From Tubulanus polymorphus (lineage: Eukaryota; Animalia; Nemertea), in the NCBI RefSeq assembly GCF_964204645.1, contig NC_134030.1, positions 22,342,210 to 22,406,209 of the forward strand: a DNA stretch of 64,000 nucleotides, read 5' to 3'. The position numbers were made by a program, and so were the translations under genes. Under the pieces are notes generated by a model. The model did no database searches. It saw only the letters and a list, made by a program, of their open reading frames with translations, and was not told where the DNA came from. How positions within the stretch are numbered: the first letter of the stretch is position 1; the number at the start of each line of letters is the position of its first letter. Shown here one piece after another: positions 1-64,000 of the stretch.

Positions 1-2309
1 GGTCGCAATTTGTAGTCAATAGCCCTTTACAAAATGCCTGTGATGGATGGTTTAAGCGGGTAACTCATATGGTTCTCCGGGAGCACATCGCCGGAAACGC
101 ATTTTCATCGCTATCTTCGTTATCCTCCAGGCTTTTCCCCCTAAACCTCATCAGTACATTTTATGTATTTGCCCTTTAAGGATCCACTAATCCAGTTACT
201 CTTACTTACTCTTGTGTAAGAGAATGTTCGCTTACACTTCAATCAACGTCAATCAAAACAATCACCGGGTATTAAAATGAAACAATACCTATGGCGGATC
301 TGTGAAATGATTACATCCTCACCAGCAATGAGCGTTTGAAATTCGCACGTATACGGCACCTAGTCCAGTGAAACGTTCGCCATTTTGGATTCCCATATTT
401 ATTTTAGTAGCGCCGTATATCCCGAAAATAGCCAATCACATTCGCGCGTAGAGACAACGCCCCCCAATTGCAATTTTATACGCAAGAGCTAAGAATCTTC
501 CCGCCAAAAACAGTTTTTCGTTGAAATTTACCGACGAAGGTTCGCCATGTTTTCAATCGCATGGATTATACTTTAAAGACGTTTAAGCCGAGAACCAATG
601 AAACAAATGCTCACATAAACCACATAAACTAGAAAGAAACTTTTTAATAGGACGACGGAGACATAGAAATTCAAACTTGAACTAAGGGTGAAGATGAGTT
701 CGGTTGGTTGGTAGTGCTTTTCAAAAGCGTTTGCAAGTCTGGTCCAAACGAAGTTCCACTGTTTTAGATAAAGAGTTGAGACTATAGTCAGCCTACAATG
801 CAATTTTAAGGTATTACATAGATTGAAGGCAAAACGAAGCAGTTGGCACTCCTAAGTTTGAAAACTAGACCAGAGGCCTATCAAGGGAAACTTGGTACAA
901 CTGTGGAAATATCCCGATTTACGATTTACAAACGCAAACAACAGAATTGGAATCCAAAAGTTTATTACGTTACGTATGTAAAAGTATAACTAAAGATATA
1001 ATTACGACACCCCAGCTGTTACAAATCTGTGCCGAGACCAATGTGGTCGCGCCGCCGCCCGCCTGGAAAGAGAGCGAGTCCCGCCTTATATACCGGGCTG
1101 ACAATAGAAGTAGATCGACTGTGCATTCTTTTCATGACAAGGCCCCGAGGCTCGATATTACATCAGATACGATTAGAGGGATTGAGAAATGAAGGTATCA
1201 TTTTAGCAATGGTGCATGGATCAGATTCAAAATTGACACAGGGTCTCAGGTAAACATACGTGAATGAGGTTTTAACCATAACACATCGAACCCCAGATAT
1301 CCTCAGGCTAATGGGCACGCAGAAAAATTCGTACAGATATCATATACGTCTATGATTATCAAGCGAATACTATAGACGAGATTATACGATTAATCGCAAA
1401 GGTGGGCTTAAAACGACACTGATGACCAGCCATTAGTGGCATGTTGAAGGAAGAAAGGCGCCTTCGTTCCGCCACTGGCAGGTAGCTCGGGTGGCTCCGA
1501 TTTTCTGTGCGCGGGCTCGTGAGAGGGGTGTCTCCGATTATCCGGCGACTCTCGATGTGTCTGCTCGGGTTTTAATGATAACAAAGATAACACACGTTTA
1601 TTATTAGAAATTTTTAAAAATATATTTATTTTCTGTAAACCATCAAGAAAGCAAATGGTAGACTGGTTGCCTGTCCCATTTGAAGATCGGTAACCAGTCT
1701 AAGCAGATGGTTGTTGATAAACTGGTTGCCGGTCTCTCAGTTGACTGCCAGCGCAAAATTGGACACAGTCAACAAGTCAAGGTTGGTACAAGACATTATT
1801 TTTGTAGTTTATTCATGACGTAAAAGGATTTGACATCCCAATAATACGATTTTTGTGAAGTTGTGTAACGTCATAGTGTTGTGCATGCCAAAATAAACTC
1901 GAAATCTCATTAACTCAGGAAGTTTTGAACTGGGTAACTCATGAACCCGGATATGACGTCTCAGGGCTTCCATAGTTATGAACTCGGAATTCCTCAACTA
2001 AAAACGTCGTCTCAGGGCTTCCATAGTCCACTGAAAATTTCTCTACAAATGTACTGTCTACAATTTCCCCTGATTTTGTGTCCAAAGTGAATAAGCGTAG
2101 CCATAAAACATTCGAAGTCTTGCTGGGTAAAAAACCATCATAGAACAATGAGCATCAGTGCCTGGATTGGTTAAATGTCACCCACCCCACTAGCTTATTT
2201 TAGCCCATTTCTCTTTAATGTTAATATTAGGTTCAGTCGCATATCAAAAAGATTATAGTCAAGTGACCAAATGCTTTTTAGAGGACATTCGAGTCCGGCC
2301 CATACTCAC

Positions 2310-3261
2310 TGATTACATCTGGTTTGTAGATTTTACTTTCTTTCGTTCCTGCTGAATTAGTGGCTACACATTTATACTGTTTACCAGCCTCGGGTACAAT
2401 TTTCCACACTGGTTTAGTTGAGGTAAGATGTAATGCAGTCCAGGTCCCTCCTGCTCCACTGTTCACTTGTAGCTGGAAGTGTAGACCAGTCGCTGCAGTA
2501 TTACTTTGTTTACAGGTAATACTAACAGTTTTACCTTCCTGCGACAGTAATACACCTGTACCCGGTAATACATTCACACTGTCCAGTACAACTCCATCAG
2601 GTGCTGAAATATCAAATACACAATATACGTAATATTCTTGTACCCGGTAATACATTCACACTGTTCAGTACAACTCCATCAGGTGCTGAAATATTAAATA
2701 CACAATATACGTAATATTCTTGTACCCGGTAATACATTCACACTGTTCAGTACAACTCCATCAGGTGCTGAAATATCAAATACACAATATACGTAATATT
2801 CTTGTACCCGGTAATACATTCACGCTGTCCAGTACAACTCCATCAGGTGCTGAAATATCAAATACACAATATACGTAATATTCTTGTACCCGGTAATACA
2901 TTCACACTGTTCAGTACAACTCCATCAGGTGCTGAAATATCAAATACACAATATACGTAATATTCTTGTACCCGGTAATACATTCACACTGTCCAGTACA
3001 ACTCCATCAGGTGCTGAAATATCAAATACACAATACACTTAATATTCTTGTACCCGGTAATACATTCACACTGACCAGTAAACCTCCATCAGGTGCTGAA
3101 ATATTAATACCAGTCTATAAAACCGGACGTTGCAGTTTAGAAGTAGTTCATCATTTTAACTCACCAGTATTTCTCTTATTTCGTACCGATACAGCTTCTG
3201 AATTGAACGAGATTGTCAGCAGTAGAATTACATCGATTACCAACCAGATCCAGTTCTTCAT
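2310..3261 (-). CDS. Gene C (partial): leader exon and first Ig exon of a gene A paralog; the rest probably lies beyond the window start
   Basis: Exon 3165-3261 encodes MKNWIWLVIDVILLLTISFNSEAVSVRNKRNT (signal peptide plus RNKR), donor G|gtgagt, phase 1. Exon 2310-2603 encodes an Ig domain (SITC...YKCVATNSAG) about 78% identical to gene A D1, with a 7-aa deletion. I found no further exon in 1-2300. Confidence 0.75.
2557..3110. repeat. 82-bp tandem repeat spanning the intron/exon boundary of gene C Ig exon (7 acceptor copies)
   Basis: Unit gtacccggtaatacattcacactgtccagtacaactccatcaggtgctgaaatatcaaatacacaatatacgtaatattctt. Acceptor AG positions run from 2604 to 3096 in steps of 82. Confidence 0.95.
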
Positions 3262-3352
3262 CTTTAGATCATGCGTCACCTTTAGACTAGAGTAAATGAA
3301 CAACCCAGAATTGGTATATGAAAATACTTTATTCCTATCTTAAGTTCAACAA

Positions 3353-4298
3353 CCAGGAAGAAAGACACTCTAAATATTTGGATAGATATATGAAAGCTGT
3401 GGATACTGGAGTGTGTAATGGGTAGTGTAGTGTGATCTGTGTGCATTTGTGGCCAGCACACAGATCACATTGTCTATTGGTGTTCGGTCCAGGACTCGCG
3501 AGATTTTCAACAACACGGAAGTAACGGGTAATAAATGATGACTTGAATTGCATGACTACCTACCACCCCTCATTATTGTTGGAAAACTAAACGTTCGGCA
3601 CTGACTAAAAATTAGTAATAACATTTTAGAAATGGCCAGAATTTTAACTTAGGTTCTATCTCATTTTTATTTTACAATTGCGATTGGTATAATTTTTTTT
3701 TAAACGGCCGTTAAGGCTTCATGTTTCGTCTGCAATTCACTGCAAATAGTTACGCAACTACGCACATTTCAGTGTTTTGGCAGCTGTACACTCAATCGGC
3801 ACCGTTCGTGACTAGCTTCACTGCGGAATTATCATTAATTAACATCGCCATATCACATCATCAACTTATATTGTGCCTTAAAACCCTAACAGCCGAAATA
3901 ATTGAAATGCACACACGATTTCTATCATTGAAAATTGAGAGAATGGCCGTGTTTTTGTTCTGCTGCTTCGCGTAAATCCCGCGCGGCCGCGCGGAGTGGG
4001 GCCGATACGTCCAGTTTTTATCGGTTGTTTTCCTTTTACGTAATCTATTCCATAAATACATTTTATCTTACATGTTATATCATTCTTTCTTGTAGAGTAG
4101 TTTCTATTATCCGCCAATCAATATTAGTCACCTTAATATAACAAACCTCATTTAGGATGATGCGATCTTGGAGTAATCATTTGTCAAATGATTACTCCAA
4201 GACGCGATACAGCTTCTGCATTAAACTTGATTGTCAGCAGTAGAATTACCAACCAGATCCAGATCTTCAACACATTAACGTGTTACGACCTTGAAATA
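3353..4298. repeat. About 950-bp segmental duplication, copy 1 (copy 2 at 20413-21359)
   Basis: Near-identical direct copies. The ORF track shows identical peptides at 3861-4141 and 20922-21202. Confidence 0.95.
4202..4270 (-). pseudogene. Decayed copy of the gene C leader exon (second copy at about 21263-21331)
   Basis: Reads (L)KIWIWLVILLLTIKFNAEAVS versus MKNWIWLVIDVILLLTISFNSEAVS. ATG is changed to TTG and the 3-prime part is replaced by a 35-bp palindrome. Confidence 0.75.
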
Positions 4299-4766
4299 TG
4301 TTTGGATACCATAAAAGTTTCGATACTTCGCTCTTCTTACACGTCTCATGTATATATGTGTTCATATAGAAACGCTATCATCGAATTTGAATTTTACGAC
4401 AGATAAAAGACTATGCATACAGTTTTATGATAATGACCCAAATAAACAAGATGATAAAAAATAGGCAAATATAGGCCTACACTTCCTAAAAAAAGATAAA
4501 AAGGCATCCATAGCCTACTTTTCCGAATGTGGTGTGACTCATTATCGGATTTCGGTAAAAGTGCAGATCCGCACCTCTCGTGATTGACGCAATCTACTGA
4601 ATGACAGAATCCAGGCTTAAAATCTTTTTAGTGAAGATTTAAGATTAACCAATGTAGGGTTTTCAAGGGAAAATTTTCCAAACACTATACAAACAATTTA
4701 AAAGGCCTAGATGAAAGAAGGGTTTAATATAAGATCATAGCAATTTACAGAACTAAAATCGGTCTA

Positions 4767-4824
4767 ACAATCAAAAATAAATAGACTTTAGTAGTCGACT
4801 AAAAGTCTATTTATTTTTGATTGT
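4767..4824. repeat. About 57-bp AT-rich hairpin
   Basis: acaatcaaaaataaatagacttt ... aaagtctatttatttttgattgt. Confidence 0.8.
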
Positions 4825-4883
4825 CCACGATCTTTTTGGGATATTTCGCTTAATTTTGGGTGTGCATACCTCAAATAGGTCTT

Positions 4884-5480
4884 AATCGAATCAGTAGAGT
4901 TGTGCAGTCCAGATAAATCATCGTTTTTGTATCCATTTTACACTGTTTAGAAGGATTGATGAATATTCTCGAAAGTTGAGGTTTAAATCGGCGAGAAAGA
5001 CCACCATTTTGTTCGTTTTTGCTTATTTCTTTATGCAAATGAGGCATTGCACACATGCGCAATGAGGCGAGGATGCGTCAATTATATCATGGGGGATGTA
5101 GCAGCTTCTTGTCTCCAAGAGACCAATCAACGACTCACAATATTACTCTAGAAAGCCGTTTTAGTGAATAAAGATGGCTTTGTCAAAGGTATCAGTTGTT
5201 TGGCAATGATTTAGGCCTATGATAGCGCAACCATTATGGCCGTACCCACGTAGTGAAACACGTGCGAGCAACGTACTCTCCCCATAAAAAAATAAGCTTA
5301 CCCAGATCACATGGTACACACTGCTCATTTGCATAAGAAGTAAACAAACTGGAACATAATGGCGGTCTCTCGCCGATTTAAAGCTCAACTTTCGAGAATA
5401 TTCATCAATCCTTCCACTTGGTACAAAATGGATATAAAAACGATCATTTATCTGGACTGCACAACTCTACTGATTTGATT
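4884..5480. mobile_element. MITE/foldback element with terminal inverted repeats over 120 bp
   Basis: 4884-5010 is the reverse complement of 5358-5480 (cagtagagttgtgcagtccagataaat / atttatctggactgcacaactctactg). Confidence 0.8.
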
Positions 5481-8400
5481 CACAGGGACTTGTCACAATT
5501 GATAGTGAATGAATAAAACCAATATCAATGACCAGGTCCACTATCCCTGTATAATATAAAAACAAGGGTGGCAACTAATCGTCTATCTGACAATGACTTC
5601 TCCACTTCAATCGACTGTAATTCCAAAAATTCTCAACCGATTCACATGAAATAAGCTTTAATACAACCTAGAAGACTTTTTGCTTCGAACGAGCCTTCAA
5701 CCACCACTCTCCGACAATTATCCCACAACGTAATCACCTTTTTTGACGAGAGATAGCTCAAAATGGAGGTCGACCGATTCTATGGTGGACAGCAAAATGG
5801 TCGTTTTTTCACTTCAAACGATGATTTCTATGTGAGATCTTAGAGAAAACCCCAACAAACCATACATTTTTTTAAACTACGCGGTCATAACTGTACGCTA
5901 ATCTCATTTATTTGTATAATCCACGAGATGGGTGAGCTCACAAGCTAAAAATCGAAAATGAGGACGAACACGGCGTTCAATTTGTCATCAACTGGGCGGG
6001 GTCAGGTATCACTCCCGAACTCGCTTCCACCAGCCCCCTGGCCTCACGAAGCGTGATTGGCGCTGTTGCGCATGACGTCATATATCGATTTGCGAAATAC
6101 TTCCTTGTTCAGTTAAACGTTCGCTGATTGGTCAATTTAACGGGAAAACCAATGGAAGCCTAAAGTCGTTTGTTACAAGTGCTGTGATTGGTACGACTTG
6201 ATTCTGGTCGGCTAGTAACGACTCTAACGACTCGTGAGGTCAAGGGGTTCGGCGAACAGCTTTAGCGTAGTGGGTTCGAATCCCTTGACGGGTGAAGATG
6301 AGTATGGCCCAATATCGTTGTGTCCGGTCCAGGTGTCCATTATCCAAAAGAAATATATTTCTGGTTTGAATAAAATGTTGCCTATGTTGGTTTTCATATA
6401 ATTGACGATGACTGTACGAGTCACCGTATTATACGCAGTAAATATTGAAAAAACGGTGGCGCTAGCGGACGGACACCCGTACTGTAAATAATTCATATCT
6501 CGTATGTCATATGTCGTATCTCGTATGTTGCATCTCATATCTCGTATGTTATATCTCATATCTCGTATGTCCTCTGAGGTCTTCCATAGAAAACACGAAG
6601 ATTTAAAATATAAGTTGGAAAACTATCAAAAATAAAAACTGTCGTTTCGGTTTGAAAGTTTTATATAAATCCCTGTAGGTCACCTGGTCTATCATGCCAC
6701 ATGTATGCAATACAGAGAAAATGGCGGCCAATGGCAAAATTGGTGGAGAAATTAATCAATTTCTCAAAATAATGTTGATTAATCGCTCGTAACATACATA
6801 AAATTGGATTATTTCAAAAGGTACCTGTGTTAGTTCGAGATTTAAGCCATTAATTGTGGACTGAAGTGAATAGAAAATATATTTTTGAAGTGTTACTTTT
6901 TTTCAACCGTGTTTTGGCCCTTGTCATCCCTAACGTTGGGTCGACCTAATAATTAGGTATTTGGGTTATGTATTATGGTGGATTTCCCAGTTCATTACGT
7001 GACGTCACCTAGATGCTTTTGGATGGGTTCGAATCCCACAAGAACTATCACTTTGTATTGCCAATACACAACATTTTATCATCACAATTCATCCACGTCT
7101 GTTTCTGTTTTGATATTGCGAGTCTCAATGTTATAATAATTTCTTTTTATCGAAATGAGATAAATGCCTGTTTTCTAGAAATACTTTCTTAATTATGCTC
7201 CATAAGATTCCTTTTACGAATATTGCCGATTGTGCTTCATAGATTCAATTAAGTCATACAACATTTTTGATACAAATCTTTATTTTGTCTTTCAAATTAG
7301 ACAGAGTTTACTACATCAATTATTAAGAATTATGGAAGTGCCTTTTTAATTAGCCTACTGCGCCTCGCGGAGCATGGACTTTCTCACGATTTGGAGGCGA
7401 AGGGAAATGTAATGAAAAATTTCAAAACATAATTCATAATAAGCATTTCAAAATGGAAGAACAAGATGTTTATATTATTTGAGTGTTTTCCACATAAACC
7501 TCTGAAGAACTGCAGAAAAAGGATCGAGTGGGAATTATAATTAATTTGCATGTCACGAGATTGATGAAGGTTACTAAAGATTAAGACGGGCATAACCAAA
7601 AAATATTTTTCGTTGAAAAATCATCATGAAATTTATGATTTTTGTAGAATTCTGTCTGGGAGGTGGAATCAGTACTCCTTTCGTTATTTAAAAAAATGCC
7701 TCATACCGGGAGGTGCCCCTGATACAGAAAACCGGCATGGATCTGTGCTTTTAGAAATCATATTTTGTTAAATTGACATTCAAAAGATAATCCAATTATG
7801 TAGGTACTCTGAATTTGATGAAAAACAATCTTCAATCCCACAGGAAGTTAATTATCCATCGGTGTTGAAACGTTGTCAAAATTTTATACATAGCCCAAGC
7901 CAAGGATGTAGATTTTGATATTTCGGATACAATTTCTTTTTTGTATAAGTAAATTATGATTGAGAAAAAAACTGAATTTTACATGTAGTATTTTCATTTG
8001 TATGTACTCTTATGAAATTGTACAAAACAGCTAACTAATATTGCCTAGCTATCAAAATCCAGTTTGATTCTGATTCTGCAAAATTTGAATTAATTTTCTT
8101 TTCCGGCTCAATCGGCATATCCGACGAGCTTTCAGACATTTTAACAGTTAAAAAATATAAAGAGGATCCCACAATTATAAGGAAAATATTAAGTCCATTA
8201 TATGTTAATAATGTTTCCTTGAGCAGTAGTTTATTCGACGCTTTGACTATCCTAATACAGTACTCTTCAGTCTAGTTAGTTACCGAATCGTTGGTGGTAA
8301 GCTTTTTATTATCGGATGGGCTTATACCAACTGTTATCCATGTGGTTTGTGAAAGTATCCGATCGTGAAACTAAACCACAGTCAGGTTACTGACTATCTT

Positions 8401-9038
8401 CAGTCAAGTTCGTTATCCGCTGCTAGTGACGTCATACATGGATGATGTCATTATATAGACACGCCTTGATGGCTTAGTGACACCGTATTCTGAGGTATGG
8501 AAACGTAAAGCTCGACCCTAACGTTGGTATCCGATTATAAAAAGCTTCGCTTCTCAGGTTTCCAACAACATCGGGCAAATTATCCGATGATATAACAACC
8601 GCTGCAGCGTGCGTCCTATGCGTGACAACATGTCCGGTTCCAGCAGTTGACCATTCTTGCAAAGTCATTACAGCCATTACTTATCGAAACCTAGGCACAA
8701 GATTTTAAATCTGCAGTGCCGGTCAGATCTTGCCAACGGGTTCTCCACCATTTGTAGTGACTAGCATTTTCAGTGCGCTAAGGAACTACTAGCTCCAAAT
8801 AAATCCAAAGTCGTCAATGTTTCATCTTGATAAAATATATTTCATTCAAATGCGAAACAACTGCTCAGTACAAACTGCAAACTAAAAGTTTGTGTAATGT
8901 GTCTTATTCTATCTCAATTATCTCTTAAATATATTCATAGTAACAAAAACTTAGGTATGAAAAACAAAGGTGACAGACAGTGAGCTGACGATTTGAGCGC
9001 CAACATGGCATAAACAAAGACAGTGAGGACATAAAGGT

Positions 9039-9338
9039 GGGCGTAGGTCGGCCTTGCGACTCACTGCGACGCGATTCACTGCGACCGCCAGCGACGATCG
9101 CGTCACAACGACTCACCGACCTACGCTACCTTGCGACTGCCAGCGACGGGTTGCGACTGCCAGCGACGCCAGTCGCAATGAGTCGCACATGTTCTACTTT
9201 CTGCGACGTGACGCGACCGATCTGCGCGCTGTTGCGACTGGCAGCAACTAGTCGCACACAGTCGCTGACAACCGACTTGCGCGGCCACTTGTGACGCAAC
9301 ACGACGATCGCGTCGCGGCGCAAGGCCGACCTACGCCC
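9039..9338. mobile_element. GC-rich MITE with 20-bp TIRs (PIF/Harbinger-like)
   Basis: TIR gggcgtaggtcggccttgcg / cgcaaggccgacctacgccc; internal gcgac subrepeats. Confidence 0.8.
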
Positions 9339-9389
9339 GGCTTATGACTAATTATTTTACAAACACGACTAACAAATATATTTCTACAC

Positions 9390-9548
9390 ATGACAACACA
9401 AGTTGCTATAACTGGACTGACCGCTGTGAGGGACGATGGAATGAATTGTGATGATGCCGAAAATATTGGAAACAAAATCCAGATTCAAATGGACAACCAG
9501 AGTTTCAATGATGCTAAAATAAAGCGCACATTTAAGTCAAAACCCTAG
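9390..9548 (+). mobile_element. Possible DNA transposon ORF relic
   Basis: ITGLTAVRDDGMNCDDAENIGNKIQIQMDNQSFNDAKIKR resembles, from memory only, a TG.....NCDxA..IG motif in invertebrate transposon ORFs. Short and isolated. Confidence 0.3.
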
Positions 9549-11390
9549 AGGACTTGAAGCTGCGATATGACGTAATTTTGATGTCATAAATGCAATATGA
9601 CGCCATTGTGATGTCATGTGTGTGTTTAAGAACATTTTTGGATCCTCCAATAGTGGTTTTATATGAGTGAATAATACATTTCATGGGCTTGAAATGAATA
9701 TTTTTTGAGTTATTTCATGCTGATTGTGAGCAGGGGGTCAAAAATTTTAACGCCATCCCCCCACAAAATTCTTTTTCCCCAAGCCGGATTTTTGCTGTGA
9801 ATTTTTGGGGAGGTCTACACATCACCCTGATTCGGAAAAACCATAGTTTGCGTACTGTCTAATTTTTTCCCGCAAATTTTCCAATTCTACCAGGCTAAAA
9901 TAGGGTTGGAAGATTAACTCTAAATACGTTAATCATGCCGACCTGTTTCAGTCGTTGTCATCTGAAACCTTTGACAGGTTTGAAAGTCCGGAGAGACAAG
10001 AAGAGTTGCTCTAAATTGCGTATCGTAGTTTATTTCCAACTTCGAACTCCAGGCGGTGTATGCTTGCTTGTAGCTAAGAGATATATTCTTCAACTCACTA
10101 CCTCAGCTATAACGCTCAGCACATTGATTAGAGTGTTTATCAATGATAAGTAGTCGAATTCGAGTGAAGACACATTTTTTGTTAAAAGAAAGTGGATGAA
10201 TCATAATCACGACGATTACAATAGTGTTTTCTGTGAAACAACAGAAAACCCTAATAACCCCAGAAACTGTATCTCAAGCCCATCGGCTGTGGATTTTTAT
10301 GTATTTGTGTATTTGCAGAAACATACAATAATATATCAAGAAAATGTGCCACGGCCAAACATAGAAAAAATCTAGTCAATTTACAAAATACAATGTTATA
10401 TGTGTTACACATTTTTGTGGCCGGGACAGATTTCAACAACAACAACAACAAATGTCGTACTTGTTTCTCTTTGCGTCTCTTTGTTTTATTCGCTATCTTT
10501 TAGTTATGGATGATTTAATACAAAAACAGATAATACATTCCTGAGCAATATATTTCGAAAAACACAGAAGGCGACATCTGCTCACATTCCACAGTAACTA
10601 AGTATCCTATACAAAATACTGATTCTTGAATTGAAGCGATACAAAAATGGCAGCTCTTAAAAATTACGTACATATTAAGAAATATTATATGATAAAATAC
10701 AACATGACGCAGCGCACGATTCTATTATAGCATGCTTCGTGAAAAATAATTTAAAAAATTTGTAAAAAATGAACGAAAAGTAAACTTGAATGAAATGTAT
10801 GTCATCAGATATCTGAACTCATTATATGTATTTTAATTGTTTAAAGCCTCATGAAAAATAAATGATGTCATTAAAATTGAAAGCTTAATGTTTTTATTAA
10901 CATTATGAGTAGTTAGTTTCATCTCAAATTCTCATAAATTCATCTCTAATTCTCATAACTCTCCCTTGGCCTTTTTTTCCGTGGCCATTTTTTCCTTGGC
11001 CATTTTTTCCTTGGCCATTTTCCGTTCACCCACGATTGCCACGTATCATCAGCAAGAATCAAGTAAAGTTATATAATTATCCTATTAACCTGTCAAGGCA
11101 ACTCAAATTAAGCAAACAGGAATTAATACATTATAAAAATATGAATGATATAAACACATTTGACCTATGAATCTGATAGTTTTATCTGATAGTTTGAAGT
11201 TTACCTTCAGCTTCTGAGATCAAACACAATTTCGACACAGTCCTTACTGTGTCTATCGATCTCCAATTTATAAGTTGAGAGCCCTTTTCTATATTTTCCT
11301 TCATTACTATAACATATGCATCAACTAGGTTTAATTTCCTCAAACGAGCCATTACCTCGTTGAGCCGCACTCGAAACATATCTAAAGTAC

Positions 11391-12723
11391 GGTATACGGG
11401 AAAATGCCACCAGTAAAAATGACAGTTTTTGTTAAGTAGGAAAAAATGCTACCAGGAAGAAATACCGCTATTAAGATACTAAAATAAGTTGACTGCATTA
11501 ATTGTCAGTCATTTTATCAATGATCCCTTTCTATTCAATTTCCAACTGACAATTGTATTTGGCTGTAATTCAGTACCCCTAAGTTTCTCCACTTTAAAAT
11601 CTTTAGTTTGTGGCTGATTCTATGTTGCTTATAACCCTAGCTAGCTTACGAGTATTAACTATTAACCTTAATACTCCCTTACTCTGCTTGTTCATTACTG
11701 CTTTTATACTGCATATTACCCCGCCCTTGTTTATATAACGATGAAAATAGAAATACTAAGTGCTGCATGTATCACTCTATTCTTAGTTAAAATTGAATTC
11801 ATAATCAGTAGTAAAGTATCAGTTATATTTCGAACGTGTATAACATCTGGATAGAAAAATTCTGAAAATAAGCATTTCATTATCATTATTAGTTCATTTT
11901 GAAGTGTTGAAAAATCATTGATGGCATCTTTTTCCAACAGTGATTTCCAAATTTAAAAAAAATGTCCCGGAAAATATGTTGCCAGAAAAAATGCCCCAGG
12001 GAAAGAATATCCCCAGAAAAATGTCCCATAAGGTAGAAAAAAATGTCTCAGTCTATCATTACTATTTCATACAATTTCACATCAAAATAACACGAGAGAA
12101 CCAACTTGGTAATTGCGTAAAAATGATACCAGTGAAAATTATAGTAGGCAAAAATACTACCAATGATTTTTTGTATCCAGATTATATACACATTAGATTA
12201 AAATGATTATTTGATAATTAATTAATGTACATGGTATTTTCATTTTTATAATTATATTAACAAGGGGGTAACATGCAGTATAAAAGCAGTTTATACCCCC
12301 TAGTTAACTCTGCTTGAAATTTGCTTAGTTTTTAACTGCTTTTATACTGCATGTTACCCCCTTGTTAATATAAAAAGGTACTTATATCTACTATTGTACC
12401 TTAATACCCCTTAGTTTTACTCTGCTTGAAATTTGCTTAGTTTTTAAGGTTCAATAGTAAATATAAGTACAAGCCAGGGTTAACATAAAACACGAAAATA
12501 AGCTACAAACTAAAGAAATTTAAAAGGGGGAACTTCAGAAGTACTGAATTACAACCAAATACAGTACTTGGTTGGTAATAGAAAAAAGGACATTGATAAA
12601 ATGGCTGAATTAATGCAGTCAACTTAAATCTATGTATGTAAATAAATTAATTTTTTCCTGGTGGCATTTTTTCCTTCTCATACAAGAAAATGTCGTTTTT
12701 ACCGGTGGCATTTTCTGTATACC
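11391..12723. mobile_element. 1.3-kb foldback element with long imperfect inverted arms
   Basis: Ends ggtatacgggaaaatgccacc / ggtggcattttctgtatacc. Arms about 11391-11670 versus 12445-12723, with further internal inverted segments. Confidence 0.8.
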
Positions 12724-12739
12724 CCATCGAACATCCTCA

Positions 12740-15700
12740 TCAAACAGCACTCCCCTCCTGGCCACTACCATTACCTGCATTAATCCTACTAGACTCGGGG
12801 TTCACTCTTTCGCCCCGCAAATGGTTCATTTCCCCTCCACGACAACCTACAAATAAAAACAAATCATAAAATACAATTGTCCGATTGTGATATAATTGTG
12901 TTTGGATAACTGTCTGCTCTGCTTTGAATATTGCTCTGCTTTTTTTAATAATCTTGCTGTTGTATTATATGAGTACCCTTACAGTTTTCTCTGCTTTAAA
13001 TGACGTGTCAAGTGCGTGTCACGTGTCAAACTGTTTTATGTTGTTTGTATTACATCTGATTACTTAATTTGTCTCTTTGTTCTGGGTCGTAAATACCTCA
13101 CAATTTTTTCATAACACTAGTATTCTTGAAGTTTAGGATAAACTCCAAACGATGAATAAACTATTAGCTCGAGGAATACAATTTTTCTAAAGATGACTAT
13201 TAGGATATAGTTGAAACGTTGAATAAACTACACTAGCTCAAGGAATACAGTATTCCTGAAGATGACTATTAGGATATAGTCGAAACGTTGAATAAACTAC
13301 ACTAGCTCAAGGGATACAGTATTCCTGAAGATGGCTATCAGGATAAAGTCGAAACGTTGAATAAACTACACTAGCTCAAGGAATACAGTATTCCTGTAGA
13401 TGACTATTAGGATATAGTCAAAACGTTGAATAAACTACACTAGCTCAAGGAATACAGTATTCCTGAAGATGACTATTAGGATAAAGTCGACACGTTGAAT
13501 AAACTACACTAGCTCAAGGAATACAGTATTCCTGAAGATGACTATTAGGATATAGTCGAAACGTTGGATAAACTACACTAGCTCAAGGAATACAGTATTC
13601 CTGAAGATGACTATTAGGATATAGTCGACACGTTGAATAAACTACACTAGCTCAGGGAATACAGTATTCCTGAAGATGACTATTAGGATATAGTCGAAAC
13701 GTTGAATAAACTACACTAGCTCAAGGAATACAGTATTCCTGAAGATGACTATTAGGATATAGTCGAAACGTTATTGCCACCATAGACTACCGCCCCCTAG
13801 CTCTTTGGAGACAGGGAACCAGTCTTCAATTCAATTCAGAATTTATTTTACAGAAAAGCGGTTTTTAAGTTTTAGATATTCAAACTGAAAAATATAAATG
13901 TTCATACAGAGATTTTACAAATGGCCGCTAACGCAAGCACCCAATGAAAGTAAAAGAAAATAAAAAGAATTTTTTAAAAACGTGAAAGTAAATATTTTTT
14001 GTGAAATTTTATTTGTGTCAATAAAGAATGAATTGAATTGTCAGCAGCACTATGCCGCGCATGAATACCAATTTCAAGAATGATCACGCACGCTCAACCA
14101 AGGTTGGTATGCGCTGCTAAAATAACAAAAACGATTTAAAAAAATCATAAAACAATGAAAACGACAACCGTAATAGCCAATATACGAAAGCAACCTAGAT
14201 TTTATTACTGCATTAAATGTGTGTAAATATCAGAGCCCAAGAACGTTTCTAACGAAAGTTATAGACTCCCCAAGCAACTTATCAATCCGTGTGATAGCAA
14301 TATGGGCTTGCAAGCATGCAAGCCCATGATAAAATGCGCGCCATTTTGTTTTGGGTTTCACATTAGGCTTTCCCATTGGGCTTTCCCAATGACATCAGAA
14401 ACGCCGAAATTCCCGGAATGTCCTGTATATCCCACAAACAGCCAATCACATTCATTGTAGCTCAGGTTACAAGGTCAACTCAAATAAATAGAAGCGAGGA
14501 AATTTAGGGGGTTTATAAAGTGAGGGCCTGTAGGTCGAAAAGTACATTGAGATCAGTCGAACTAAAAACGGCAACACTTCCAGGAAGGATTGAACTTTTA
14601 TATATTTCAATTCCACGCATGCAAATTGCCATATGTAAAAACGTGCCATTACTTAGTGCTAAAAAGCAGGGTTTCACGTGTTTTTCAAGAATAAGTCCCC
14701 TGAAAATATCTCGATCATGAAATTTTTGTGGCCTCGAGAACTCATTAAGCCAAACCATGACACCAAAAATCAACACTATTGGTTCAACAGCCAGTGTTTA
14801 TGCCTTGTTGACACACCGGTACTCTATTCATTTTCAATGAAAACTGCTTCATCAGACCGTTTGCATATGCTACGGTTCGCCAAAAATGTACAAACGTTTA
14901 TTAATACTCAACCCAACGTTGAATTCAATTTCAAGCACTCTTTCACCATTATCGAGGGTTGACTGTACATGTTTATAGAGGGAGAGTAGATAATTTTGGA
15001 TGGATCCTCTAATCTCTCCAGCCTTTTCATTTTAAGCATTATGTAAATGAATTATTACAGAACTTATAATTTCCACATCTACACGGTTCATCATTAGGTC
15101 AATTGTAAATAACGTAGATTCTGCAGTTGTTTATTACAAGTTTGGCGACAAAAACAGTTAATTTGGCAGGATTAATCATCAATGTTTTCAATGTTAATAC
15201 AACTTACAGCAATTACATGTACACGGCCCACTTCTCAACAGCACTGCAAATAGAAAATAATACAACAGTTTATTCTACAGTTACTGTGAATATTAATCTT
15301 TGTCAATTTCAAAGAAGGTTATTTTATAAAACAGTGACACACTTCGTTATCAGGTTCATCGGCAGCAGGTAATTTGCAAGTCACTAAAAACAAACAAACA
15401 AATTATTCTAATTTGCGATAATCCTTTCTATGATTCTACGATGGTATTTTCCTATGACACTTACAGCAACAACAAACACATAGTTCATTGTCCGACGAGT
15501 TTTCTTGATCATTAGGTTTTCTGCACCGCACTGTCAATTAGAAATAACACAGTATGTTATTTCTGCAGTTTATTAGGGTTTTCAGAAATTAACGATGGTT
15601 TTATGTAAAACTTACAGCAGCCACGACGCCACATTATAAACAGTATTATCGGAATCAGTAATATCAGTATACCGATTACAGCACCAGCCACTATTCCTCC

Positions 15701-18700
15701 ATTCCATCCATCTGGAACTGAAATTCAAACTAATCAGCAATTTTTATTAAATCATATATAAAACCTAGAAATAGTTCCATTGTAACAATTGATTAACATT
15801 GAGTAAGTCCACACCAAAGAAAACCCTGTTTCTCGGGCCTGACCGCCACAGTATTTCGCCAAGTCATCTAGTCATCCAGCCATCCAGTCACCCAATACGG
15901 CCTGAAGTATCTTAGTCAGTAACTTAGTCATCCAGTCACCCAGTCACCCAGTCATCCAGTCCCCCTGTCACCAGGTGCCCAAGTCACCAAGTCCCCCAGT
16001 CATCCAGTCCCCCAGTCACCAAGTCCCCCAGTCACCCAGTCACCCAGTCATCCAGTCACCCAGTCACTCAGTCCCCCAGTCACTCAGTCCCCCAGTCATC
16101 CAGTCCCCCTGACACTCACTCACCCAGTCCCCCAGTCATCCAGTCCCCCTGTCATTCACTCACCCAGTCCCCCAGTCATCCAGTCCCCAGTCACCAAGTC
16201 CCCCAGTCACCAAGTCATCCAGTCCCCCTGTCACCCAGTCACCAAGTCATCCAGTCCCCCAGTCATCCAGTCCCCCTGTCACAAAGTCCCCCAGTCATCC
16301 AGTCACCCAGTCCCCCAGTCACCCAGTCCCCCAGTCACTCAGTCCCCCAGTCATCCAGTCCCCCTGTCACTCACTCATCCAGTCACCCAGTCCCCCTGTC
16401 ACTCACTCACCCAGTCCCCCAGTCACCCAGTCACTCAGTCCCCCAGTCACCCAGTCCCCCAGTCACCCAGTCCCCCAGTCACTCAGTCCCCCAGTCACCC
16501 AGTCACTCAGTCCCCCAGTCACCCAGTCCCCCAGTCACCCAGTCACCCAGTCCCCCAGTCACTCAGTCCCCCAGTCACCCAGTCACCCAGTCACTCAGTC
16601 CCCCAGTCACCCAGTCACTCAGTCCTCCAGTCACCCAGTCCCCCAGTCACCCAGTCACCCAGTCCCCCAGTCACTCAGTCCCCCAGTCACCCAGTCACCC
16701 AGTCACTCAGTCCCCCAGTCACCCAGTCCCCCAGTCACCCAGTCACCCATTCCCCCAGTCACCCAGTCCCCCAGTCACCCAGTCACTCAGTCCCCCAGTC
16801 ACCCAGTCCCCCAGTCACTCAGTCCCCCAGTCCCCCAGTCACTCAGTCCCCCAGTCACCCAGTCACTCAGTCCCCCAGTCACCCAGTCACTCAGTCCCCC
16901 AGTCACCCAGTCCCCCAGTCACTCAGTCCCCCAGTCACCCAGGCCCCCAGTCACTCAGTCCCCCAGTCACCCAGTCACTCAGTCCCCCAGTCCCCCAGTC
17001 ACCCAGTCACCCAGTCCCCCAGTCACTCAGTCCCCCAGTCACCCAGTCCCCCAGTCACCCAGTCACTCAGTCCCCCAGTCACCCAGTCCCCCAGTCACCC
17101 AGTCACCCAGTCACTCAGTCCCCCAGTCACCCAGTCCCCCAGTCACCCAGTCCCCCAGTCACTCAGTCCCCCAGTCACCCAGTCACTCAGTCCCCCAGTC
17201 ACCCAGTCCCCCAGTCACTCAGTCCCCCAGTCACCCAGTCACTCAGTCCCCCAGTCACCCAGTCACTCAGTCCCCCAGTCACCCAGTCCCCCAGTCACTC
17301 AGTCCCCCAGTCACCCAGTCACCCAGTCCCCCAGTCACCCAGTCCCCCAGTCACTCAGTCCCCCAGTCACCCAGTCCCCCAGTCACTCAGTCCCCCAGTC
17401 ACTCAGTCCCCCAGTCACCCAGTCCCCCAGTCACTCAGTCCCCCAGTCACTCAGTCCCCCAGTCACCCAGTCCCCCAGTCACTCAGTCCCCCAGTCACTC
17501 AGTCCCCCAGTCACCCAGTCCCCCAGTCACCCAGTCCCCCAGTCACCCAGTCCCCCAGTCACTCAGTCCCCCAGTCACCCAGTCCCCCAGTCACTCAGTC
17601 CCCCAGTCACTCAGTCCCCCAGTCACCCAGTCCCCCAGTCACCCAGTCCCCCAGTCACTCAGTCCCCCAGTCACCCAGTCCCCCAGTCACCCAGTCCCCC
17701 AGTCACTCAGTCCCCCAGTCACCCAGTCCCCCAGTCACCCAGTCCCCCAGTCACCCAGTCCCCCAGTCACTCAGTCCCCCAGTCACCCAGTCCCCCAGTC
17801 ACTCAGTCCCCCAGTCACTCAGTCCCCCAGTCACCCAGTCCCCCAGTCACCCAGTCCCCCAGTCACTCAGTCCCCCAGTCACCCAGTCCCCCAGTCAATG
17901 AAGTTACAAATTTCAAAATAAGAAAATACAACATACAAGACACATGCGTAATTCACACAGAATAACATAAACATGTAATTTTAAATGACAATGTCTACTT
18001 CAACCCAGACTCAAGAGGATATCGAGTGACAGCCAAACCGAGCAGGAACCCCGGGCCGGCTGACTAGGCCATACAAACGATATGCTCCAAAGTAATTATG
18101 ACGCAGACATCAAAAGAGCTCTTTCTTCAACTATGGAGGCAATGAAGTTGCAGACCAGCTTAGAATGAAGTCGTGAGTGAAGTCGGTCGCAAGTTATCAA
18201 TTATTGACAATTTTCAATAAAGAAATTACATGAAACCACTACTAGAGTCGAAGACCTGTATCATCTACCCAATCGCCAAATCTCATAATTCCCCAAATAT
18301 CTTAAAACTTTGATTTCAAATTTGCAATTCCACATTAGCTTATCCCAAAAATTCTACATTTTTTCGCAGGCGCCAAATAATTTATTAAAATTGATTTTCT
18401 TGTTGGAAACAAAGTTGGAAACATGAGTAACAAAGCAAAGCTTATTTTGCGGGCAAATTTCCGCTAGAAGTGTGGCAGGATTTAGCAACTAGATTATTAT
18501 TGAAACATGTCAAAGAAAGCCAGGTGTCATATATTGATAAACTAATGATGTATTCATAATTCAGTAATAGTTATAGAAAAATACTGTTGCTAAAGTAGTT
18601 ATCTTCATTACCTTGAGCAGGATCCACTGTATCATTAGCAGCAGGATTTTCGGGGAAAGAAGTGACTGAAAACAAACAAAATAGATTGATATGGTATTTT

Positions 18701-21700
18701 ATTTTGCTCTGATGGTCTTTTTCTCTATGGAAACTTAAGCAGTAATAAACACATATTGACCTCGATGCAGCAATTACAACTTAACAGTTTATCACCCAAT
18801 CACCCAATACGCCCTGCCACTCAGTCCCCCAGTCATCCAGTCCCCCAGTCATCAAATCATCCAGTCATCAAGTCGCCCAGTCACCCAATACACCCTGTCA
18901 CTCAGTCCCCCAGTCTCCCAGTCACCCAGCCACCCAGTCGTTCAGTCCCCCAGTCATCCAGTCCCCCTGTCACTCAGTCCCCCAGTCATCAAGTCGCCCA
19001 GTCACCCAATACACCCTGCCACCCAGTCCCCCAGTCACCCAGTCCTCCAGTCTCCCAGTCACCCAGCCACCCAGTCGTTCAGTCCCCCAGTCATCCAGTC
19101 CCCCAGTCACCCAGTCATCAAGTCGCCAGGTCACCCAATACACCCTGTCACTCAGTCCCCCAGTCACCCAGTCATCAAGTCGCCCAATCACCCAATACAC
19201 CCTGCGACCCAGTCCCTCAGTCCCCCAGTCATCAAGTCACCCAATCACCCAATACACCCTGTCACTCAGTCCCCCAGTCACCCAGTCATCAAGTCGCCCA
19301 ATCACCCAATACACCCTGCCACCCAGTCCCCCAGTCACCCAGTCATCAAGTCGCCCAGTCACCCAATACACCCTGCGACCTAGTCCCTCAGTCCCCCAGT
19401 CATCAAGTCGCCCAATCACCCAATACACCCTGTCACTCAGTCCCCCAGTCATCCAGTCATCAAGTCGCCCAGTCACCCAATACACCCTGCGACCCAGTCC
19501 CTCAGTCCCCCAGTCATCAAGTCGCCCAATCACCCAATACACCCTGTCACTCAGTCCCCCAGTCATCCAGTCATCAAGTCGCCCAGTCACCCAATACACC
19601 CTGCCACCCAGTCCCCCAGTCACCGAGTCCCCAAGTCATCCAGTCACCCAGTCGTTCAGTCCCCCAGTCATCCAGTCCCCCTGTCACTCAGTCCCCCAGT
19701 CACTCAGTCCCCCAATCACCCAGCGTGAGAGTCAATTTGAGTTTCTGTAAATATATTCTAGGAGTTAACAAATTTACATCTAATGCTGCTGTTATCGGTG
19801 AACTAGGCATACCCTGTATTAATAAAAGCTCTTGTACATAGTAGTAAATGTTGGTTTAACTGTTGTGAATCTAGCACATCTACATTAGTGAGACAGGTAA
19901 ATATAGAATGCTTATCATTGATGCACCAACAAACATGAATGCTGAGGAGGCCTCTAAATTTCTGTGAATAGACGTTCATAACATTGTTCCTAAATAACTC
20001 TCGTCGCTTATCGCATCCCGCCATTATTTTTCATTCCTCCCTCTCCCTCCCCTATCTCCTCCCCCTCCCCCTCTCTCCCTACCCCTCTCCCCCCTAAAAT
20101 ATTCCTAAAATTGGTCGGGTCTGGTGTATGAACCAATTAAGTTGATTGACATGCTAGTTCTTTGCTGTAACTCCAGTAAATATATTATTTTTGTCCTCTT
20201 AAATTTTATCGTGCGTTTTATATCGTATTTTTAATTCTTGTGGATTTTATTCTCTGAATTTCTTTTTTATTTTTTTCTCTGTTCCTAAATTGCTTTTTGT
20301 GTAAAACTTTCCTAAGTTGCAATAAAGAATGAATTGAGTTGAAATCATCCAGTCATCCAGCTACCCAGTCACACAGTCACCCAGTCATCTAGTCACCCAG
20401 TCATCCAGTTACCCAGGAAGAAAGACACTCTAAATATTTGGATGGATATATGAAAGCTGTGGGTACTGGAGTGTGTAATGGGTAGTGTAGTGTGATCTGT
20501 GTGCATTTGTGGCCAGCACACAGATCACATTGTTCAATGGGGTTTGGTCCAGGTCTCGCGAGATTTTCAACAACACGGAAGTAACGTGTAATAAATGATG
20601 ACTTGAATTGCATGACTACCTACCACCCCTCATTATTGTTGGAAAACTAAACGTTCGGCACTGACTAAAAATTAGTAATAACATTTTAGAAATGGCCAGA
20701 ATTTTAACATAGGTTCTATCTCATTTTTATTTTACAATTGCGATTGGTATAATTTTTTTTTAAACGGCCGTTAAGGCTTCATGTTTCGTCTGCAATTCAC
20801 TGTAAATAGTTACGCAACTACGCACATTTCAGTGTTTTTGGCAGCTGTACACTCAATCGGCACCGTTCGTGACTAGCTTCACTGCGGAATTATCATTAAT
20901 TAACATCGCCATATCACATCATCAGCTTATATTGTGCCTTAAAACCCTAACAGCCGAAATAATTGAAATGCACACACGATTTCTATCATTGAAAATTGAG
21001 AGAATGGCCGTGTTTTTGTTCTGCTGCTTCGCGTAAATCCCGCGCGGCCGCGCGGAGTGGGGCCGATACGTCCAGTTTTTATCGGTTGTTTTCCTTTTAC
21101 GTAATCTATTCCATAAATACATTTTATCTTACATGTTATATCATTCTTTCTTGTAGAGTAGTTTCTATTATCCGCCAATCAATATTAGTCACCTTAATAT
21201 AACAAACCTCATTTAGGATGATGCGATCTTGGAGTAATCATTTGTCAAATGATTACTCCAAGACGCGATACAGCTTCTGCATTAAACTTGATTGTCAGCA
21301 GTAGAATTGCCAACCAGATCCAGATCTTCAACACATTAACGTGTTACGACCTTGAAATACGACCTTGTTGGAGTGGGGCCGATACGTCCAGTCACCCAGT
21401 CATACATTCACCCGGTCATCCAGTCGCCTATTCACCTAGTCCCCCAGTCACCCAGTCCCCCAGTTATCCAGTCACCCAGTCCCCCAGTTATCCAGCCACC
21501 CAGTCACACAGTCCCCCAGTCACCCGGTAACTCAGTCCCCCAGTCGCCCAGTCACCCAGTCCCCCGTTCGCCCAGTCACCCAATACACCCAGCCACCAAT
21601 CCCCCAGTCACCCAATACACCAAGCCACCAATCCCCCAGTCACCCAATACACCCAGCCACCAATCCCCCAGTCACCCAATACACCCAGCCACCAATCCCC

Positions 21701-24700
21701 CAGTCACCCAATACACCCAGCCACCAATCCCCCAGTCACCCAATACACCCAGACCCCCAGTAACTCAGTTCCCCCAGTCACCCAGTTCCCCCAGTCACCC
21801 AGTCCCCAAGTCATCCAGCTACCCAGTCATCCAGTCACCCAGTCCCCCAGTCACCCAGTCCCCCAGTCACCCAGTCATCCAGTCCCCCAGTAACTCAGTC
21901 CCCCCAGTCACCTAGTCCCCCAGTCACCCAGTCCCCCAGTTATCCAGTCCATCCTCCGTTCGCCCAGTCACCCAACACACCCAGCCACCAATCCCCCAGT
22001 CACCCAATACACCCAGCCACCAATCCCCCAGTCACCCAATACACCCAGCCACCAATCCCCCAGTCACCCAATACACTCAGTCCCCCAGTAACTCAGTCAT
22101 CCAGTCCCCCAGTCATCCAGTTCCCCAGTAACTCAGTCCCCCCAGTCACCTAGTCCCCCAGTCACCCAGTCCCCCAGTTATCCAGTCCATCCTCCGTTCG
22201 CCCAGTCACCCAACACACCCAGCCACCAATCCCCCAGTCACCCACTCAGTCCCCCAGTAACTCAGTCATCCAGTCCCCCAGTCATCCAGTCCCCCAGTAA
22301 CTCAGTCCCCCCAGTCACCTAGTCCCCCAGTCACCCAGACCCCCAGTTATCCAGTCCTCCGTTCGCCCAGTCACCCAATACACCCAGCCACCAATCCCCC
22401 AGTCACCCAATACACCCAGCCACCAATCCCCCAGTCACCCAATACACCCAGCCACCAATCCCCCAGTCACCCAATACACCCAGCCACCAATCCCCCAGTC
22501 ACCCAATACACCCAGCCACCAATCCCCCAGTCACCCAATACACTCAGTCCCCCAGTAACTCAGTCATCCAGTCCCCCAGTCATCCAGTCCCCCAGTAACT
22601 CAGTCCCCCCAGTCACCTAGTCCCCCAGTCACCCAGTCCCCCAGTTATCCAGTCCTCCGTTCGCCCAGTCACCCAATACACCCAGCCACCAATCCCCCAG
22701 TCACCCAATACACCCAGCCACCAATCCCCCAGTCACCCAATACACTCAGTCCCCCAGTAACTCAGTCATCCAGTCCCCCAGTCATCCAGTCCCCCAGTAA
22801 CTCAGTCCCCCCAGTCACCTAGTCCCCCAGTCACCCAGTCCCCCAGTTATCCAGTCCTCCGTTCGCCCAGTCACCCAATACACCCAGCCACCAATCCCCC
22901 AGTCACCCAATACACCCAGCCACCAATCCCCCAGTCACCCAATACACTCAGTCCCCCAGTAACTCAGTCATCCAGTCCCCCAGTCATCCAGTCCCCCAGT
23001 AACTCAGTCCCCCCAGTCACCTAGTCCCCCAGTCACCCAGTCCCCCAGTTATCCAGTCCTCCGTTCGCCCAGTCATCCAATACACCCAGCCACCAATCCC
23101 CCAGTCATCCAATACACTCAGTCCCCCAGTAACTCAGTCATCCAGTCCCCCAGTCATCCAGTCCCCCAGTAACTCAGTCCCCCCAGTCACCTAGTCCCCG
23201 AGTCACCCAGTCCCCCAGTTATCCAGTCCTTCGTTCGCCCAGTCACCCAATACACCCAGCCACCAATCCCCCAGTCATCCAATACACCCAGCCACCAATC
23301 CCCCAGTCACCCAATACACCCAGCCACCAATCCCCAGGTCACCCAATACACCCAGCCACCAATCCCCCAGTCACCCAATACACCCAGCCACCAATCCCCC
23401 AGTCACCCAATACACCCAGCCACCAATCCCCCAGTCACCCAATACACCCAGCCACCAATCCTCCAGTCATTCAATACACCCAGCCACCAATCCCCCAGTC
23501 ACCCAATACACCCAGCCACCAATCCCCCAGTCACCCAATACACCCAGCCACCAATCCTCCAGTCATTCAATACACCCAGCCACCAATCCTCCAGTCATTC
23601 AATACACCCTTGCACCCCGTTTTCATAGTTTCCAAACTACAAGAAGTATGAGAAGTACAAATTGAATTGCAGATACAAATTGAACTCAAAATGAAGATGT
23701 GACGATTTATTATGGTGAATCAAATAAGTTTGAATTTAATTCATCTGCTTAAGAGATGAATGCCTTGAGTTAATTTAGTTGTACGGAATAAAATCATCTG
23801 TTCAAATTCAGATAAGAAATTCATCTATTTGTGATCCGCAATCTCACCTGGTTCATCAGTTGGACCGGCGTTATGATAACCAGCGACATCAATGACCCTT
23901 TCATTAATACCATCAGCCAAACACCGCCCTCTATAGTCAGTTGTGGTACTGTTTACGATAGGTATCGTTATATTCCACTGAGAGTTTGATAGTTTTTGAA
24001 CGACAGCTGGAGGGTCACATGTAACTTGTTGAGTCAATGGGTTACTATTAACTGTTACATTATACGCTGCGTGTGTTTTATTTTCACTGGATTTCTTGTA
24101 AACTGGTGCAGCAAAATCTGATTGAAAAAAAAATTTGTGTGAAGGTTGTTTACAAACATGCTGCCCTGGCATAGTTCTGAAAACCTGTCATAGTAGACCC
24201 ATATCATCTTTCGGCTGGGATTCGAAATAGTGACATTGTTTAGGGTGGATCGGTCTACTATGACAGGGATTACCTACTACCGGGTTAGGAAACTGTTATT
24301 CTTAAGGCTGGCTTATGTCGACAAGCAACGCCTACCAACGCAACTGGGTTTATCGCAATGACCGGCTAGCTATGTTCTACTCCGGCCAACGGTAGGCGGG
24401 CAGTTGCTTTCGATCGCAGCCGACATAAGCTTATCTGCGACGCGACGGAACTGAGCGCAGGGGTTCCAGCCAATGAGAGACCGCATATACATAGTACAAA
24501 TGACCGCTAGTTAGCGTCATTCGTAATTAGTCATAAACTTTCAAATTAAAGTAGTTCAAACCGTAAACCAAACCTTCAGCACGGCAGAGGACTGGACCGA
24601 AGATCTAGAAACGAAATTGGTGTGAATTATTGTGTGAGCGGCCATCTTTATAGATGTCGCTAGCTCATTGTATTCAAAACAGAATAAGAAATATAAAGTT

Positions 24701-27700
24701 CTTAAAAGAAATAGCTTTTCTAATAGAAATATATTTCCTAATAATTCAAATTTATTTTCAAAATGCTTATCACGTGACCATTTGAGCCGTTGCAGTTGCT
24801 AGTAATCGCAACCGACATAAGCAGGGAAGCAACTAGGAGGATCTCATATCCCGCTAGTCGGCCTCAGTTGCTGCGAATCGGAGCGCAGTCGACATAAGCT
24901 GGGCTGCGATCGCGGTTGCTCTCAGTTGCGTCGGTAGGCGTCGCGTTGCCTGTCGACATAAGCCAGCCTTTAGGATGATTTCTCAAATACAACAAATAAA
25001 TCTGTTTAAATCTTTATTGTAAGAAATATTTCTCGAATTCGAAAAAGAAACTGTTACTTACAATGAACAATGATTGGATTAAATTGCTGAGGTTCTGGAA
25101 ACGTAAGGTTCTCCTTTACAGCACATCGAAATGACGTTCCATTGTGACGTGTGAAATCAGCTTTGAACTTGTACGTCGTGTCAAAACCCCCCAAGACAGA
25201 TACTCTTTGAGGTTGTGGATCAGGAATTGGCTGCCATTGTTCTGAACCTCTTCTCTTCTGTTGGTATATCACTGTAGGATCGGGCCTTCCACCTTCTGTT
25301 CTACAAGTATATTCTACATTTTCTCCTTCAGTTCTAATGTCAGGTTGTCCGGTGAGATTACCTTGTGTTTGAATTTTATCAGGAAAATCTGAAAGATAAA
25401 AATGTAAATATATTTTTTGGCTACCATTCATTATATGATTATTTCATTTCTTTACGCTTATCAATTTATTATTGTTGCTACTGTGAGAAAATATTCATCC
25501 ATTAAATATAGAAATGTCACTTGAGGTGGCGGGTGTGGTACTTCCCAGAGGTTCAATTAATGTTTAAAAATGCTTAGAAAAACAACAGTTCCTTTTTTAG
25601 ATATCATACTATAGTTTTGTATCATTTGTAACATTTGTAACCAATGAAGAGGGGTATATGTTAACCCGAAAACGTTTAATGACTTATTCAACATGATTCA
25701 TTTATATGAAAAATAAAACTGTTTGTTCTTCTATGGATATTTTAATTATTTGAACACTCTACCGAGCATATATCACTAATGTTTATATATCAGGGATCGT
25801 ATGGGTAATCTAAATCAATAACTTTTAACCGAAAAAGTTTATATTTTTATTTACATTTTGACATTTTAGTTCCAATCCATGTGGACTCAAAATGTATAAA
25901 ACCTTCATATTACAAGGCGTCCCATGTACAAAACTTTTAAGTATAATAAGGTTGAATTTCCAAAAGTAAATACCCGCACTAATACTCATTTCTAGGACAG
26001 TCCCGGACACCCAGCAAAAGTGTTAACTCATACCAGACTTCAGTCTGACATGATATGAAAATAATTTCACTGTTTTTTAACTTACACGTAACATCCATTT
26101 CCATTTGATGTAGTATTTCATTGTGTAGTTTTTTACCACTGTAGTGCGTCAAGTGACATTGAGTCGATGTTGCATGCATTACGTATCTGTGATCGGTCTG
26201 AAGCCTGCTGATAACTCCACCATCGTTCAGCGAAGTATTTACGCCATAATCAATAGGGGAGAAATCTTTTTCGCCTTCAGTATATCCATCAGCATACCAT
26301 TTTACAGTTATGTTTATATTACCGATCTTACTAGTGGCTTTACAAGTACAAGCTAGTGATGGTTTGAATTCATGCAGTTTACACGGATTTTCATTTATCT
26401 TTATACCTATAACAGATTTACATGAAAACATTTACAATTTCAATTTGCTAGAGTCCGTGAAACTGGCAAACACAAACGATTAGATCGGTTTCGGACGATC
26501 TGTTTGTTTTTCAAAAGGACTCTTAAGCTAGGGGTGACAATAGAGTGGTGTACACAGTTGAAATTGATCGATATTTTATAAAAATTCGGATGTTGCAAAT
26601 AGTAATTCAAACATGGCCGACGGTGCAATTTGCAATCCATAGAGCTCTGCAATGCAAAATTTATTGTCGACTAAAACTGCGCTGAAGTAATTTCTGTACC
26701 AGTCACGAGATGAATCTTTCAGAATGATGTTTGGCTAAATGTTTAGCAGATCGTTTTGGATGTAGATACTGAAATTCGATGTTATAAACCTCATATATAC
26801 TCATAGCTTTAAGGATGTGGATATCTTAATATGGATAGAAACTGCTTTAAGTTTCTGTGAACCGTGTGTATGAATAGAGTAGATAAACATAAATCTGGAA
26901 TTCAACTGAAATAAGCTGGTCTCGAACGATTGAACCGGTTATATTGGGGTGATAAATTAGTTGTTTAGATAACGGAAAAGGAAGCCAGAGTTAACAAGCA
27001 AGCTACGTGAATGCTTACGTCACACATTACATATAGAAACGAAGATAGATGAAAGTGACGTTAGGATCTAAGTGGGGAAGCTTGATATAGCAGCAGCCTT
27101 GAGCTCTGGTAAGTTCAAGTATTAAATTTAGCACTAGTGACATACGAAGAAACGTTTTACATAGCTCGGTGGAATGTTGTGACGTGATACTACGTCACAG
27201 GCTATAGCCGCGATCACGCGGAGACGATTTGGCCCGGGCCAACTTGGCACGGATTAGGCTCGGCCAAATTTGGCCCGTTTCTAATTAATGAGCACGCTCA
27301 CACGCAAACCATTCATTCTATACTAAACAATGCTCAAACAAAGCGAAGTGGATCATTTTCGGTGCTAGTTGCAATTCAAACGCAATCATTTGTCTGGCGC
27401 TAAAATTTGGCTTGGGCCTGGACCGACATTTTGGTCGGGCCAAAAATGCTCATGCGATGGCAGCTAATGATGCCGGGCTGTGTAGACGTATACGTCACGA
27501 GAAAGATAATGCAGTAAACTTGGGGTCCAGGGAAACCATGCCCACTAGGGAAGTGGTTCCAAAAGCTCAACATTCTAACAATTTCAATATTCAACGCCCC
27601 CTGGTGACCATATACAGAATCCAATGACCTTGAAACTCACCACAATCATAGAACATGTCACGAACTATAACTTTGTAATTGATCATGGTAACAAAATATG

Positions 27701-30700
27701 CCTAGGAACCAATATAATAAGGAAATATTAAGTTATTCTACTATTCAACGCCCCCTGGTGGCCATATACAAAATCCAATGACCTTGAAACTCACCACAAT
27801 CATAGAACACGTTATGAGCTACAACTTTCTAATTGATTGTGGTAAGAAAATATGCTTAGGTATCAATATAATGTGGAAAAGTTTTTTCCCACTTATGAAT
27901 GAGTACTGCTGACACCAAGATGGCCGCCAATTGCGTCATAATTGGCTGATGAGAAATACCTATCTCAGTTATAAAACGTCCCTTTCCAAAGAATACCCAT
28001 CACAAATTGCAATGAGAAATGGTAAACCATTAGGAAGCTACAGGACTCAGAATTCGGGCCAAAATCAACATTTTTGGGCACTAAAAGGATGGCCATCTTG
28101 ATTCCGATCGACCCAATTTTTGTTACGCTGATGGACGCCGGGGGGATTCACATATATCCGAAAGATCAAGGTAATTGATCAAAGCGTCTTCAAAATTTCC
28201 CTCTAAAAGTTCAAAAATGTGTAAAAAGTGCTGATTTTGGCGAACAACAATGGCTGCCAGTCGGCCATCTTGATTCTGACAGGGCCAGTTTTTGGGCTGA
28301 AGATGTGTCTAGGGTAGATACATGTGTAACCCAAATATCAAGACATTACCTTGAAGCGTCTTCAAAACTTCCCAAAATATCTGGATTCCGTCTACGGACG
28401 GACGACGGACGAAAAGTGAACGCAATAGCCCACTGGGACTTAAGTCCCTAGTGGGCTAAAAAGGGAGGGTTTCAGTACAGTAGGGTGGTTGAGCTAGAGA
28501 GTTAAAGGGTTGAAGATTATGAAAGAACTTGAATGAACATTTTAAGAAGGTATTGGAATAAATGCTGGAACCATAGAACGCACGTCCGATACAACGACCA
28601 GGTGACAATAATCATCAATGTTTGGCTTTCGAAATAAACATTCAACTGACATGGCTTTAACTTCTATGAGCGATGATATTTCACAAAATCTAGAAGCACA
28701 GACGTTTAGAAAGAACCGCCCATACTTACTGATTACATCTGATTGGTAGATTTGACTTTCACTCGGTCCGGCTGAATTGATGGCTACACATTTATACTGT
28801 TTACCAGCCTCAGGTACAATTATCCACAATGTTGATATACACTCTGGTTCCTGTTTAGATGAGGGAAGAGATAATGGAGTCCAGGTCCCTCCTGTTCCAC
28901 TGTTCACGTGCAGCTGGAATTCTACACCAGTCGCTGCATTGTTGCTCTGTTTACAGGTAATATTAACAGTTTTACCTTCTTGCGATAGTAATACACGTGT
29001 ACCCGGTAGTACATTGTCACTGTCAAGTACAACTCCATCAGGTGCTGAAATATCAAATACACAATATACGTAATATTCTTGTACCCGGTAATACATTCAC
29101 ACTGTCCAGCACAACTACATCAGGTGCTGAAATATCAAATACACAATATACGTAATATTCTTGTACCCGGTAATACATTCACACTGTCCAGCACAACTCC
29201 ATCAGGTGCTGAAATATCAAATACACAATATACGTAATATTCTTGTACCCGGTAATACATTCACACTGTCCAGTACAACTCCATCAGGTGCTGAAATATC
29301 AAATACACAATATACGTAATATTCTTGTACCCGGTAATACATTGACACTGTCCAGTACAACTCCATCAGGCGCTGAAATATCAAATACACAATATACGTA
29401 ATATTCTTGTACCCGGTAATACATTCACACTGTCCAGTACAACTCCATCAGGCGCTGAAATATCAAATACACAATATACGTAATATTCTTGTACCCGGTA
29501 ATACATTCACACTGTCCAGTACAACTCCATCAGGTGCTGAAATATCAAATACACAATATACGTAATATTCTTGTACCCGGTAATACATTCACACTGTCCA
29601 GTACAACTCCATCAGGTGCTGAAATATCAAATACACAATATACGTAATATTCTTGTACCCGGTAATACATTCACGCTGTCCAGTACAACTCCATCAGGTG
29701 CTGAAATATCAAATACACAATATACGTAATAATCTTGTACCCGGTAATACATTCACACTGTCCAGTACAACTCCATCAGGTGCTGAAAAAGATACGTCAC
29801 TTTTAGGAAGGCGCCTCGAAATCTTCAAAATTTTAAAGATTTTTTTGGATTGAAATCATCATTTTTGTCTGGTAAAGGATGACCTTATTTTCATTTCGTA
29901 CGTATGGCACTGCTGATTCGCAAGAAAAACCAGTGACTTTTGTCGATGACAACACAACTTGCGATATGTCTGTGTCTTGGAATCAGTATAAAGGATTGAA
30001 CTACTAACAACGTATTCTCAGCTCATAGTGGGACACTGGATGCTGGTTTAAAGTTTTGCGATGAAATTATACCCAGTTCCGACGACTTAGCAGACTTTAT
30101 GGAGAATATCGATTAAAAATGTGGCTGGTGAAAGGATCAACAAGGATAGTTGTTTTGCTTTATAGAAGAATTAGTTAAATCATGGATAAAATTAGTATAA
30201 CGGTTTATAGAATGATTTTAGGATTGATGATTAATCACAATGTAGTTCCGAATTGAAAGTATTTGTACCGTAATTTGTGATGAATTCAAACTTTTGGAAA
30301 TATATTTAATTTAAGTAATCTGGTCCCACTCCGCACGGATGCGCCACCGAGCGGGATTTACGCAAAGCAGCAGAAACAAATATGGCCACCTTTTGAAATT
30401 TCAATGTTAGAAATTGTACAAGAATTTCGATTATTTCAGCTGTTAGGGTTTCAAGGCACAATATAACTAGATGATGTGATATGGCGATGTTAATTAATGA
30501 TAATTCCGCAATGAAGCTAGTCACGAACGGTGCCGATTAAGTGTACAGCGATCAAAAACATGAATTTGCGTAGTTACGTAACTATTTGCCGTAAAGTACA
30601 GACGAAACATGAAGCCTTAATGGCCGTTTACAAAAACATTCTTGCAATCACAATTGAAATATAATAATGATATACAACTTAAGATAAAATTATGGCCTTT

Positions 30701-31639
30701 CTAAAATTATAGCAAAAATATATTATAATTTGTAGTCAGTGCGGAACGTTTGGTTTCGGAACAATAAATGAGGGGTAGACACAATCGACACGTGTGTACT
30801 ACACTCGCTGTATCGACGTTCGCGGCTCTCAACCTAAACAAAACCGGCACCCGACCGGAACCCGCCAACCTGGCCACCTTTTCTACGATTTTACATCTAT
30901 ATGATTAAATCAATTTCCGACAACGTTTTCGCATTTTTTATTCGTGTATCTAGTGTTTCAACGTGTTTATCAGTATACCGGGGGACCCGTGGTTAGGATG
31001 GATCTTTGAATATATATCCCGGCTGTGAGATAAGATTCTTAAATTGATGAAAGTAAACATTCAATGTGAGTTGATATTTGGATAGCATTTTACGCATGTC
31101 TGAAGATATAATAATACAATAATTGAATATTCAAAATGAGTCACTTTTTAGGTGAAATTTTAGTTACATCATTCCAACTGTTATCAGTTGAACCACTATC
31201 ATTTTGTCCCAGATATTTGTGTTACAAGTCTGGTGATAAGTTTTATCGTATGTAATAATACATTTTTGATAAATAGACCCTCATACTAACATAGTACCCA
31301 AGTTTCACCATGATCGACCCACGGCTGAAAAAACCAGACACTCACACAGACAGACTGATAGGTTTCACATAGACAATTTGATGTTATATGTTTATTATAA
31401 TATATTTCTGATCATTTTGTCCCAGATTTGTAAAACAAGTTTCCAAGTGTGATGAATGATACTAATGATAGTAATAAAGTCTGAAATATTTATGCAATAT
31501 TATTTTTCGTGGGTTTTTTCACTGGTGTCGTTGTCTTACGGGTATTGACTCTAAACGCTTGTGGATTGTTGTGCGGGATTAGAATCAACAGTATGATCAT
31601 CACTAAACACTGCTGCAGATTCCTCGACTGATTCCTCAT
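12740..31639 (-). CDS. Gene A: four-Ig-like-domain type-I membrane protein with Cys-rich juxtamembrane tail and C-terminal PDZ-binding-type motif (about 565 aa)
   Basis: Exons: 31540-31639 (leader MRNQSRNLQQCLVMIILLILIPHNNPQAFRVNT), 28730-29044 (D1), 26086-26406 (D2, C...KW...C), 25062-25388 (D3), 23848-24117 (D4), 18612-18665 (stalk), 15616-15717 (TM GGIVAGAVIGILILLIPIILFIMWRR), 15465-15530, optional 15333-15383, 15208-15243, 12740-12846 (ends EGSAV-stop). All junctions are phase 1 with GT-AG. The leader and terminal exon assignments are less certain than D1 to TM. Confidence 0.75.
13113..13772 (+). ncRNA. Tandem array (about 10 x 69 bp) of minimal type-I hammerhead ribozyme motifs
   Basis: Each unit contains TATTC-CTGAAGA-T-GACTAT-taggat-ATAGTC-GAAA-CG-TT-GAATA, i.e. 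stem I, CUGANGA core, stem II, GAAA, palindromic ACGT mini stem III, UH site. Cores are intact in units starting near 13251, 13320, 13527 and 13665 (13734 has the core but lacks the 3-prime stem I strand). Other units carry core mutations. Confidence 0.8.
15860..17897. repeat. 9-bp minisatellite (CCAGTCACC / CCAGTCCCC / TCAGTCCCC variants), about 2 kb, in a gene A intron
   Basis: Direct inspection. Confidence 0.97.
18792..19722. repeat. Same 9-bp family organised into 57-bp higher-order units
   Basis: 19-aa periodicity (QSPSHQVAQSPNTPCHSVP) in the spurious ORF 18756-19841. Confidence 0.93.
19728..19980 (+). mobile_element. LINE ORF2 relic (segment C-terminal to the RT domain)
   Basis: LSFCKYILGVNKFTSNAAVIGELG matches the post-RT motif FCK.ILGV...T.N..V.GELG of non-LTR retrotransposons. 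Disrupted downstream. Confidence 0.65.
20413..21359. repeat. About 950-bp segmental duplication, copy 2, embedded in the intronic minisatellite of gene A
   Basis: Matches 3353-4298 with only scattered substitutions. Confidence 0.95.
21388..23609. repeat. Same 9-bp family with 32-bp derived units and longer higher-order blocks
   Basis: Unit acccagccaccaatcccccagtcacccaatac interleaved with cagtccccc runs. Confidence 0.95.
24305..24969. mobile_element. PIF/Harbinger-type MITE
   Basis: TIR aggctggcttatgtcgaca(a/g)gcaacgc at both ends; TTA target-site duplication on both sides. Confidence 0.88.
27520..28462 (+). mobile_element. Helentron/HINE-like non-autonomous rolling-circle element
   Basis: 5-prime subterminal gcccactaggga is complementary to part of the 3-prime hairpin tagcccactgggacttaagtccctagtgggcta, which is followed by an A-tract. 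Internal about 155-bp direct repeats (27588, 27743) and a ggacggac microsatellite precede the hairpin. The 5-prime boundary is approximate. Confidence 0.6.
28999..29790. repeat. 82-bp tandem repeat spanning the intron/exon boundary of gene A D1 exon (10 acceptor copies)
   Basis: Same unit as 2557-3110. Acceptor positions run from 29045 to 29783 in steps of 82. Confidence 0.95.
30322..30777 (-). repeat. Diverged inverted copy of an about 440-bp dispersed element also at about 3565-4003 and 20625-21064
   Basis: Reverse-complement matches, e.g. gatgtgatatggcgatgttaattaatgataattccgca and gaagctagtcacgaacggtgccgat. Confidence 0.8.
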
Positions 31640-32093
31640 CTTGATTCATCCATTACCTAGAAATAAAAAGACAAACTTCAAATCATCAGCGCATGTAAAC
31701 AATACTGAAGCACGTATAAAATCAAACGGAACCTCTTATAACATTAGTCTCTATGGATCAGTCTCTAGACGAGGCGTTCATATGTAAGTCGTCGAATAAA
31801 CACTATAATCCGTGTAAGCGAAGAAAACTTGAATCTTTATACTAGCAAGCTATTGCTTTAACCATTTTAACATTATCGTTGCTTACCCATTAATAGCCAA
31901 AAGTGCTGAAGATCATTTGACGAATATCGATTATTCCACCCTAGTGTGTTGAGTAATGGGTATACCGCTTAGGGTTAGGTTTAGAGATAGAGGTTAGGGG
32001 ACCAAACCGAAGGTTTGGAGACCCCACTAGTGCACGGGCAGCGGGTTATCCCTGTAAAAAAGTAGTGAGAGTTAATTGTTGTAGTGAGGCGGT

Positions 32094-32399
32094 CTACGGG
32101 ACGTTCATGCCTCGGGGCGTGTTCGTGTCGAGTCGTCGTATCCAGTCTTGTTCGGCTGCTTCGCGGATCGGTCTCGTGGAGCCTGGTAGGTGTTGGAGAC
32201 CGTACACCCGAAAGTGTTCGCGGGTGTGGTCGACTTGGTTGAAGTGGTCCGAGACTGGAGTCGAATTCTTCGTTCTGATGCGTGAGACGTGATGAGTGAC
32301 GCGTTCTCGTAGAGACATTCCGGTTTGGCCGACGTACAGCATGTTGCACTTGGTGCATTCGATGCAGTATACAATTTCACGGGTCGCGCAATTAAGGTC
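32094..32399 (-). mobile_element. GIY-YIG endonuclease domain of Penelope-like type (fragment, no RT)
   Basis: DLNCATREIVYCIECTKCNMLYVGQTGMSLRERVTHH...PVSDHF...AEQDWIRRLDTNTPRGMN: the VY-x-I-x-C-xx-C...YVGQT, R..H and E..WI..L....P.G.N pattern of PLE endonucleases. Locally GC-rich. Confidence 0.85.
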
Positions 32400-33708
32400 G
32401 TTAGGGTAGGGTAGGGTTAGGGTAGGGATCGTTGTGCATTACGACGTATACGACCATGGTTATGTATGACAAATTCAAACTTTATTGGGCATTAAAAAGC
32501 CAGTGTTTGTAACTGATACTGTTTCGGTAAAATCAGGTGTGTACATTATAGAAGATAATTAAGGAATAAAATGAGGAAAAATTTACGATAATTACAGATT
32601 AAGAAATAAATATAATTGAAAATAAAGCTGCAACGCAGTGATAACGGGTTTCTGCCTTGTTGGATTAAATGTCGTACTAGGAAGGTTGCAAAAGATTTCA
32701 CTGATTTTTGCTGTCGTTTATTTTAAGAAGATCAGATTTTACATTTGATTTCAATTTATCTTTTCTAACAGCATCTGCGCAGTAATAACATAGAATAATA
32801 TCCTCGCCCTCCGCATAATGGAGCCAATTTCAACTCGTGAACCATTTGTCATTAAATGCCCGGTTTCGTTTTTCCAAATCTTTTTATAAGAAGTTTTTTG
32901 GTTGATAAGGTTAATCCGGGAGCTGCGTGTGATGAACTGGAGATTAATTGTGAAAACTTAACTAAATTTATAACACTTAATTCATTCACTTTGATTAAGA
33001 ATAAACTACTACTATACTACTACTTAAAGATTAAGTTAAATGCTCTAATTTTAGCTCATTGCATAGAGCAGAACACACAATACAATATATTTATAGAAAG
33101 AAAAAATAAAACAAAAATAAAACAGAAAATAAAAAACACAAAAACGAAAAATGCAATAAACGCGCTTACACATAATAACATATTAACATAATAACATATT
33201 GTGATCGGACCGAGACCAGGTCGGTTCGAATGGCTGGATGCCCAACTGACTTAAAACGTTATAAATATCCAGTATCAAAATTTCCTGTTTATTCTTCAGT
33301 TAGTATACAAAATAATTCCGCGCTGCTAAAAATCTCAAATACAATATTGTTTGCTTATACGCCGAGGAGCTCCGAGAAGCTACTACAACACTCGATTATA
33401 TCCTCGATAAAACGATGCAAAAAAGTAAGGACAGGAACAAAAAACCCTGAAATGAAAATCTAACTTAATCAGTGTCACGGTATGACCAGTGGAAGGGGAG
33501 ACCAGGGGCTTAATAAATCAAATTACCCCTAAAGTTTAAGCGAGATTGAATAGTACCCTTCAATTTTACTCACCAGAAGAAGAGGAAATAGTCCCAGAAA
33601 CGAAATTAGGGAGGGGAACACAGTCCCACACGTCTGCTCCCTACGAAATGACACGACGTAATGACGTGGAAAGTATCAGAGGCTAGGCAAATAAACGAAA
33701 TTCCGCCT

Positions 33709-34336
33709 AGGCTACACAAAAAAAAATCCTGTTTCTCGGGCGTGGCAATCACCAAAATGGGTAGGTAGGTAGGGAATTTTTTTTTCTTTTCATGGAAAAA
33801 AAAAATTCGGTTATTCTTCTAACAGTGGGTAGGTCGCCGTAAATAATTTTTACTGGACCAAATTATTAGTCAGTAATATGATTAACAGCAAGTCGACCAT
33901 AATAATAAAAGGAAATTCAGGTGTTTGTAGTATTACCTATAAAAAAAAACTATATTTTGAACATATTTCACGTAATTCCTGGAATTTTACAATCCAAGGT
34001 CGCCATCAATGTCCGACTAGGAAAGTTGTCTAATCATGGCTGCACCATTTCCAGAATCAAATTGTTAAATCCGATGCAATAAAATGTTTTTATGATGTTG
34101 GTCTCACTGCCGACATCAATTCTTTTATTAAAAAGAAAAAAAATATTTATCAAAAAGAGAAAGGAGAGTTTGGTAGTCGGTCGGCCAAATAAATATTTTT
34201 GAAAGAAGTTATTTCACCCACAATTTTGAAAAAGGGTCGGTAGGCAATTATATTTTATTCTGAAAATGATTATTTGAAACGACGAAATATCGGGTCGGTC
34301 GGGCCCGAGAAACAGAGTTTTCTCTTGGTGTGGCCC
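33709..34336. mobile_element. MITE with GG(C/T)ACAC...CCTGTTTCTCGGGC termini (a solo end also at about 15806-15845)
   Basis: ggctacacaaaaaaaaatcctgtttctcgggc / gcccgagaaacagagttttctcttggtgtggccc. Confidence 0.7.
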
Positions 34337-35162
34337 TAGAGGGGGTGTAAGCTGTTATTAAAAACACACGGGTTTCCTTCCACTAAAGCATACACGTGAC
34401 TGCATCAAACAGTAGTGCACATCAACACCCTCTCTATATAGAGCGTTCATTTTAGAGGTGTTCACTCGTAAATAGTTATGATATCTGTATGCACAAATGA
34501 TAAATATCTGTTTCGATCAAAAGATTTTGGATGCATGTTCTAGTGCACAAACTTTACATCATAACTAGAAATCGGGGTTCAATTCACAATAGGTTTTGGA
34601 TGCATGTTCTGGTGCAAAAAAGTGTACATCAAAACTATAAATCGGAGTCCAATTAACAAAAAAGTGAGACTTAAATACTTTGTCTTGCTGAGTATTTCAA
34701 GTTAGTAACGAAGACAGTAATTGAAATTGAACCGTCTTAAGCCTAAACGGTTTCATGAAACAAAACCCAGATGTGATAGAAAAATGAGTTTTACCTTCAC
34801 GAAACAAACTGTAATATATAAAGTATAGAAAAAGTGAAACTATTCTAAATATCCAAAGACAAAACAACTAGTATCAAAATGATATCCTCATTCACAAAGT
34901 CAAACTACAATTTGTATGAATAGAATATAGATCAATAAGATAAAACTCAAACTATGTATTTTAGTATGTATGAATAGAGTATGTATTGATATAAATGATG
35001 ACACCTCATAAAACTATTGGTTGTTACATATCTACTTTAGATAGACCTGTACAAAGGTCTGAAAATGATCTGTGATATCCTGGACTAATATATCATATCT
35101 AACCCGAAACTTAATCAGTTTATTTGGGTTAAATGAGAAAAAGTGAAAAACTTAAGCTCACT

Positions 35163-35374
35163 AGAGGCGCAGTGGCCGAGTGCTTTACTTTAAGCCTCCA
35201 GTCACTGGTCGCGTCAATACAGGGTTTATGGGTTCAAACCCTGGTGGCGACAGAGTTTCTTGGTCGAAAGTTATTCTTTGGTATCTCCCCCATTGGGAAA
35301 AAGAAACATCGAACTCGCTTAATGATACCCTGCGTGGAGCTGCCTTAGCGGGTTGAGGGTGTTAGAAAAAAAAA
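35163..35374 (+). mobile_element. tRNA-derived SINE-like element
   Basis: A-box tggccgagtg, B-box ggttcaaacc, A-rich tail. No complete cloverleaf. Confidence 0.55.
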
Positions 35375-35547
35375 CAATGACGATATAGAACAATGACAGA
35401 TATGTTTCAACCGGAATAAGGCCTCTTAGTGTTAGTTCCTGGTTTATAGAACCCTATAGAAGACTTATTCTGTTTTATCCATTTTTTTACAATTTCAAAT
35501 TCTATTTCAAGATCATTTTCTATTTTTAATAGAAAATTGTCTATCCT

Positions 35548-37538
35548 TCCCACCCATCCATCCATCCATCCCATCCCATCCCATCCCATCCCATCCCATC
35601 CCATCCCATCCCATCCCATCCATCCATCCATCCATCCATCCATCCCATCCATCCATCCCATCCATCCATCCATCCATCCATCCATCCATCCCATCCATCC
35701 CATCCATCCATCCATCCCATCCCATCCCATCCCATCCATCCATCCCATCCATCCCATCCATCCCATCCATCCCATCCATCCCATCCATCCCATCCATCCA
35801 TCCATCCCATCCCATCCCATCCCATCCATCCCATCCATCCATCCATCCATCCCATCCATCCATCCATCCATCCCATCCATCCATCCATCCCATCCCATCC
35901 ATCCCATCCATCCCATCCATCCCATCCATCCCATCCATCCATCCATCCATCCCATCCATCCATCCATCCATCCCATCCATCCCATCCATCCCATCCCATC
36001 CATCCATCCCATCCCATCCATCCATCCATCCATCCCATCCATCCATCCATCCATCCCATCCCATCCATCCCATCCATCCCATCCCATCCATCCATCCATC
36101 CATCCATCCCATCCATCCCATCCATCCCATCCATCCCATCCATCCCATCCATCCCATCCATCCATCCATCCATCCCATCCCATCCCATCCATCCCATCCA
36201 TCCATCCCATCCATCCATCCCATCCATCCATCCATCCATCCCATCCATCCCATCCATCCATCCCATCCCATCCATCCATCCCATCCATCCATCCCATCCA
36301 TCCATCCCATCCCATCCATCCCATCCATCCCATCCCATCCATCCATCCATCCATCCCATCCATCCCATCCATCCCATCCCATCCCATCCATCCATCCATC
36401 CATCCCATCCCATCCCATCCATCCCATCCATCCATCCCATCCATCCATCCCATCCATCCATCCATCCATCCCATCCATCCCATCCATCCCATCCATCCAT
36501 CCCATCCCATCCATCCATCCCATCCATCCCATCCCATCCATCCATCCATCCATCCCATCCCATCCATCCCATCCCATCCATCCCATCCCATCCCATCCCA
36601 TCCATCCCATCCCATCCCATCCCATCCATCCATCCATCCCATCCCATCCCATCCATCCCATCCCATCCCATCCCATCCATCCCATCCCATCCCATCCATC
36701 CCATCCCATCCATCCCATCCCATCCCATCCCATCCATCCCATCCCATCCATCCATCCCATCCATCCCATCCCATCCATCCATCCATCCATCCCATCCCAT
36801 CCATCCCATCCCATCCATCCCATCCCATCCCATCCCATCCATCCCATCCCATCCCATCCATCCATCCATCCCATCCCATCCCATCCCATCCATCCCATCC
36901 CATCCCATCCCATCCATCCCATCCCATCCATCCCATCCCATCCCATCCATCCCATCCCATCCATCCATCCATCCATCCATCCCATCCCATCCATCCCATC
37001 CCATCCCATCCATCCCATCCCATCCCATCCATCCCATCCATCCCATCCCATCCCATCCATCCATCCATCCATCCCATCCCATCCATCCCATCCCATCCAT
37101 CCCATCCATCCCATCCCATCCCATCCATCCATCCATCCATCCCATCCCATCCATCCCATCCATCCCATCCATCCCATCCATCCCATCCCATCCATCCCAT
37201 CCCATCCATCCCATCCATCCATCCATCCATCCATCCCATCCCATCCCATCCATCCCATCCCATCCATCCATCCATCCATCCCATCCCATCCATCCCATCC
37301 CATCCATCCCATCCCATCCCATCCCATCCATCCCATCCCATCCCATCCATCCATCCATCCATCCATCCCATCCCATCCATCCCATCCCATCCATCCCATC
37401 CCATCCATCCATCCATCCCATCCCATCCATCCATCCCATCCATCCCATCCCATCCATCCCATCCCATCCCATCCATCCCATCCCATCCATCCCATCCCAT
37501 CCCATCCATCCCATCCCATCCATCCCATCCATCCCATC
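35548..37538. repeat. About 2-kb mixed (CCAT)/(CCCAT) microsatellite
   Basis: Pure mixture of 4- and 5-mers. It explains the four spurious about 700-aa ORFs. Confidence 0.98.
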
Positions 37539-37770
37539 CGGCCGTTGCATTGTAGCGTAATTGGTCCAGCAAAGGGCACAATTAATTTCATCGCGTCGTA
37601 TGTCCTCTGATTCCATCTCATAGTGATCTCCCATTCCAATTAAAGGGGAACTGCAGTTAAACAATTTCAATATATTTTGAAAGTATTTTCTCTTGTGAGT
37701 ACCTTCTCGAACTAAGCACTATTAGACGAAACGATTCCGAGGCGAGGAATGAGTTATATTCGCACTCTTA

Positions 37771-37967
37771 AGCCCGCCGCAGACGGCAAAACATTTGTTT
37801 CGCCGAAACAGAAAACACGTTTTTCAGAAAACATTTTTTGCCCGTGAAAAACGTTTTTCAGTTCGGCGTTTTTTGTTTTGCCTCCCCCGCACACGGCATA
37901 ACAAAAAACATCGAAAACGTTTTTTCACGAGGAAAAAACGTTTTTTCGGTGCCGTGTGCGTTGGGCT
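37771..37967. mobile_element. PIF/Harbinger-type MITE
   Basis: Imperfect TIR agcccgccgcagacggca / tgccgtgtgcgttgggct; TTA on both flanks. Confidence 0.75.
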
Positions 37968-38949
37968 TTACACGACCAGCCGCAACAACAGCGTTCACAC
38001 TACGCGTTTCATAGCAATAACATGAAGTAACTCAGCATTTTGCTTGTTTGAATATATTTATCATATTTATATCGTATTTTTATTTCGAAGATTTGACATC
38101 AGTTATAAATTACATGTTAAATGGAAAGGCGCATAAACCAAATCGTTGTTTCTTATTTGAAGTGATCTAATTCATTCGAATCTTCCTTAAAAATTTAATG
38201 GCTTAGTTCCTCTCATACCATTTGGTCAGCACTTGGGTATACATTATTTTAAGTTATTAATATCTCAATCGGCCATGGTAAGCCCTATCTAGGATAAAAA
38301 ATTGAAAAATCAATCAATAATCGATGTTAATTCCTATTTGTGTGGGTCATTCATGCTCTCTATCAGCTCTACCACTGGCTGACAATGTTACTAGAGTGCT
38401 TAGATATTGGATGTAATTCTGAATATTCCTGACCCTTGTTTTGGCTTGGCGCTCACTCTGCATGGAGATTGCCCTCTTTATCTCTATGCATTTTCATTTG
38501 TTTGTCAAAACCAGCCCCTGGATCCGACTCTGTTTTCAAGTAATTGATGCCGACTATTTAATCGGAGCCGTGATTTACATCCTGCTTCGATCGGCGGATC
38601 AAGCTGATGTCATCTTAAGGTCGGTTACAGTTTCTAACGACCTGCATGTTCTTTTTTTCATTCAAAGTAAATCAAAGTAACAGATACAATTTACAGAGAC
38701 CTAGCAAAGCCAGAAAGGCCACTTAACGCTAGCACCCATACAAAAAACGGCGCAAAAATAACAAAACTATATTCAAATTAAACAAAGAGATTTGACAATA
38801 TGACTCTACAGCAGAATGCTGTGTATTGGGTATAAAAAAGATGCCACAGATTGATACATGTAATTATAAATTAACGGATCGCAGTTTTTAATCCACAAGA
38901 GTCTGAAAAAAGTTCAATATCATTGCTGAATTCAATTCCGCTTCAAAAT

Positions 38950-41900
38950 TTATGTATGAGTGGTGTCTTTCTTCGAACTTGCCGCCTTCCCGGCTTCCAT
39001 ATCGATGCCACGAGTTGTATCTTTGCCCTTTCCGGCTTCCATATCCATATAAGGAGTTGTATCCTTGCCCTTTCCGGCTTTCATATCCATATAAGGAGTT
39101 GTATCTTTTCCCTTTCCAGCTTCCATATCCATATAAGGAGTTGTATCCTTGCCCTTTCCGGCTTCCATGTCCATAAAAGGAGTTGTATCTTTTCCCTTTC
39201 CGGCTTTCATATCCATATAAGGAGTTGTATCTTTTCCCTTTCCAGCTTCCATATCCATATAAGGAGTTGTATCCTTGCCCTTTCCGGCTTCCATATCTAT
39301 ATAAGGAGTTGTATTCTTGCCCTTTCCGGCTTCCATATCCATATAAGGAGTTGTATCCTTGCCCTTTCCGGCTTCCATATCTATATAAGGAGTTGTATCC
39401 TTGTATATTCCGGCTTTCATATCCATATAAGGAGTTGTATCTTTGCCCTTTCCGGCTTCCATATCCGTGTGAGTTTTATCTTTGCCTATAATCGCGCTTT
39501 CCGTGCTCATGTACGTATCCTCGTCTATACCGGGTCCCATATCCATATAAGGAGCTTTACATTCAACAGTAGCATACGAATAAAGTTGATCATCATCTTC
39601 TACATATGCATCGGTATCTGCCACCAACTGAAGATACGTCCTCTTCAAAGCTTCAGGATTCATGTACTGATCTGTATCTGAGTCTCCCACAGCGCCAGTA
39701 GTTGTCACGTCTATCGCGCCTTCAGTACTCCTGTACGTGTCCTCTTCTATTCCAGGTCCCATATCCATATAAGGAGTTGTATCGTTGCCTATTGCACCTT
39801 CAGTACTTCTATATGTTTCTTCGTCTATATCAATGTAAGAAGCCATATATTTGCTCCTCCCGGCTTCCATATCTATGTAAGGAGTTGTATCTTTGCCCTT
39901 TTCGGCTCTCATGGCTTTATGAGTTTGTATGTTATGTTGTAGTAATCCAGTTTCAGTATTTCTCACAGGTTTTCGGTTTAGAACATTGTCGGGATTTCTG
40001 CAATCATCCGGATCTTCGTAGATGTACAATTCTTCATTTCTTGATTCAAGCTGTAGAGGTCGAGTTGAAGTCTCCACATGACCTTCATCGGGCGAACGAC
40101 GTCTGCATCTGAAAGTTGTAATGCAGCATAGGAATTTTTGTCAAAGATGCAATCTATCGTCTATGGTGGTTGATTCGGGCCATGCTAAAAACATTTTCTG
40201 TAGAAACGTAGAAAAATTTTCACATCGGCCCGTTTTTTGGTTTTCTCGCGCGAAAATTCAAAACATTTGGTTTTCTCGCGCGAGAATTCAAAACATTTGG
40301 TTTCAGTTCACAGTTCGAACTGTTTTACGGTCGACTTCATACCTGCGAATGATGACAATGATGCGAATGATGCCAACAGTGATGAGAACGATCAAAATGA
40401 ATCCAGTCGCTCCGCAGGAGAAGTAGAGAATGGTCCGATCAGTTATGGTCTGGTCAGTTGTGGTCTGGTCAGTCGTGGATCGGTCTTTAGTGGTCCGCTG
40501 ATTGGGGTCTTTTGTAGTCTGAAAGTTGTAAGAATAATGAAAAGGCTATCATGAAACACCGTTAAATTAGATTTTTTAGTGACCGTTTATTCGAAAAGAA
40601 ACTGACATTTGCCATCAAAAATAATCAATCTATTATCATATCGATTATGAACCCATCTCCACAGTTGTGTTGGTTAAATTTGACTCTAAATCCAGTTCTA
40701 CAGCTGTGGTAGTTTAATTTGACTGTGGATCCAGTTCCACAGTTGTGTGGGCTTAATTTGACTAAGGCTTGAAAGGCAGCAGATACTCACCTTCGGTAGA
40801 TCAGTAGTTGAATGACCTGAAACAAAAAATGACTAACCGAGTGAGAAAAATCATCTCATGCATAAAGCCTGGTTCCCGAGTGTAGTGGGAAAGCGTTCGT
40901 GAAAACGCTGAAAAATTGGACCCGATCTGCTGGAAAAGGCAACTCGCACGATCATGAAAATGTTATCCGCAGTAGTTTCCAGCCTTGCCACAAAGCGCTC
41001 GTGAAAACGGAGTCCATTTTCAGCTATTGCTGAGATAGAAAAACTTTATCGTTGAAAATGGTTTTAATTACTTTTTTTTCATTTCTCTAGTACTTTCTGT
41101 TAACCTTTTGTATTCCTCGTGGTAATTATTATTTAGGGCTTTCTGACCACCGTCAGGAAAATGAAAGAAAACGATGGTAAACCAAATCCGGTCATCAAGA
41201 AATCATCAAGAATCCGTCCACTGCTGGCCATTTGATGAGCTAGCCAGCGCGTTCGCAAATTCTACTAAACGAACCTCTGTACAATGCGCGAAACCATCAC
41301 CAACAACTTCTAAGAATGAACCGGAAGCGAGAAATTGGAGTCTTATCAGAATCCGGTTTGAAACACGACTATAGGTTCTTGATGAATTCCAGATCATGCC
41401 GACTAAATCTGAATCTCTGCCGCTATTGGTCATCAGTGAATTCGTCGAAATTATGTCTAAAATGTCTTTCGTTTTGAAAATTTGGAAAAATACGTCGTCC
41501 GCCATTTTGTTGATTTAAAATGAGATAAACAACTTTGGACCGTTTAACTATAACGGTCGTTTAAGCGATTTAACCGACCGTTACATCTTTGAGCAACCGC
41601 AAATAACGACAGTTTAATTTTTTGACGCCTTATAAAACGTTACCATTATGAAACCTAAACATTGTTAACCATTCAGCGTCATTTCACAATCGACAACCGT
41701 TAATCGAAACGTCACAGGTCTATGTGTACACATACAAGCTATTTGGCAAAATATTATTGACAAAGATGTAGAATGGCTCCCTGTGATTATACAATGACCT
41801 CTATTTGAACGTCGAAATGTTATATTGCATTGAATATCATTAGAAGACGTATTGTAATAGTAAAGGATGAAGTAAATTGGATTATTCGGTTAAATGACCG

Positions 41901-44188
41901 ATGTATACACGGTGCGGAAGTCTGATATAAAAGTAAGAACCTAAATGGAGATGCTGGTGGAATGACGAAGCTATCTACGATCTGTGTAGGGCCGGCGTGA
42001 ATTTCATCGGCGGCTACAAGTGGTCAATATAAAAACGTGTAAATATTTAATTTCAATATTCAAATGTTTAAGAAAATATGTTCGATATTCGGGGTATCCA
42101 GGTTTCATGAGATTAGCAATTTATAATAGCATAGCTGCCATATACGGCTCCGCGTCCTCTGATGGCATGTGTTATTAGGTGACAATTCAATTCTTTATTG
42201 ATCCTTATTACATATAAAATTCCAAAATTCATTAAAGTTACAAATTTTAAAATAAGAAAATACAACATACGAAACGCATGCGTAATTCATACAGAATAAC
42301 ATAAACAAGTTTTTTTTTAAATGACATTGTCTACTTGAACCCAAGTAATAGGGATAATAGGGGTTCAAGCCAAAGGTCGAACGGTCGAACGGTCGAAAAA
42401 TGAAAAAATAAATTCTCGCACACTCGAATTTATTTTTCATTTTTTACTCACTCACCCCTTCAACCTTTAACCTGAACCCCTATCATCCCTATTACTCTTA
42501 AAATATTCATATATATGTATAACATATAAATGAATAATTTCTAAAATCAATTTTAATAAAAAATTTGATATTAAAATGGAAGCAAATAAGTACTACTGTC
42601 CAACATGTAAAATCAATATAGATATATCCCAAAAAGCAAGACACAATAAAACTAGAACACATTTAGATAGACATAGTTGTGAATATTTATATTTATATGT
42701 GTTAAATTCTTATTTTCAATATAAAAAGTAACGAGTAATTAACGAGTGAAATAATTCATATTTAAAACAGTGAATATTTATATTTATATGCGTTAAATTC
42801 TTATTTTATGTTTAAAAGTAACGAGTAATTAACGAGTTGATGAAAATATCAATTTTAATAACAAAATTACTTATAAATATGAATGAACAGATACTACATT
42901 TCAAAGATATCGATTTAAATGAATTAGAAAAATATTTTACAATTAAAAATTTCATTCCTATTAAAGATTTGATTAAAACTGCGCGTCTTCGTTTTCAAGT
43001 GAAAAATATTACTGAATTAGTGTTTAAAAATCATTATCTAATAATAGAGTTATCGAATGATAAAGATAAAATCTTATTCAATACAATAATTCCAAAATTC
43101 ACAACATTTGATGGAATAGATAAACATTTAATAATTACAGATGAAATGCAATCACTTTTTAATGATGAAAGTACATTATTAAATCATAAAACATTATTTT
43201 TACACTTACGTTATTGCCCATTCAGAGAATGCTATGTTATGTTTTTCAGATTACAAGAAAAGAGATTCATCCCCGACATTCCAAATGAAAAATCATTTAA
43301 AGACATTAGTATTCAATGTGATTTAGATAATGAAAAATCATATAAAGATGTTGGGATTCAATGTAACTTAGACAATAAAATTGATAAAACACCAGATATT
43401 AGACATTTTATCAGCGCACTTTCAACAACTGATCGTCCACACTTCACATGTGTTCAGTTCGTCATCTAAGACAGTTTTTATTGAAAATGAACTTAACAAA
43501 CACCAGACATTAGATATTTATCAGCATACTATCAAAAACTGATCTTCCATGCCTCACAAGTGTTCACTTGAGACATTTTTATTTGAAAATGAACTACAAA
43601 CACCAGACACCTGATGATAAACACACGATTAATTATAATTTTTCTCGCTTTTTAGGAAGAAATAAACTATTACTTACCGGTATTATGAAATACAATCATA
43701 TCAAACTGAATCGGTTTCGGATTTTTAGGGTTATCCTTTGCAAGACATCTAAATGATGATCCATCGTGAAGTTTGAAATCAGCTTTGAATTTTAGCTCAG
43801 CTTCAGCGAGTCTATTCGCGTTCCTTCTTTGTATATGACCACGAACCGGACCCCATGATTCAGAACCTCGACTCTTCTGTTGAAATATCAACGTACGCTT
43901 TGACCCTTCAAACGGTAGTATGCATTTATAAACTATCTCGTCTCCTTGGGTTTTCCTGTCAGGCCGACCTGCTGGGACTGGGTAAGGTCTAATCAGGAAA
44001 TCGCCTGAAACGAATGGATGTCAAGTGTCACGATTGCAAGCGCAAACAATATGAAAAAAATTCATTCTTGATGATTTCAGTAACTTACCCCCATCTCTCC
44101 TCATTCGAGACAATTCTGTACTGTGTATGTTTCCCAGTTGTAGTAAAACTACGACGCACATTAGTACGAAACAGTTCTTCAACATCAT
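38950..44188 (-). CDS. Gene B: single-Ig type-I transmembrane receptor with a tandem YxxM cytoplasmic tail (595 aa)
   Basis: Exons: 44089-44188 (MMLKNCFVLMCVVVLLQLGNIHSTELSRMRRDG, signal peptide plus RMRR), 43678-44004 (Ig: EIVYKC...FKADFKLHDGSSFRC), 40791-40816, 40343-40518 (Thr-rich stalk and TM ILYFSCGATGFILIVLITVGII), 38950-40108 (cytoplasmic tail). GT-AG introns, phases 1,1,0,2 join without stops, total 1788 nt. Confidence 0.85.
38985..39490 (-). repeat. 42-bp coding minisatellite encoding (E/K)AGKGKDTTPY(M/I)DM
   Basis: About 12 near-identical 42-bp units, in frame within the last exon of gene B. Confidence 0.95.
41206..41505 (-). mobile_element. Harbinger (HARBI1-like) transposase N-terminal relic in a gene B intron
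   Basis: ILIRLQFLASGSFLEVVGDGF resembles the L.F.A(T/S)GSF..V.GD helix-turn-helix motif of Harbinger transposases. Internally deleted. Confidence 0.6.
42345..42495. repeat. Inverted repeat / small MITE
   Basis: gtaatagggataataggggttca / tgaacccctatcatccctattac. Confidence 0.65.
42576..43469 (+). mobile_element. AT-rich intronless two-ORF insert (Maverick/Polinton- or DNA-virus-like relic) in a gene B intron
   Basis: ORF1 42576-42731 MEANKYYCPTCKINIDISQKARHNKTRTH (C2H2-type finger). ORF2 about 42879-43469 with a duplicated K(S)(F/Y)KD(I/V)(S/G)IQC motif. Both are preceded by the same aaaat(a)tcaattttaataa motif. Confidence 0.45.
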
Positions 44189-44801
44189 TCTCAGGATTCT
44201 GATCTAAAAACCTTCCAGTAAAACTATTCACACAAATTAGGACCAGTTTCTTCCCGTTTTATTGTTTAATGAATTAAATGATGTTTTCTCTTCATTCGAG
44301 ACATTTCTGTAAAGTAAACGACGCTCATGAGCGTGAACCAGTTCCTCGCCTTTCTCTAAGTCACACCGAATATAACTGACAGTATCTATGAAAATCGAGT
44401 CCCGCATCATCCTGATTGATGCGGAAGATTTGAACAGTCATCGATCGATAAAACTTCACTAAGTAAATAAAATGCACATTATTTGTTCAGGCAAAAATGA
44501 GTTCTAACATTATTTTACAGATAGACGGATTTCTACGTGGATTGGGGTACCCGTGGCCTGCGCAAGAAATTGACGAGAAATGAAATATCGAGACTGTGAA
44601 GAAATACGGAAAGTTCAAAATTTAAATTGAAGCATGTCAAAATCCTTAATTGTGATCAAGTTTGATATTGTAAAACGTGTTGTAGCATGAAATATGGGAT
44701 GTATGTATTGACTAAAAAGACAAAAACTATCCACTATCTACAGATTAAAAGAATTTAAAATCAAGAATTTATTTATTCGAACAATCTAAAATATATAATA
44801 A

Positions 44802-44843
44802 ACACGACGTTTCGATCTCACCCTAGAGATCATCGTCAGGTGT
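44802..44843 (-). ncRNA. Minimal type-I hammerhead ribozyme (Penelope/retrozyme type)
   Basis: Minus strand reads ACAC-CTGACGA-T-GATCTC-tagggt-GAGATC-GAAA-CG-TC-GTGT: perfect stems I and II and a GUC cleavage triplet. It sits in the loop of an about 45-bp inverted repeat (44731-44776 / 44860-44905). Confidence 0.8.
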
Positions 44844-45144
44844 GATATAAATGTATATTATAAATAAATTCTTGATTTTAAATTCTTTTAATCTGTAGAT
44901 AGTGGGTTTATATCTTATTATCCGTTCACCACGTTTGAGTGTGATTATCGTACTACTATGTATTGACTGTTTGTTGTATTTTTCAACATCGGACGATGAC
45001 ATCCCAGTCGTGGGTTCGAATGAAAAAGTGCTATGATAACCCCCCGGTTCGGGTAGAGCTGGTCCTACAAAACTCTTTTAGCTCCATGCAGTCATCAACT
45101 TGTGTAATTTACTACTGGTTACCGTAAATTTAAAAACATTTCAG

Positions 45145-45306
45145 TTATGCGCCGTATTTTTGGTCGAGATACCGAACCAGGTTGCCGCTTGGCTGGCCGT
45201 TCTTTTCTTACCAATGAACTCAACTCTGAACCCACTTCTTAACACCATTCTAGCTATTGAAATTCATACGAGCTCGAAATATACACAGAAAACGATAGGA
45301 CAATGA
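45145..45306 (+). pseudogene. Orphan terminal exon of an LGR/GRL101/RXFP-like class A GPCR (ECL3-TM7-tail)
   Basis: After a tttcag acceptor: VEIPNQVAAWLAVLFLPMNSTLNPLLNTI, matching the TM7 pattern W.AVF.LP.NS.LNP.LYT. The NPxxY Tyr is replaced by Asn. No upstream TM exons found. Confidence 0.6.
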
Positions 45307-45894
45307 AGCAAGTAGGTGAAACTTTCAAAATCGTTATCACCAATAAATCAACCTTTTCGTTTATTTAGAAATTCAAAACCAGGAAGATTTATGTGACATT
45401 CATACGTAGCTTCAGGTCCACATTTTCACAACATCAAAATCGATACCAAATTTTCAGGATTTGAAAATATGCTTTAAATTAGATCGATAATTAGATCTTG
45501 TTATCTTTTTGACCTATAACCGTAGTTTAACGTGAAATTAGGAACGTTTTAGAAGGTATGAATATCATGCGCGGTATTTGAACTACCGTGACCGGTGAGA
45601 TATCGGGAACTTGGATAACCTGTCGCCGCGCGGGGACTGGTTCCTTCGCCTAGCTGTCATGTGCTGTGGAGGCAACAGGTAACAGAAATAAAGCTGTAGC
45701 AAACAAACGTTTAGTTTAATGTGTAGAATATATAAACTTGTATTCCCCACGTATAAATCTGTTATCCATTGTAAAAAGATTACGCAATTATAACTGCATG
45801 CAATTATTTTAAACTGTAATAGAGTTGCGCAATAAATATGTATAGTCTACACTTTTGGTATTGTATCAATACACGCATTTGAAAAGTCACAATC

Positions 45895-47028
45895 GAGTTT
45901 TCCACCCAGAGACAGCCCTGAACATTCTCTGTCTAAGCCACAATCAGACACGACCACCCCGAGACAGCCCTAAACATCCTCCTGTCAAAGCCATAATCAA
46001 TCTTTCCACCCAGAGACAGCCCTGAACATCCTCTGTCAAAGCCACAATCAGACTCCACCCTGGGACTGCCCTGAACATCCTCTGTCAAAGCCACAATCAG
46101 ACTCCACCCTGGGACTGCCCTGAACATCCTCTGTCAAAGCCACAATCAGACTCCACCCTGGGACTGCCCTGAACATCCTCTGTCAAAGCCACAATCAGAC
46201 TCCACCCTGGGACTGCCCTGAACATCCTCTGTCAAAGCCACAATCAGACTCCACCCTGGGACTACCCTGAACATCCTCTGTCAAAGCCACAATCAGACTC
46301 CACCCTGGGACTGCCCTGAACATCCTCTGTCAAAGCCACAATCAGACTCCACCCTGGGACTGCCCTGAACATCCTCCTGTCAAAGCCACAATCAATCTTT
46401 CCACCCAGAGACAGCCCTGAACATCCTCTGTCAAAGCCACAATCAGAATCCACCCTGGGACTGCCCTGAACATCCTCTGTCAAAGCCACAATCATACTCC
46501 ACCCTGGGACTGCCCTGAACATCCTCTGTCAAAGCCACAATCAGACTCCACCCTGGGACTGCCCTGAACATCCTCTGTCAAAGCCACAATCAGACTCCAC
46601 CCTGGGACTGCCCTGAACATCCTCCTGTCAAAGCCACAATCAATCTTTCCACCCAGAGACAGCCCTGAACATCCTCTGTCAAAGCCACAATCAGAATCCA
46701 CCCTGGGACTGCCCTGAACATCCTCTGTCAAAGCCACAATCAGACTCCACCCTGGGACTGCCCTGAACATCCTCCTGTCAAAGCCACAATCAATCTTTCC
46801 ACCCAGAGACAGCCCTGAACATCCTCTGTCAAAGCCACAATCAGAATCCACCCTGGGACTGCCCTGAACATCCTCTGTCAAAGCCACAATCATACTCCAC
46901 CCTGGGACTGCCCTGAACATCCTCCTGTCAAAGCCACAATCAATCTTTCCACCCAGAGACAGCCCTGAACATCCTCTGTCAAAGCCACAATCAGACTCCA
47001 CCCTGGGACTGCCCTGAACATCCTCTGT
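45895..47028. repeat. 49-bp minisatellite with a 52-bp variant, forming 150-bp higher-order repeats
   Basis: Unit cctgaacatcctctgtcaaagccacaatcagactccaccctgggactgc; 50-aa periodicity in spurious ORF 46492-47061. Confidence 0.95.
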
Positions 47029-47563
47029 CGAACATGACTCATTATAACAAACTAAATTCAAAGATGTTCATTTTTTTAATAAATACAGATTTTATTTCGA
47101 AATGCTTCATATTAATCAAACATAAATCCCCCAGCAGGGGGCGCTCATAGTCACACAGTTATTAAGCAACCATTGAGGAAAGAGGCAACAATGAATTAAT
47201 TGCAATCATTTATATACGAGTGTTTGTGATGCATACAGGCACATGTGATACATGTACATGTATAAACATGCACATGTTATTACACATGCACATGTTTCTA
47301 CAGGTACATGTGCGCATATCTTTTTCCCGACTAAAAATGAAACTGATATGAAATGCACTCTGGTTTAATAATTATTAATAAATTAATATCAATCTTAAAC
47401 TAAATATTCTTTCAACTAGTTACATTTTATTTGGACCTGATTTACATAATCAGTAAGCTCGATCTTAGCTCATTTAGGTCTAAGGCTACAGAAATGATAC
47501 TTTTCAGATTTTTATTTCTGCAAAGTTTAAAAGTTGACCCACCGGCCGCCTATCTACCATATC

Positions 47564-47734
47564 TAGGGATCATTCATTTATTACGTACGCATAAAATTTG
47601 AATTTTTCAACCCCCTCCCCCCTCTGTAAGCAAAATCGGCCATTTTTTCATATACATTAAGCATTACAGTACGCAATCGCACTGACCCCCTCCCCCCTCC
47701 CCTAATGCTTATGTAATAAATGAATGATTCCCTA
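47564..47734. mobile_element. MITE
   Basis: TIR tagggatcattcatttattacgta / tatgtaataaatgaatgattcccta. Confidence 0.75.
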
Positions 47735-48172
47735 TAGAAATGAACTGATTACAAATTTTTTTGTGAATTCACAAAAATGGCCGCTGAGGAGAAACAATGT
47801 ATCATCTTTTTAGCCTATTCTGATCTACCGGGGTTTGTGTAATCTGAATACCAGACGTTGTTACAATCCCCTACAAAGTGGTTTGGGGAACAACGGCTTG
47901 ATACTAGAATAATCTGATGTGAGAAGAGGCAGAGCCGAAAAGGAATACAATCATTCTAATAAAAAGAAAGCACATTTTTCTGCAGCACAAGGTTTTAAGG
48001 TTCCATCAGTTCCGCATCGGTGAAATACAATTCGTAACGTCGATGCCGATTTTTACGAAAATGTTCGCCAAAAACTTGTCTCATTTTCGCGTCACAAATT
48101 ATTCACAAATTGCACGATGATAAAGTGAAAAAAAAAACGACAGAATTTCATCCGTCATCCGTCGTTTTTTTT

Positions 48173-51100
48173 CTAATCTGATTTTTTATCGCGCGGTGAT
48201 TTTTCCGACGCGTTTTGCTCGATTGAATTCCGTTCGGACTCGACGCTGGTTGTCGTCGAGTCCGCGACCGTATCCGCGTTTTCCTCTTCATCGGGGAAAA
48301 TGTCGTTCGGGATTTCGATGTCCGGTGAACCGGGCGCGCTCCCCGAGTCCGATTCCGTCGAGCCTGGAAAATAAAATGAATTACGGTTTTACATTATTAA
48401 ATAAATCTGGTTGAGTCGGCGAGGTCACTCTCTACGTGCTTAAATAACTTTCAAAACTGGTCAAGAGAAGCTGTTGTCGTCTCATAGGAAGAATAGATCA
48501 GGGAGGGGAGAGGGAGTGGAGAGGCAGAGGGGAGGGAGGAGAGAGTGGAGAGGGGAGGGGGAGTGGGAAGGGAGAGGGGAGGGAGGAGAGAGTGGAGAGG
48601 GAGAGGGGAGTGGAGAGGGAGGAGAGAATGGAGAGGGAGAGGAGAGAATGGAGAGGGAGAGGGGAGTGGAAAGGGGAGGGATGAGAGAGTGGAGAGGGAG
48701 AGGGAGGAGAGAGTGGAGAGGAAGAGGGGAGTGGAAAGGGGAGGGATGAGAGAGTGGAGTGGAGAGGGAGAGGGGGAGTGGAGAGAGAGAGAATACAAAC
48801 CTTCAGCGTCATAGAGTTGTTGTTGTATAATAGAAGGCTCAAGTCGAGGAGCGTGCGGACGGTTTTTACGAGCTGGATTTATCGTGTAACAGTAACAACA
48901 ACGAAATGCTGAAAACAAACGAAAACAGAAAATCATTTTTAGAAATCGATTTTACTTCAAAATCCCAAATAACGAAGTCAAGGCGGTTTAATTTGCAATG
49001 ATTAATTCATAGTTATTTTCAGTCAGTCCCTTTGCGTATAGCATCCTCCAGCGACCTAGATTCGAATGGTTTATAGACTTGCCACGGTACGAAACCCTGT
49101 CGCACTAGCCCCAGTGCGCGGTTATGTATGCAACTTAGAAATGTCATTATTAGCCAAAGAGAAATCCTGTTTTATTTAAGCCTTTAATCAGTAATCAGTA
49201 ACTAGGGAGCGATTTGAATAGACCAGCTTTAGTGGGAATAGAATATTCAAGTATAGAGTTAATAAGATACACAATATCTGTGTAAGATGAATGAACGCGA
49301 GAAATCCCACAATGATTTAAACCAAGAATGAAAAGTTCTTTATTTAATATAGAACTTTTCATTCTTGGCTTAATCAAAATAATTCTGAAATTCCCTGATT
49401 TTCCCTGATGTCCCTGTTCCGTAAGAACCCTGGGGACGGTTGCACAGTCGTGGCTCGGACTTAAGACCAGTCTAAGACCAACTTAGTTCTATAGCCAATC
49501 TAACAACTTAAGACCAGTCTTAAGATTTAAGACCACTTGAGTCACAACTGTGCAATTGGGCCCAGATATCAAAATGATAAATTTCGAGCAATGTTTCAGC
49601 TAAATAATATCAGCCATGATCAGGCGTACTGTGAACAGAATGAATTAACAAAATGTATAAATAAACATTCTATCAATTTCATTCTCGTAAGTCAAGTATT
49701 GATTTCAGTCAAGCATTCTAACTCATTTTCCTGTGAACAGATGGCGACACCGGACAGCCTAACATGTCTAGCAAAGCCTGAAAGTGCATCACCATACAAT
49801 TAGCATGTACTAGGGGGTATAGAAACCAGGGGTCACGTGGGTCAGATTCCTGAAGTTAAGAAGATCGTCAGTAGTAATGGTACAAAACACTTAAGACGAT
49901 CTCCAAAGACTTTGGCCGATATTTTGGACGCATTAACGCAAGAATCTGATGATAATTCATCTACGGATGAATCATGATAGTGCCGATCATGGCTGGCCAG
50001 ACAATCCGAATGACCAAGAGATACTCTGACCAGAGGCGCAGACCCTGAAGGTGATCCCTAAGACGTGGTATCATTCGAATGCTTTTAAATAGAGCTGTCA
50101 TTAAATACATTATACTGTACATTAAATGACAGCTCTTTTCAAAGTCATACTAGTATACAATTACAGGGTTATCCCTTATATCAACTGAGTTATATAGTTT
50201 TCCCCTTGCGTCCTACAAAATCAGTCACAGGCTGAAAACGGGATCAGTGCGGTGTTTTCCCATTTATTGTTTATCCGTTAAATCTGCCTCAGCGATTCTA
50301 CAACGAGCAATCAATCTGATCGGTGCCTGTTTGGTGGATGATCCGGCACAATTCAAGAATAGGGGACTATAGCAATATATATGTAGTGATAGTAATCAAA
50401 TAAGTAATAATAATAGTAATTGATAACGATGATATATAATGATAGTAATATATATAGTAATTAATGAAGATTAGGGAACTAAACCTAACCCTAAACCTAA
50501 CCACTAGTCCCCTATTCTTGAATCTTACCGATGATCCTACATTGATGCAGTAACATAATTTCATACTCGCTAAATTTTTACAGATTAAAGTCGACTAGAC
50601 TGAATTGAATTTGCTTACACATATATTCGAATTCCTCTTTGAGAGCCATCCCGTTATGAGATAAACACTGTCGACAGATGAGAGCGTAACGATTCTGAGG
50701 ACCATCGCCGACGAGATACTCGACCAGTCTGTCTACGTTCGTTCGATCGCGCGGAATGATCGGACGCGGCAACGGTGGCCCGGGAGGACCGTACAACGCA
50801 GCAGCCGGTGAACCTGAAAATACGTAAAAGGACTGAATTTGTAAAAATCTGTATTTCACAAACTCTTACTCAGCTACTAACTCAGTATTTGACACCAACT
50901 CGGGGTAGAATTTTACCAGTCTCAACTTTACCGCAGTAAGAGACAGAGTCTACTGTATTTCACAAACTCTTACTCAGTATTTGACACCAACTCGGGGTAG
51001 AATTTTACCGGTCTCAACTTTACCGCAGTAAGAGACAGAGTCTACTGTATTTCACAAACTCTTACTCAGTATTTGACACCAACTCGGGGTAGAATTTTAC

Positions 51101-54100
51101 CGGTCTCAACTTTACCGCAGTAAGAGACAGAATCTACTGTATTTCACAAACTCTTACTCAGTATTTGACACCAACTCGGGGTAGAGTTTTACCAGTCTCA
51201 ATTTAACCGCAGTAAGAGACAGAGTCTACAATGTACTTACCGGGCTGTTGTGAATTTGGGAAACCATTTTTTTGCTGCATTGATGCTGAAGGTGGGAATA
51301 TGTGTCTTTGATTGGTGACTGGCGGGCGGGGTAGCCGCGGGGTACCCGTATGCGGGATAGAGCCCGGCGGGCTTCCTCCTGGCGTTCGATGGCGCACATC
51401 TAGATTATCAAAACAGAAAATGTAAATTTTACAAATTCTTCCGGGTGTAAGTAACATTTACAAATGGAGCCGGTTTGTGAAGTTCTAAATCATGAATATT
51501 ACCTGATCCCAGTCCGGGGGTCCGAAGCCGGTCAGACAGCGGGGTAGATATAGGTTTCTGTAAAAAAGAATTTTAAAATCATAGGTTTTTTTTCTTATTT
51601 CGAAGATCGGCTCGACAACTGCAGAAGCGGGTCTAGGGTTCAAGTTAAAACTGATCTATCATTACAGATGCACTCTCCACAAAACCAGGCCTATATATTC
51701 CTCGCTTGCCAGGGTTTTATAGCCTCCCATCAAAGCTCATGCTGACACAAACCCTGGTCGCAAACCCTTCACTGGCCTATCAGACCGTCAAAATATCCTC
51801 CGTCAGCAGCCAGGGTTTGTGTTGGAGTGAGTGAGGCAGGAGGCAATCAAACCCTGGCATGCGAGGATGTCATTGTTCAGAAAATAAGATTACAAACCGA
51901 TTATGTTCAAATTAAAAGAAATTTAAAATCGAGAATTTATTTATTAATAATAATAATAATAATTATTCAAAAAATCTAAAAGACACGACGTTTCAATCAT
52001 TTATTTTAATTTGTACACAGTGGGTTTCTATTTTATTATCTTTTCACCACGTTTGAGTGTTGCTATCGTTCCATGTTGTTCAGAAATTCATTTTTTAAGT
52101 CAATAAAAGGTTGTGCTTTTTTTTTGTCTTACCTCAATTTTCTTGAATTGTTCCGGGTCGAATTTCTCCAATATTTCTTTCGCTTTCTTATAAACCTCTT
52201 TCTCCATCACTTCCTCCAGCTAAACACGAACGAACAAGAAACGAACGCAGTGAAAATAAAATTCATTATTTCCAAATTCGCAGAAATGAAATTTCAAATT
52301 TTCAAACGTTAACTCACGATGTCTTTCTTTTTGGTCCTCAAATCTCGCAGTTTTCCATCTGAAACAATTAAAATGATCTTGCAGTAAACTTTCCTGTGAT
52401 TTACAGTCGACTGTCTGCACTGTGGAGCTGGATCCAGTTCCACAGTGGACTGACTGCCTGCACTGTGGAGCTGGATCCAGTTCCACAGTGGACTGCCTGC
52501 ACTGTGGAGCTGGATCCAGTTCCACAGTGGACTGTCTGCACTCTAGAGCTGGATCCAGTTCCACAGTTGTCAGTTAGAGTTAACTCTGAACTCAGAATCC
52601 AGTTCCACAGTTGTGGTGAGTTAGAGTTAACTCTGAAATCAGGATCCAGTTCCACAGTTACGAGTTAGAGTCAACTTTGAACTCAGGATCCAGTTCCACA
52701 GTTGTGGTGAGTTTGAGTCAACTTTGAACTCAGGATCCAGTTCCACAGTTGTGGTGAGTTAGAGTCAACTTTGAACTCAGGATCCAGTTCCACAGTTGTG
52801 GTGAGTTACTATAAACTCAGGATCCACAGCAATTAGTTTAAGTGGAGCTATTTAATACACAATACACAAGACTTCATGAGACAAGATTGAAGGGGAGGAA
52901 GGAAGGGTCAGGGGGAGGGGGTGGGTGAGGGGGTTAATACCTGTTCTCGATGTGCGCTGTATAAAATACCAATGTAAAAATCTTTTTAACAGCCATATCC
53001 TAAAAAAGACAAAGGAAAGCAAATTCGAATAATCAAATTTCAAATTCGACCAATCGCTGATCAGATAATCTAACGGCTGAACTTACAATCCGGGGAATAT
53101 GATAAGAGGAAGAGAGTGGAGTATTCGTTCGGTCCAGTTTGTCGGGAAATACCCGAAATAGAACACAAGTGCCGCGATGATATATAGGACAATCGACCAG
53201 ACAATCAAATAGCCGACAATCGTTTTCTGTGATTGTAAATTCTGAGCGCGAGATTTCTCATAACTTTTTATCTCCTGAAAGAATAAACTGTGAAATTATA
53301 GAAACTTGATTCCAAAAGTTGCATGTTCTCTGTTGTTCCCAGACGGTAGATTGTTCCTAAGAAGAAGGCCCAGTTTTCATTGAATGGGATAATATCATCA
53401 AAGTTCCGCAGTTCTGGATCCAGTTCTGTATCTAGTTCCACAGTTCTGGATACAGTTCCACAGTTCTGGATCCATTTCCACAGTTCTGGATACAGTTTCC
53501 ACAGTTCTGGATACAGTTCCACAGTTCTGCAACCAGATCCACAGTTCTGGATCCAGTTCCACAGTTCTGGATTTAACGGAACTGGATCAGAAATCCAATA
53601 ATAATCACCAAAACAAAACGTACCTTTTCTAATGATTCAAGCTGTTCTACTGTTGTTGGCTTTTTCTACAAAACACAAACATATACATCAAAAGAAACGT
53701 CTCAGGAAACGTAAACAGACCCAGGACTTACAGGAGTAGGCTCCCTGGAGGGCATCTCAGTGGGACATTCACATGGCTTTTAGAACAATACCAATTGGAG
53801 CGTTTTGTAAGATTGGCAGACCGGATCTGCAGACCGGAGGGGGTCATCTGAAAGATACTGGACCTGGAGTCACTGATACTGGTTTTATGTTGATGGTCCG
53901 AGACTGAGAGTGAGCCAGATGGCAGAAACAACCAGATGGCCTCACTAACTTCAGCTAATGCTTTTTATTTCTATACTGCCATTCTGACAAACCCACCCAA
54001 AATTTGAATGCCATAATGGAGGGTTCAGAGAGTGCACCACTTTCACTTTGACCCACTGCACTTAATGTCCTGACACCGATTTCAACAAATAGAACAAACT

Positions 54101-54229
54101 CGTTTAAATTAAATTCGGCTGAAAATTTCAAATCTCTCTTAATCCAAAATCAATTTAATCGTTGCATTTTAAACTGGCAAATCGTGAATTATGAGAACTT
54201 ACCCGCCAGCGAGATATGATAGAACCCAT
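48173..54229 (-). CDS. LNPK: Endoplasmic reticulum junction formation protein lunapark (11 coding exons, 383 aa)
   Basis: Coding exons (minus strand): 54203-54229, 53624-53665, 53087-53274, 52941-52999, 52318-52358, 52133-52219, 51503-51557, 51241-51399, 50619-50813, 48801-48908, 48173-48363. All introns are GT-AG, phases are consistent, total 1152 nt. Protein starts MGSIISRWRKKPTTVEQLESLEKEI (Gly2 myristoylation site), has two TM segments, LEEVMEKEVYKKAKEILEKFDP, a Pro-rich region, VDRLVEYLVGDGPQNRYALICRQCLSHNGMALKEEFEY and the C4 zinc finger FRCCYCYTINPARK (the LNPARK motif). Confidence 0.97.
48500..48792. repeat. GA-rich polypurine tract in the last LNPK intron
   Basis: Direct inspection. 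Confidence 0.9.
49430..49565. mobile_element. Small MITE
   Basis: ctggggacggttgcacagtcgtggctc / gagtcacaactgtgcaattgggcccag; internal ttaagacca repeats. Confidence 0.6.
50849..51228. repeat. 92-bp tandem repeat (about 4 copies) filling an LNPK intron
   Basis: Units start at about 50849, 50953, 51045, 51137. Confidence 0.92.
51698..51869. mobile_element. Small MITE
   Basis: TIR tcctcgcttgccagggttt / aaaccctggcatgcgagga. Confidence 0.65.
52410..52830. repeat. GGATCCAGTTCCACAG-core minisatellite (related arrays at 53405-53590 and 40655-40760)
   Basis: Same core in three intronic locations with different unit lengths. Confidence 0.88.
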
Positions 54230-56568
54230 TCTTCGTCTGACAGTCAGTCAGTCAGACTCCAGACAGATGACTCAAGAGTCAAAGTTTCAATCTTGAATTT
54301 TGATCGGCGACCATTTGAATTGTTTCATTTCCTACATTGAACTGGGACGTTAGATCTTCGACGCCAGATACCGTCACTTCAGATCGACCGTGCTAGGCCT
54401 TGGGCAAAATGAAAACAAATTTCTGAAGTGCATAAATATTAAATATTCGAACTGTAATTATTGATTAACGCGATATAATTTAGTTTATACTGTTAAAAGT
54501 ACCTACTTTGTTTATTACTTAATCTGAGACCAAGGTCAACATACAGGTTAGCGCGACGCTCGTCGGTTCAGCTAAGGTAATGTATTGATCGTTGTTTTAT
54601 ATTAGACTGTCGTGTCAGAGCCTCGAAAGTGTCAGGTCCGCATCGGGAACCTCCTGAGCTAGGTTTAGGATTGTATCGCATGTTGAACCCTGTCTGACCC
54701 GCATGTTCTACATGCGCAAGAAATAAATCAATGTCATCAGTTAATAAAAATGAATAAATCAATTTTCTAAGTGTTTTCGTGTACTTCGAAAACCTTTCCG
54801 TGAACCTCCTTTAAATCAATTTGTTCTACTTGTGCTCAGGGCCCAAGACCTGACATGACAGAGTGGGACCTCAGGTGACAGGTTGATTCGCTAAAATGAA
54901 AATCGTTATGACTGAACCGATGAGACGTGATAAGAAGACATGATAGGCGCGGATTTAGAACACATGATAGCCGATGAGAACATATCGTAGTGCTTTCTGA
55001 ATATATTATTCAAAAACAGGCGGTGCAACCAGGATAATCTAAGCTCATCTTGCTTTTGGTATCTTCTTCATGTGTTCTTCAAACTTGAAACTTTTCCCGT
55101 TGAATTACAGTCTCCCCTCTCCATCTCCTCTCCCCTATTGAATTCATCAGAATGCGTCACTTATTTATATCATATCACATTATTTACCATCAAAGAAGGC
55201 CTCAGGCAGCCTCATTAATCAATCTGTCGTTGGAACTACTTTTTGTTCAGGTGCGCGTCACAAGACTCGCTGCGATGTAATCTGTGCGTGTACTGCATAT
55301 GAAAAGCGTGCCTCATGTGGTGGCCTAGTTAAAAGTTTTCCAGGAAACTGCATTTGATTCAACTGATTTATAAAAGATTCACGGACCGGCCGTGAAGGGC
55401 AGTGAAATGGGGGTGTTATTAAAACTATACACTACTAAGACTAAGACAGTATGCACTTAGAGGTGTAAGCTAACTATGATGACTAAAACGAAGTCCGATG
55501 AGCTATTGCACTCATTAGAAATCATCACTCGGGGTGCTATCTGTGTATTCAACCATCTCTGCCAATGAGTGTAGGCAATACCAGATATAAACAAATGCAT
55601 GTGAAACGTTGGTCGGTTTTCTCCGGTGCATATAGTCTTTTTATTTAGTAGTGCTTCGTTTTTAGTTACACTTATTGCTTAACTCAACGAATGACAAATT
55701 TCAAAATCATATTTATTCTCATACAACAATTATACAAAATGTCAGGTTCGTGCTCGAGGAATTATAACGTAATCTCCTCGAACACGTGGACTTTCAAAAA
55801 ACAACTAGTCCAACCACCATAGGCGTATAAACTATAAATGAGTGTTTATACGCCCCTTGGTCCAAACATAGACTCTAAAACAAATAAGTCTATGGCCCAA
55901 CCATGGACTAAATTGTCCATGGCCCCCGCACTAAAACCAGAGATAAACCTGGCCAAATACTCTGGAAAGCGTAGGATTAATCAATCTGATTTACATTCTT
56001 TACATCATTTATTTTCGCATATCAAATTATTAACTTTTAGCTTATTTTCTCAAATTTTAATAGTAATTTTATTTCTATTACTATGTATGAAATTGTACTA
56101 ACTTTAAAATCACAAAAGTTACATGTAAGGTATTTAGAAGTCTTTATCTACGATACATTTCCACTACAGCTGATTAATACAATTTTCATCAATGGGAAAA
56201 TTACAAAAAATACACAAAGAGTTGTAAACTTTGATCCATAAAACACCGAAAAAAGGACTAGTCTGAAAGTCTAAGATTATGAATTTGACAATTCATGAGG
56301 TCAATATAACCGACACTTTGTTATATTTCATGAAATATGAATCTATCATCGTCAACTTTTCAAATGACATCGAGATTGAGGACATCTTAATTATATCAAG
56401 AAAAAACATCAAACCTACAAATTCACTCACTCTGGAAAGCGTAAGGTTAACTAATTAATCTTAATTATTACTAGAAAACTAAAAACATTGCCAAATTTTC
56501 CTCGTCTTTAAGAGATTTCTTCAAACATCATCAACTACTTTTTCACAAATTTTACATTTGAAACATAG

Positions 56569-56822
56569 CAGGGTCTGATTTAACAATTTCAATTGCCCGG
56601 GACAAGTATGTTTTCATTAGGGCATGAAGGTTATCATAATCACTAATCCACCGGGCTTGTGTAATTCTATGTCTCAAAGCTTTTATCCCACTCGATGCAA
56701 GGGATTATTGTGTCACAATCGGACTATTCATGTAGAGCAAGTTGATTTTTGAGGTGGCAAGTGATACTACATATCTGCTTGCCCCAAGGTCAAGTGGCAT
56801 TTATTCCTCAGATCAAACCCTG
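56569..56822. mobile_element. Possible hAT-like MITE
   Basis: cagggtctgat / atcaaaccctg termini with acttgccc/gggcaagt-like subterminal repeats. No clear TSD. Confidence 0.45.
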
Positions 56823-57575
56823 CAAACTATTATAAAGGTTTTTCTTCGTGATAATTTAAGAGAAATCAAGTATTTTCAAATAAATATGGTTTAATTGACG
56901 AAGCTGCGGTAACTTCTTAATTGTTTTATTCAACTTGATAGTAGATAGAAAAACAACTCTATATAAAGATCAGAAATTATTCTTGTCCAGATATTACAGG
57001 CCCCACACAAACGCGGTTTAAACTGATAATCTAAACAAAGCTAGGACAATTATTCTATGCTCTCGCTATTTTCGACAGGGCCTTGATTAGATCAGTATTT
57101 TATGAACCACTGAAAAGCACGAAAGTGAAATTTTTGCTATAAAACTTAACAACTAAAAAGTTTTAACATGAATGATAAAAATGTTCACATCGTTTTATTC
57201 ACACAACAATAATATCTTAATCGAGGAATCATCATGCAAGTTCCTAATTTACAAACACGCGAACTGTGTTACAATAACTGTCTACAACATAGAGCATTAA
57301 AACTAGAGATGAGAAACTCAGATTCACTCTGGAACTCTTTGTATCAATTAATCTTGGCATTAAATACTAAGTATTCTGACGTTTTTTCTGGCAGCTTCAA
57401 CATAATTATAAGATCGGTAACTAATCAATAACATCAATAACTTAGTTTATAGCTGTTTTAAATTCTTTCTAAAAAGTAAAATGTATGTACCAGATTTTAG
57501 ATAGTAAGTCTACCCACGTATAACAATAAACAGTCGCAGCAGTGATTGAGCGCGGCTAGTTGAAAGGACGGGTCG

Positions 57576-57721
57576 ATCTTTCATCACAGTTATTCAAAGC
57601 ATTCTATCATATCAGTTATTTTTTTAAATGTTTTTCGATTTAGTTAAGGTTTATGGTTATTTGTTTTGTTCATTACAATAACTGAGTTGATAGAATGCTT
57701 TGAATAACGACAGAAAAGATC
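57576..57721. repeat. Inverted repeat with about 45-bp arms
   Basis: gttattcaaagcattctatca / tgatagaatgctttgaataac. Confidence 0.75.
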
Positions 57722-59977
57722 TCGGGTTTTTGCTATACTTAGGGAAGGTTGTTCGATAAATGAAGAACCTTGTTGATAAATATTTGAAAAAATGCCTTTT
57801 CATGTAAATAGAATATTAATTTGTTGTATGTTTGTTTGTATTGTTGTTTATCCTATTTATTATTTATTGGTTTTTTTTAATTTTTTAGAATTAATTTATG
57901 TATTTGTAGTTTGTACTATGTATTATTTATACTCCTCTATTTACAACTGCAGGCATTTTTTCACTGTAAAGTCCTGGGGCCCATTTAAAAAAAAGCGCTA
58001 CTGATTCACTGCCACTCGTTGATAATCATTATACACCCAATTTGAAGCCAAGTGATTATTCACGAGAGCCATCTCGTGATATGGATTTACCCATTACAAT
58101 AAAAGAAGTTCAAACAGCTATAAACAATGTTAAAACGTTACAAATTAGTCCTAGCTATAACTTTAAGCCTTGTTATTCCTAGCTTTACCTCTCAAATGTA
58201 ATAATGGTCTCCTTTCAGAGGCTTTAGTTTTCAAATACGTAGGTATGATCATCAAACAGATTGATGGAGGCTTTAATCGAAATCTTTGTTTCAAATTTTT
58301 CAAAATTGGTTACCTTCGAAAATATCAATGCCATCAAATTTGTACATCTACAATTCAGCAAATAGTTAATATTGGTACATCAACACTGGTCTAACGTTAT
58401 GTTCTATGTTTCCTAACTATGTGATATCTACACGGACAAATACTAGCCACAGTTGACTATGTTTAACTATGGTAAGTTGGAAGATTAAACTCACAATATG
58501 ATGTTGAAACTATATCTCAGTTTAGGTTAACTCAACAGACCTACTAGTCCAAACTAGGCACTCGACACAACCATTTACCCCTAGTGACTAACTTAACTTG
58601 ACTTATCTATCAACCAAGGATCGAAGACCAAAATCGTGCATTAATGGAGCTTAGCTTTTATTAGACTCTCACATTGCATAAACATTATCAAATAGTTTCC
58701 TCGAAAACACTATATTATCCATCAGACTGATTTGAAAAAGGTGATAAGCAAAAAAATCAATACTTTACTAGAAAAGTCCACTATTGTCTTCGCCGCTCCT
58801 GGATTTCAAGTGCTAATAAGATGCACTATTATCTATGCTGCTCCTAATAAGATACACTATTGTCTTTGCTGCTTTTAAAACAGTGTTTATCGTGAATCAG
58901 TGTTTATGAGAATCCATTAGCTTTGTCGCTCGAATCAGTGTTTATAAGATTCACTATTGTCTCTGCTGCTCCTGATAAAATGTTTTAGAGAAATCACCGA
59001 TTGTAGAAGAATCCATCGTTGAGCGATTAATCCATCGCTGGCTCCTAAACTTCTCATTTGGGCTTCTGCAATTTTCATCAGCAAATAGGTCGATCAGTAA
59101 TCGTTGTGGGTGTCTTCTCGATGATGTTAGTTTGGCTGAAACAAAGTGAAGAAAGCAAAACATTTTAGACAGATTTATCACAACTTACATGTCATTTTAA
59201 ATTACAAGCCACCGTGTTTTTCACTTAGTTAATATAGTTATTTCCAAAATCAGAATTAGGTTCATTGACGTCAGTTGCCGATTTAAACCCCAATAAATAA
59301 TTTCAGTAGTAGGACTAGTTCATCAATGTTTAAGCTTGGAGTAATCATTTGAAAAATTTATTACTCCAAGGTGTAAGACTAGTAAAGATAAAAGTTCTAA
59401 GATCAGCCATGTGGACAGGTAAATAGATTTCGATGATAATCACTTATCAAATGATATTCATATGAGGCCTGCAAATTCTATATACCGGTAATTTCCATCT
59501 AATGAGTTTGATTCTTCTGTGGGTTGTTCAAATCCGTAGATTTCAGATGAGTAGTTGATTTTAAGCTGGTCTCTTTCTTATAGTTGAAACTAAGCTGCAA
59601 TGAGTAAAGAAATATATCCTGTAATCACGACATTTAAAAATCATCGTAATAACTCCATGTATATCAAGTTACCTTTTATGATTGCTGGTTTCATCATCGA
59701 CGAGGATCTCCTAAGTCGGTTGGTTTCTGTGCAATGTTCTCTAATCGGCATCTTTGATGAGTTGTTGACCTCGAGCTCGCGTTTAACTTTTCGAGTTGGT
59801 GTCCCTTACAAACCTACCACACCTGCCGGGAGCGAAACGGTGGTTTTTTTCTAAATCGGAAATCGAAGTACAGATATAGTTGCGTGATCGGCGGTCGTTT
59901 TAACAGATCTTTTTTTTTTAAGTCCAAGAACATAATTGGTAATTCGGTTCCGGTTCATTCAAACAATCTTTTATTCT

Positions 59978-61010
59978 GCCTAATTCTGATTTTGGAAATA
60001 ACTAACTATATTACAAGGTTGAAGATAATTTTACAATATTTGGTCTTTTTTTATGTAACTAGTCCGAAAGTTTACAACGTTTAATAATTTTGTCTAACTT
60101 CGATTTTTTTTGGTCGTTTTCACCGTTTAAATAGTCGAAGCACATATTAAGTGACTGATTGGGGTTAACTTTTTTCCTGCCTAATTTTCCTGCCTAATTT
60201 AATACATCGAGATTTTGGAAATAACTATATTTTACAATATTTGGTCTTGTTTTCGTGTAACTAGTCCGAAAGTTTACAAGGTGGGAGAATTTTGTCTATT
60301 TTTTTTCTGCCTAATTTAAAACATCGAGATTTTGGAAATAACTATATTTTACAACATTTGGTCTTTTTTTCATGTAACTAGTCCGAAAGTTTACAAGGTG
60401 GGAGAATTTTGTCTATTTTTTTTCTGCCTAATTTAAAACATCGAGATTTTGGAAATAACTATATTTTACAACATTTGGTCTTTTTTTCATGTAACTAGTC
60501 CGAAAGTTTACAAGGTTGAATAATTTTATCTATTTTTTTCTGCTTAATTTAAAACATCGAGATTTTGGAAATAACTATATTTTACAATATTTGGTCTTTT
60601 TTTCATGTAACTAGTCCGAAAGTTAACAAGGTTGATTAATTTTATCTATTTTTTTTCTGCCTAATTTAAACCATCGAGATTTTGAAAATAACTATATTTT
60701 ACAACATTTGGTCTTTTTTTCATGTAACTAGTCCGAAAGTTTACAAGGTGGGAGAATTTTGTCTATTTTTTTTCTGCCTAATTTAAAACATCGAGATTTT
60801 GGAAATAACTATATTTTACAACATTTGGTCTTTTTTTCATGTAACTAGTCCGACAGTTTACAAGGTTGAATAATTTTATCTATTTTTTTCTGCCTAATTT
60901 AAAACATCGAGATTTTGGAAATAACTATATTTTACAATATTTGGTCTTTTTTTCATGTAACTAGTCCGAAAGTTTACAAGGTGGGAGAATTTTGTCTAAC
61001 TTTAATTTTT
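59978..61010. repeat. About 117-bp tandem satellite (about 8 copies)
   Basis: gtaactagtccg recurs at 60257, 60374, 60491, 60607, 60724, 60841, 60957. Confidence 0.95.
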
Positions 61011-61959
61011 TTGTCGTTTTCACTGTTTAAATTTGTCTAATTTTTAAAAGTTTATTGTAGTTTTTCTCGAGTATGTCTGAAATCGAAGTACATAATTGGA
61101 AAATTCGATTCCGGTTCATTCAAACTATCTTCCAATCAGTCTGAAACGGCAAGCTGAAGAAAAGAGCAGAACCTTTTGAGCAGAAACTCCTTTCGAATAT
61201 CACTGATCATAATTATCATGTCAATTCATATGTAAGATCAGCAATGTGGATCGATACGTAGATTTTAATAATAGTCTTAAATGATATTTATGAAATTCAA
61301 CTCATAAAGTAATTCATCTATATTCTAAATATCTAAGCAATGGTTGATTATTTTTAGTTTAACAACAATTCAACTAAAGCATCTATAGTCATCTCTAGGA
61401 ATACCAGAGTTACAACAAATTTAGTAATGCATAATAAAATCTTATCCAATCGTTTTTGAACTGTTTTCTTTTCTATCTTCTTGAAATTCTTGATGTGTCT
61501 TTTATTGAAACCCAGGCCGATCATACAGTGCAAACCTGCTAGTAATATTGGCCTATATATATTTCGATTGTCAGCTAAACCATGTTCGTATTATCAAATT
61601 TACTTCATCGTCAGTTAATAAACTTAAGAGATGTTTTCTACCCACAGATGGCGACATCTGTACCCAGTGAATGGTATTCTAATCCATTCCATTAATTCTA
61701 AATATTGCTCCTAATATATACAATGATCTTGTAATCATGATAATGTAACTAACTGAAGAGTGAGTGCACTGCCAGCATTGAGCACACTGATCCTATAAGT
61801 AACATGGTTCTACAGATTTAAGAAACTTTGAATCATTCCCACACCTTGACAAATCCAGAATTCTGCAAAGCCTTAAAGATTCAATAAATCCCACGCACAA
61901 GAGACAGAGTTAAAACAGTTAACCAGTATTCTTTATATATATATATATCAATATCAAAT

Positions 61960-64000
61960 AATACAGTTGTCTTATGAACCCCTATGGTTTAGATTTGAGC
62001 ACTTTTACCTTATATGAAGATGCTGAATTAGATACCTAATCAATTAGTTAATTGATAATGTCCTAGCTATAATTGAAATTGTCTCGGACAATATTTTATA
62101 TGGGGCTTGAAATTTCTACACGAGAAGAATTTCAGATCCGGTACGAATTTGAATTAATCACTATTTGAACTGCTGATTTTGCATCAGAGCTTTTGATACC
62201 TAGCTTAACTAACCCAGAATTCCCCAAAACATAACTGATTCAACAGATCCCACATACATGTGGCCCAGTTAGACGCAGACGTCTCATCCACTGTGCAATT
62301 TTGAATAAGTTTCACTTATATTCATTATATTGAATTGATTTTAATTGAATTCTAGGTATCTAAGCGAACCATTAATTAGTAATCATACTAGCTATATTTT
62401 AATTGTCAGTTGAACAATATTTATATGGAGCCTGAAAATCTACACGAGTAGAATTTCAGATGTGGTGAATTCGTCACTATTTGAATTCAGATAAAAAAGC
62501 ACATTTTTAGTGGTAAATTAGAAATTCCCTTAGCCGAATGGCTATATAATCTTTATTTCCCTTATATAGTACACTGTGTATAAGGACCAAAAGACCTTGT
62601 TATGACCGGACCTCCCTGGTGCGGTGCGAGTCATGATGCTAGAAAATAGTTTGAAGGAGAGGGGTTAGTAAAAGATAGCTATTAGCAAGAGGAATAAGAC
62701 CTAAGTTTAGGATATCCTGTCAGAATAAGGCTCTCAATCTGACATACACAGCGAAATTGAAATATTCCCCCTTCCAAATCCAGGATTGTATTTGTGCACA
62801 GATTTGTTTTATCTCCCTTCGATCGGAAGTAAATCTGCGTGAAATGATTTTGGCAATATGTATCAAAACTAATACAGCTCTATGAAGACACAATAGGTTC
62901 ACTTAGATACAGATAATTAAATGTGCTCAGATACACATGTATCAGCTACATTTTAAATGTCCATGGAATTAGAAATAATTTCACATAACAATTGAATTAA
63001 CCTTAATCGATCTAAGTAATACGTTAATGAGTAAATCATCTTAGATTCTAATTGTCAGTTAAACTATATGTAATATGCATCACTTGACACACAGTATGGC
63101 TTTTAGATATTAATTGAATCAGTTAGGTTAGAGTAAATTTTGGCAATATTGAAAAGCATGGCTAGTTGTCGTAAGCGCGGCAGTTGGCGTTACAGAACTG
63201 ATCAGTCAATGAGACTGATTCATTTATAGATGTGCTCAAATATATTATATATTTCAGCTATATTTCAATAAATATTTATGATATAAAAAGTTTTTGATCT
63301 AACATCAAATATTGAATTCATCTTAATTGTGAATATCTAAGCCATTTTTCCTGGCTGTATTTATGCTAATTGTCAGTCAAACAACAATTATCATGCGTCG
63401 CCCAAAAACAAGACGCAGTGTTTCAGGAATGAATTAAATCAATTAAAGCTTTGGTTTATTCTGGATTTGTCAAAGTGTTGAGACCAAATCACTGTTTCAT
63501 AAAGACCCGTAGTCCATAGTTTTCCCCATATAACACCAGACCTCAATAGAGCCCTAGACACTATCTTATGAAATTCATTACTGTTATGTGTGAGGCAGCA
63601 CACAGTATATATTGTAAAGTAAGGCCTCAATCTTTATAAATTTATCAATATATTATTTGTAAAGAAAAATCTATTAACCGACGATAAAGTTTAATTGATA
63701 TATCTTTAAGTAAAGCCAACCTTAATGTATATGGGGCCTTGAAATATCTACACCAGAAGAATTTCTCATCAAACATTACAAGATATTGAATGATTGCTTA
63801 TATCTAAGCGATTGGTTAATTATTAATTGTTCTATCTATATCTTGATTGTCAGTTAAACAATAGTCATACGAGGCCTGAAATGTCTACGGTACATTCGAA
63901 AAATTTCAAATGTCACATAAGATATTGAAATTACCTTAATTGTACGTACTTACAAAATCTTTTAATCAATAACAGACCAATCTACATTTTAATTATCAGA
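61960..64000. repeat. Old, highly diverged long-period tandem repeat
   Basis: Recurrent blocks attgtcagtt(g/a)aacaa and gaaat(a)tctacacgagaagaatttc at about 62080-62137, 62402-62461, 63051, 63370, 63730, 63847. Confidence 0.55.

What the first reader, a model, noticed from the sequence alone, without database searches (positions are those of the whole stretch)
2310..44188. Tandem cluster of three diversifying Ig-superfamily receptors with shuffled domains and contrasting tails
Seen: three same-strand genes. Gene B's single Ig exon is a clear paralog of gene A D3 (both 327 nt; shared QQK.RGSE.W.P and KFKADF..H.G.SFRC). Gene C D1 is a paralog of gene A D1. All ectodomain exons are phase 1-1. 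The tails differ completely: Tyr-motif array in B, Cys-rich tyrosine-free tail plus PDZ-type end in A. Inference: a lineage-specific paired-receptor or recognition locus, analogous in architecture to Hydractinia Alr or vertebrate CD300/SIRP clusters. I recognise no orthology to a named family.
Basis: partly seen in the sequence, partly recalled or inferred. Interest (0 to 1): 0.82.

Follow-up and report, generated by a model that had tools for sequence, protein, structure and literature searches.

The report
Ribbon-worm Ig receptor gene cluster
Three neighbouring genes of the ribbon worm Tubulanus polymorphus encode antibody-fold surface receptors with related outer domains but three different inner parts (a PI3K-docking tyrosine array, a short cysteine-rich tail, an NLR-type NACHT module); they belong to a family of dozens of such genes found so far only in this species, and its function is untested.

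Summary
All three genes lie on the minus strand and match RefSeq models of Tubulanus polymorphus, each named only 'uncharacterized protein'.

- **Gene B** (LOC141907468, 595 aa): one Ig domain, a Thr-rich stalk, a TM segment and 12 YxxM motifs.
- **Gene A** (LOC141907063, 534 or 565 aa): four Ig-like domains, a TM segment and a Tyr-free Cys-rich tail. Isoform X1 ends in -SAV.
- **Gene C** (LOC141906709, 1431 aa): only its leader and D1 are in the window. It continues off-window into a NACHT module.

The B Ig exon and A D3 are both 327 nt and 41% identical (E 1e-24). A D1 and C D1 are 73% identical.

This is not a three-gene locus. The genome holds at least 32 D1-type and at least 39 B-type Ig exons. 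In 18 cases a B-type gene sits 6-15 kb upstream of an A-type gene. All close relatives come from this species.

'Diversifying' holds only as divergence. D1 and D2 differ far more between paralogs than D3 and D4, but dN/dS is 0.5-0.6 and no site is significant. There are no ITIM or ITAM motifs. Polymorphism and function are untested.

This scan met the same family before on other DNA of this genome (s1-529115, s1-529102).

The parts
44089..44188 (-). Gene B (LOC141907468) leader exon. ATG at 44188, signal peptide MMLKNCFVLMCVVVLLQLGNIHS, 100 nt, ends in phase 1.
   Evidence: Sequence read. Boundaries. Exact match to RefSeq protein P0001 aa 1-34.
43678..44004 (-). Gene B Ig exon, 327 nt, phase 1-1. 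It is the same domain type as A D3.
   Evidence: BLASTP against A D3: 41% identity, E 1e-24. Alignment A4. An RNA-type contig ends at its donor site.
40791..40816 (-). Gene B 26-nt micro-exon encoding (G)HSTTDLPK. It shifts the phase from 1 to 0.
   Evidence: It is the only AG-N26-GT candidate in the intron, and it lies in a block that is 87% conserved with a paralog's intron. It is present in P0001. Contig 18 of run X3 has 24 unaligned letters between the Ig exon and the TM exon, which fits.
40343..40518 (-). Gene B exon for the Thr-rich stalk and the TM segment (GATGFILIVLITVGII), 176 nt, phase 0 to 2.
   Evidence: Hydrophobic segment at aa 179-212.
38950..40108 (-). Gene B cytoplasmic tail exon with stop codon. 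It holds 25 Tyr, 12 YxxM motifs (YMDM or YIDM) and one YMNP. A 42-bp repeat of 11.5 copies spans 38985-39466.
   Evidence: Run X3 has a contig at 39530-39729 with 0 differences.
31540..31639 (-). Gene A (LOC141907063) leader exon. ATG at 31639, 100 nt, ends in phase 1.
   Evidence: Exact match to P0100 and P0014 aa 1-33. Sequence read.
28998..29788 (-). Array of 9.6 copies of an 82-bp unit in intron 1 of gene A. Each unit repeats the D1 splice acceptor and the first 42 nt of D1. The last unit is the true 5' end of D1.
   Evidence: 97% matches. Searches show the same array in front of D1 exons across the whole family.
28730..29044 (-). Gene A D1, 315 nt, phase 1-1, an I-set-like Ig domain. It carries a 7-residue insertion (KQEPECI) seen in no other paralog in the alignment.
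   Evidence: Family profile against PDB: Otk, RPTP sigma and contactin-4 Ig domains, E 5e-5 to 5e-4. Pfam Ig_2 at 17.6 bits, below its cut-off.
26086..26406 (-). Gene A D2, 321 nt, phase 1-1. It is the most divergent domain (55-63% identity to paralogs). It has the C-W-C pattern and is possibly V-like.
   Evidence: The AF2 model is all-beta with pLDDT 57. Foldseek top hits are PD-1 and antibody V domains, TM about 0.5, E 8e-3.
25062..25388 (-). Gene A D3, 327 nt, phase 1-1, a C2-set_2 type Ig domain.
   Evidence: Pfam PF08205 at 24.3 bits against a cut-off of 21..
23848..24117 (-). Gene A D4, 270 nt, phase 1-1, the membrane-proximal beta domain. It is the most conserved domain (88-98% identity to paralogs).
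   Evidence: The AF2 model has 7 strands with pLDDT 58. Foldseek gives weak Ig or Fn3-like hits.
18612..18665 (-). Gene A 54-nt stalk exon (VTSFPENPAANDTVDPAQ), phase 1-1. It lies among G-rich repeat arrays.
15616..15717 (-). Gene A TM exon (GGIVAGAVIGILILLIPIILFIMW, then RRGC), 102 nt, phase 1-1.
   Evidence: Conserved in the paralog unit.
15465..15530 (-). Gene A first Cys-rich tail exon (LRCRKPNDQENSSDNELCVCCC). It uses an internal GTAAGT donor.
15343..15381 (-). Gene A alternative tail exon of isoform X2 (TCKLPAADEPDNE). Boundaries are approximate.
   Evidence: Exact peptide mapping of P0014 aa 520-532.
15206..15241 (-). Gene A tail exon of isoform X1 (LLRSGPCTCNCC). Boundaries are approximate.
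   Evidence: Exact peptide mapping of P0100 aa 520-531.
12740..12844 (-). Gene A last coding exon of isoform X1, ending ...NGSGQEGSAV and then the stop codon. The end matches the class I PDZ-ligand pattern S/T-x-hydrophobic.
3165..3261 (-). Gene C (LOC141906709) leader exon. ATG at 3261, signal peptide MKNWIWLVIDVILLLTISFNSEA, 97 nt.
   Evidence: Exact match to P0114 aa 1-32.
2557..3104 (-). Array of 6.7 copies of the same 82-bp acceptor unit in intron 1 of gene C.
   Evidence: 94-97% identity to gene A's array.
2310..2603 (-). Gene C D1, 294 nt, phase 1-1. The rest of the gene lies before the window's start: D2, an intron holding a Polinton-like element, D3, D4, TM, and an 899-codon NACHT exon.
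   Evidence: Off-window exons. P0114 (1431 aa) joins them. NACHT at 57.6 bits against a cut-off of 26.7.

Best explanation
The stretch holds three members of a large gene family of immunoglobulin-superfamily type I membrane receptors, seen so far only in Tubulanus polymorphus.

SHOWN
- A-type genes (A and C) put a signal peptide in front of a stack of phase 1-1 Ig-type exons. D1 is I-set-like. D2 is the most variable. D3 is C2-set. D4 is nearly invariant. A TM helix and an RRGC/Cys-rich juxtamembrane piece follow.
- After that, the cytoplasmic part is interchangeable. In gene A it is a 40-70 residue Tyr-free Cys-rich tail, ending -SAV in isoform X1. In gene C it is a NACHT NTPase with a long C-terminal region.
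- B-type genes carry one D3-like Ig domain, a Thr-rich stalk, a TM segment, and a tail built by a 42-bp repeat into 12 YMDM or YIDM motifs.
- B-type genes sit directly upstream of A-type genes, on the same strand, in 18 places in the genome.

INFERRED
- These are surface recognition receptors, most likely of the immune type. The variable outer domains D1-D2 bind ligand.
- Output then runs by one of three routes: tyrosine phosphorylation of the B tail and docking of PI3K p85 SH2 domains; nucleotide-driven oligomerisation of the NACHT module on the membrane in forms like gene C; or palmitoylation or PDZ tethering in short-tailed forms like gene A.
- The co-duplicated B-A pair may act as receptor and signalling partner.
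- The family grows by tandem duplication of the pair, by duplication and loss of exon cassettes, and by gene conversion that keeps the 82-bp arrays and D3-D4 alike while D1-D2 drift apart.
For: GENE MODELS
- My exon-by-exon models match RefSeq proteins P0001, P0014, P0100 and P0114 exactly.
- A 372-nt contig in run X3 joins the end of the B Ig exon to the start of the TM exon, with a gap that fits the 26-nt micro-exon. That is spliced RNA-type evidence.

IG MEMBERSHIP
- D3 matches Pfam C2-set_2 above its cut-off.
- The D1 profile hits I-set Ig domains in PDB at E 5e-5.
- The D2 and D4 models are all-beta, and their best fold matches are Ig-like.

FAMILY SIZE AND LAYOUT
- D3 type: 67 matches. 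D1 type: at least 32 full exons. B type: 39 exons.
- 18 B-to-A pairs lie 5.8-15 kb apart.
- One paralog unit has the same exon order.

LINEAGE RESTRICTION.

GRADIENT ACROSS DOMAINS
- Identity to gene A: D4 88-98%, D3 79-88%, D1 64-73%, D2 55-63%.
- dS: 0.07, 0.13, 0.25, 0.28 in the same order.
- The nearest paralog is a different gene for each domain.

TAILS
- NACHT is present in gene C and in paralogs P0013 and P0016.
- The genome encodes a p85-type iSH2 domain above the Pfam cut-off.
- YMDM as a p85 SH2 docking motif (pYxxM; PDGFR and KIT kinase inserts, IRS-1) is established knowledge, cited from memory.

PRECEDENT: an Ig-TM-NACHT membrane receptor, AjNLRC4 of a sea cucumber, is shown to bind bacteria and drive phagocytosis (PMC8699970).
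Against: - No functional, expression-pattern or polymorphism data exist. RNA evidence here is one contig for gene B plus the existence of RefSeq isoforms.
- dN/dS is 0.5-0.6 in all four domains, and no codon shows a significant excess of replacement changes. Adaptive diversification is therefore not shown.
- No ITIM, ITSM or ITAM is present.
- The D2 and D4 models have pLDDT of only 57-58, and no fold match reaches E 1e-3.
- The best PDB relatives of D1 are neural adhesion and guidance receptors, and gene A's -SAV end would suit a junctional or synaptic protein.
- B-A pairing is inferred from gene order alone. The complex prediction gave no verdict.
- Few nemertean proteomes are likely to be in the databases, so 'only in this species' may mean 'only in poorly sampled nemerteans'.
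Confidence: 0.6

Rival explanations
1. The family consists of cell-adhesion or neuronal self-recognition molecules, a barcode system of the clustered protocadherin or Dscam kind, rather than immune receptors. Variable D1-D2 domains would mediate homophilic or heterophilic contact. The PDZ-type end and PI3K motifs would link them to junctions and the cytoskeleton.
For: - The D1 profile's best solved relatives are Otk, RPTP sigma/delta/LAR, contactin-4 and NCAM.
- Outside Tubulanus the nearest hits are hemicentin-like and NCAM-like proteins.
- Gene A isoform X1 ends in -SAV.
- Tandem arrays of variable-exon cassettes, such as D1-D2 repeated four times in P0013, recall Dscam or protocadherin logic.
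Against: - NACHT modules on several members, including gene C, are a mark of innate-immune or cell-death signalling.
- The PDB matches are generic I-set similarity at about 20-27 bits.
- The family is absent from the other animals in the database, unlike conserved adhesion molecules.
- RefSeq models string the cassettes in series rather than using them as mutually exclusive exons.
Confidence: 0.2
2. It is a histocompatibility (allorecognition) complex in the sense of Hydractinia Alr. Highly polymorphic D1-D2 domains would bind their like between individuals and decide whether grafts or tissue are accepted.
For: - It is a multi-Mb cluster of single-pass IgSF genes with variable distal domains, alternative isoforms and divergent tails, as described for the Alr family (PMC9546547).
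- Divergence is greatest in the distal domains.
- Graft rejection in nemerteans of the genus Lineus is in the older literature. I cite this from memory and did not check it here.
Against: - Polymorphism between individuals could not be measured. Reads laid at 90% likeness mixed paralogs with possible alleles.
- No ITAM or ITIM is present, unlike many Alr tails.
- Tubulanus is a solitary worm with no known natural tissue fusion.
- No excess of replacement changes is seen.
Confidence: 0.1
3. Much of what is seen is recent segmental duplication with decaying copies. The three genes would be partly non-functional relics whose open frames persist only because the copies are young.
For: - dN/dS of 0.5-0.6 is high for functional receptors.
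- Some family exons carry stop codons. One D3 copy near gene C has a TGA, and two D1 copies have a TAG.
- Introns are filled with satellites, transposon pieces and a Polinton-like element.
Against: - All exons of A, B and C in the RefSeq models are open, with canonical splice sites.
- 18-24 codons per distal domain show an excess of silent changes, that is, purifying selection.
- dS of 0.25-0.28 in D1-D2 is enough time for decay that did not happen.
- A spliced contig exists for gene B.
- The 899-codon NACHT exon of gene C is intact.
Confidence: 0.05

Closest known systems
Hydractinia Alr family in the Allorecognition Complex (PMC9546547)
   Same: Both are large single-region clusters of single-pass IgSF genes. 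Both have Ig domains that standard profiles barely detect, divergent cytoplasmic tails, alternative isoforms, and both ancient and recent duplications.
   Different: - Sequence homology was not tested.
- Alr tails carry ITAM or ITIM motifs; these tails carry YxxM arrays, Cys-rich stubs or NACHT.
- Alr domain 1 is V-set; here D1 is I-set-like.
- Polymorphism and homophilic binding, which define Alr function, are untested here.
- The host is a solitary bilaterian worm, not a colonial cnidarian.
Vertebrate paired-receptor clusters (KIR, LILR, SIRP, CD300). Comparison from general knowledge.
   Same: Both are tandem clusters in which similar Ig ectodomains are joined to different tails. Genes A and C share their domain order (D1 73% identical; A's D3 is 88% identical to a D3 exon in gene C's region) but have opposite kinds of tail.
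   Different: There is no ITIM on one partner, and no charged TM residue with an ITAM adaptor on the other. The recurring pair here is B (one Ig domain, PI3K motifs) with A (four domains), not two near-identical ectodomains.
AjNLRC4 of the sea cucumber Apostichopus japonicus (PMC8699970)
   Same: Both have extracellular Ig domains, a TM helix and an intracellular NACHT. The positions are close: AjNLRC4 has Ig at 31-132 and 251-353, TM at 483-503 and NACHT at 600-757. Gene C protein P0114 has D1 at 33-131, D3 at about 246-351, TM at 445-480 and NACHT at about 599-751.
   Different: - Homology was not tested, because the AjNLRC4 sequence was not on hand.
- No echinoderm protein appeared in the NACHT search. 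The best hit outside Tubulanus was an Acropora protein at 26% identity.
- AjNLRC4 is described as a single gene with two TM segments. Here there is a tandem family with one TM segment.
- In this window only gene C is of this kind.
PI3K-docking YxxM tails (CD28 YMNM, DAP10 YINM, CD19, IRS-1, PDGFR and KIT YMDM). From general knowledge.
   Same: B's tail repeats YMDM or YIDM 12 times and has one YMNP. These fit the p85 SH2 consensus pYxxM and the Grb2 consensus pYxN. A p85-type gene is present in the genome.
   Different: There is no sequence relation beyond the motif. The array is built by a 42-bp tandem repeat. The kinase and the binding are untested.
Nectin, CADM and CD80-type C2-set domains, and I-set domains of neural IgCAMs
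   Same: D3 matches Pfam C2-set_2 above its cut-off. D1 matches I-set domains of Otk, RPTP and contactin.
   Different: The similarity is at domain level only, at 17-27 bits. The domain order and the tails do not correspond to any of these families, and no orthologue was found.

Membership tests
Immunoglobulin superfamily | At least one domain is recognised as Ig by a curated profile or by significant similarity to solved Ig domains. | tested here: met
   D3: PF08205 C2-set_2 at 24.3 bits against a cut-off of 21. D1 family profile: Otk, RPTP sigma and contactin-4 Ig domains at E 4.9e-5 to 5.4e-4.
Immunoglobulin superfamily | Ig beta-sandwich fold for the domains without a profile hit (D2, D4). 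| tested here: inconclusive
   The AF2 models are all-beta with 7-8 strands, but pLDDT is only 57-58. Foldseek best hits are PD-1 and antibody V domains for D2 (E 8e-3, TM about 0.5) and Ig or Fn3 domains for D4 (E at least 0.07). The PDB profile search gave nothing significant.
Type I single-pass membrane receptor | An N-terminal signal peptide and a single hydrophobic TM segment between ectodomain and tail. | tested here: met
   Leaders were read. There is one hydrophobic segment each at aa 179-212 (B), 466-497 (A) and 445-480 (C). No signal-peptide predictor was run.
Vertebrate-type paired receptors (KIR, LILR, SIRP, CD300) | An inhibitory partner with ITIM; an activating partner with a charged TM residue or an ITAM adaptor. 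| tested here: not met
   A regex scan found no ITIM, ITSM or ITAM in the A and B tails or in the first 68 cytoplasmic residues of C. The TM cores of A and C have no charged residue. B has one Arg (VGIIRIIVII) near the inner end of its hydrophobic segment.
Hydractinia Alr family | Sequence or structural homology of domain 1 to Alr V-set domains. | not tested
   No Alr sequence was compared. D1 here is I-set-like.
Hydractinia Alr family | Extreme allelic polymorphism and allele-specific homophilic binding. | not testable with these tools
   The one reads call mixed paralogs at about 90% with possible alleles. Binding needs experiments.
NLR / NACHT STAND NTPases (gene C only) | NACHT domain above the curated cut-off. 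| tested here: met
   PF05729 at 57.6 bits against a cut-off of 26.7, in the 899-codon exon that P0114 joins to the leader and D1 lying in the window.
NLR / NACHT STAND NTPases (gene C only) | C-terminal leucine-rich repeats. | tested here: not met
   No LRR family at E up to 0.01 in Pfam. The region looks leucine-rich by eye, which is not evidence.
PI3K-recruiting YxxM receptors or adaptors (gene B) | Cytoplasmic YxxM motifs, with a p85 SH2 reader present in the organism. | tested here: met
   12 YxxM motifs. A p85 iSH2 domain lies at C2:27.96 Mb above the Pfam cut-off. Phosphorylation and binding are not testable here.

The most novel reading that the evidence does not exclude
The B-A cassette is a working receptor pair, and the family is a nemertean immune recognition complex. 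In it, one variable Ig ectodomain scaffold is wired to three alternative outputs: a PI3K-docking co-receptor, a lipid- or PDZ-anchored short form, and a membrane-anchored NACHT oligomeriser. That would make it a multigene system in which extracellular ligand sensing is coupled directly to a STAND NTPase, with copy number and cassette content varying between haplotypes.
Probability: 0.25. Interest if true: 0.85.

Novelty: new variant of a known kind. Interest (0 to 1): 0.65.

Why it matters
Almost nothing is known about immune recognition in nemerteans. Expanded IgSF receptor clusters with alternative signalling tails are best known from vertebrates and from a few invertebrates, such as Hydractinia Alr.

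Here one ectodomain scaffold is joined, gene by gene, to three kinds of tail. One of them is a NACHT module behind a TM helix. The one described precedent found in the literature search here is the sea cucumber protein AjNLRC4.

If the family is an immune or self-recognition system, it gives a tractable case of three things:
- how exon-cassette duplication and tail swapping build receptor repertoires;
- how an NLR can be driven from outside the cell;
- how a signalling tail can be built by a minisatellite.

All members are currently annotated only as 'uncharacterized protein'.

Tried and rejected
1. **Complex prediction.** I tested B Ig plus stalk (P0001 34-150) against A D3-D4 (P0014 246-445). 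The result was no verdict, score 0.00, with chains folded without alignments. It is no evidence either way.
2. **The look-up of encoding contigs for P0001.** Nothing is on record.
3. **Polymorphism from the reads call.** Contigs of sample S2 are either identical to the window or about 90% alike. The 90% contigs have two to three times the depth in the DNA run, so they look like paralogs. No statement on alleles is possible.
4. **Zero-depth bin.** One bin (43925-44089) had no depth in all four runs. The tool's silent filter may be the cause, so I draw nothing from it.
5. **Was the 947-bp repeat a duplicated leader or promoter?** I considered this for 3353-4298 = 20413-21359 (98.5%). I rejected it because a third, inverted partial copy lies at 30322-30776, so it is a dispersed element.
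6. **Does gene A continue into a NACHT or long helical tail?** tblastn with the tails of P0013, P0016, P0018 and P0108 found nothing between 3.3 and 15.4 kb of the window. Gene A ends at 12740.
7. **PDB searches.** The D4 profile found nothing. The D2 and D3 profiles found only weak antibody-domain hits.
8. **Positive selection.** Pairwise NG86, sliding windows, and a parsimony counting test on 29 D1 and 28 D2 exons gave at most nominal sites, p 0.04-0.09.
9. **Joined spliced models.** Whole-protein work used only database proteins returned by the searches.

Full report
**What is there**

The window is G000:C6:22342210-22406209 of a 268-Mb eukaryotic assembly. The names attached to database proteins identify the organism as the palaeonemertean Tubulanus polymorphus.

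Everything in the finding lies on the minus strand. Stop-to-stop frames and the flanking sequence show exons with canonical AG and GT sites. I fixed the boundaries by script.

I searched my own models exon by exon, by reference, and did not join them. For whole proteins I used only database entries that the searches returned. Those entries map back onto the window residue for residue.

**Gene B (LOC141907468; P0001, 595 aa)**

| Exon | Coordinates | Notes |
|---|---|---|
| Leader | 44188..44089 | ATG at 44188 |
| Ig | 44004..43678 | 327 nt, phase 1-1 |
| Micro-exon | 40816..40791 | 26 nt |
| Stalk + TM | 40518..40343 | Thr-rich stalk |
| Tail | 40108..38950 | includes stop |

- The micro-exon is the only AG-N26-GT candidate in the intron, and it sits in a block conserved with a paralog's intron. 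It is present in P0001.
- It also explains a 372-nt contig of run X3. That contig runs from the Ig exon's end, across 24 unaligned letters, to exactly the first base of the TM exon. Run X1 looks like roughly 15x DNA identical to the window. Run X3 therefore supplies spliced, RNA-type evidence for gene B, though it is only one contig.
- The tail has 25 Tyr, 12 YxxM motifs (YMDM or YIDM) and one YMNP. Most of the YxxM motifs come from a 42-bp repeat of 11.5 copies.

**Gene A (LOC141907063; P0014 534 aa, P0100 565 aa)**

| Exon | Coordinates | Length |
|---|---|---|
| Leader | 31639..31540 | 100 nt |
| D1 | 29044..28730 | 315 nt |
| D2 | 26406..26086 | 321 nt |
| D3 | 25388..25062 | 327 nt |
| D4 | 24117..23848 | 270 nt |
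| Stalk | 18665..18612 | 54 nt |
| TM | 15717..15616 | 102 nt |
| Cys-rich tail exons | from 15530 down | several small exons |

- Intron 1 holds an array of 82-bp units, each repeating the D1 acceptor.
- Isoform X1 ends at 12743 with ...EGSAV.
- The tail has no Tyr and 9-11 Cys.
- The 8-kb intron between D4 and the TM exon is swollen by C-rich (plus-strand) 8- and 16-bp arrays and a dispersed 947-bp element. In a paralog the same exons span only 4 kb.

**Gene C (LOC141906709; P0114, 1431 aa)**

- Only the leader (3261..3165), a second 82-bp array and D1 (2603..2310) lie in the window.
- Off the window it continues with D2. Next comes an intron holding an element with a protein-primed DNA polymerase B and an A32-type ATPase, that is, a Polinton-like element. 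After that come D3, D4, a TM exon and one intact 899-codon exon.
- That large exon carries a NACHT domain at 57.6 bits against a cut-off of 26.7. P0114 joins all of these exons.
- The three neighbouring genes therefore have three kinds of cytoplasmic part: a YxxM array (B), a short Cys-rich tail (A) and an NLR-type module (C).

**Checking the observation**

- A D1 against C D1: 73% identity, E 4e-52.
- Both 327-nt lengths and both end coordinates of the finding are exact.
- All Ig-type exons are phase 1-1.
- Three corrections are needed. B's micro-exon and TM exon break the phase rule. B's Ig exon has closer relatives elsewhere, at 65-73% identity. Gene A has a fourth Ig-like domain.

**The wider family**

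- Six-frame searches of the genome found 67 matches to D3, at least 32 full D1 exons with more than 100 array fragments, and 65 matches to B's Ig exon, of which 39 are B-type.
- They lie on C6 at 18.06-18.43, 20.43-20.57 and 21.68-22.82 Mb, on C9, and on C19.
- In 18 cases a B-type Ig exon lies 5.8-15 kb upstream of an A-type D1 on the same strand. The recurring unit is therefore a B-then-A pair. The window's B and A form one such pair, and gene C follows without a B of its own.
- RefSeq paralogs show many domain orders: D1-D2-D3-D4, D1-D3-D4, D1-D2-D4, D1-D2-D1-D2-D4, and an 11-domain protein with NACHT (P0013). Their tails are assembled from a few reusable modules.

**Domain identity**

- D3 passes Pfam C2-set_2.
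- A profile of D1 exons hits I-set domains of Otk, RPTP sigma and contactin-4.
- D2 and D4 have no sequence match.
- Their AF2 models are all-beta but of low confidence. Their best fold matches are Ig V domains for D2 and Ig or Fn3 domains for D4, none reaching E 1e-3.

**Is it diversifying?**

- Identity to gene A falls from D4 (88-98%) through D3 (79-88%) and D1 (64-73%) to D2 (55-63%).
- Silent divergence follows the same order: dS 0.07, 0.13, 0.25, 0.28.
- Each domain of gene A has a different nearest paralog.
- That pattern fits exon-wise gene conversion or shuffling, with older D1-D2 and homogenised D3-D4.
- dN/dS is 0.5-0.66 in every domain. Windows reach about 1.0-1.2 only in the variable patches.
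- In a parsimony counting test on 29 D1 and 28 D2 exons, no codon has a significant excess of replacement changes, while 18-24 codons per domain show purifying selection.
- Divergence is real. Adaptive diversification is not shown.

**Relatives elsewhere**

- The exhaustive HMMER search with D3 gave 91 hits. Among the roughly two dozen whose names I looked up, which include every hit at 40% identity or more, all the close ones are Tubulanus proteins. The named hits from other organisms are hemicentin-like or NCAM-like at 26-31%.
- Word searches with B's tail and with whole protein A found only Tubulanus proteins.
- The NACHT exon's best hit outside Tubulanus is an Acropora protein at 26% identity.
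- No paper in the library describes the family.
- The closest described architecture to gene C is the sea cucumber membrane receptor AjNLRC4. For the cluster as a whole, the closest is the Hydractinia Alr complex. Neither is shown to be homologous.

**Mechanism**

- Shown: the exon structure, the domain types of D1 and D3, the TM topology inferred from hydrophobicity, the tail motifs, the NACHT module, the cassette layout and the lineage restriction.
- Inferred: ligand binding by D1-D2; PI3K recruitment by a phosphorylated B tail (a p85-type gene exists); NACHT oligomerisation at the membrane for gene C; palmitoylation or PDZ tethering for gene A; and cooperation between B and A. The complex prediction for B with A gave no verdict.
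- I put 0.6 on a lineage-specific recognition receptor family of the immune type, 0.2 on an adhesion or neuronal code, 0.1 on allorecognition, and 0.05 on mostly decaying copies.

**Earlier notes of this scan**

Two follow-ups on other windows of this genome (s1-529115, s1-529102) described the same family as paired Ig receptor genes of a ribbon worm. I used them as leads. Here I checked independently the organism, the cassette count, the YxxM tail and the NACHT module.

Noticed in passing
window 2557-3104 and 28998-29788; also upstream of D1 exons genome-wide: The 82-bp unit that repeats the D1 splice acceptor and the first 42 nt of D1 is not special to genes A and C. More than 100 copies, about 90% identical, stand in front of nearly every D1 exon of the family, including internal D1 cassettes that have no leader. 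This looks like a family-wide, homogenised feature of unknown use.
   Followed up: partly
L014:2711-5386 and L015:4967-5572 (C6:22324920-22337781, before the window's start): The intron between D2 and D3 of gene C holds an element that encodes a protein-primed DNA polymerase B, carrying an intein-like LAGLIDADG insert, and a poxvirus A32-type ATPase. It is Polinton-like. RefSeq still joins the exons across it.
   Followed up: partly
C6:22276385-22289206 (L028, L029), about 53-66 kb before the window: The paralog LOC141906641 has four D1-D2 cassettes, each with its own 82-bp acceptor array, behind a single leader. RefSeq strings them into a 2186-aa protein with 11 Ig domains, a TM segment and a NACHT domain. 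Whether the cassettes are used in series or as alternatives is open.
   Followed up: partly
window 3353-4298, 20413-21359, 30322-30776: A 947-bp element is present twice in direct orientation at 98.5% identity, once upstream of gene C's leader and once in gene A's D4-TM intron. A third, inverted partial copy (81%) lies upstream of gene A's array. It is probably a young dispersed repeat.
   Followed up: partly
window 15932-17897, 18792-19723, 21387-23598: About 5 kb of 8-, 16- and 32-bp arrays (unit CCAGTCACCCAGTCCC on the plus strand, so G-rich on the transcribed strand of gene A) fill the D4-TM intron. GC reaches 62% and GC skew -0.6. They open long false ORFs in several frames.
   Followed up: no
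window 13133-13772; also C6:21859169-21860000: A 69-bp satellite of 9.3 copies lies in gene A's last intron. It recurs at about 87-90% identity downstream of the A-type gene in a paralog unit, so it has been duplicated along with the cassette. Another note of this scan calls it a hammerhead-ribozyme satellite; I did not test that.
   Followed up: no
window 35544-37539: A 2-kb array of 5- and 9-bp units (TCCCA / TCCATCCCA) lies between genes B and A. It opens ORFs of about 700 codons in four frames, none of them a gene.
   Followed up: no
window 32097-32438 (-): An open frame with a GIY-YIG nuclease domain (PF01541, 25.9 bits against a cut-off of 22.6) lies just upstream of gene A's leader. It may be a fragment of a Penelope-like retroelement, which is my guess and untested.
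   Followed up: partly
window 50578-50859 (-): An exon encoding the zinc ribbon of lunapark, the ER junction factor (PF10058, E 3.5e-16). It is an ordinary housekeeping gene next to the cluster.
   Followed up: partly
window 28920-28940 (gene A D1, residues 63-69 of the exon): Gene A's D1 carries a 7-residue insertion, KQEPECI, with an extra Cys in the most variable stretch. None of the other D1 exons in the 11-sequence alignment has it.
   Followed up: no

Follow-up and report, generated by a model that had tools for sequence, protein, structure and literature searches.

A minisatellite-built array of PI3K-type tyrosine motifs in the tail of an immunoglobulin receptor family from the ribbon worm Tubulanus polymorphus

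LOC141907468 of the palaeonemertean ribbon worm Tubulanus polymorphus, located in the 64,000-nucleotide stretch analysed here (hereafter the window), encodes a single-pass receptor with one immunoglobulin (Ig) domain and a long cytoplasmic tail, and the tyrosine motif that is repeated in this tail is under selection. We lean slightly towards the interpretation that the product is a kinase-less type I co-receptor of immune type with a single Ig domain, which would dock PI3K via its tail array and is usually encoded beside a partner Ig receptor. LOC141907468 and its relatives apparently form an undescribed family of tyrosine-motif Ig receptors in which a selected PI3K-type motif has been multiplied by a coding minisatellite; no paper on the family, the species or invertebrate YxxM arrays was found in a literature search that covered subscription journals thinly. 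Tyrosine-motif Ig receptor clusters have been described in a cnidarian and a tunicate, where they rely on ITAM/ITIM. If our interpretation is true, the nemertean cluster with its PI3K-type motifs would have originated independently of both and would deliver a different output. The family is also a natural allelic series, with nearly the same 14-residue unit in 1-19 copies and some units carrying Asn (Grb2-type) or Phe (dead), and it suits testing how the number of pYxxM maps to PI3K output. Should the number prove irrelevant, the case would still show coding minisatellites building signalling tails.

Gene structure and the immunoglobulin ectodomain

The gene model comprises five exons (Table 1) separated by introns that are all GT-AG and whose phases match (1/1/0/2), and the spliced exons sum to 1788 nt, i.e., 595 aa and a stop codon. 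The model was searched exon by exon, and the last exon alone as query retrieved LOC141907468 with 100% identity over the query; the RefSeq protein (P0001) equals the model in length (595 aa) and in tail sequence. The segment encoded by exon 4 contains 22 uncharged residues, followed by Arg and then by a basic stop-transfer cluster, with a hydropathy of 3.0 at residue 190. Signal peptide, one transmembrane (TM) helix, basic cytoplasmic flank and in-frame splicing are those of a type I single-pass receptor. A preliminary description made from the sequence had proposed a correctly phased leader-Ig-stalk-TM gene with a cytoplasmic tail, which is borne out by the phases, the RefSeq identity and the TM helix with its basic flank. 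The 375-aa open reading frame on which that description was built does correspond to the last exon; however, the exon really encodes 385 aa after the phase-2 junction, the reading frame having begun at an internal GTG. A charged TM residue for pairing with an adaptor is not favoured, because the Arg comes after the 22 uncharged residues and is replaced by Cys in close paralogues.

Table 1. Features of LOC141907468 and its downstream neighbour, in window positions
Feature	Position	Strand	Evidence
Exon 1: signal peptide, then basic RMRR stretch; phase-1 donor	44089..44188	-	Leaders of paralogues 96-97% identical in DNA
Exon 2: single Ig-fold domain, C2/CD80-like neighbours, invariant Cys/Trp/Cys	43678..44004	-	Alignment, structure model
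Exon 3: 26-nt stalk mini-exon	40791..40816	-	Spliced contig 13 (run X2) accommodates it exactly
Exon 4: Thr-rich stalk (15-nt repeat) and TM helix	40343..40518	-	5' junction spliced in reads
Exon 5: cytoplasmic tail, 385 aa, 25 Tyr, 12 YxxM	38950..40108	-	Partly covered by X2 contigs without mismatches
Membrane-proximal acidic tyrosine motif YIYEDP	40009..40026	-	Y then E/D in 22/23 paralogue tails
Middle module: YMDM, YMNP, YLQL, YSYATV	39538..39801	-	Block-duplicated in some paralogues
42-nt (14-aa) coding minisatellite: 9 YxxM units, 1 Y-to-F, 2 decayed edges (HTDM, GIDM)	38985..39501	-	TRF, translation
LOC141907063, downstream neighbour: four-domain Ig-type receptor	12743..31639	-	Third domain homologous to exon 2

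Two public runs from one study, neither of them labelled, cover the stretch, and the analysis refers to one genome. Contigs of run X1 cross introns, and this run looks like DNA. In run X2, a contig of 372 nt joins the end of the Ig exon to the start of the TM exon with no mismatches, and the arithmetic with the mini-exon placed between them is exact (216+26+130 = 372 nt); other contigs of X2 match parts of the tail and of the region past the stop exactly. Among the junctions proposed beforehand, 43678/40816 and 40791/40518 are thus spliced in the contig, whereas 44089/44004 and 40343/40108 are not seen in reads, as the leader and TM-to-tail junctions fall into holes in the cover (40285-40388, and the leader and the start of the tail in X2), where the absence of reads proves nothing. 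These two junctions are supported by the RefSeq model and by 15 paralogue models, in which they are the same.

Exon 2 on its own had no Pfam match; the homologous domain in the neighbouring gene passes the Pfam C2-set_2 cut-off, and C27, W50 and C86 are invariant in an alignment of 11 family domains. The structure model of exon 2 has a pLDDT of 90, and its top structural matches are all Ig domains, the best being Rst D2 (Z 10.9, rmsd 2.4, 96 residues aligned), which shares its rank with SYG-2, a VNAR and MuSK, CD79b and CD22 scoring only slightly lower. We regard the predicted immunoglobulin superfamily fold as settled; the fold says nothing on role. A word search with the Ig exon returned nothing useful. 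When 1.84 billion proteins were searched with a profile, all full-length matches that were looked up came from Tubulanus, and the others were partial matches in multi-Ig proteins; at the sensitivity of this search, the family appears to be species-restricted. Pairwise dN/dS of the Ig exon is elevated (0.5-0.75) and does not exceed 1 overall. Positive selection on this exon is not shown by these values, with one pair at 1.08.

The cytoplasmic tail and selection on its repeat unit

All YxxM motifs of the tail are of the form Y[MI]DM, and there are 12 of them, whereas 5000 shufflings of the tail residues produced 1.9 on average and never more than 9. Tandem Repeats Finder delimits the 42-nt array at 38985-39466 (11.5 copies, 90% matches), which includes a recent duplication of three units. 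The counts given in the preliminary description (12 motifs, nine of them in the 14-aa tandem unit, one Y-to-F unit and the HTDM and GIDM edges) all agree with the translation, and the additional tyrosines it listed (YEDP, YMNP, YLQL and YATV) are present. Comparison of the middle module with true module copies gave dN/dS of 0.28-0.66, and the membrane-proximal YIYEDP is a candidate priming site for a Src-type kinase. The tail, which ends at the stop at 38950, has neither a kinase nor any Pfam domain, which separates the protein from receptor tyrosine kinases, and an atlas search with the tail gave nothing useful. By consensus, no ITAM, ITIM or ITSM was found in the tail of LOC141907468, and no ITAM in any of 23 family tails.

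For the analysis of selection, units were gathered on the basis of their similarity at codons other than Tyr and Met+3, and 22 loci yielded 97 distinct coding units. Tree-based counts over these units revealed no stop changes and an omega of 0.54 allowing for transitions, i.e., moderate purifying selection. Tyr is the most conserved codon, with 6 events versus 22.7 expected (P 4e-5), followed by Asp+2 (8 versus 22.7) and Met+3 (14 versus 27, P 0.005), these event counts being drawn from a noisy 42-column tree and the Phe-bearing units of one paralogue (L032), whose inclusion would add a Tyr loss, lying beyond the distance cut-off. Conservation of Tyr and Met+3 beyond neutral expectation, which had been put forward as a check, is therefore observed among the paralogue units for both residues and for Asp+2 as well. 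The tyrosine motif is under selection, and the tail of LOC141907468 thus has the conserved cytoplasmic YxxM of a YxxM co-receptor. Met+3 is retained in 85 of the 97 distinct units, and residues other than Met or Ile are rare at position +1. Most frequent among the changes are Met+1 to Ile, after which the unit still has a YxxM, and Asp+2 to Asn, by which the CD28-type YMNM arises. Because the linker residues Lys4, Lys6, Asp7 and Thr8 are almost as conserved as Met+3, conservation does not single out p85.

Three other readings of the repeat were rejected. That the motifs are a chance reading of a non-coding satellite is contradicted by the restriction of the unit to family tails (the unit DNA core occurs 100 times in the genome, every time in a family tail, versus 0 for the control) and by the tail frame being the only one without stop changes, since stop-creating changes are present in the other two frames. 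A neuropeptide-like precursor, considered in view of the Gly-Lys repeats, does not fit a repeat that sits after the TM helix and is without dibasic sites. A Thr-Pro phospho-switch before the Tyr found no support, as that Thr is not conserved (ratio 0.83).

Gene family, paralogues and partner genes

The tail exon matches about 35 loci, most of them on C6 at 17.5-22.8 Mb and a few on C9, C11 and C19. In the 23 tails that were read, there are 1-19 YxxM (median 3); six paralogues keep a single YxxM, and LOC141907468 ranks second highest. The large arrays expanded separately, in three independent expansions: diagnostic silent sites distinguish LOC141907468 from L031, and in L032 the amplified unit is a dimer of 32 aa. 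Two paralogues that are 97% identical differ by exactly 84 nt, i.e., two units, which implies that the number changes fast. A young family with fast turnover in Tubulanus is the best explanation of these data.

Several paralogues deserve mention in their own right. The largest array seen is that of L031 (L031:5953-7056, plus strand, C6 at approximately 22.814 Mb), a nearly pure 42-nt array with 19 YxxM, which makes it a cleaner test case than LOC141907468. The tail of L032 (L032:6354-8399, plus strand) is approximately 665 aa long and alternates units of 14 and 18 aa, which form a dimer; there are 19 units with Tyr (many YMNV or YMNM, 13 YxN) and 15 with Phe. Both YMNM and YINM are present in paralogues, and some paralogues also have matches resembling an ITSM (TxYLQL) or, by consensus, an ITIM (SIYEEL). 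At C6:21.75-22.09 Mb, a block of approximately 25-45 kb, containing a YxxM-tail gene and, after it, a related Ig exon, occurs ten times in tandem; in the two blocks that were read, the tails are 97.8% identical and have 3 YxxM.

According to RefSeq models mapped exon by exon, the family tail is also joined to two other kinds of ectodomain, one with a PLAT domain and one composed of several domains. In L037 (P0012, LOC141907020), the family TM and a YMNM tail stand under a PLAT/LH2 ectodomain (Pfam E 6e-6) with no Ig domain, which suggests that exon shuffling placed the tail exon under an ectodomain of another kind. The multi-domain form defines a clade (L035, L036, L042, L043 and L044; P0008, P0010 and P0011) whose first domain is weakly Ig-like (HH probability 47) and whose tails are truncated after one YxxM, some members having decayed units with stops downstream of the new stop. 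In LOC141907468 itself, the Ig domain groups with L031-L033 and the tail with L034/L040 (AU 0.06 and 0.02, for groups that were named after seeing the trees); this discordance of the trees is only suggestive, and the gene may be a mosaic of Ig and tail lineages.

The family is clustered and arranged in gene pairs. There are about 35 tail loci, and on the same strand, 5-15 kb downstream, a related Ig exon accompanies 17 of the 21 genes with a family Ig, in a list that lacks some of the Ig hits on C9 and C19 and in which the partner gene was verified only at LOC141907063. The tail of LOC141907063 is short (<100 aa), Cys-rich and without tyrosine, and we propose this gene as a candidate partner of LOC141907468. 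Some relatives of the partner gene (P0018, P0022, P0024 and P0025) have tails of 670-1070 aa with few YxxM.

Possible PI3K docking, alternative explanations and known systems

The statement of the preliminary description that pYxxM is a ligand of the SH2 domains of class IA PI3K p85 agrees with the literature, in which YMDM is the p85 ligand of PDGFR-beta (pY740) and is used as a PI3K-activating peptide (PMC11750134; PMC6275495). Judging from domain matches, all over curated cut-offs (an SH2-iSH2-SH2 cluster at C2:27.959-27.962 Mb and p85-binding domains on C7), the Tubulanus genome has p85-like and p110-like genes, i.e., predicted class IA PI3K subunits. In the interpretation towards which we lean, a ligand would cluster LOC141907468, perhaps together with the adjacent tyrosine-less LOC141907063, which may be the ligand-binding partner. 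Clustering would allow a cytoplasmic Src-type kinase to phosphorylate the conserved membrane-proximal acidic tyrosine first and the YMDM/YIDM units next; pairs of pYxxM, whose spacing of 14 residues is near that in PDGFR-beta (11), could then hold both SH2 domains of a p85-type subunit and switch on class IA PI3K. The YMNM/YxN variants of paralogues would add Grb2.

Docking of PI3K leaves room for different views of array length. We consider it unlikely that a portable tail exon with 1-19 PI3K docks, whose number is set by the minisatellite, varies between alleles and paralogues and is selected, sets the activation threshold of each pair in a spiralian system of paired-receptor recognition, with PI3K in place of the ITAM/ITIM balance known from Botryllus, Hydractinia and vertebrates. 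Logan contigs break inside the array and cannot span it, so that differences in unit number are those seen between paralogues only. The data so far do not support the proposal of the preliminary description that signal strength could be tuned by copy number between alleles. Another view, to which we assign a chance only a little short of even, is that the ancestral 1-4 motifs are PI3K docks and that the long arrays arose by neutral run-out of a minisatellite within a disordered tail, where number above a few is without effect. It is compatible with PI3K docking and is directed at the tuning claim alone. Neutral run-out agrees with the median of three motifs per tail and the six tails with one, with the dimer of L032, in which 15 Phe units were amplified along with 19 Tyr units, with the F, H and G losses in the array of LOC141907468 and with a genome full of tandem arrays. 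However, the largest arrays (19 in L031 and 12 in LOC141907468) hold the frame and the motif in nearly all units, and the three expansions are independent. The Phe amplification in L032, the six single-YxxM paralogues and the dead units of LOC141907468 imply that array length may be largely drift, and the exact copy number is probably set mostly by unequal crossing-over and loosely by selection.

A different use of the motif was also considered. The units might be YxxPhi sorting signals that bind AP-2/AP-1 when unphosphorylated, making the protein a fast-cycling capture or endocytic receptor in which PI3K docking is secondary or a switch; this appears quite unlikely to us, even though unphosphorylated YxxM is a known adaptor-binding signal that binds AP-2 in CTLA-4 (YVKM, PMC4255484). 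Paralogue variants such as YMNV, YMNI and YMNL retain YxxPhi and lose YxxM, but retention of Met+3 in the great majority of units, with Met/Ile at +1, corresponds to the preference of p85. One or two signals are, moreover, normally enough for sorting. It is very unlikely that the tail damps signalling, either by soaking up p85, for which competition at YxxM sites has been discussed (PMC6275495), or by recruiting an SHP/SHIP-type phosphatase through YLQL/YSYATV. The ITSM-like and ITIM-like matches would be in line with such a scaffold in several paralogues; LOC141907468, however, has neither motif by consensus, and membrane-bound pYxxM arrays normally activate PI3K (as in ErbB3). The same PI3K docking could instead serve adhesion, gamete recognition or neural wiring, which has a low probability in our view: the adhesion domains of Rst and SYG-2 are among the best structural neighbours of the Ig domain, but their Z-scores are tied with those of CD22, CD79b and VNAR, and species-restricted expansion, gene pairs and Ig dN/dS of 0.5-0.75 are typical of immune receptor clusters. 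By analogy, the clusters, gene pairs, birth and death and exon mosaics would fit immune or self/non-self recognition, as expected for a co-receptor of immune type.

In genomic layout, the family comes closest to the fester family/fester co-receptor (FF/FcoR) pairs of Botryllus schlosseri and to Hydractinia Alr. FF/FcoR are likewise clustered invertebrate type I receptors of the immunoglobulin superfamily in adjacent gene pairs, one partner having tyrosine motifs, and their copy number changes by pairs (PMC12582321). FcoR tails contain ITIM, hemITAM and core motifs, YxNM being stated as not found (PMC12582321), whereas Tubulanus tails are dominated by YxxM multiplied by a coding minisatellite. 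The Tubulanus family and FF/FcoR showed no sequence homology, and convergence appears to be the best reading of their resemblance. Alr shares a large cluster, single-pass proteins, divergent Ig domains that are barely seen by Pfam, one domain per exon and tyrosine-motif tails (10.1101/2022.03.04.482883). Its tails have ITAM and ITIM, with YxxM unmentioned (10.1101/2022.03.04.482883), in contrast to LOC141907468, in which both are lacking.

With CD28, ICOS, CTLA-4 and DAP10, LOC141907468 shares a single Ig domain, one TM helix, the absence of a kinase and YxxM for p85. In those proteins, the Ig domain is a V-set and the short tail contains a single YxxM, whereas LOC141907468 has 12 in 385 aa, and there is no homology. 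Descent from the CD28 family is not indicated either, as the alignment contains no proline-rich ligand loop and the full-length profile matches that were looked up are all from Tubulanus. ErbB3/HER3, a pseudokinase with an EGFR ectodomain, and IRS, a soluble protein with PH-PTB domains, resemble LOC141907468 in having many YxxM in a long unstructured tail. Their motifs, six in ErbB3 (PMC10875826), are dispersed and are not tandem DNA repeats, unlike those of LOC141907468. It is therefore already known that a kinase-poor receptor may carry its own multivalent dock, and the repeat-built version with up to 19 sites is what departs from this design. Repeated tyrosine motifs phosphorylated by Src-type kinases are also known from the substrate domain of p130Cas and the EPIYA motifs of Helicobacter CagA, and in CagA the repeat number changes SH2 binding; the motifs and partners (Crk, SHP2) are different, and neither protein is an Ig receptor.

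The Tubulanus genome is rich in tandem arrays, and the window holds several others. Rfam at the gathering threshold gave no match in the window. Two neighbouring receptor genes have a common 82-nt tandem unit at the 5' end of their first Ig exon (28998-29788 and 2557-3104), and each unit repeats the start of its own exon. A 69-nt tandem array is located in the last intron of the longer isoform of LOC141907063 (13133-13772). A common short repeat family with 20-47-nt units occurs just past the mini-exon and upstream of LOC141907468 (40658-40763 and 52403-53572), and it is very deep in both runs, suggesting that it is widespread in the genome.
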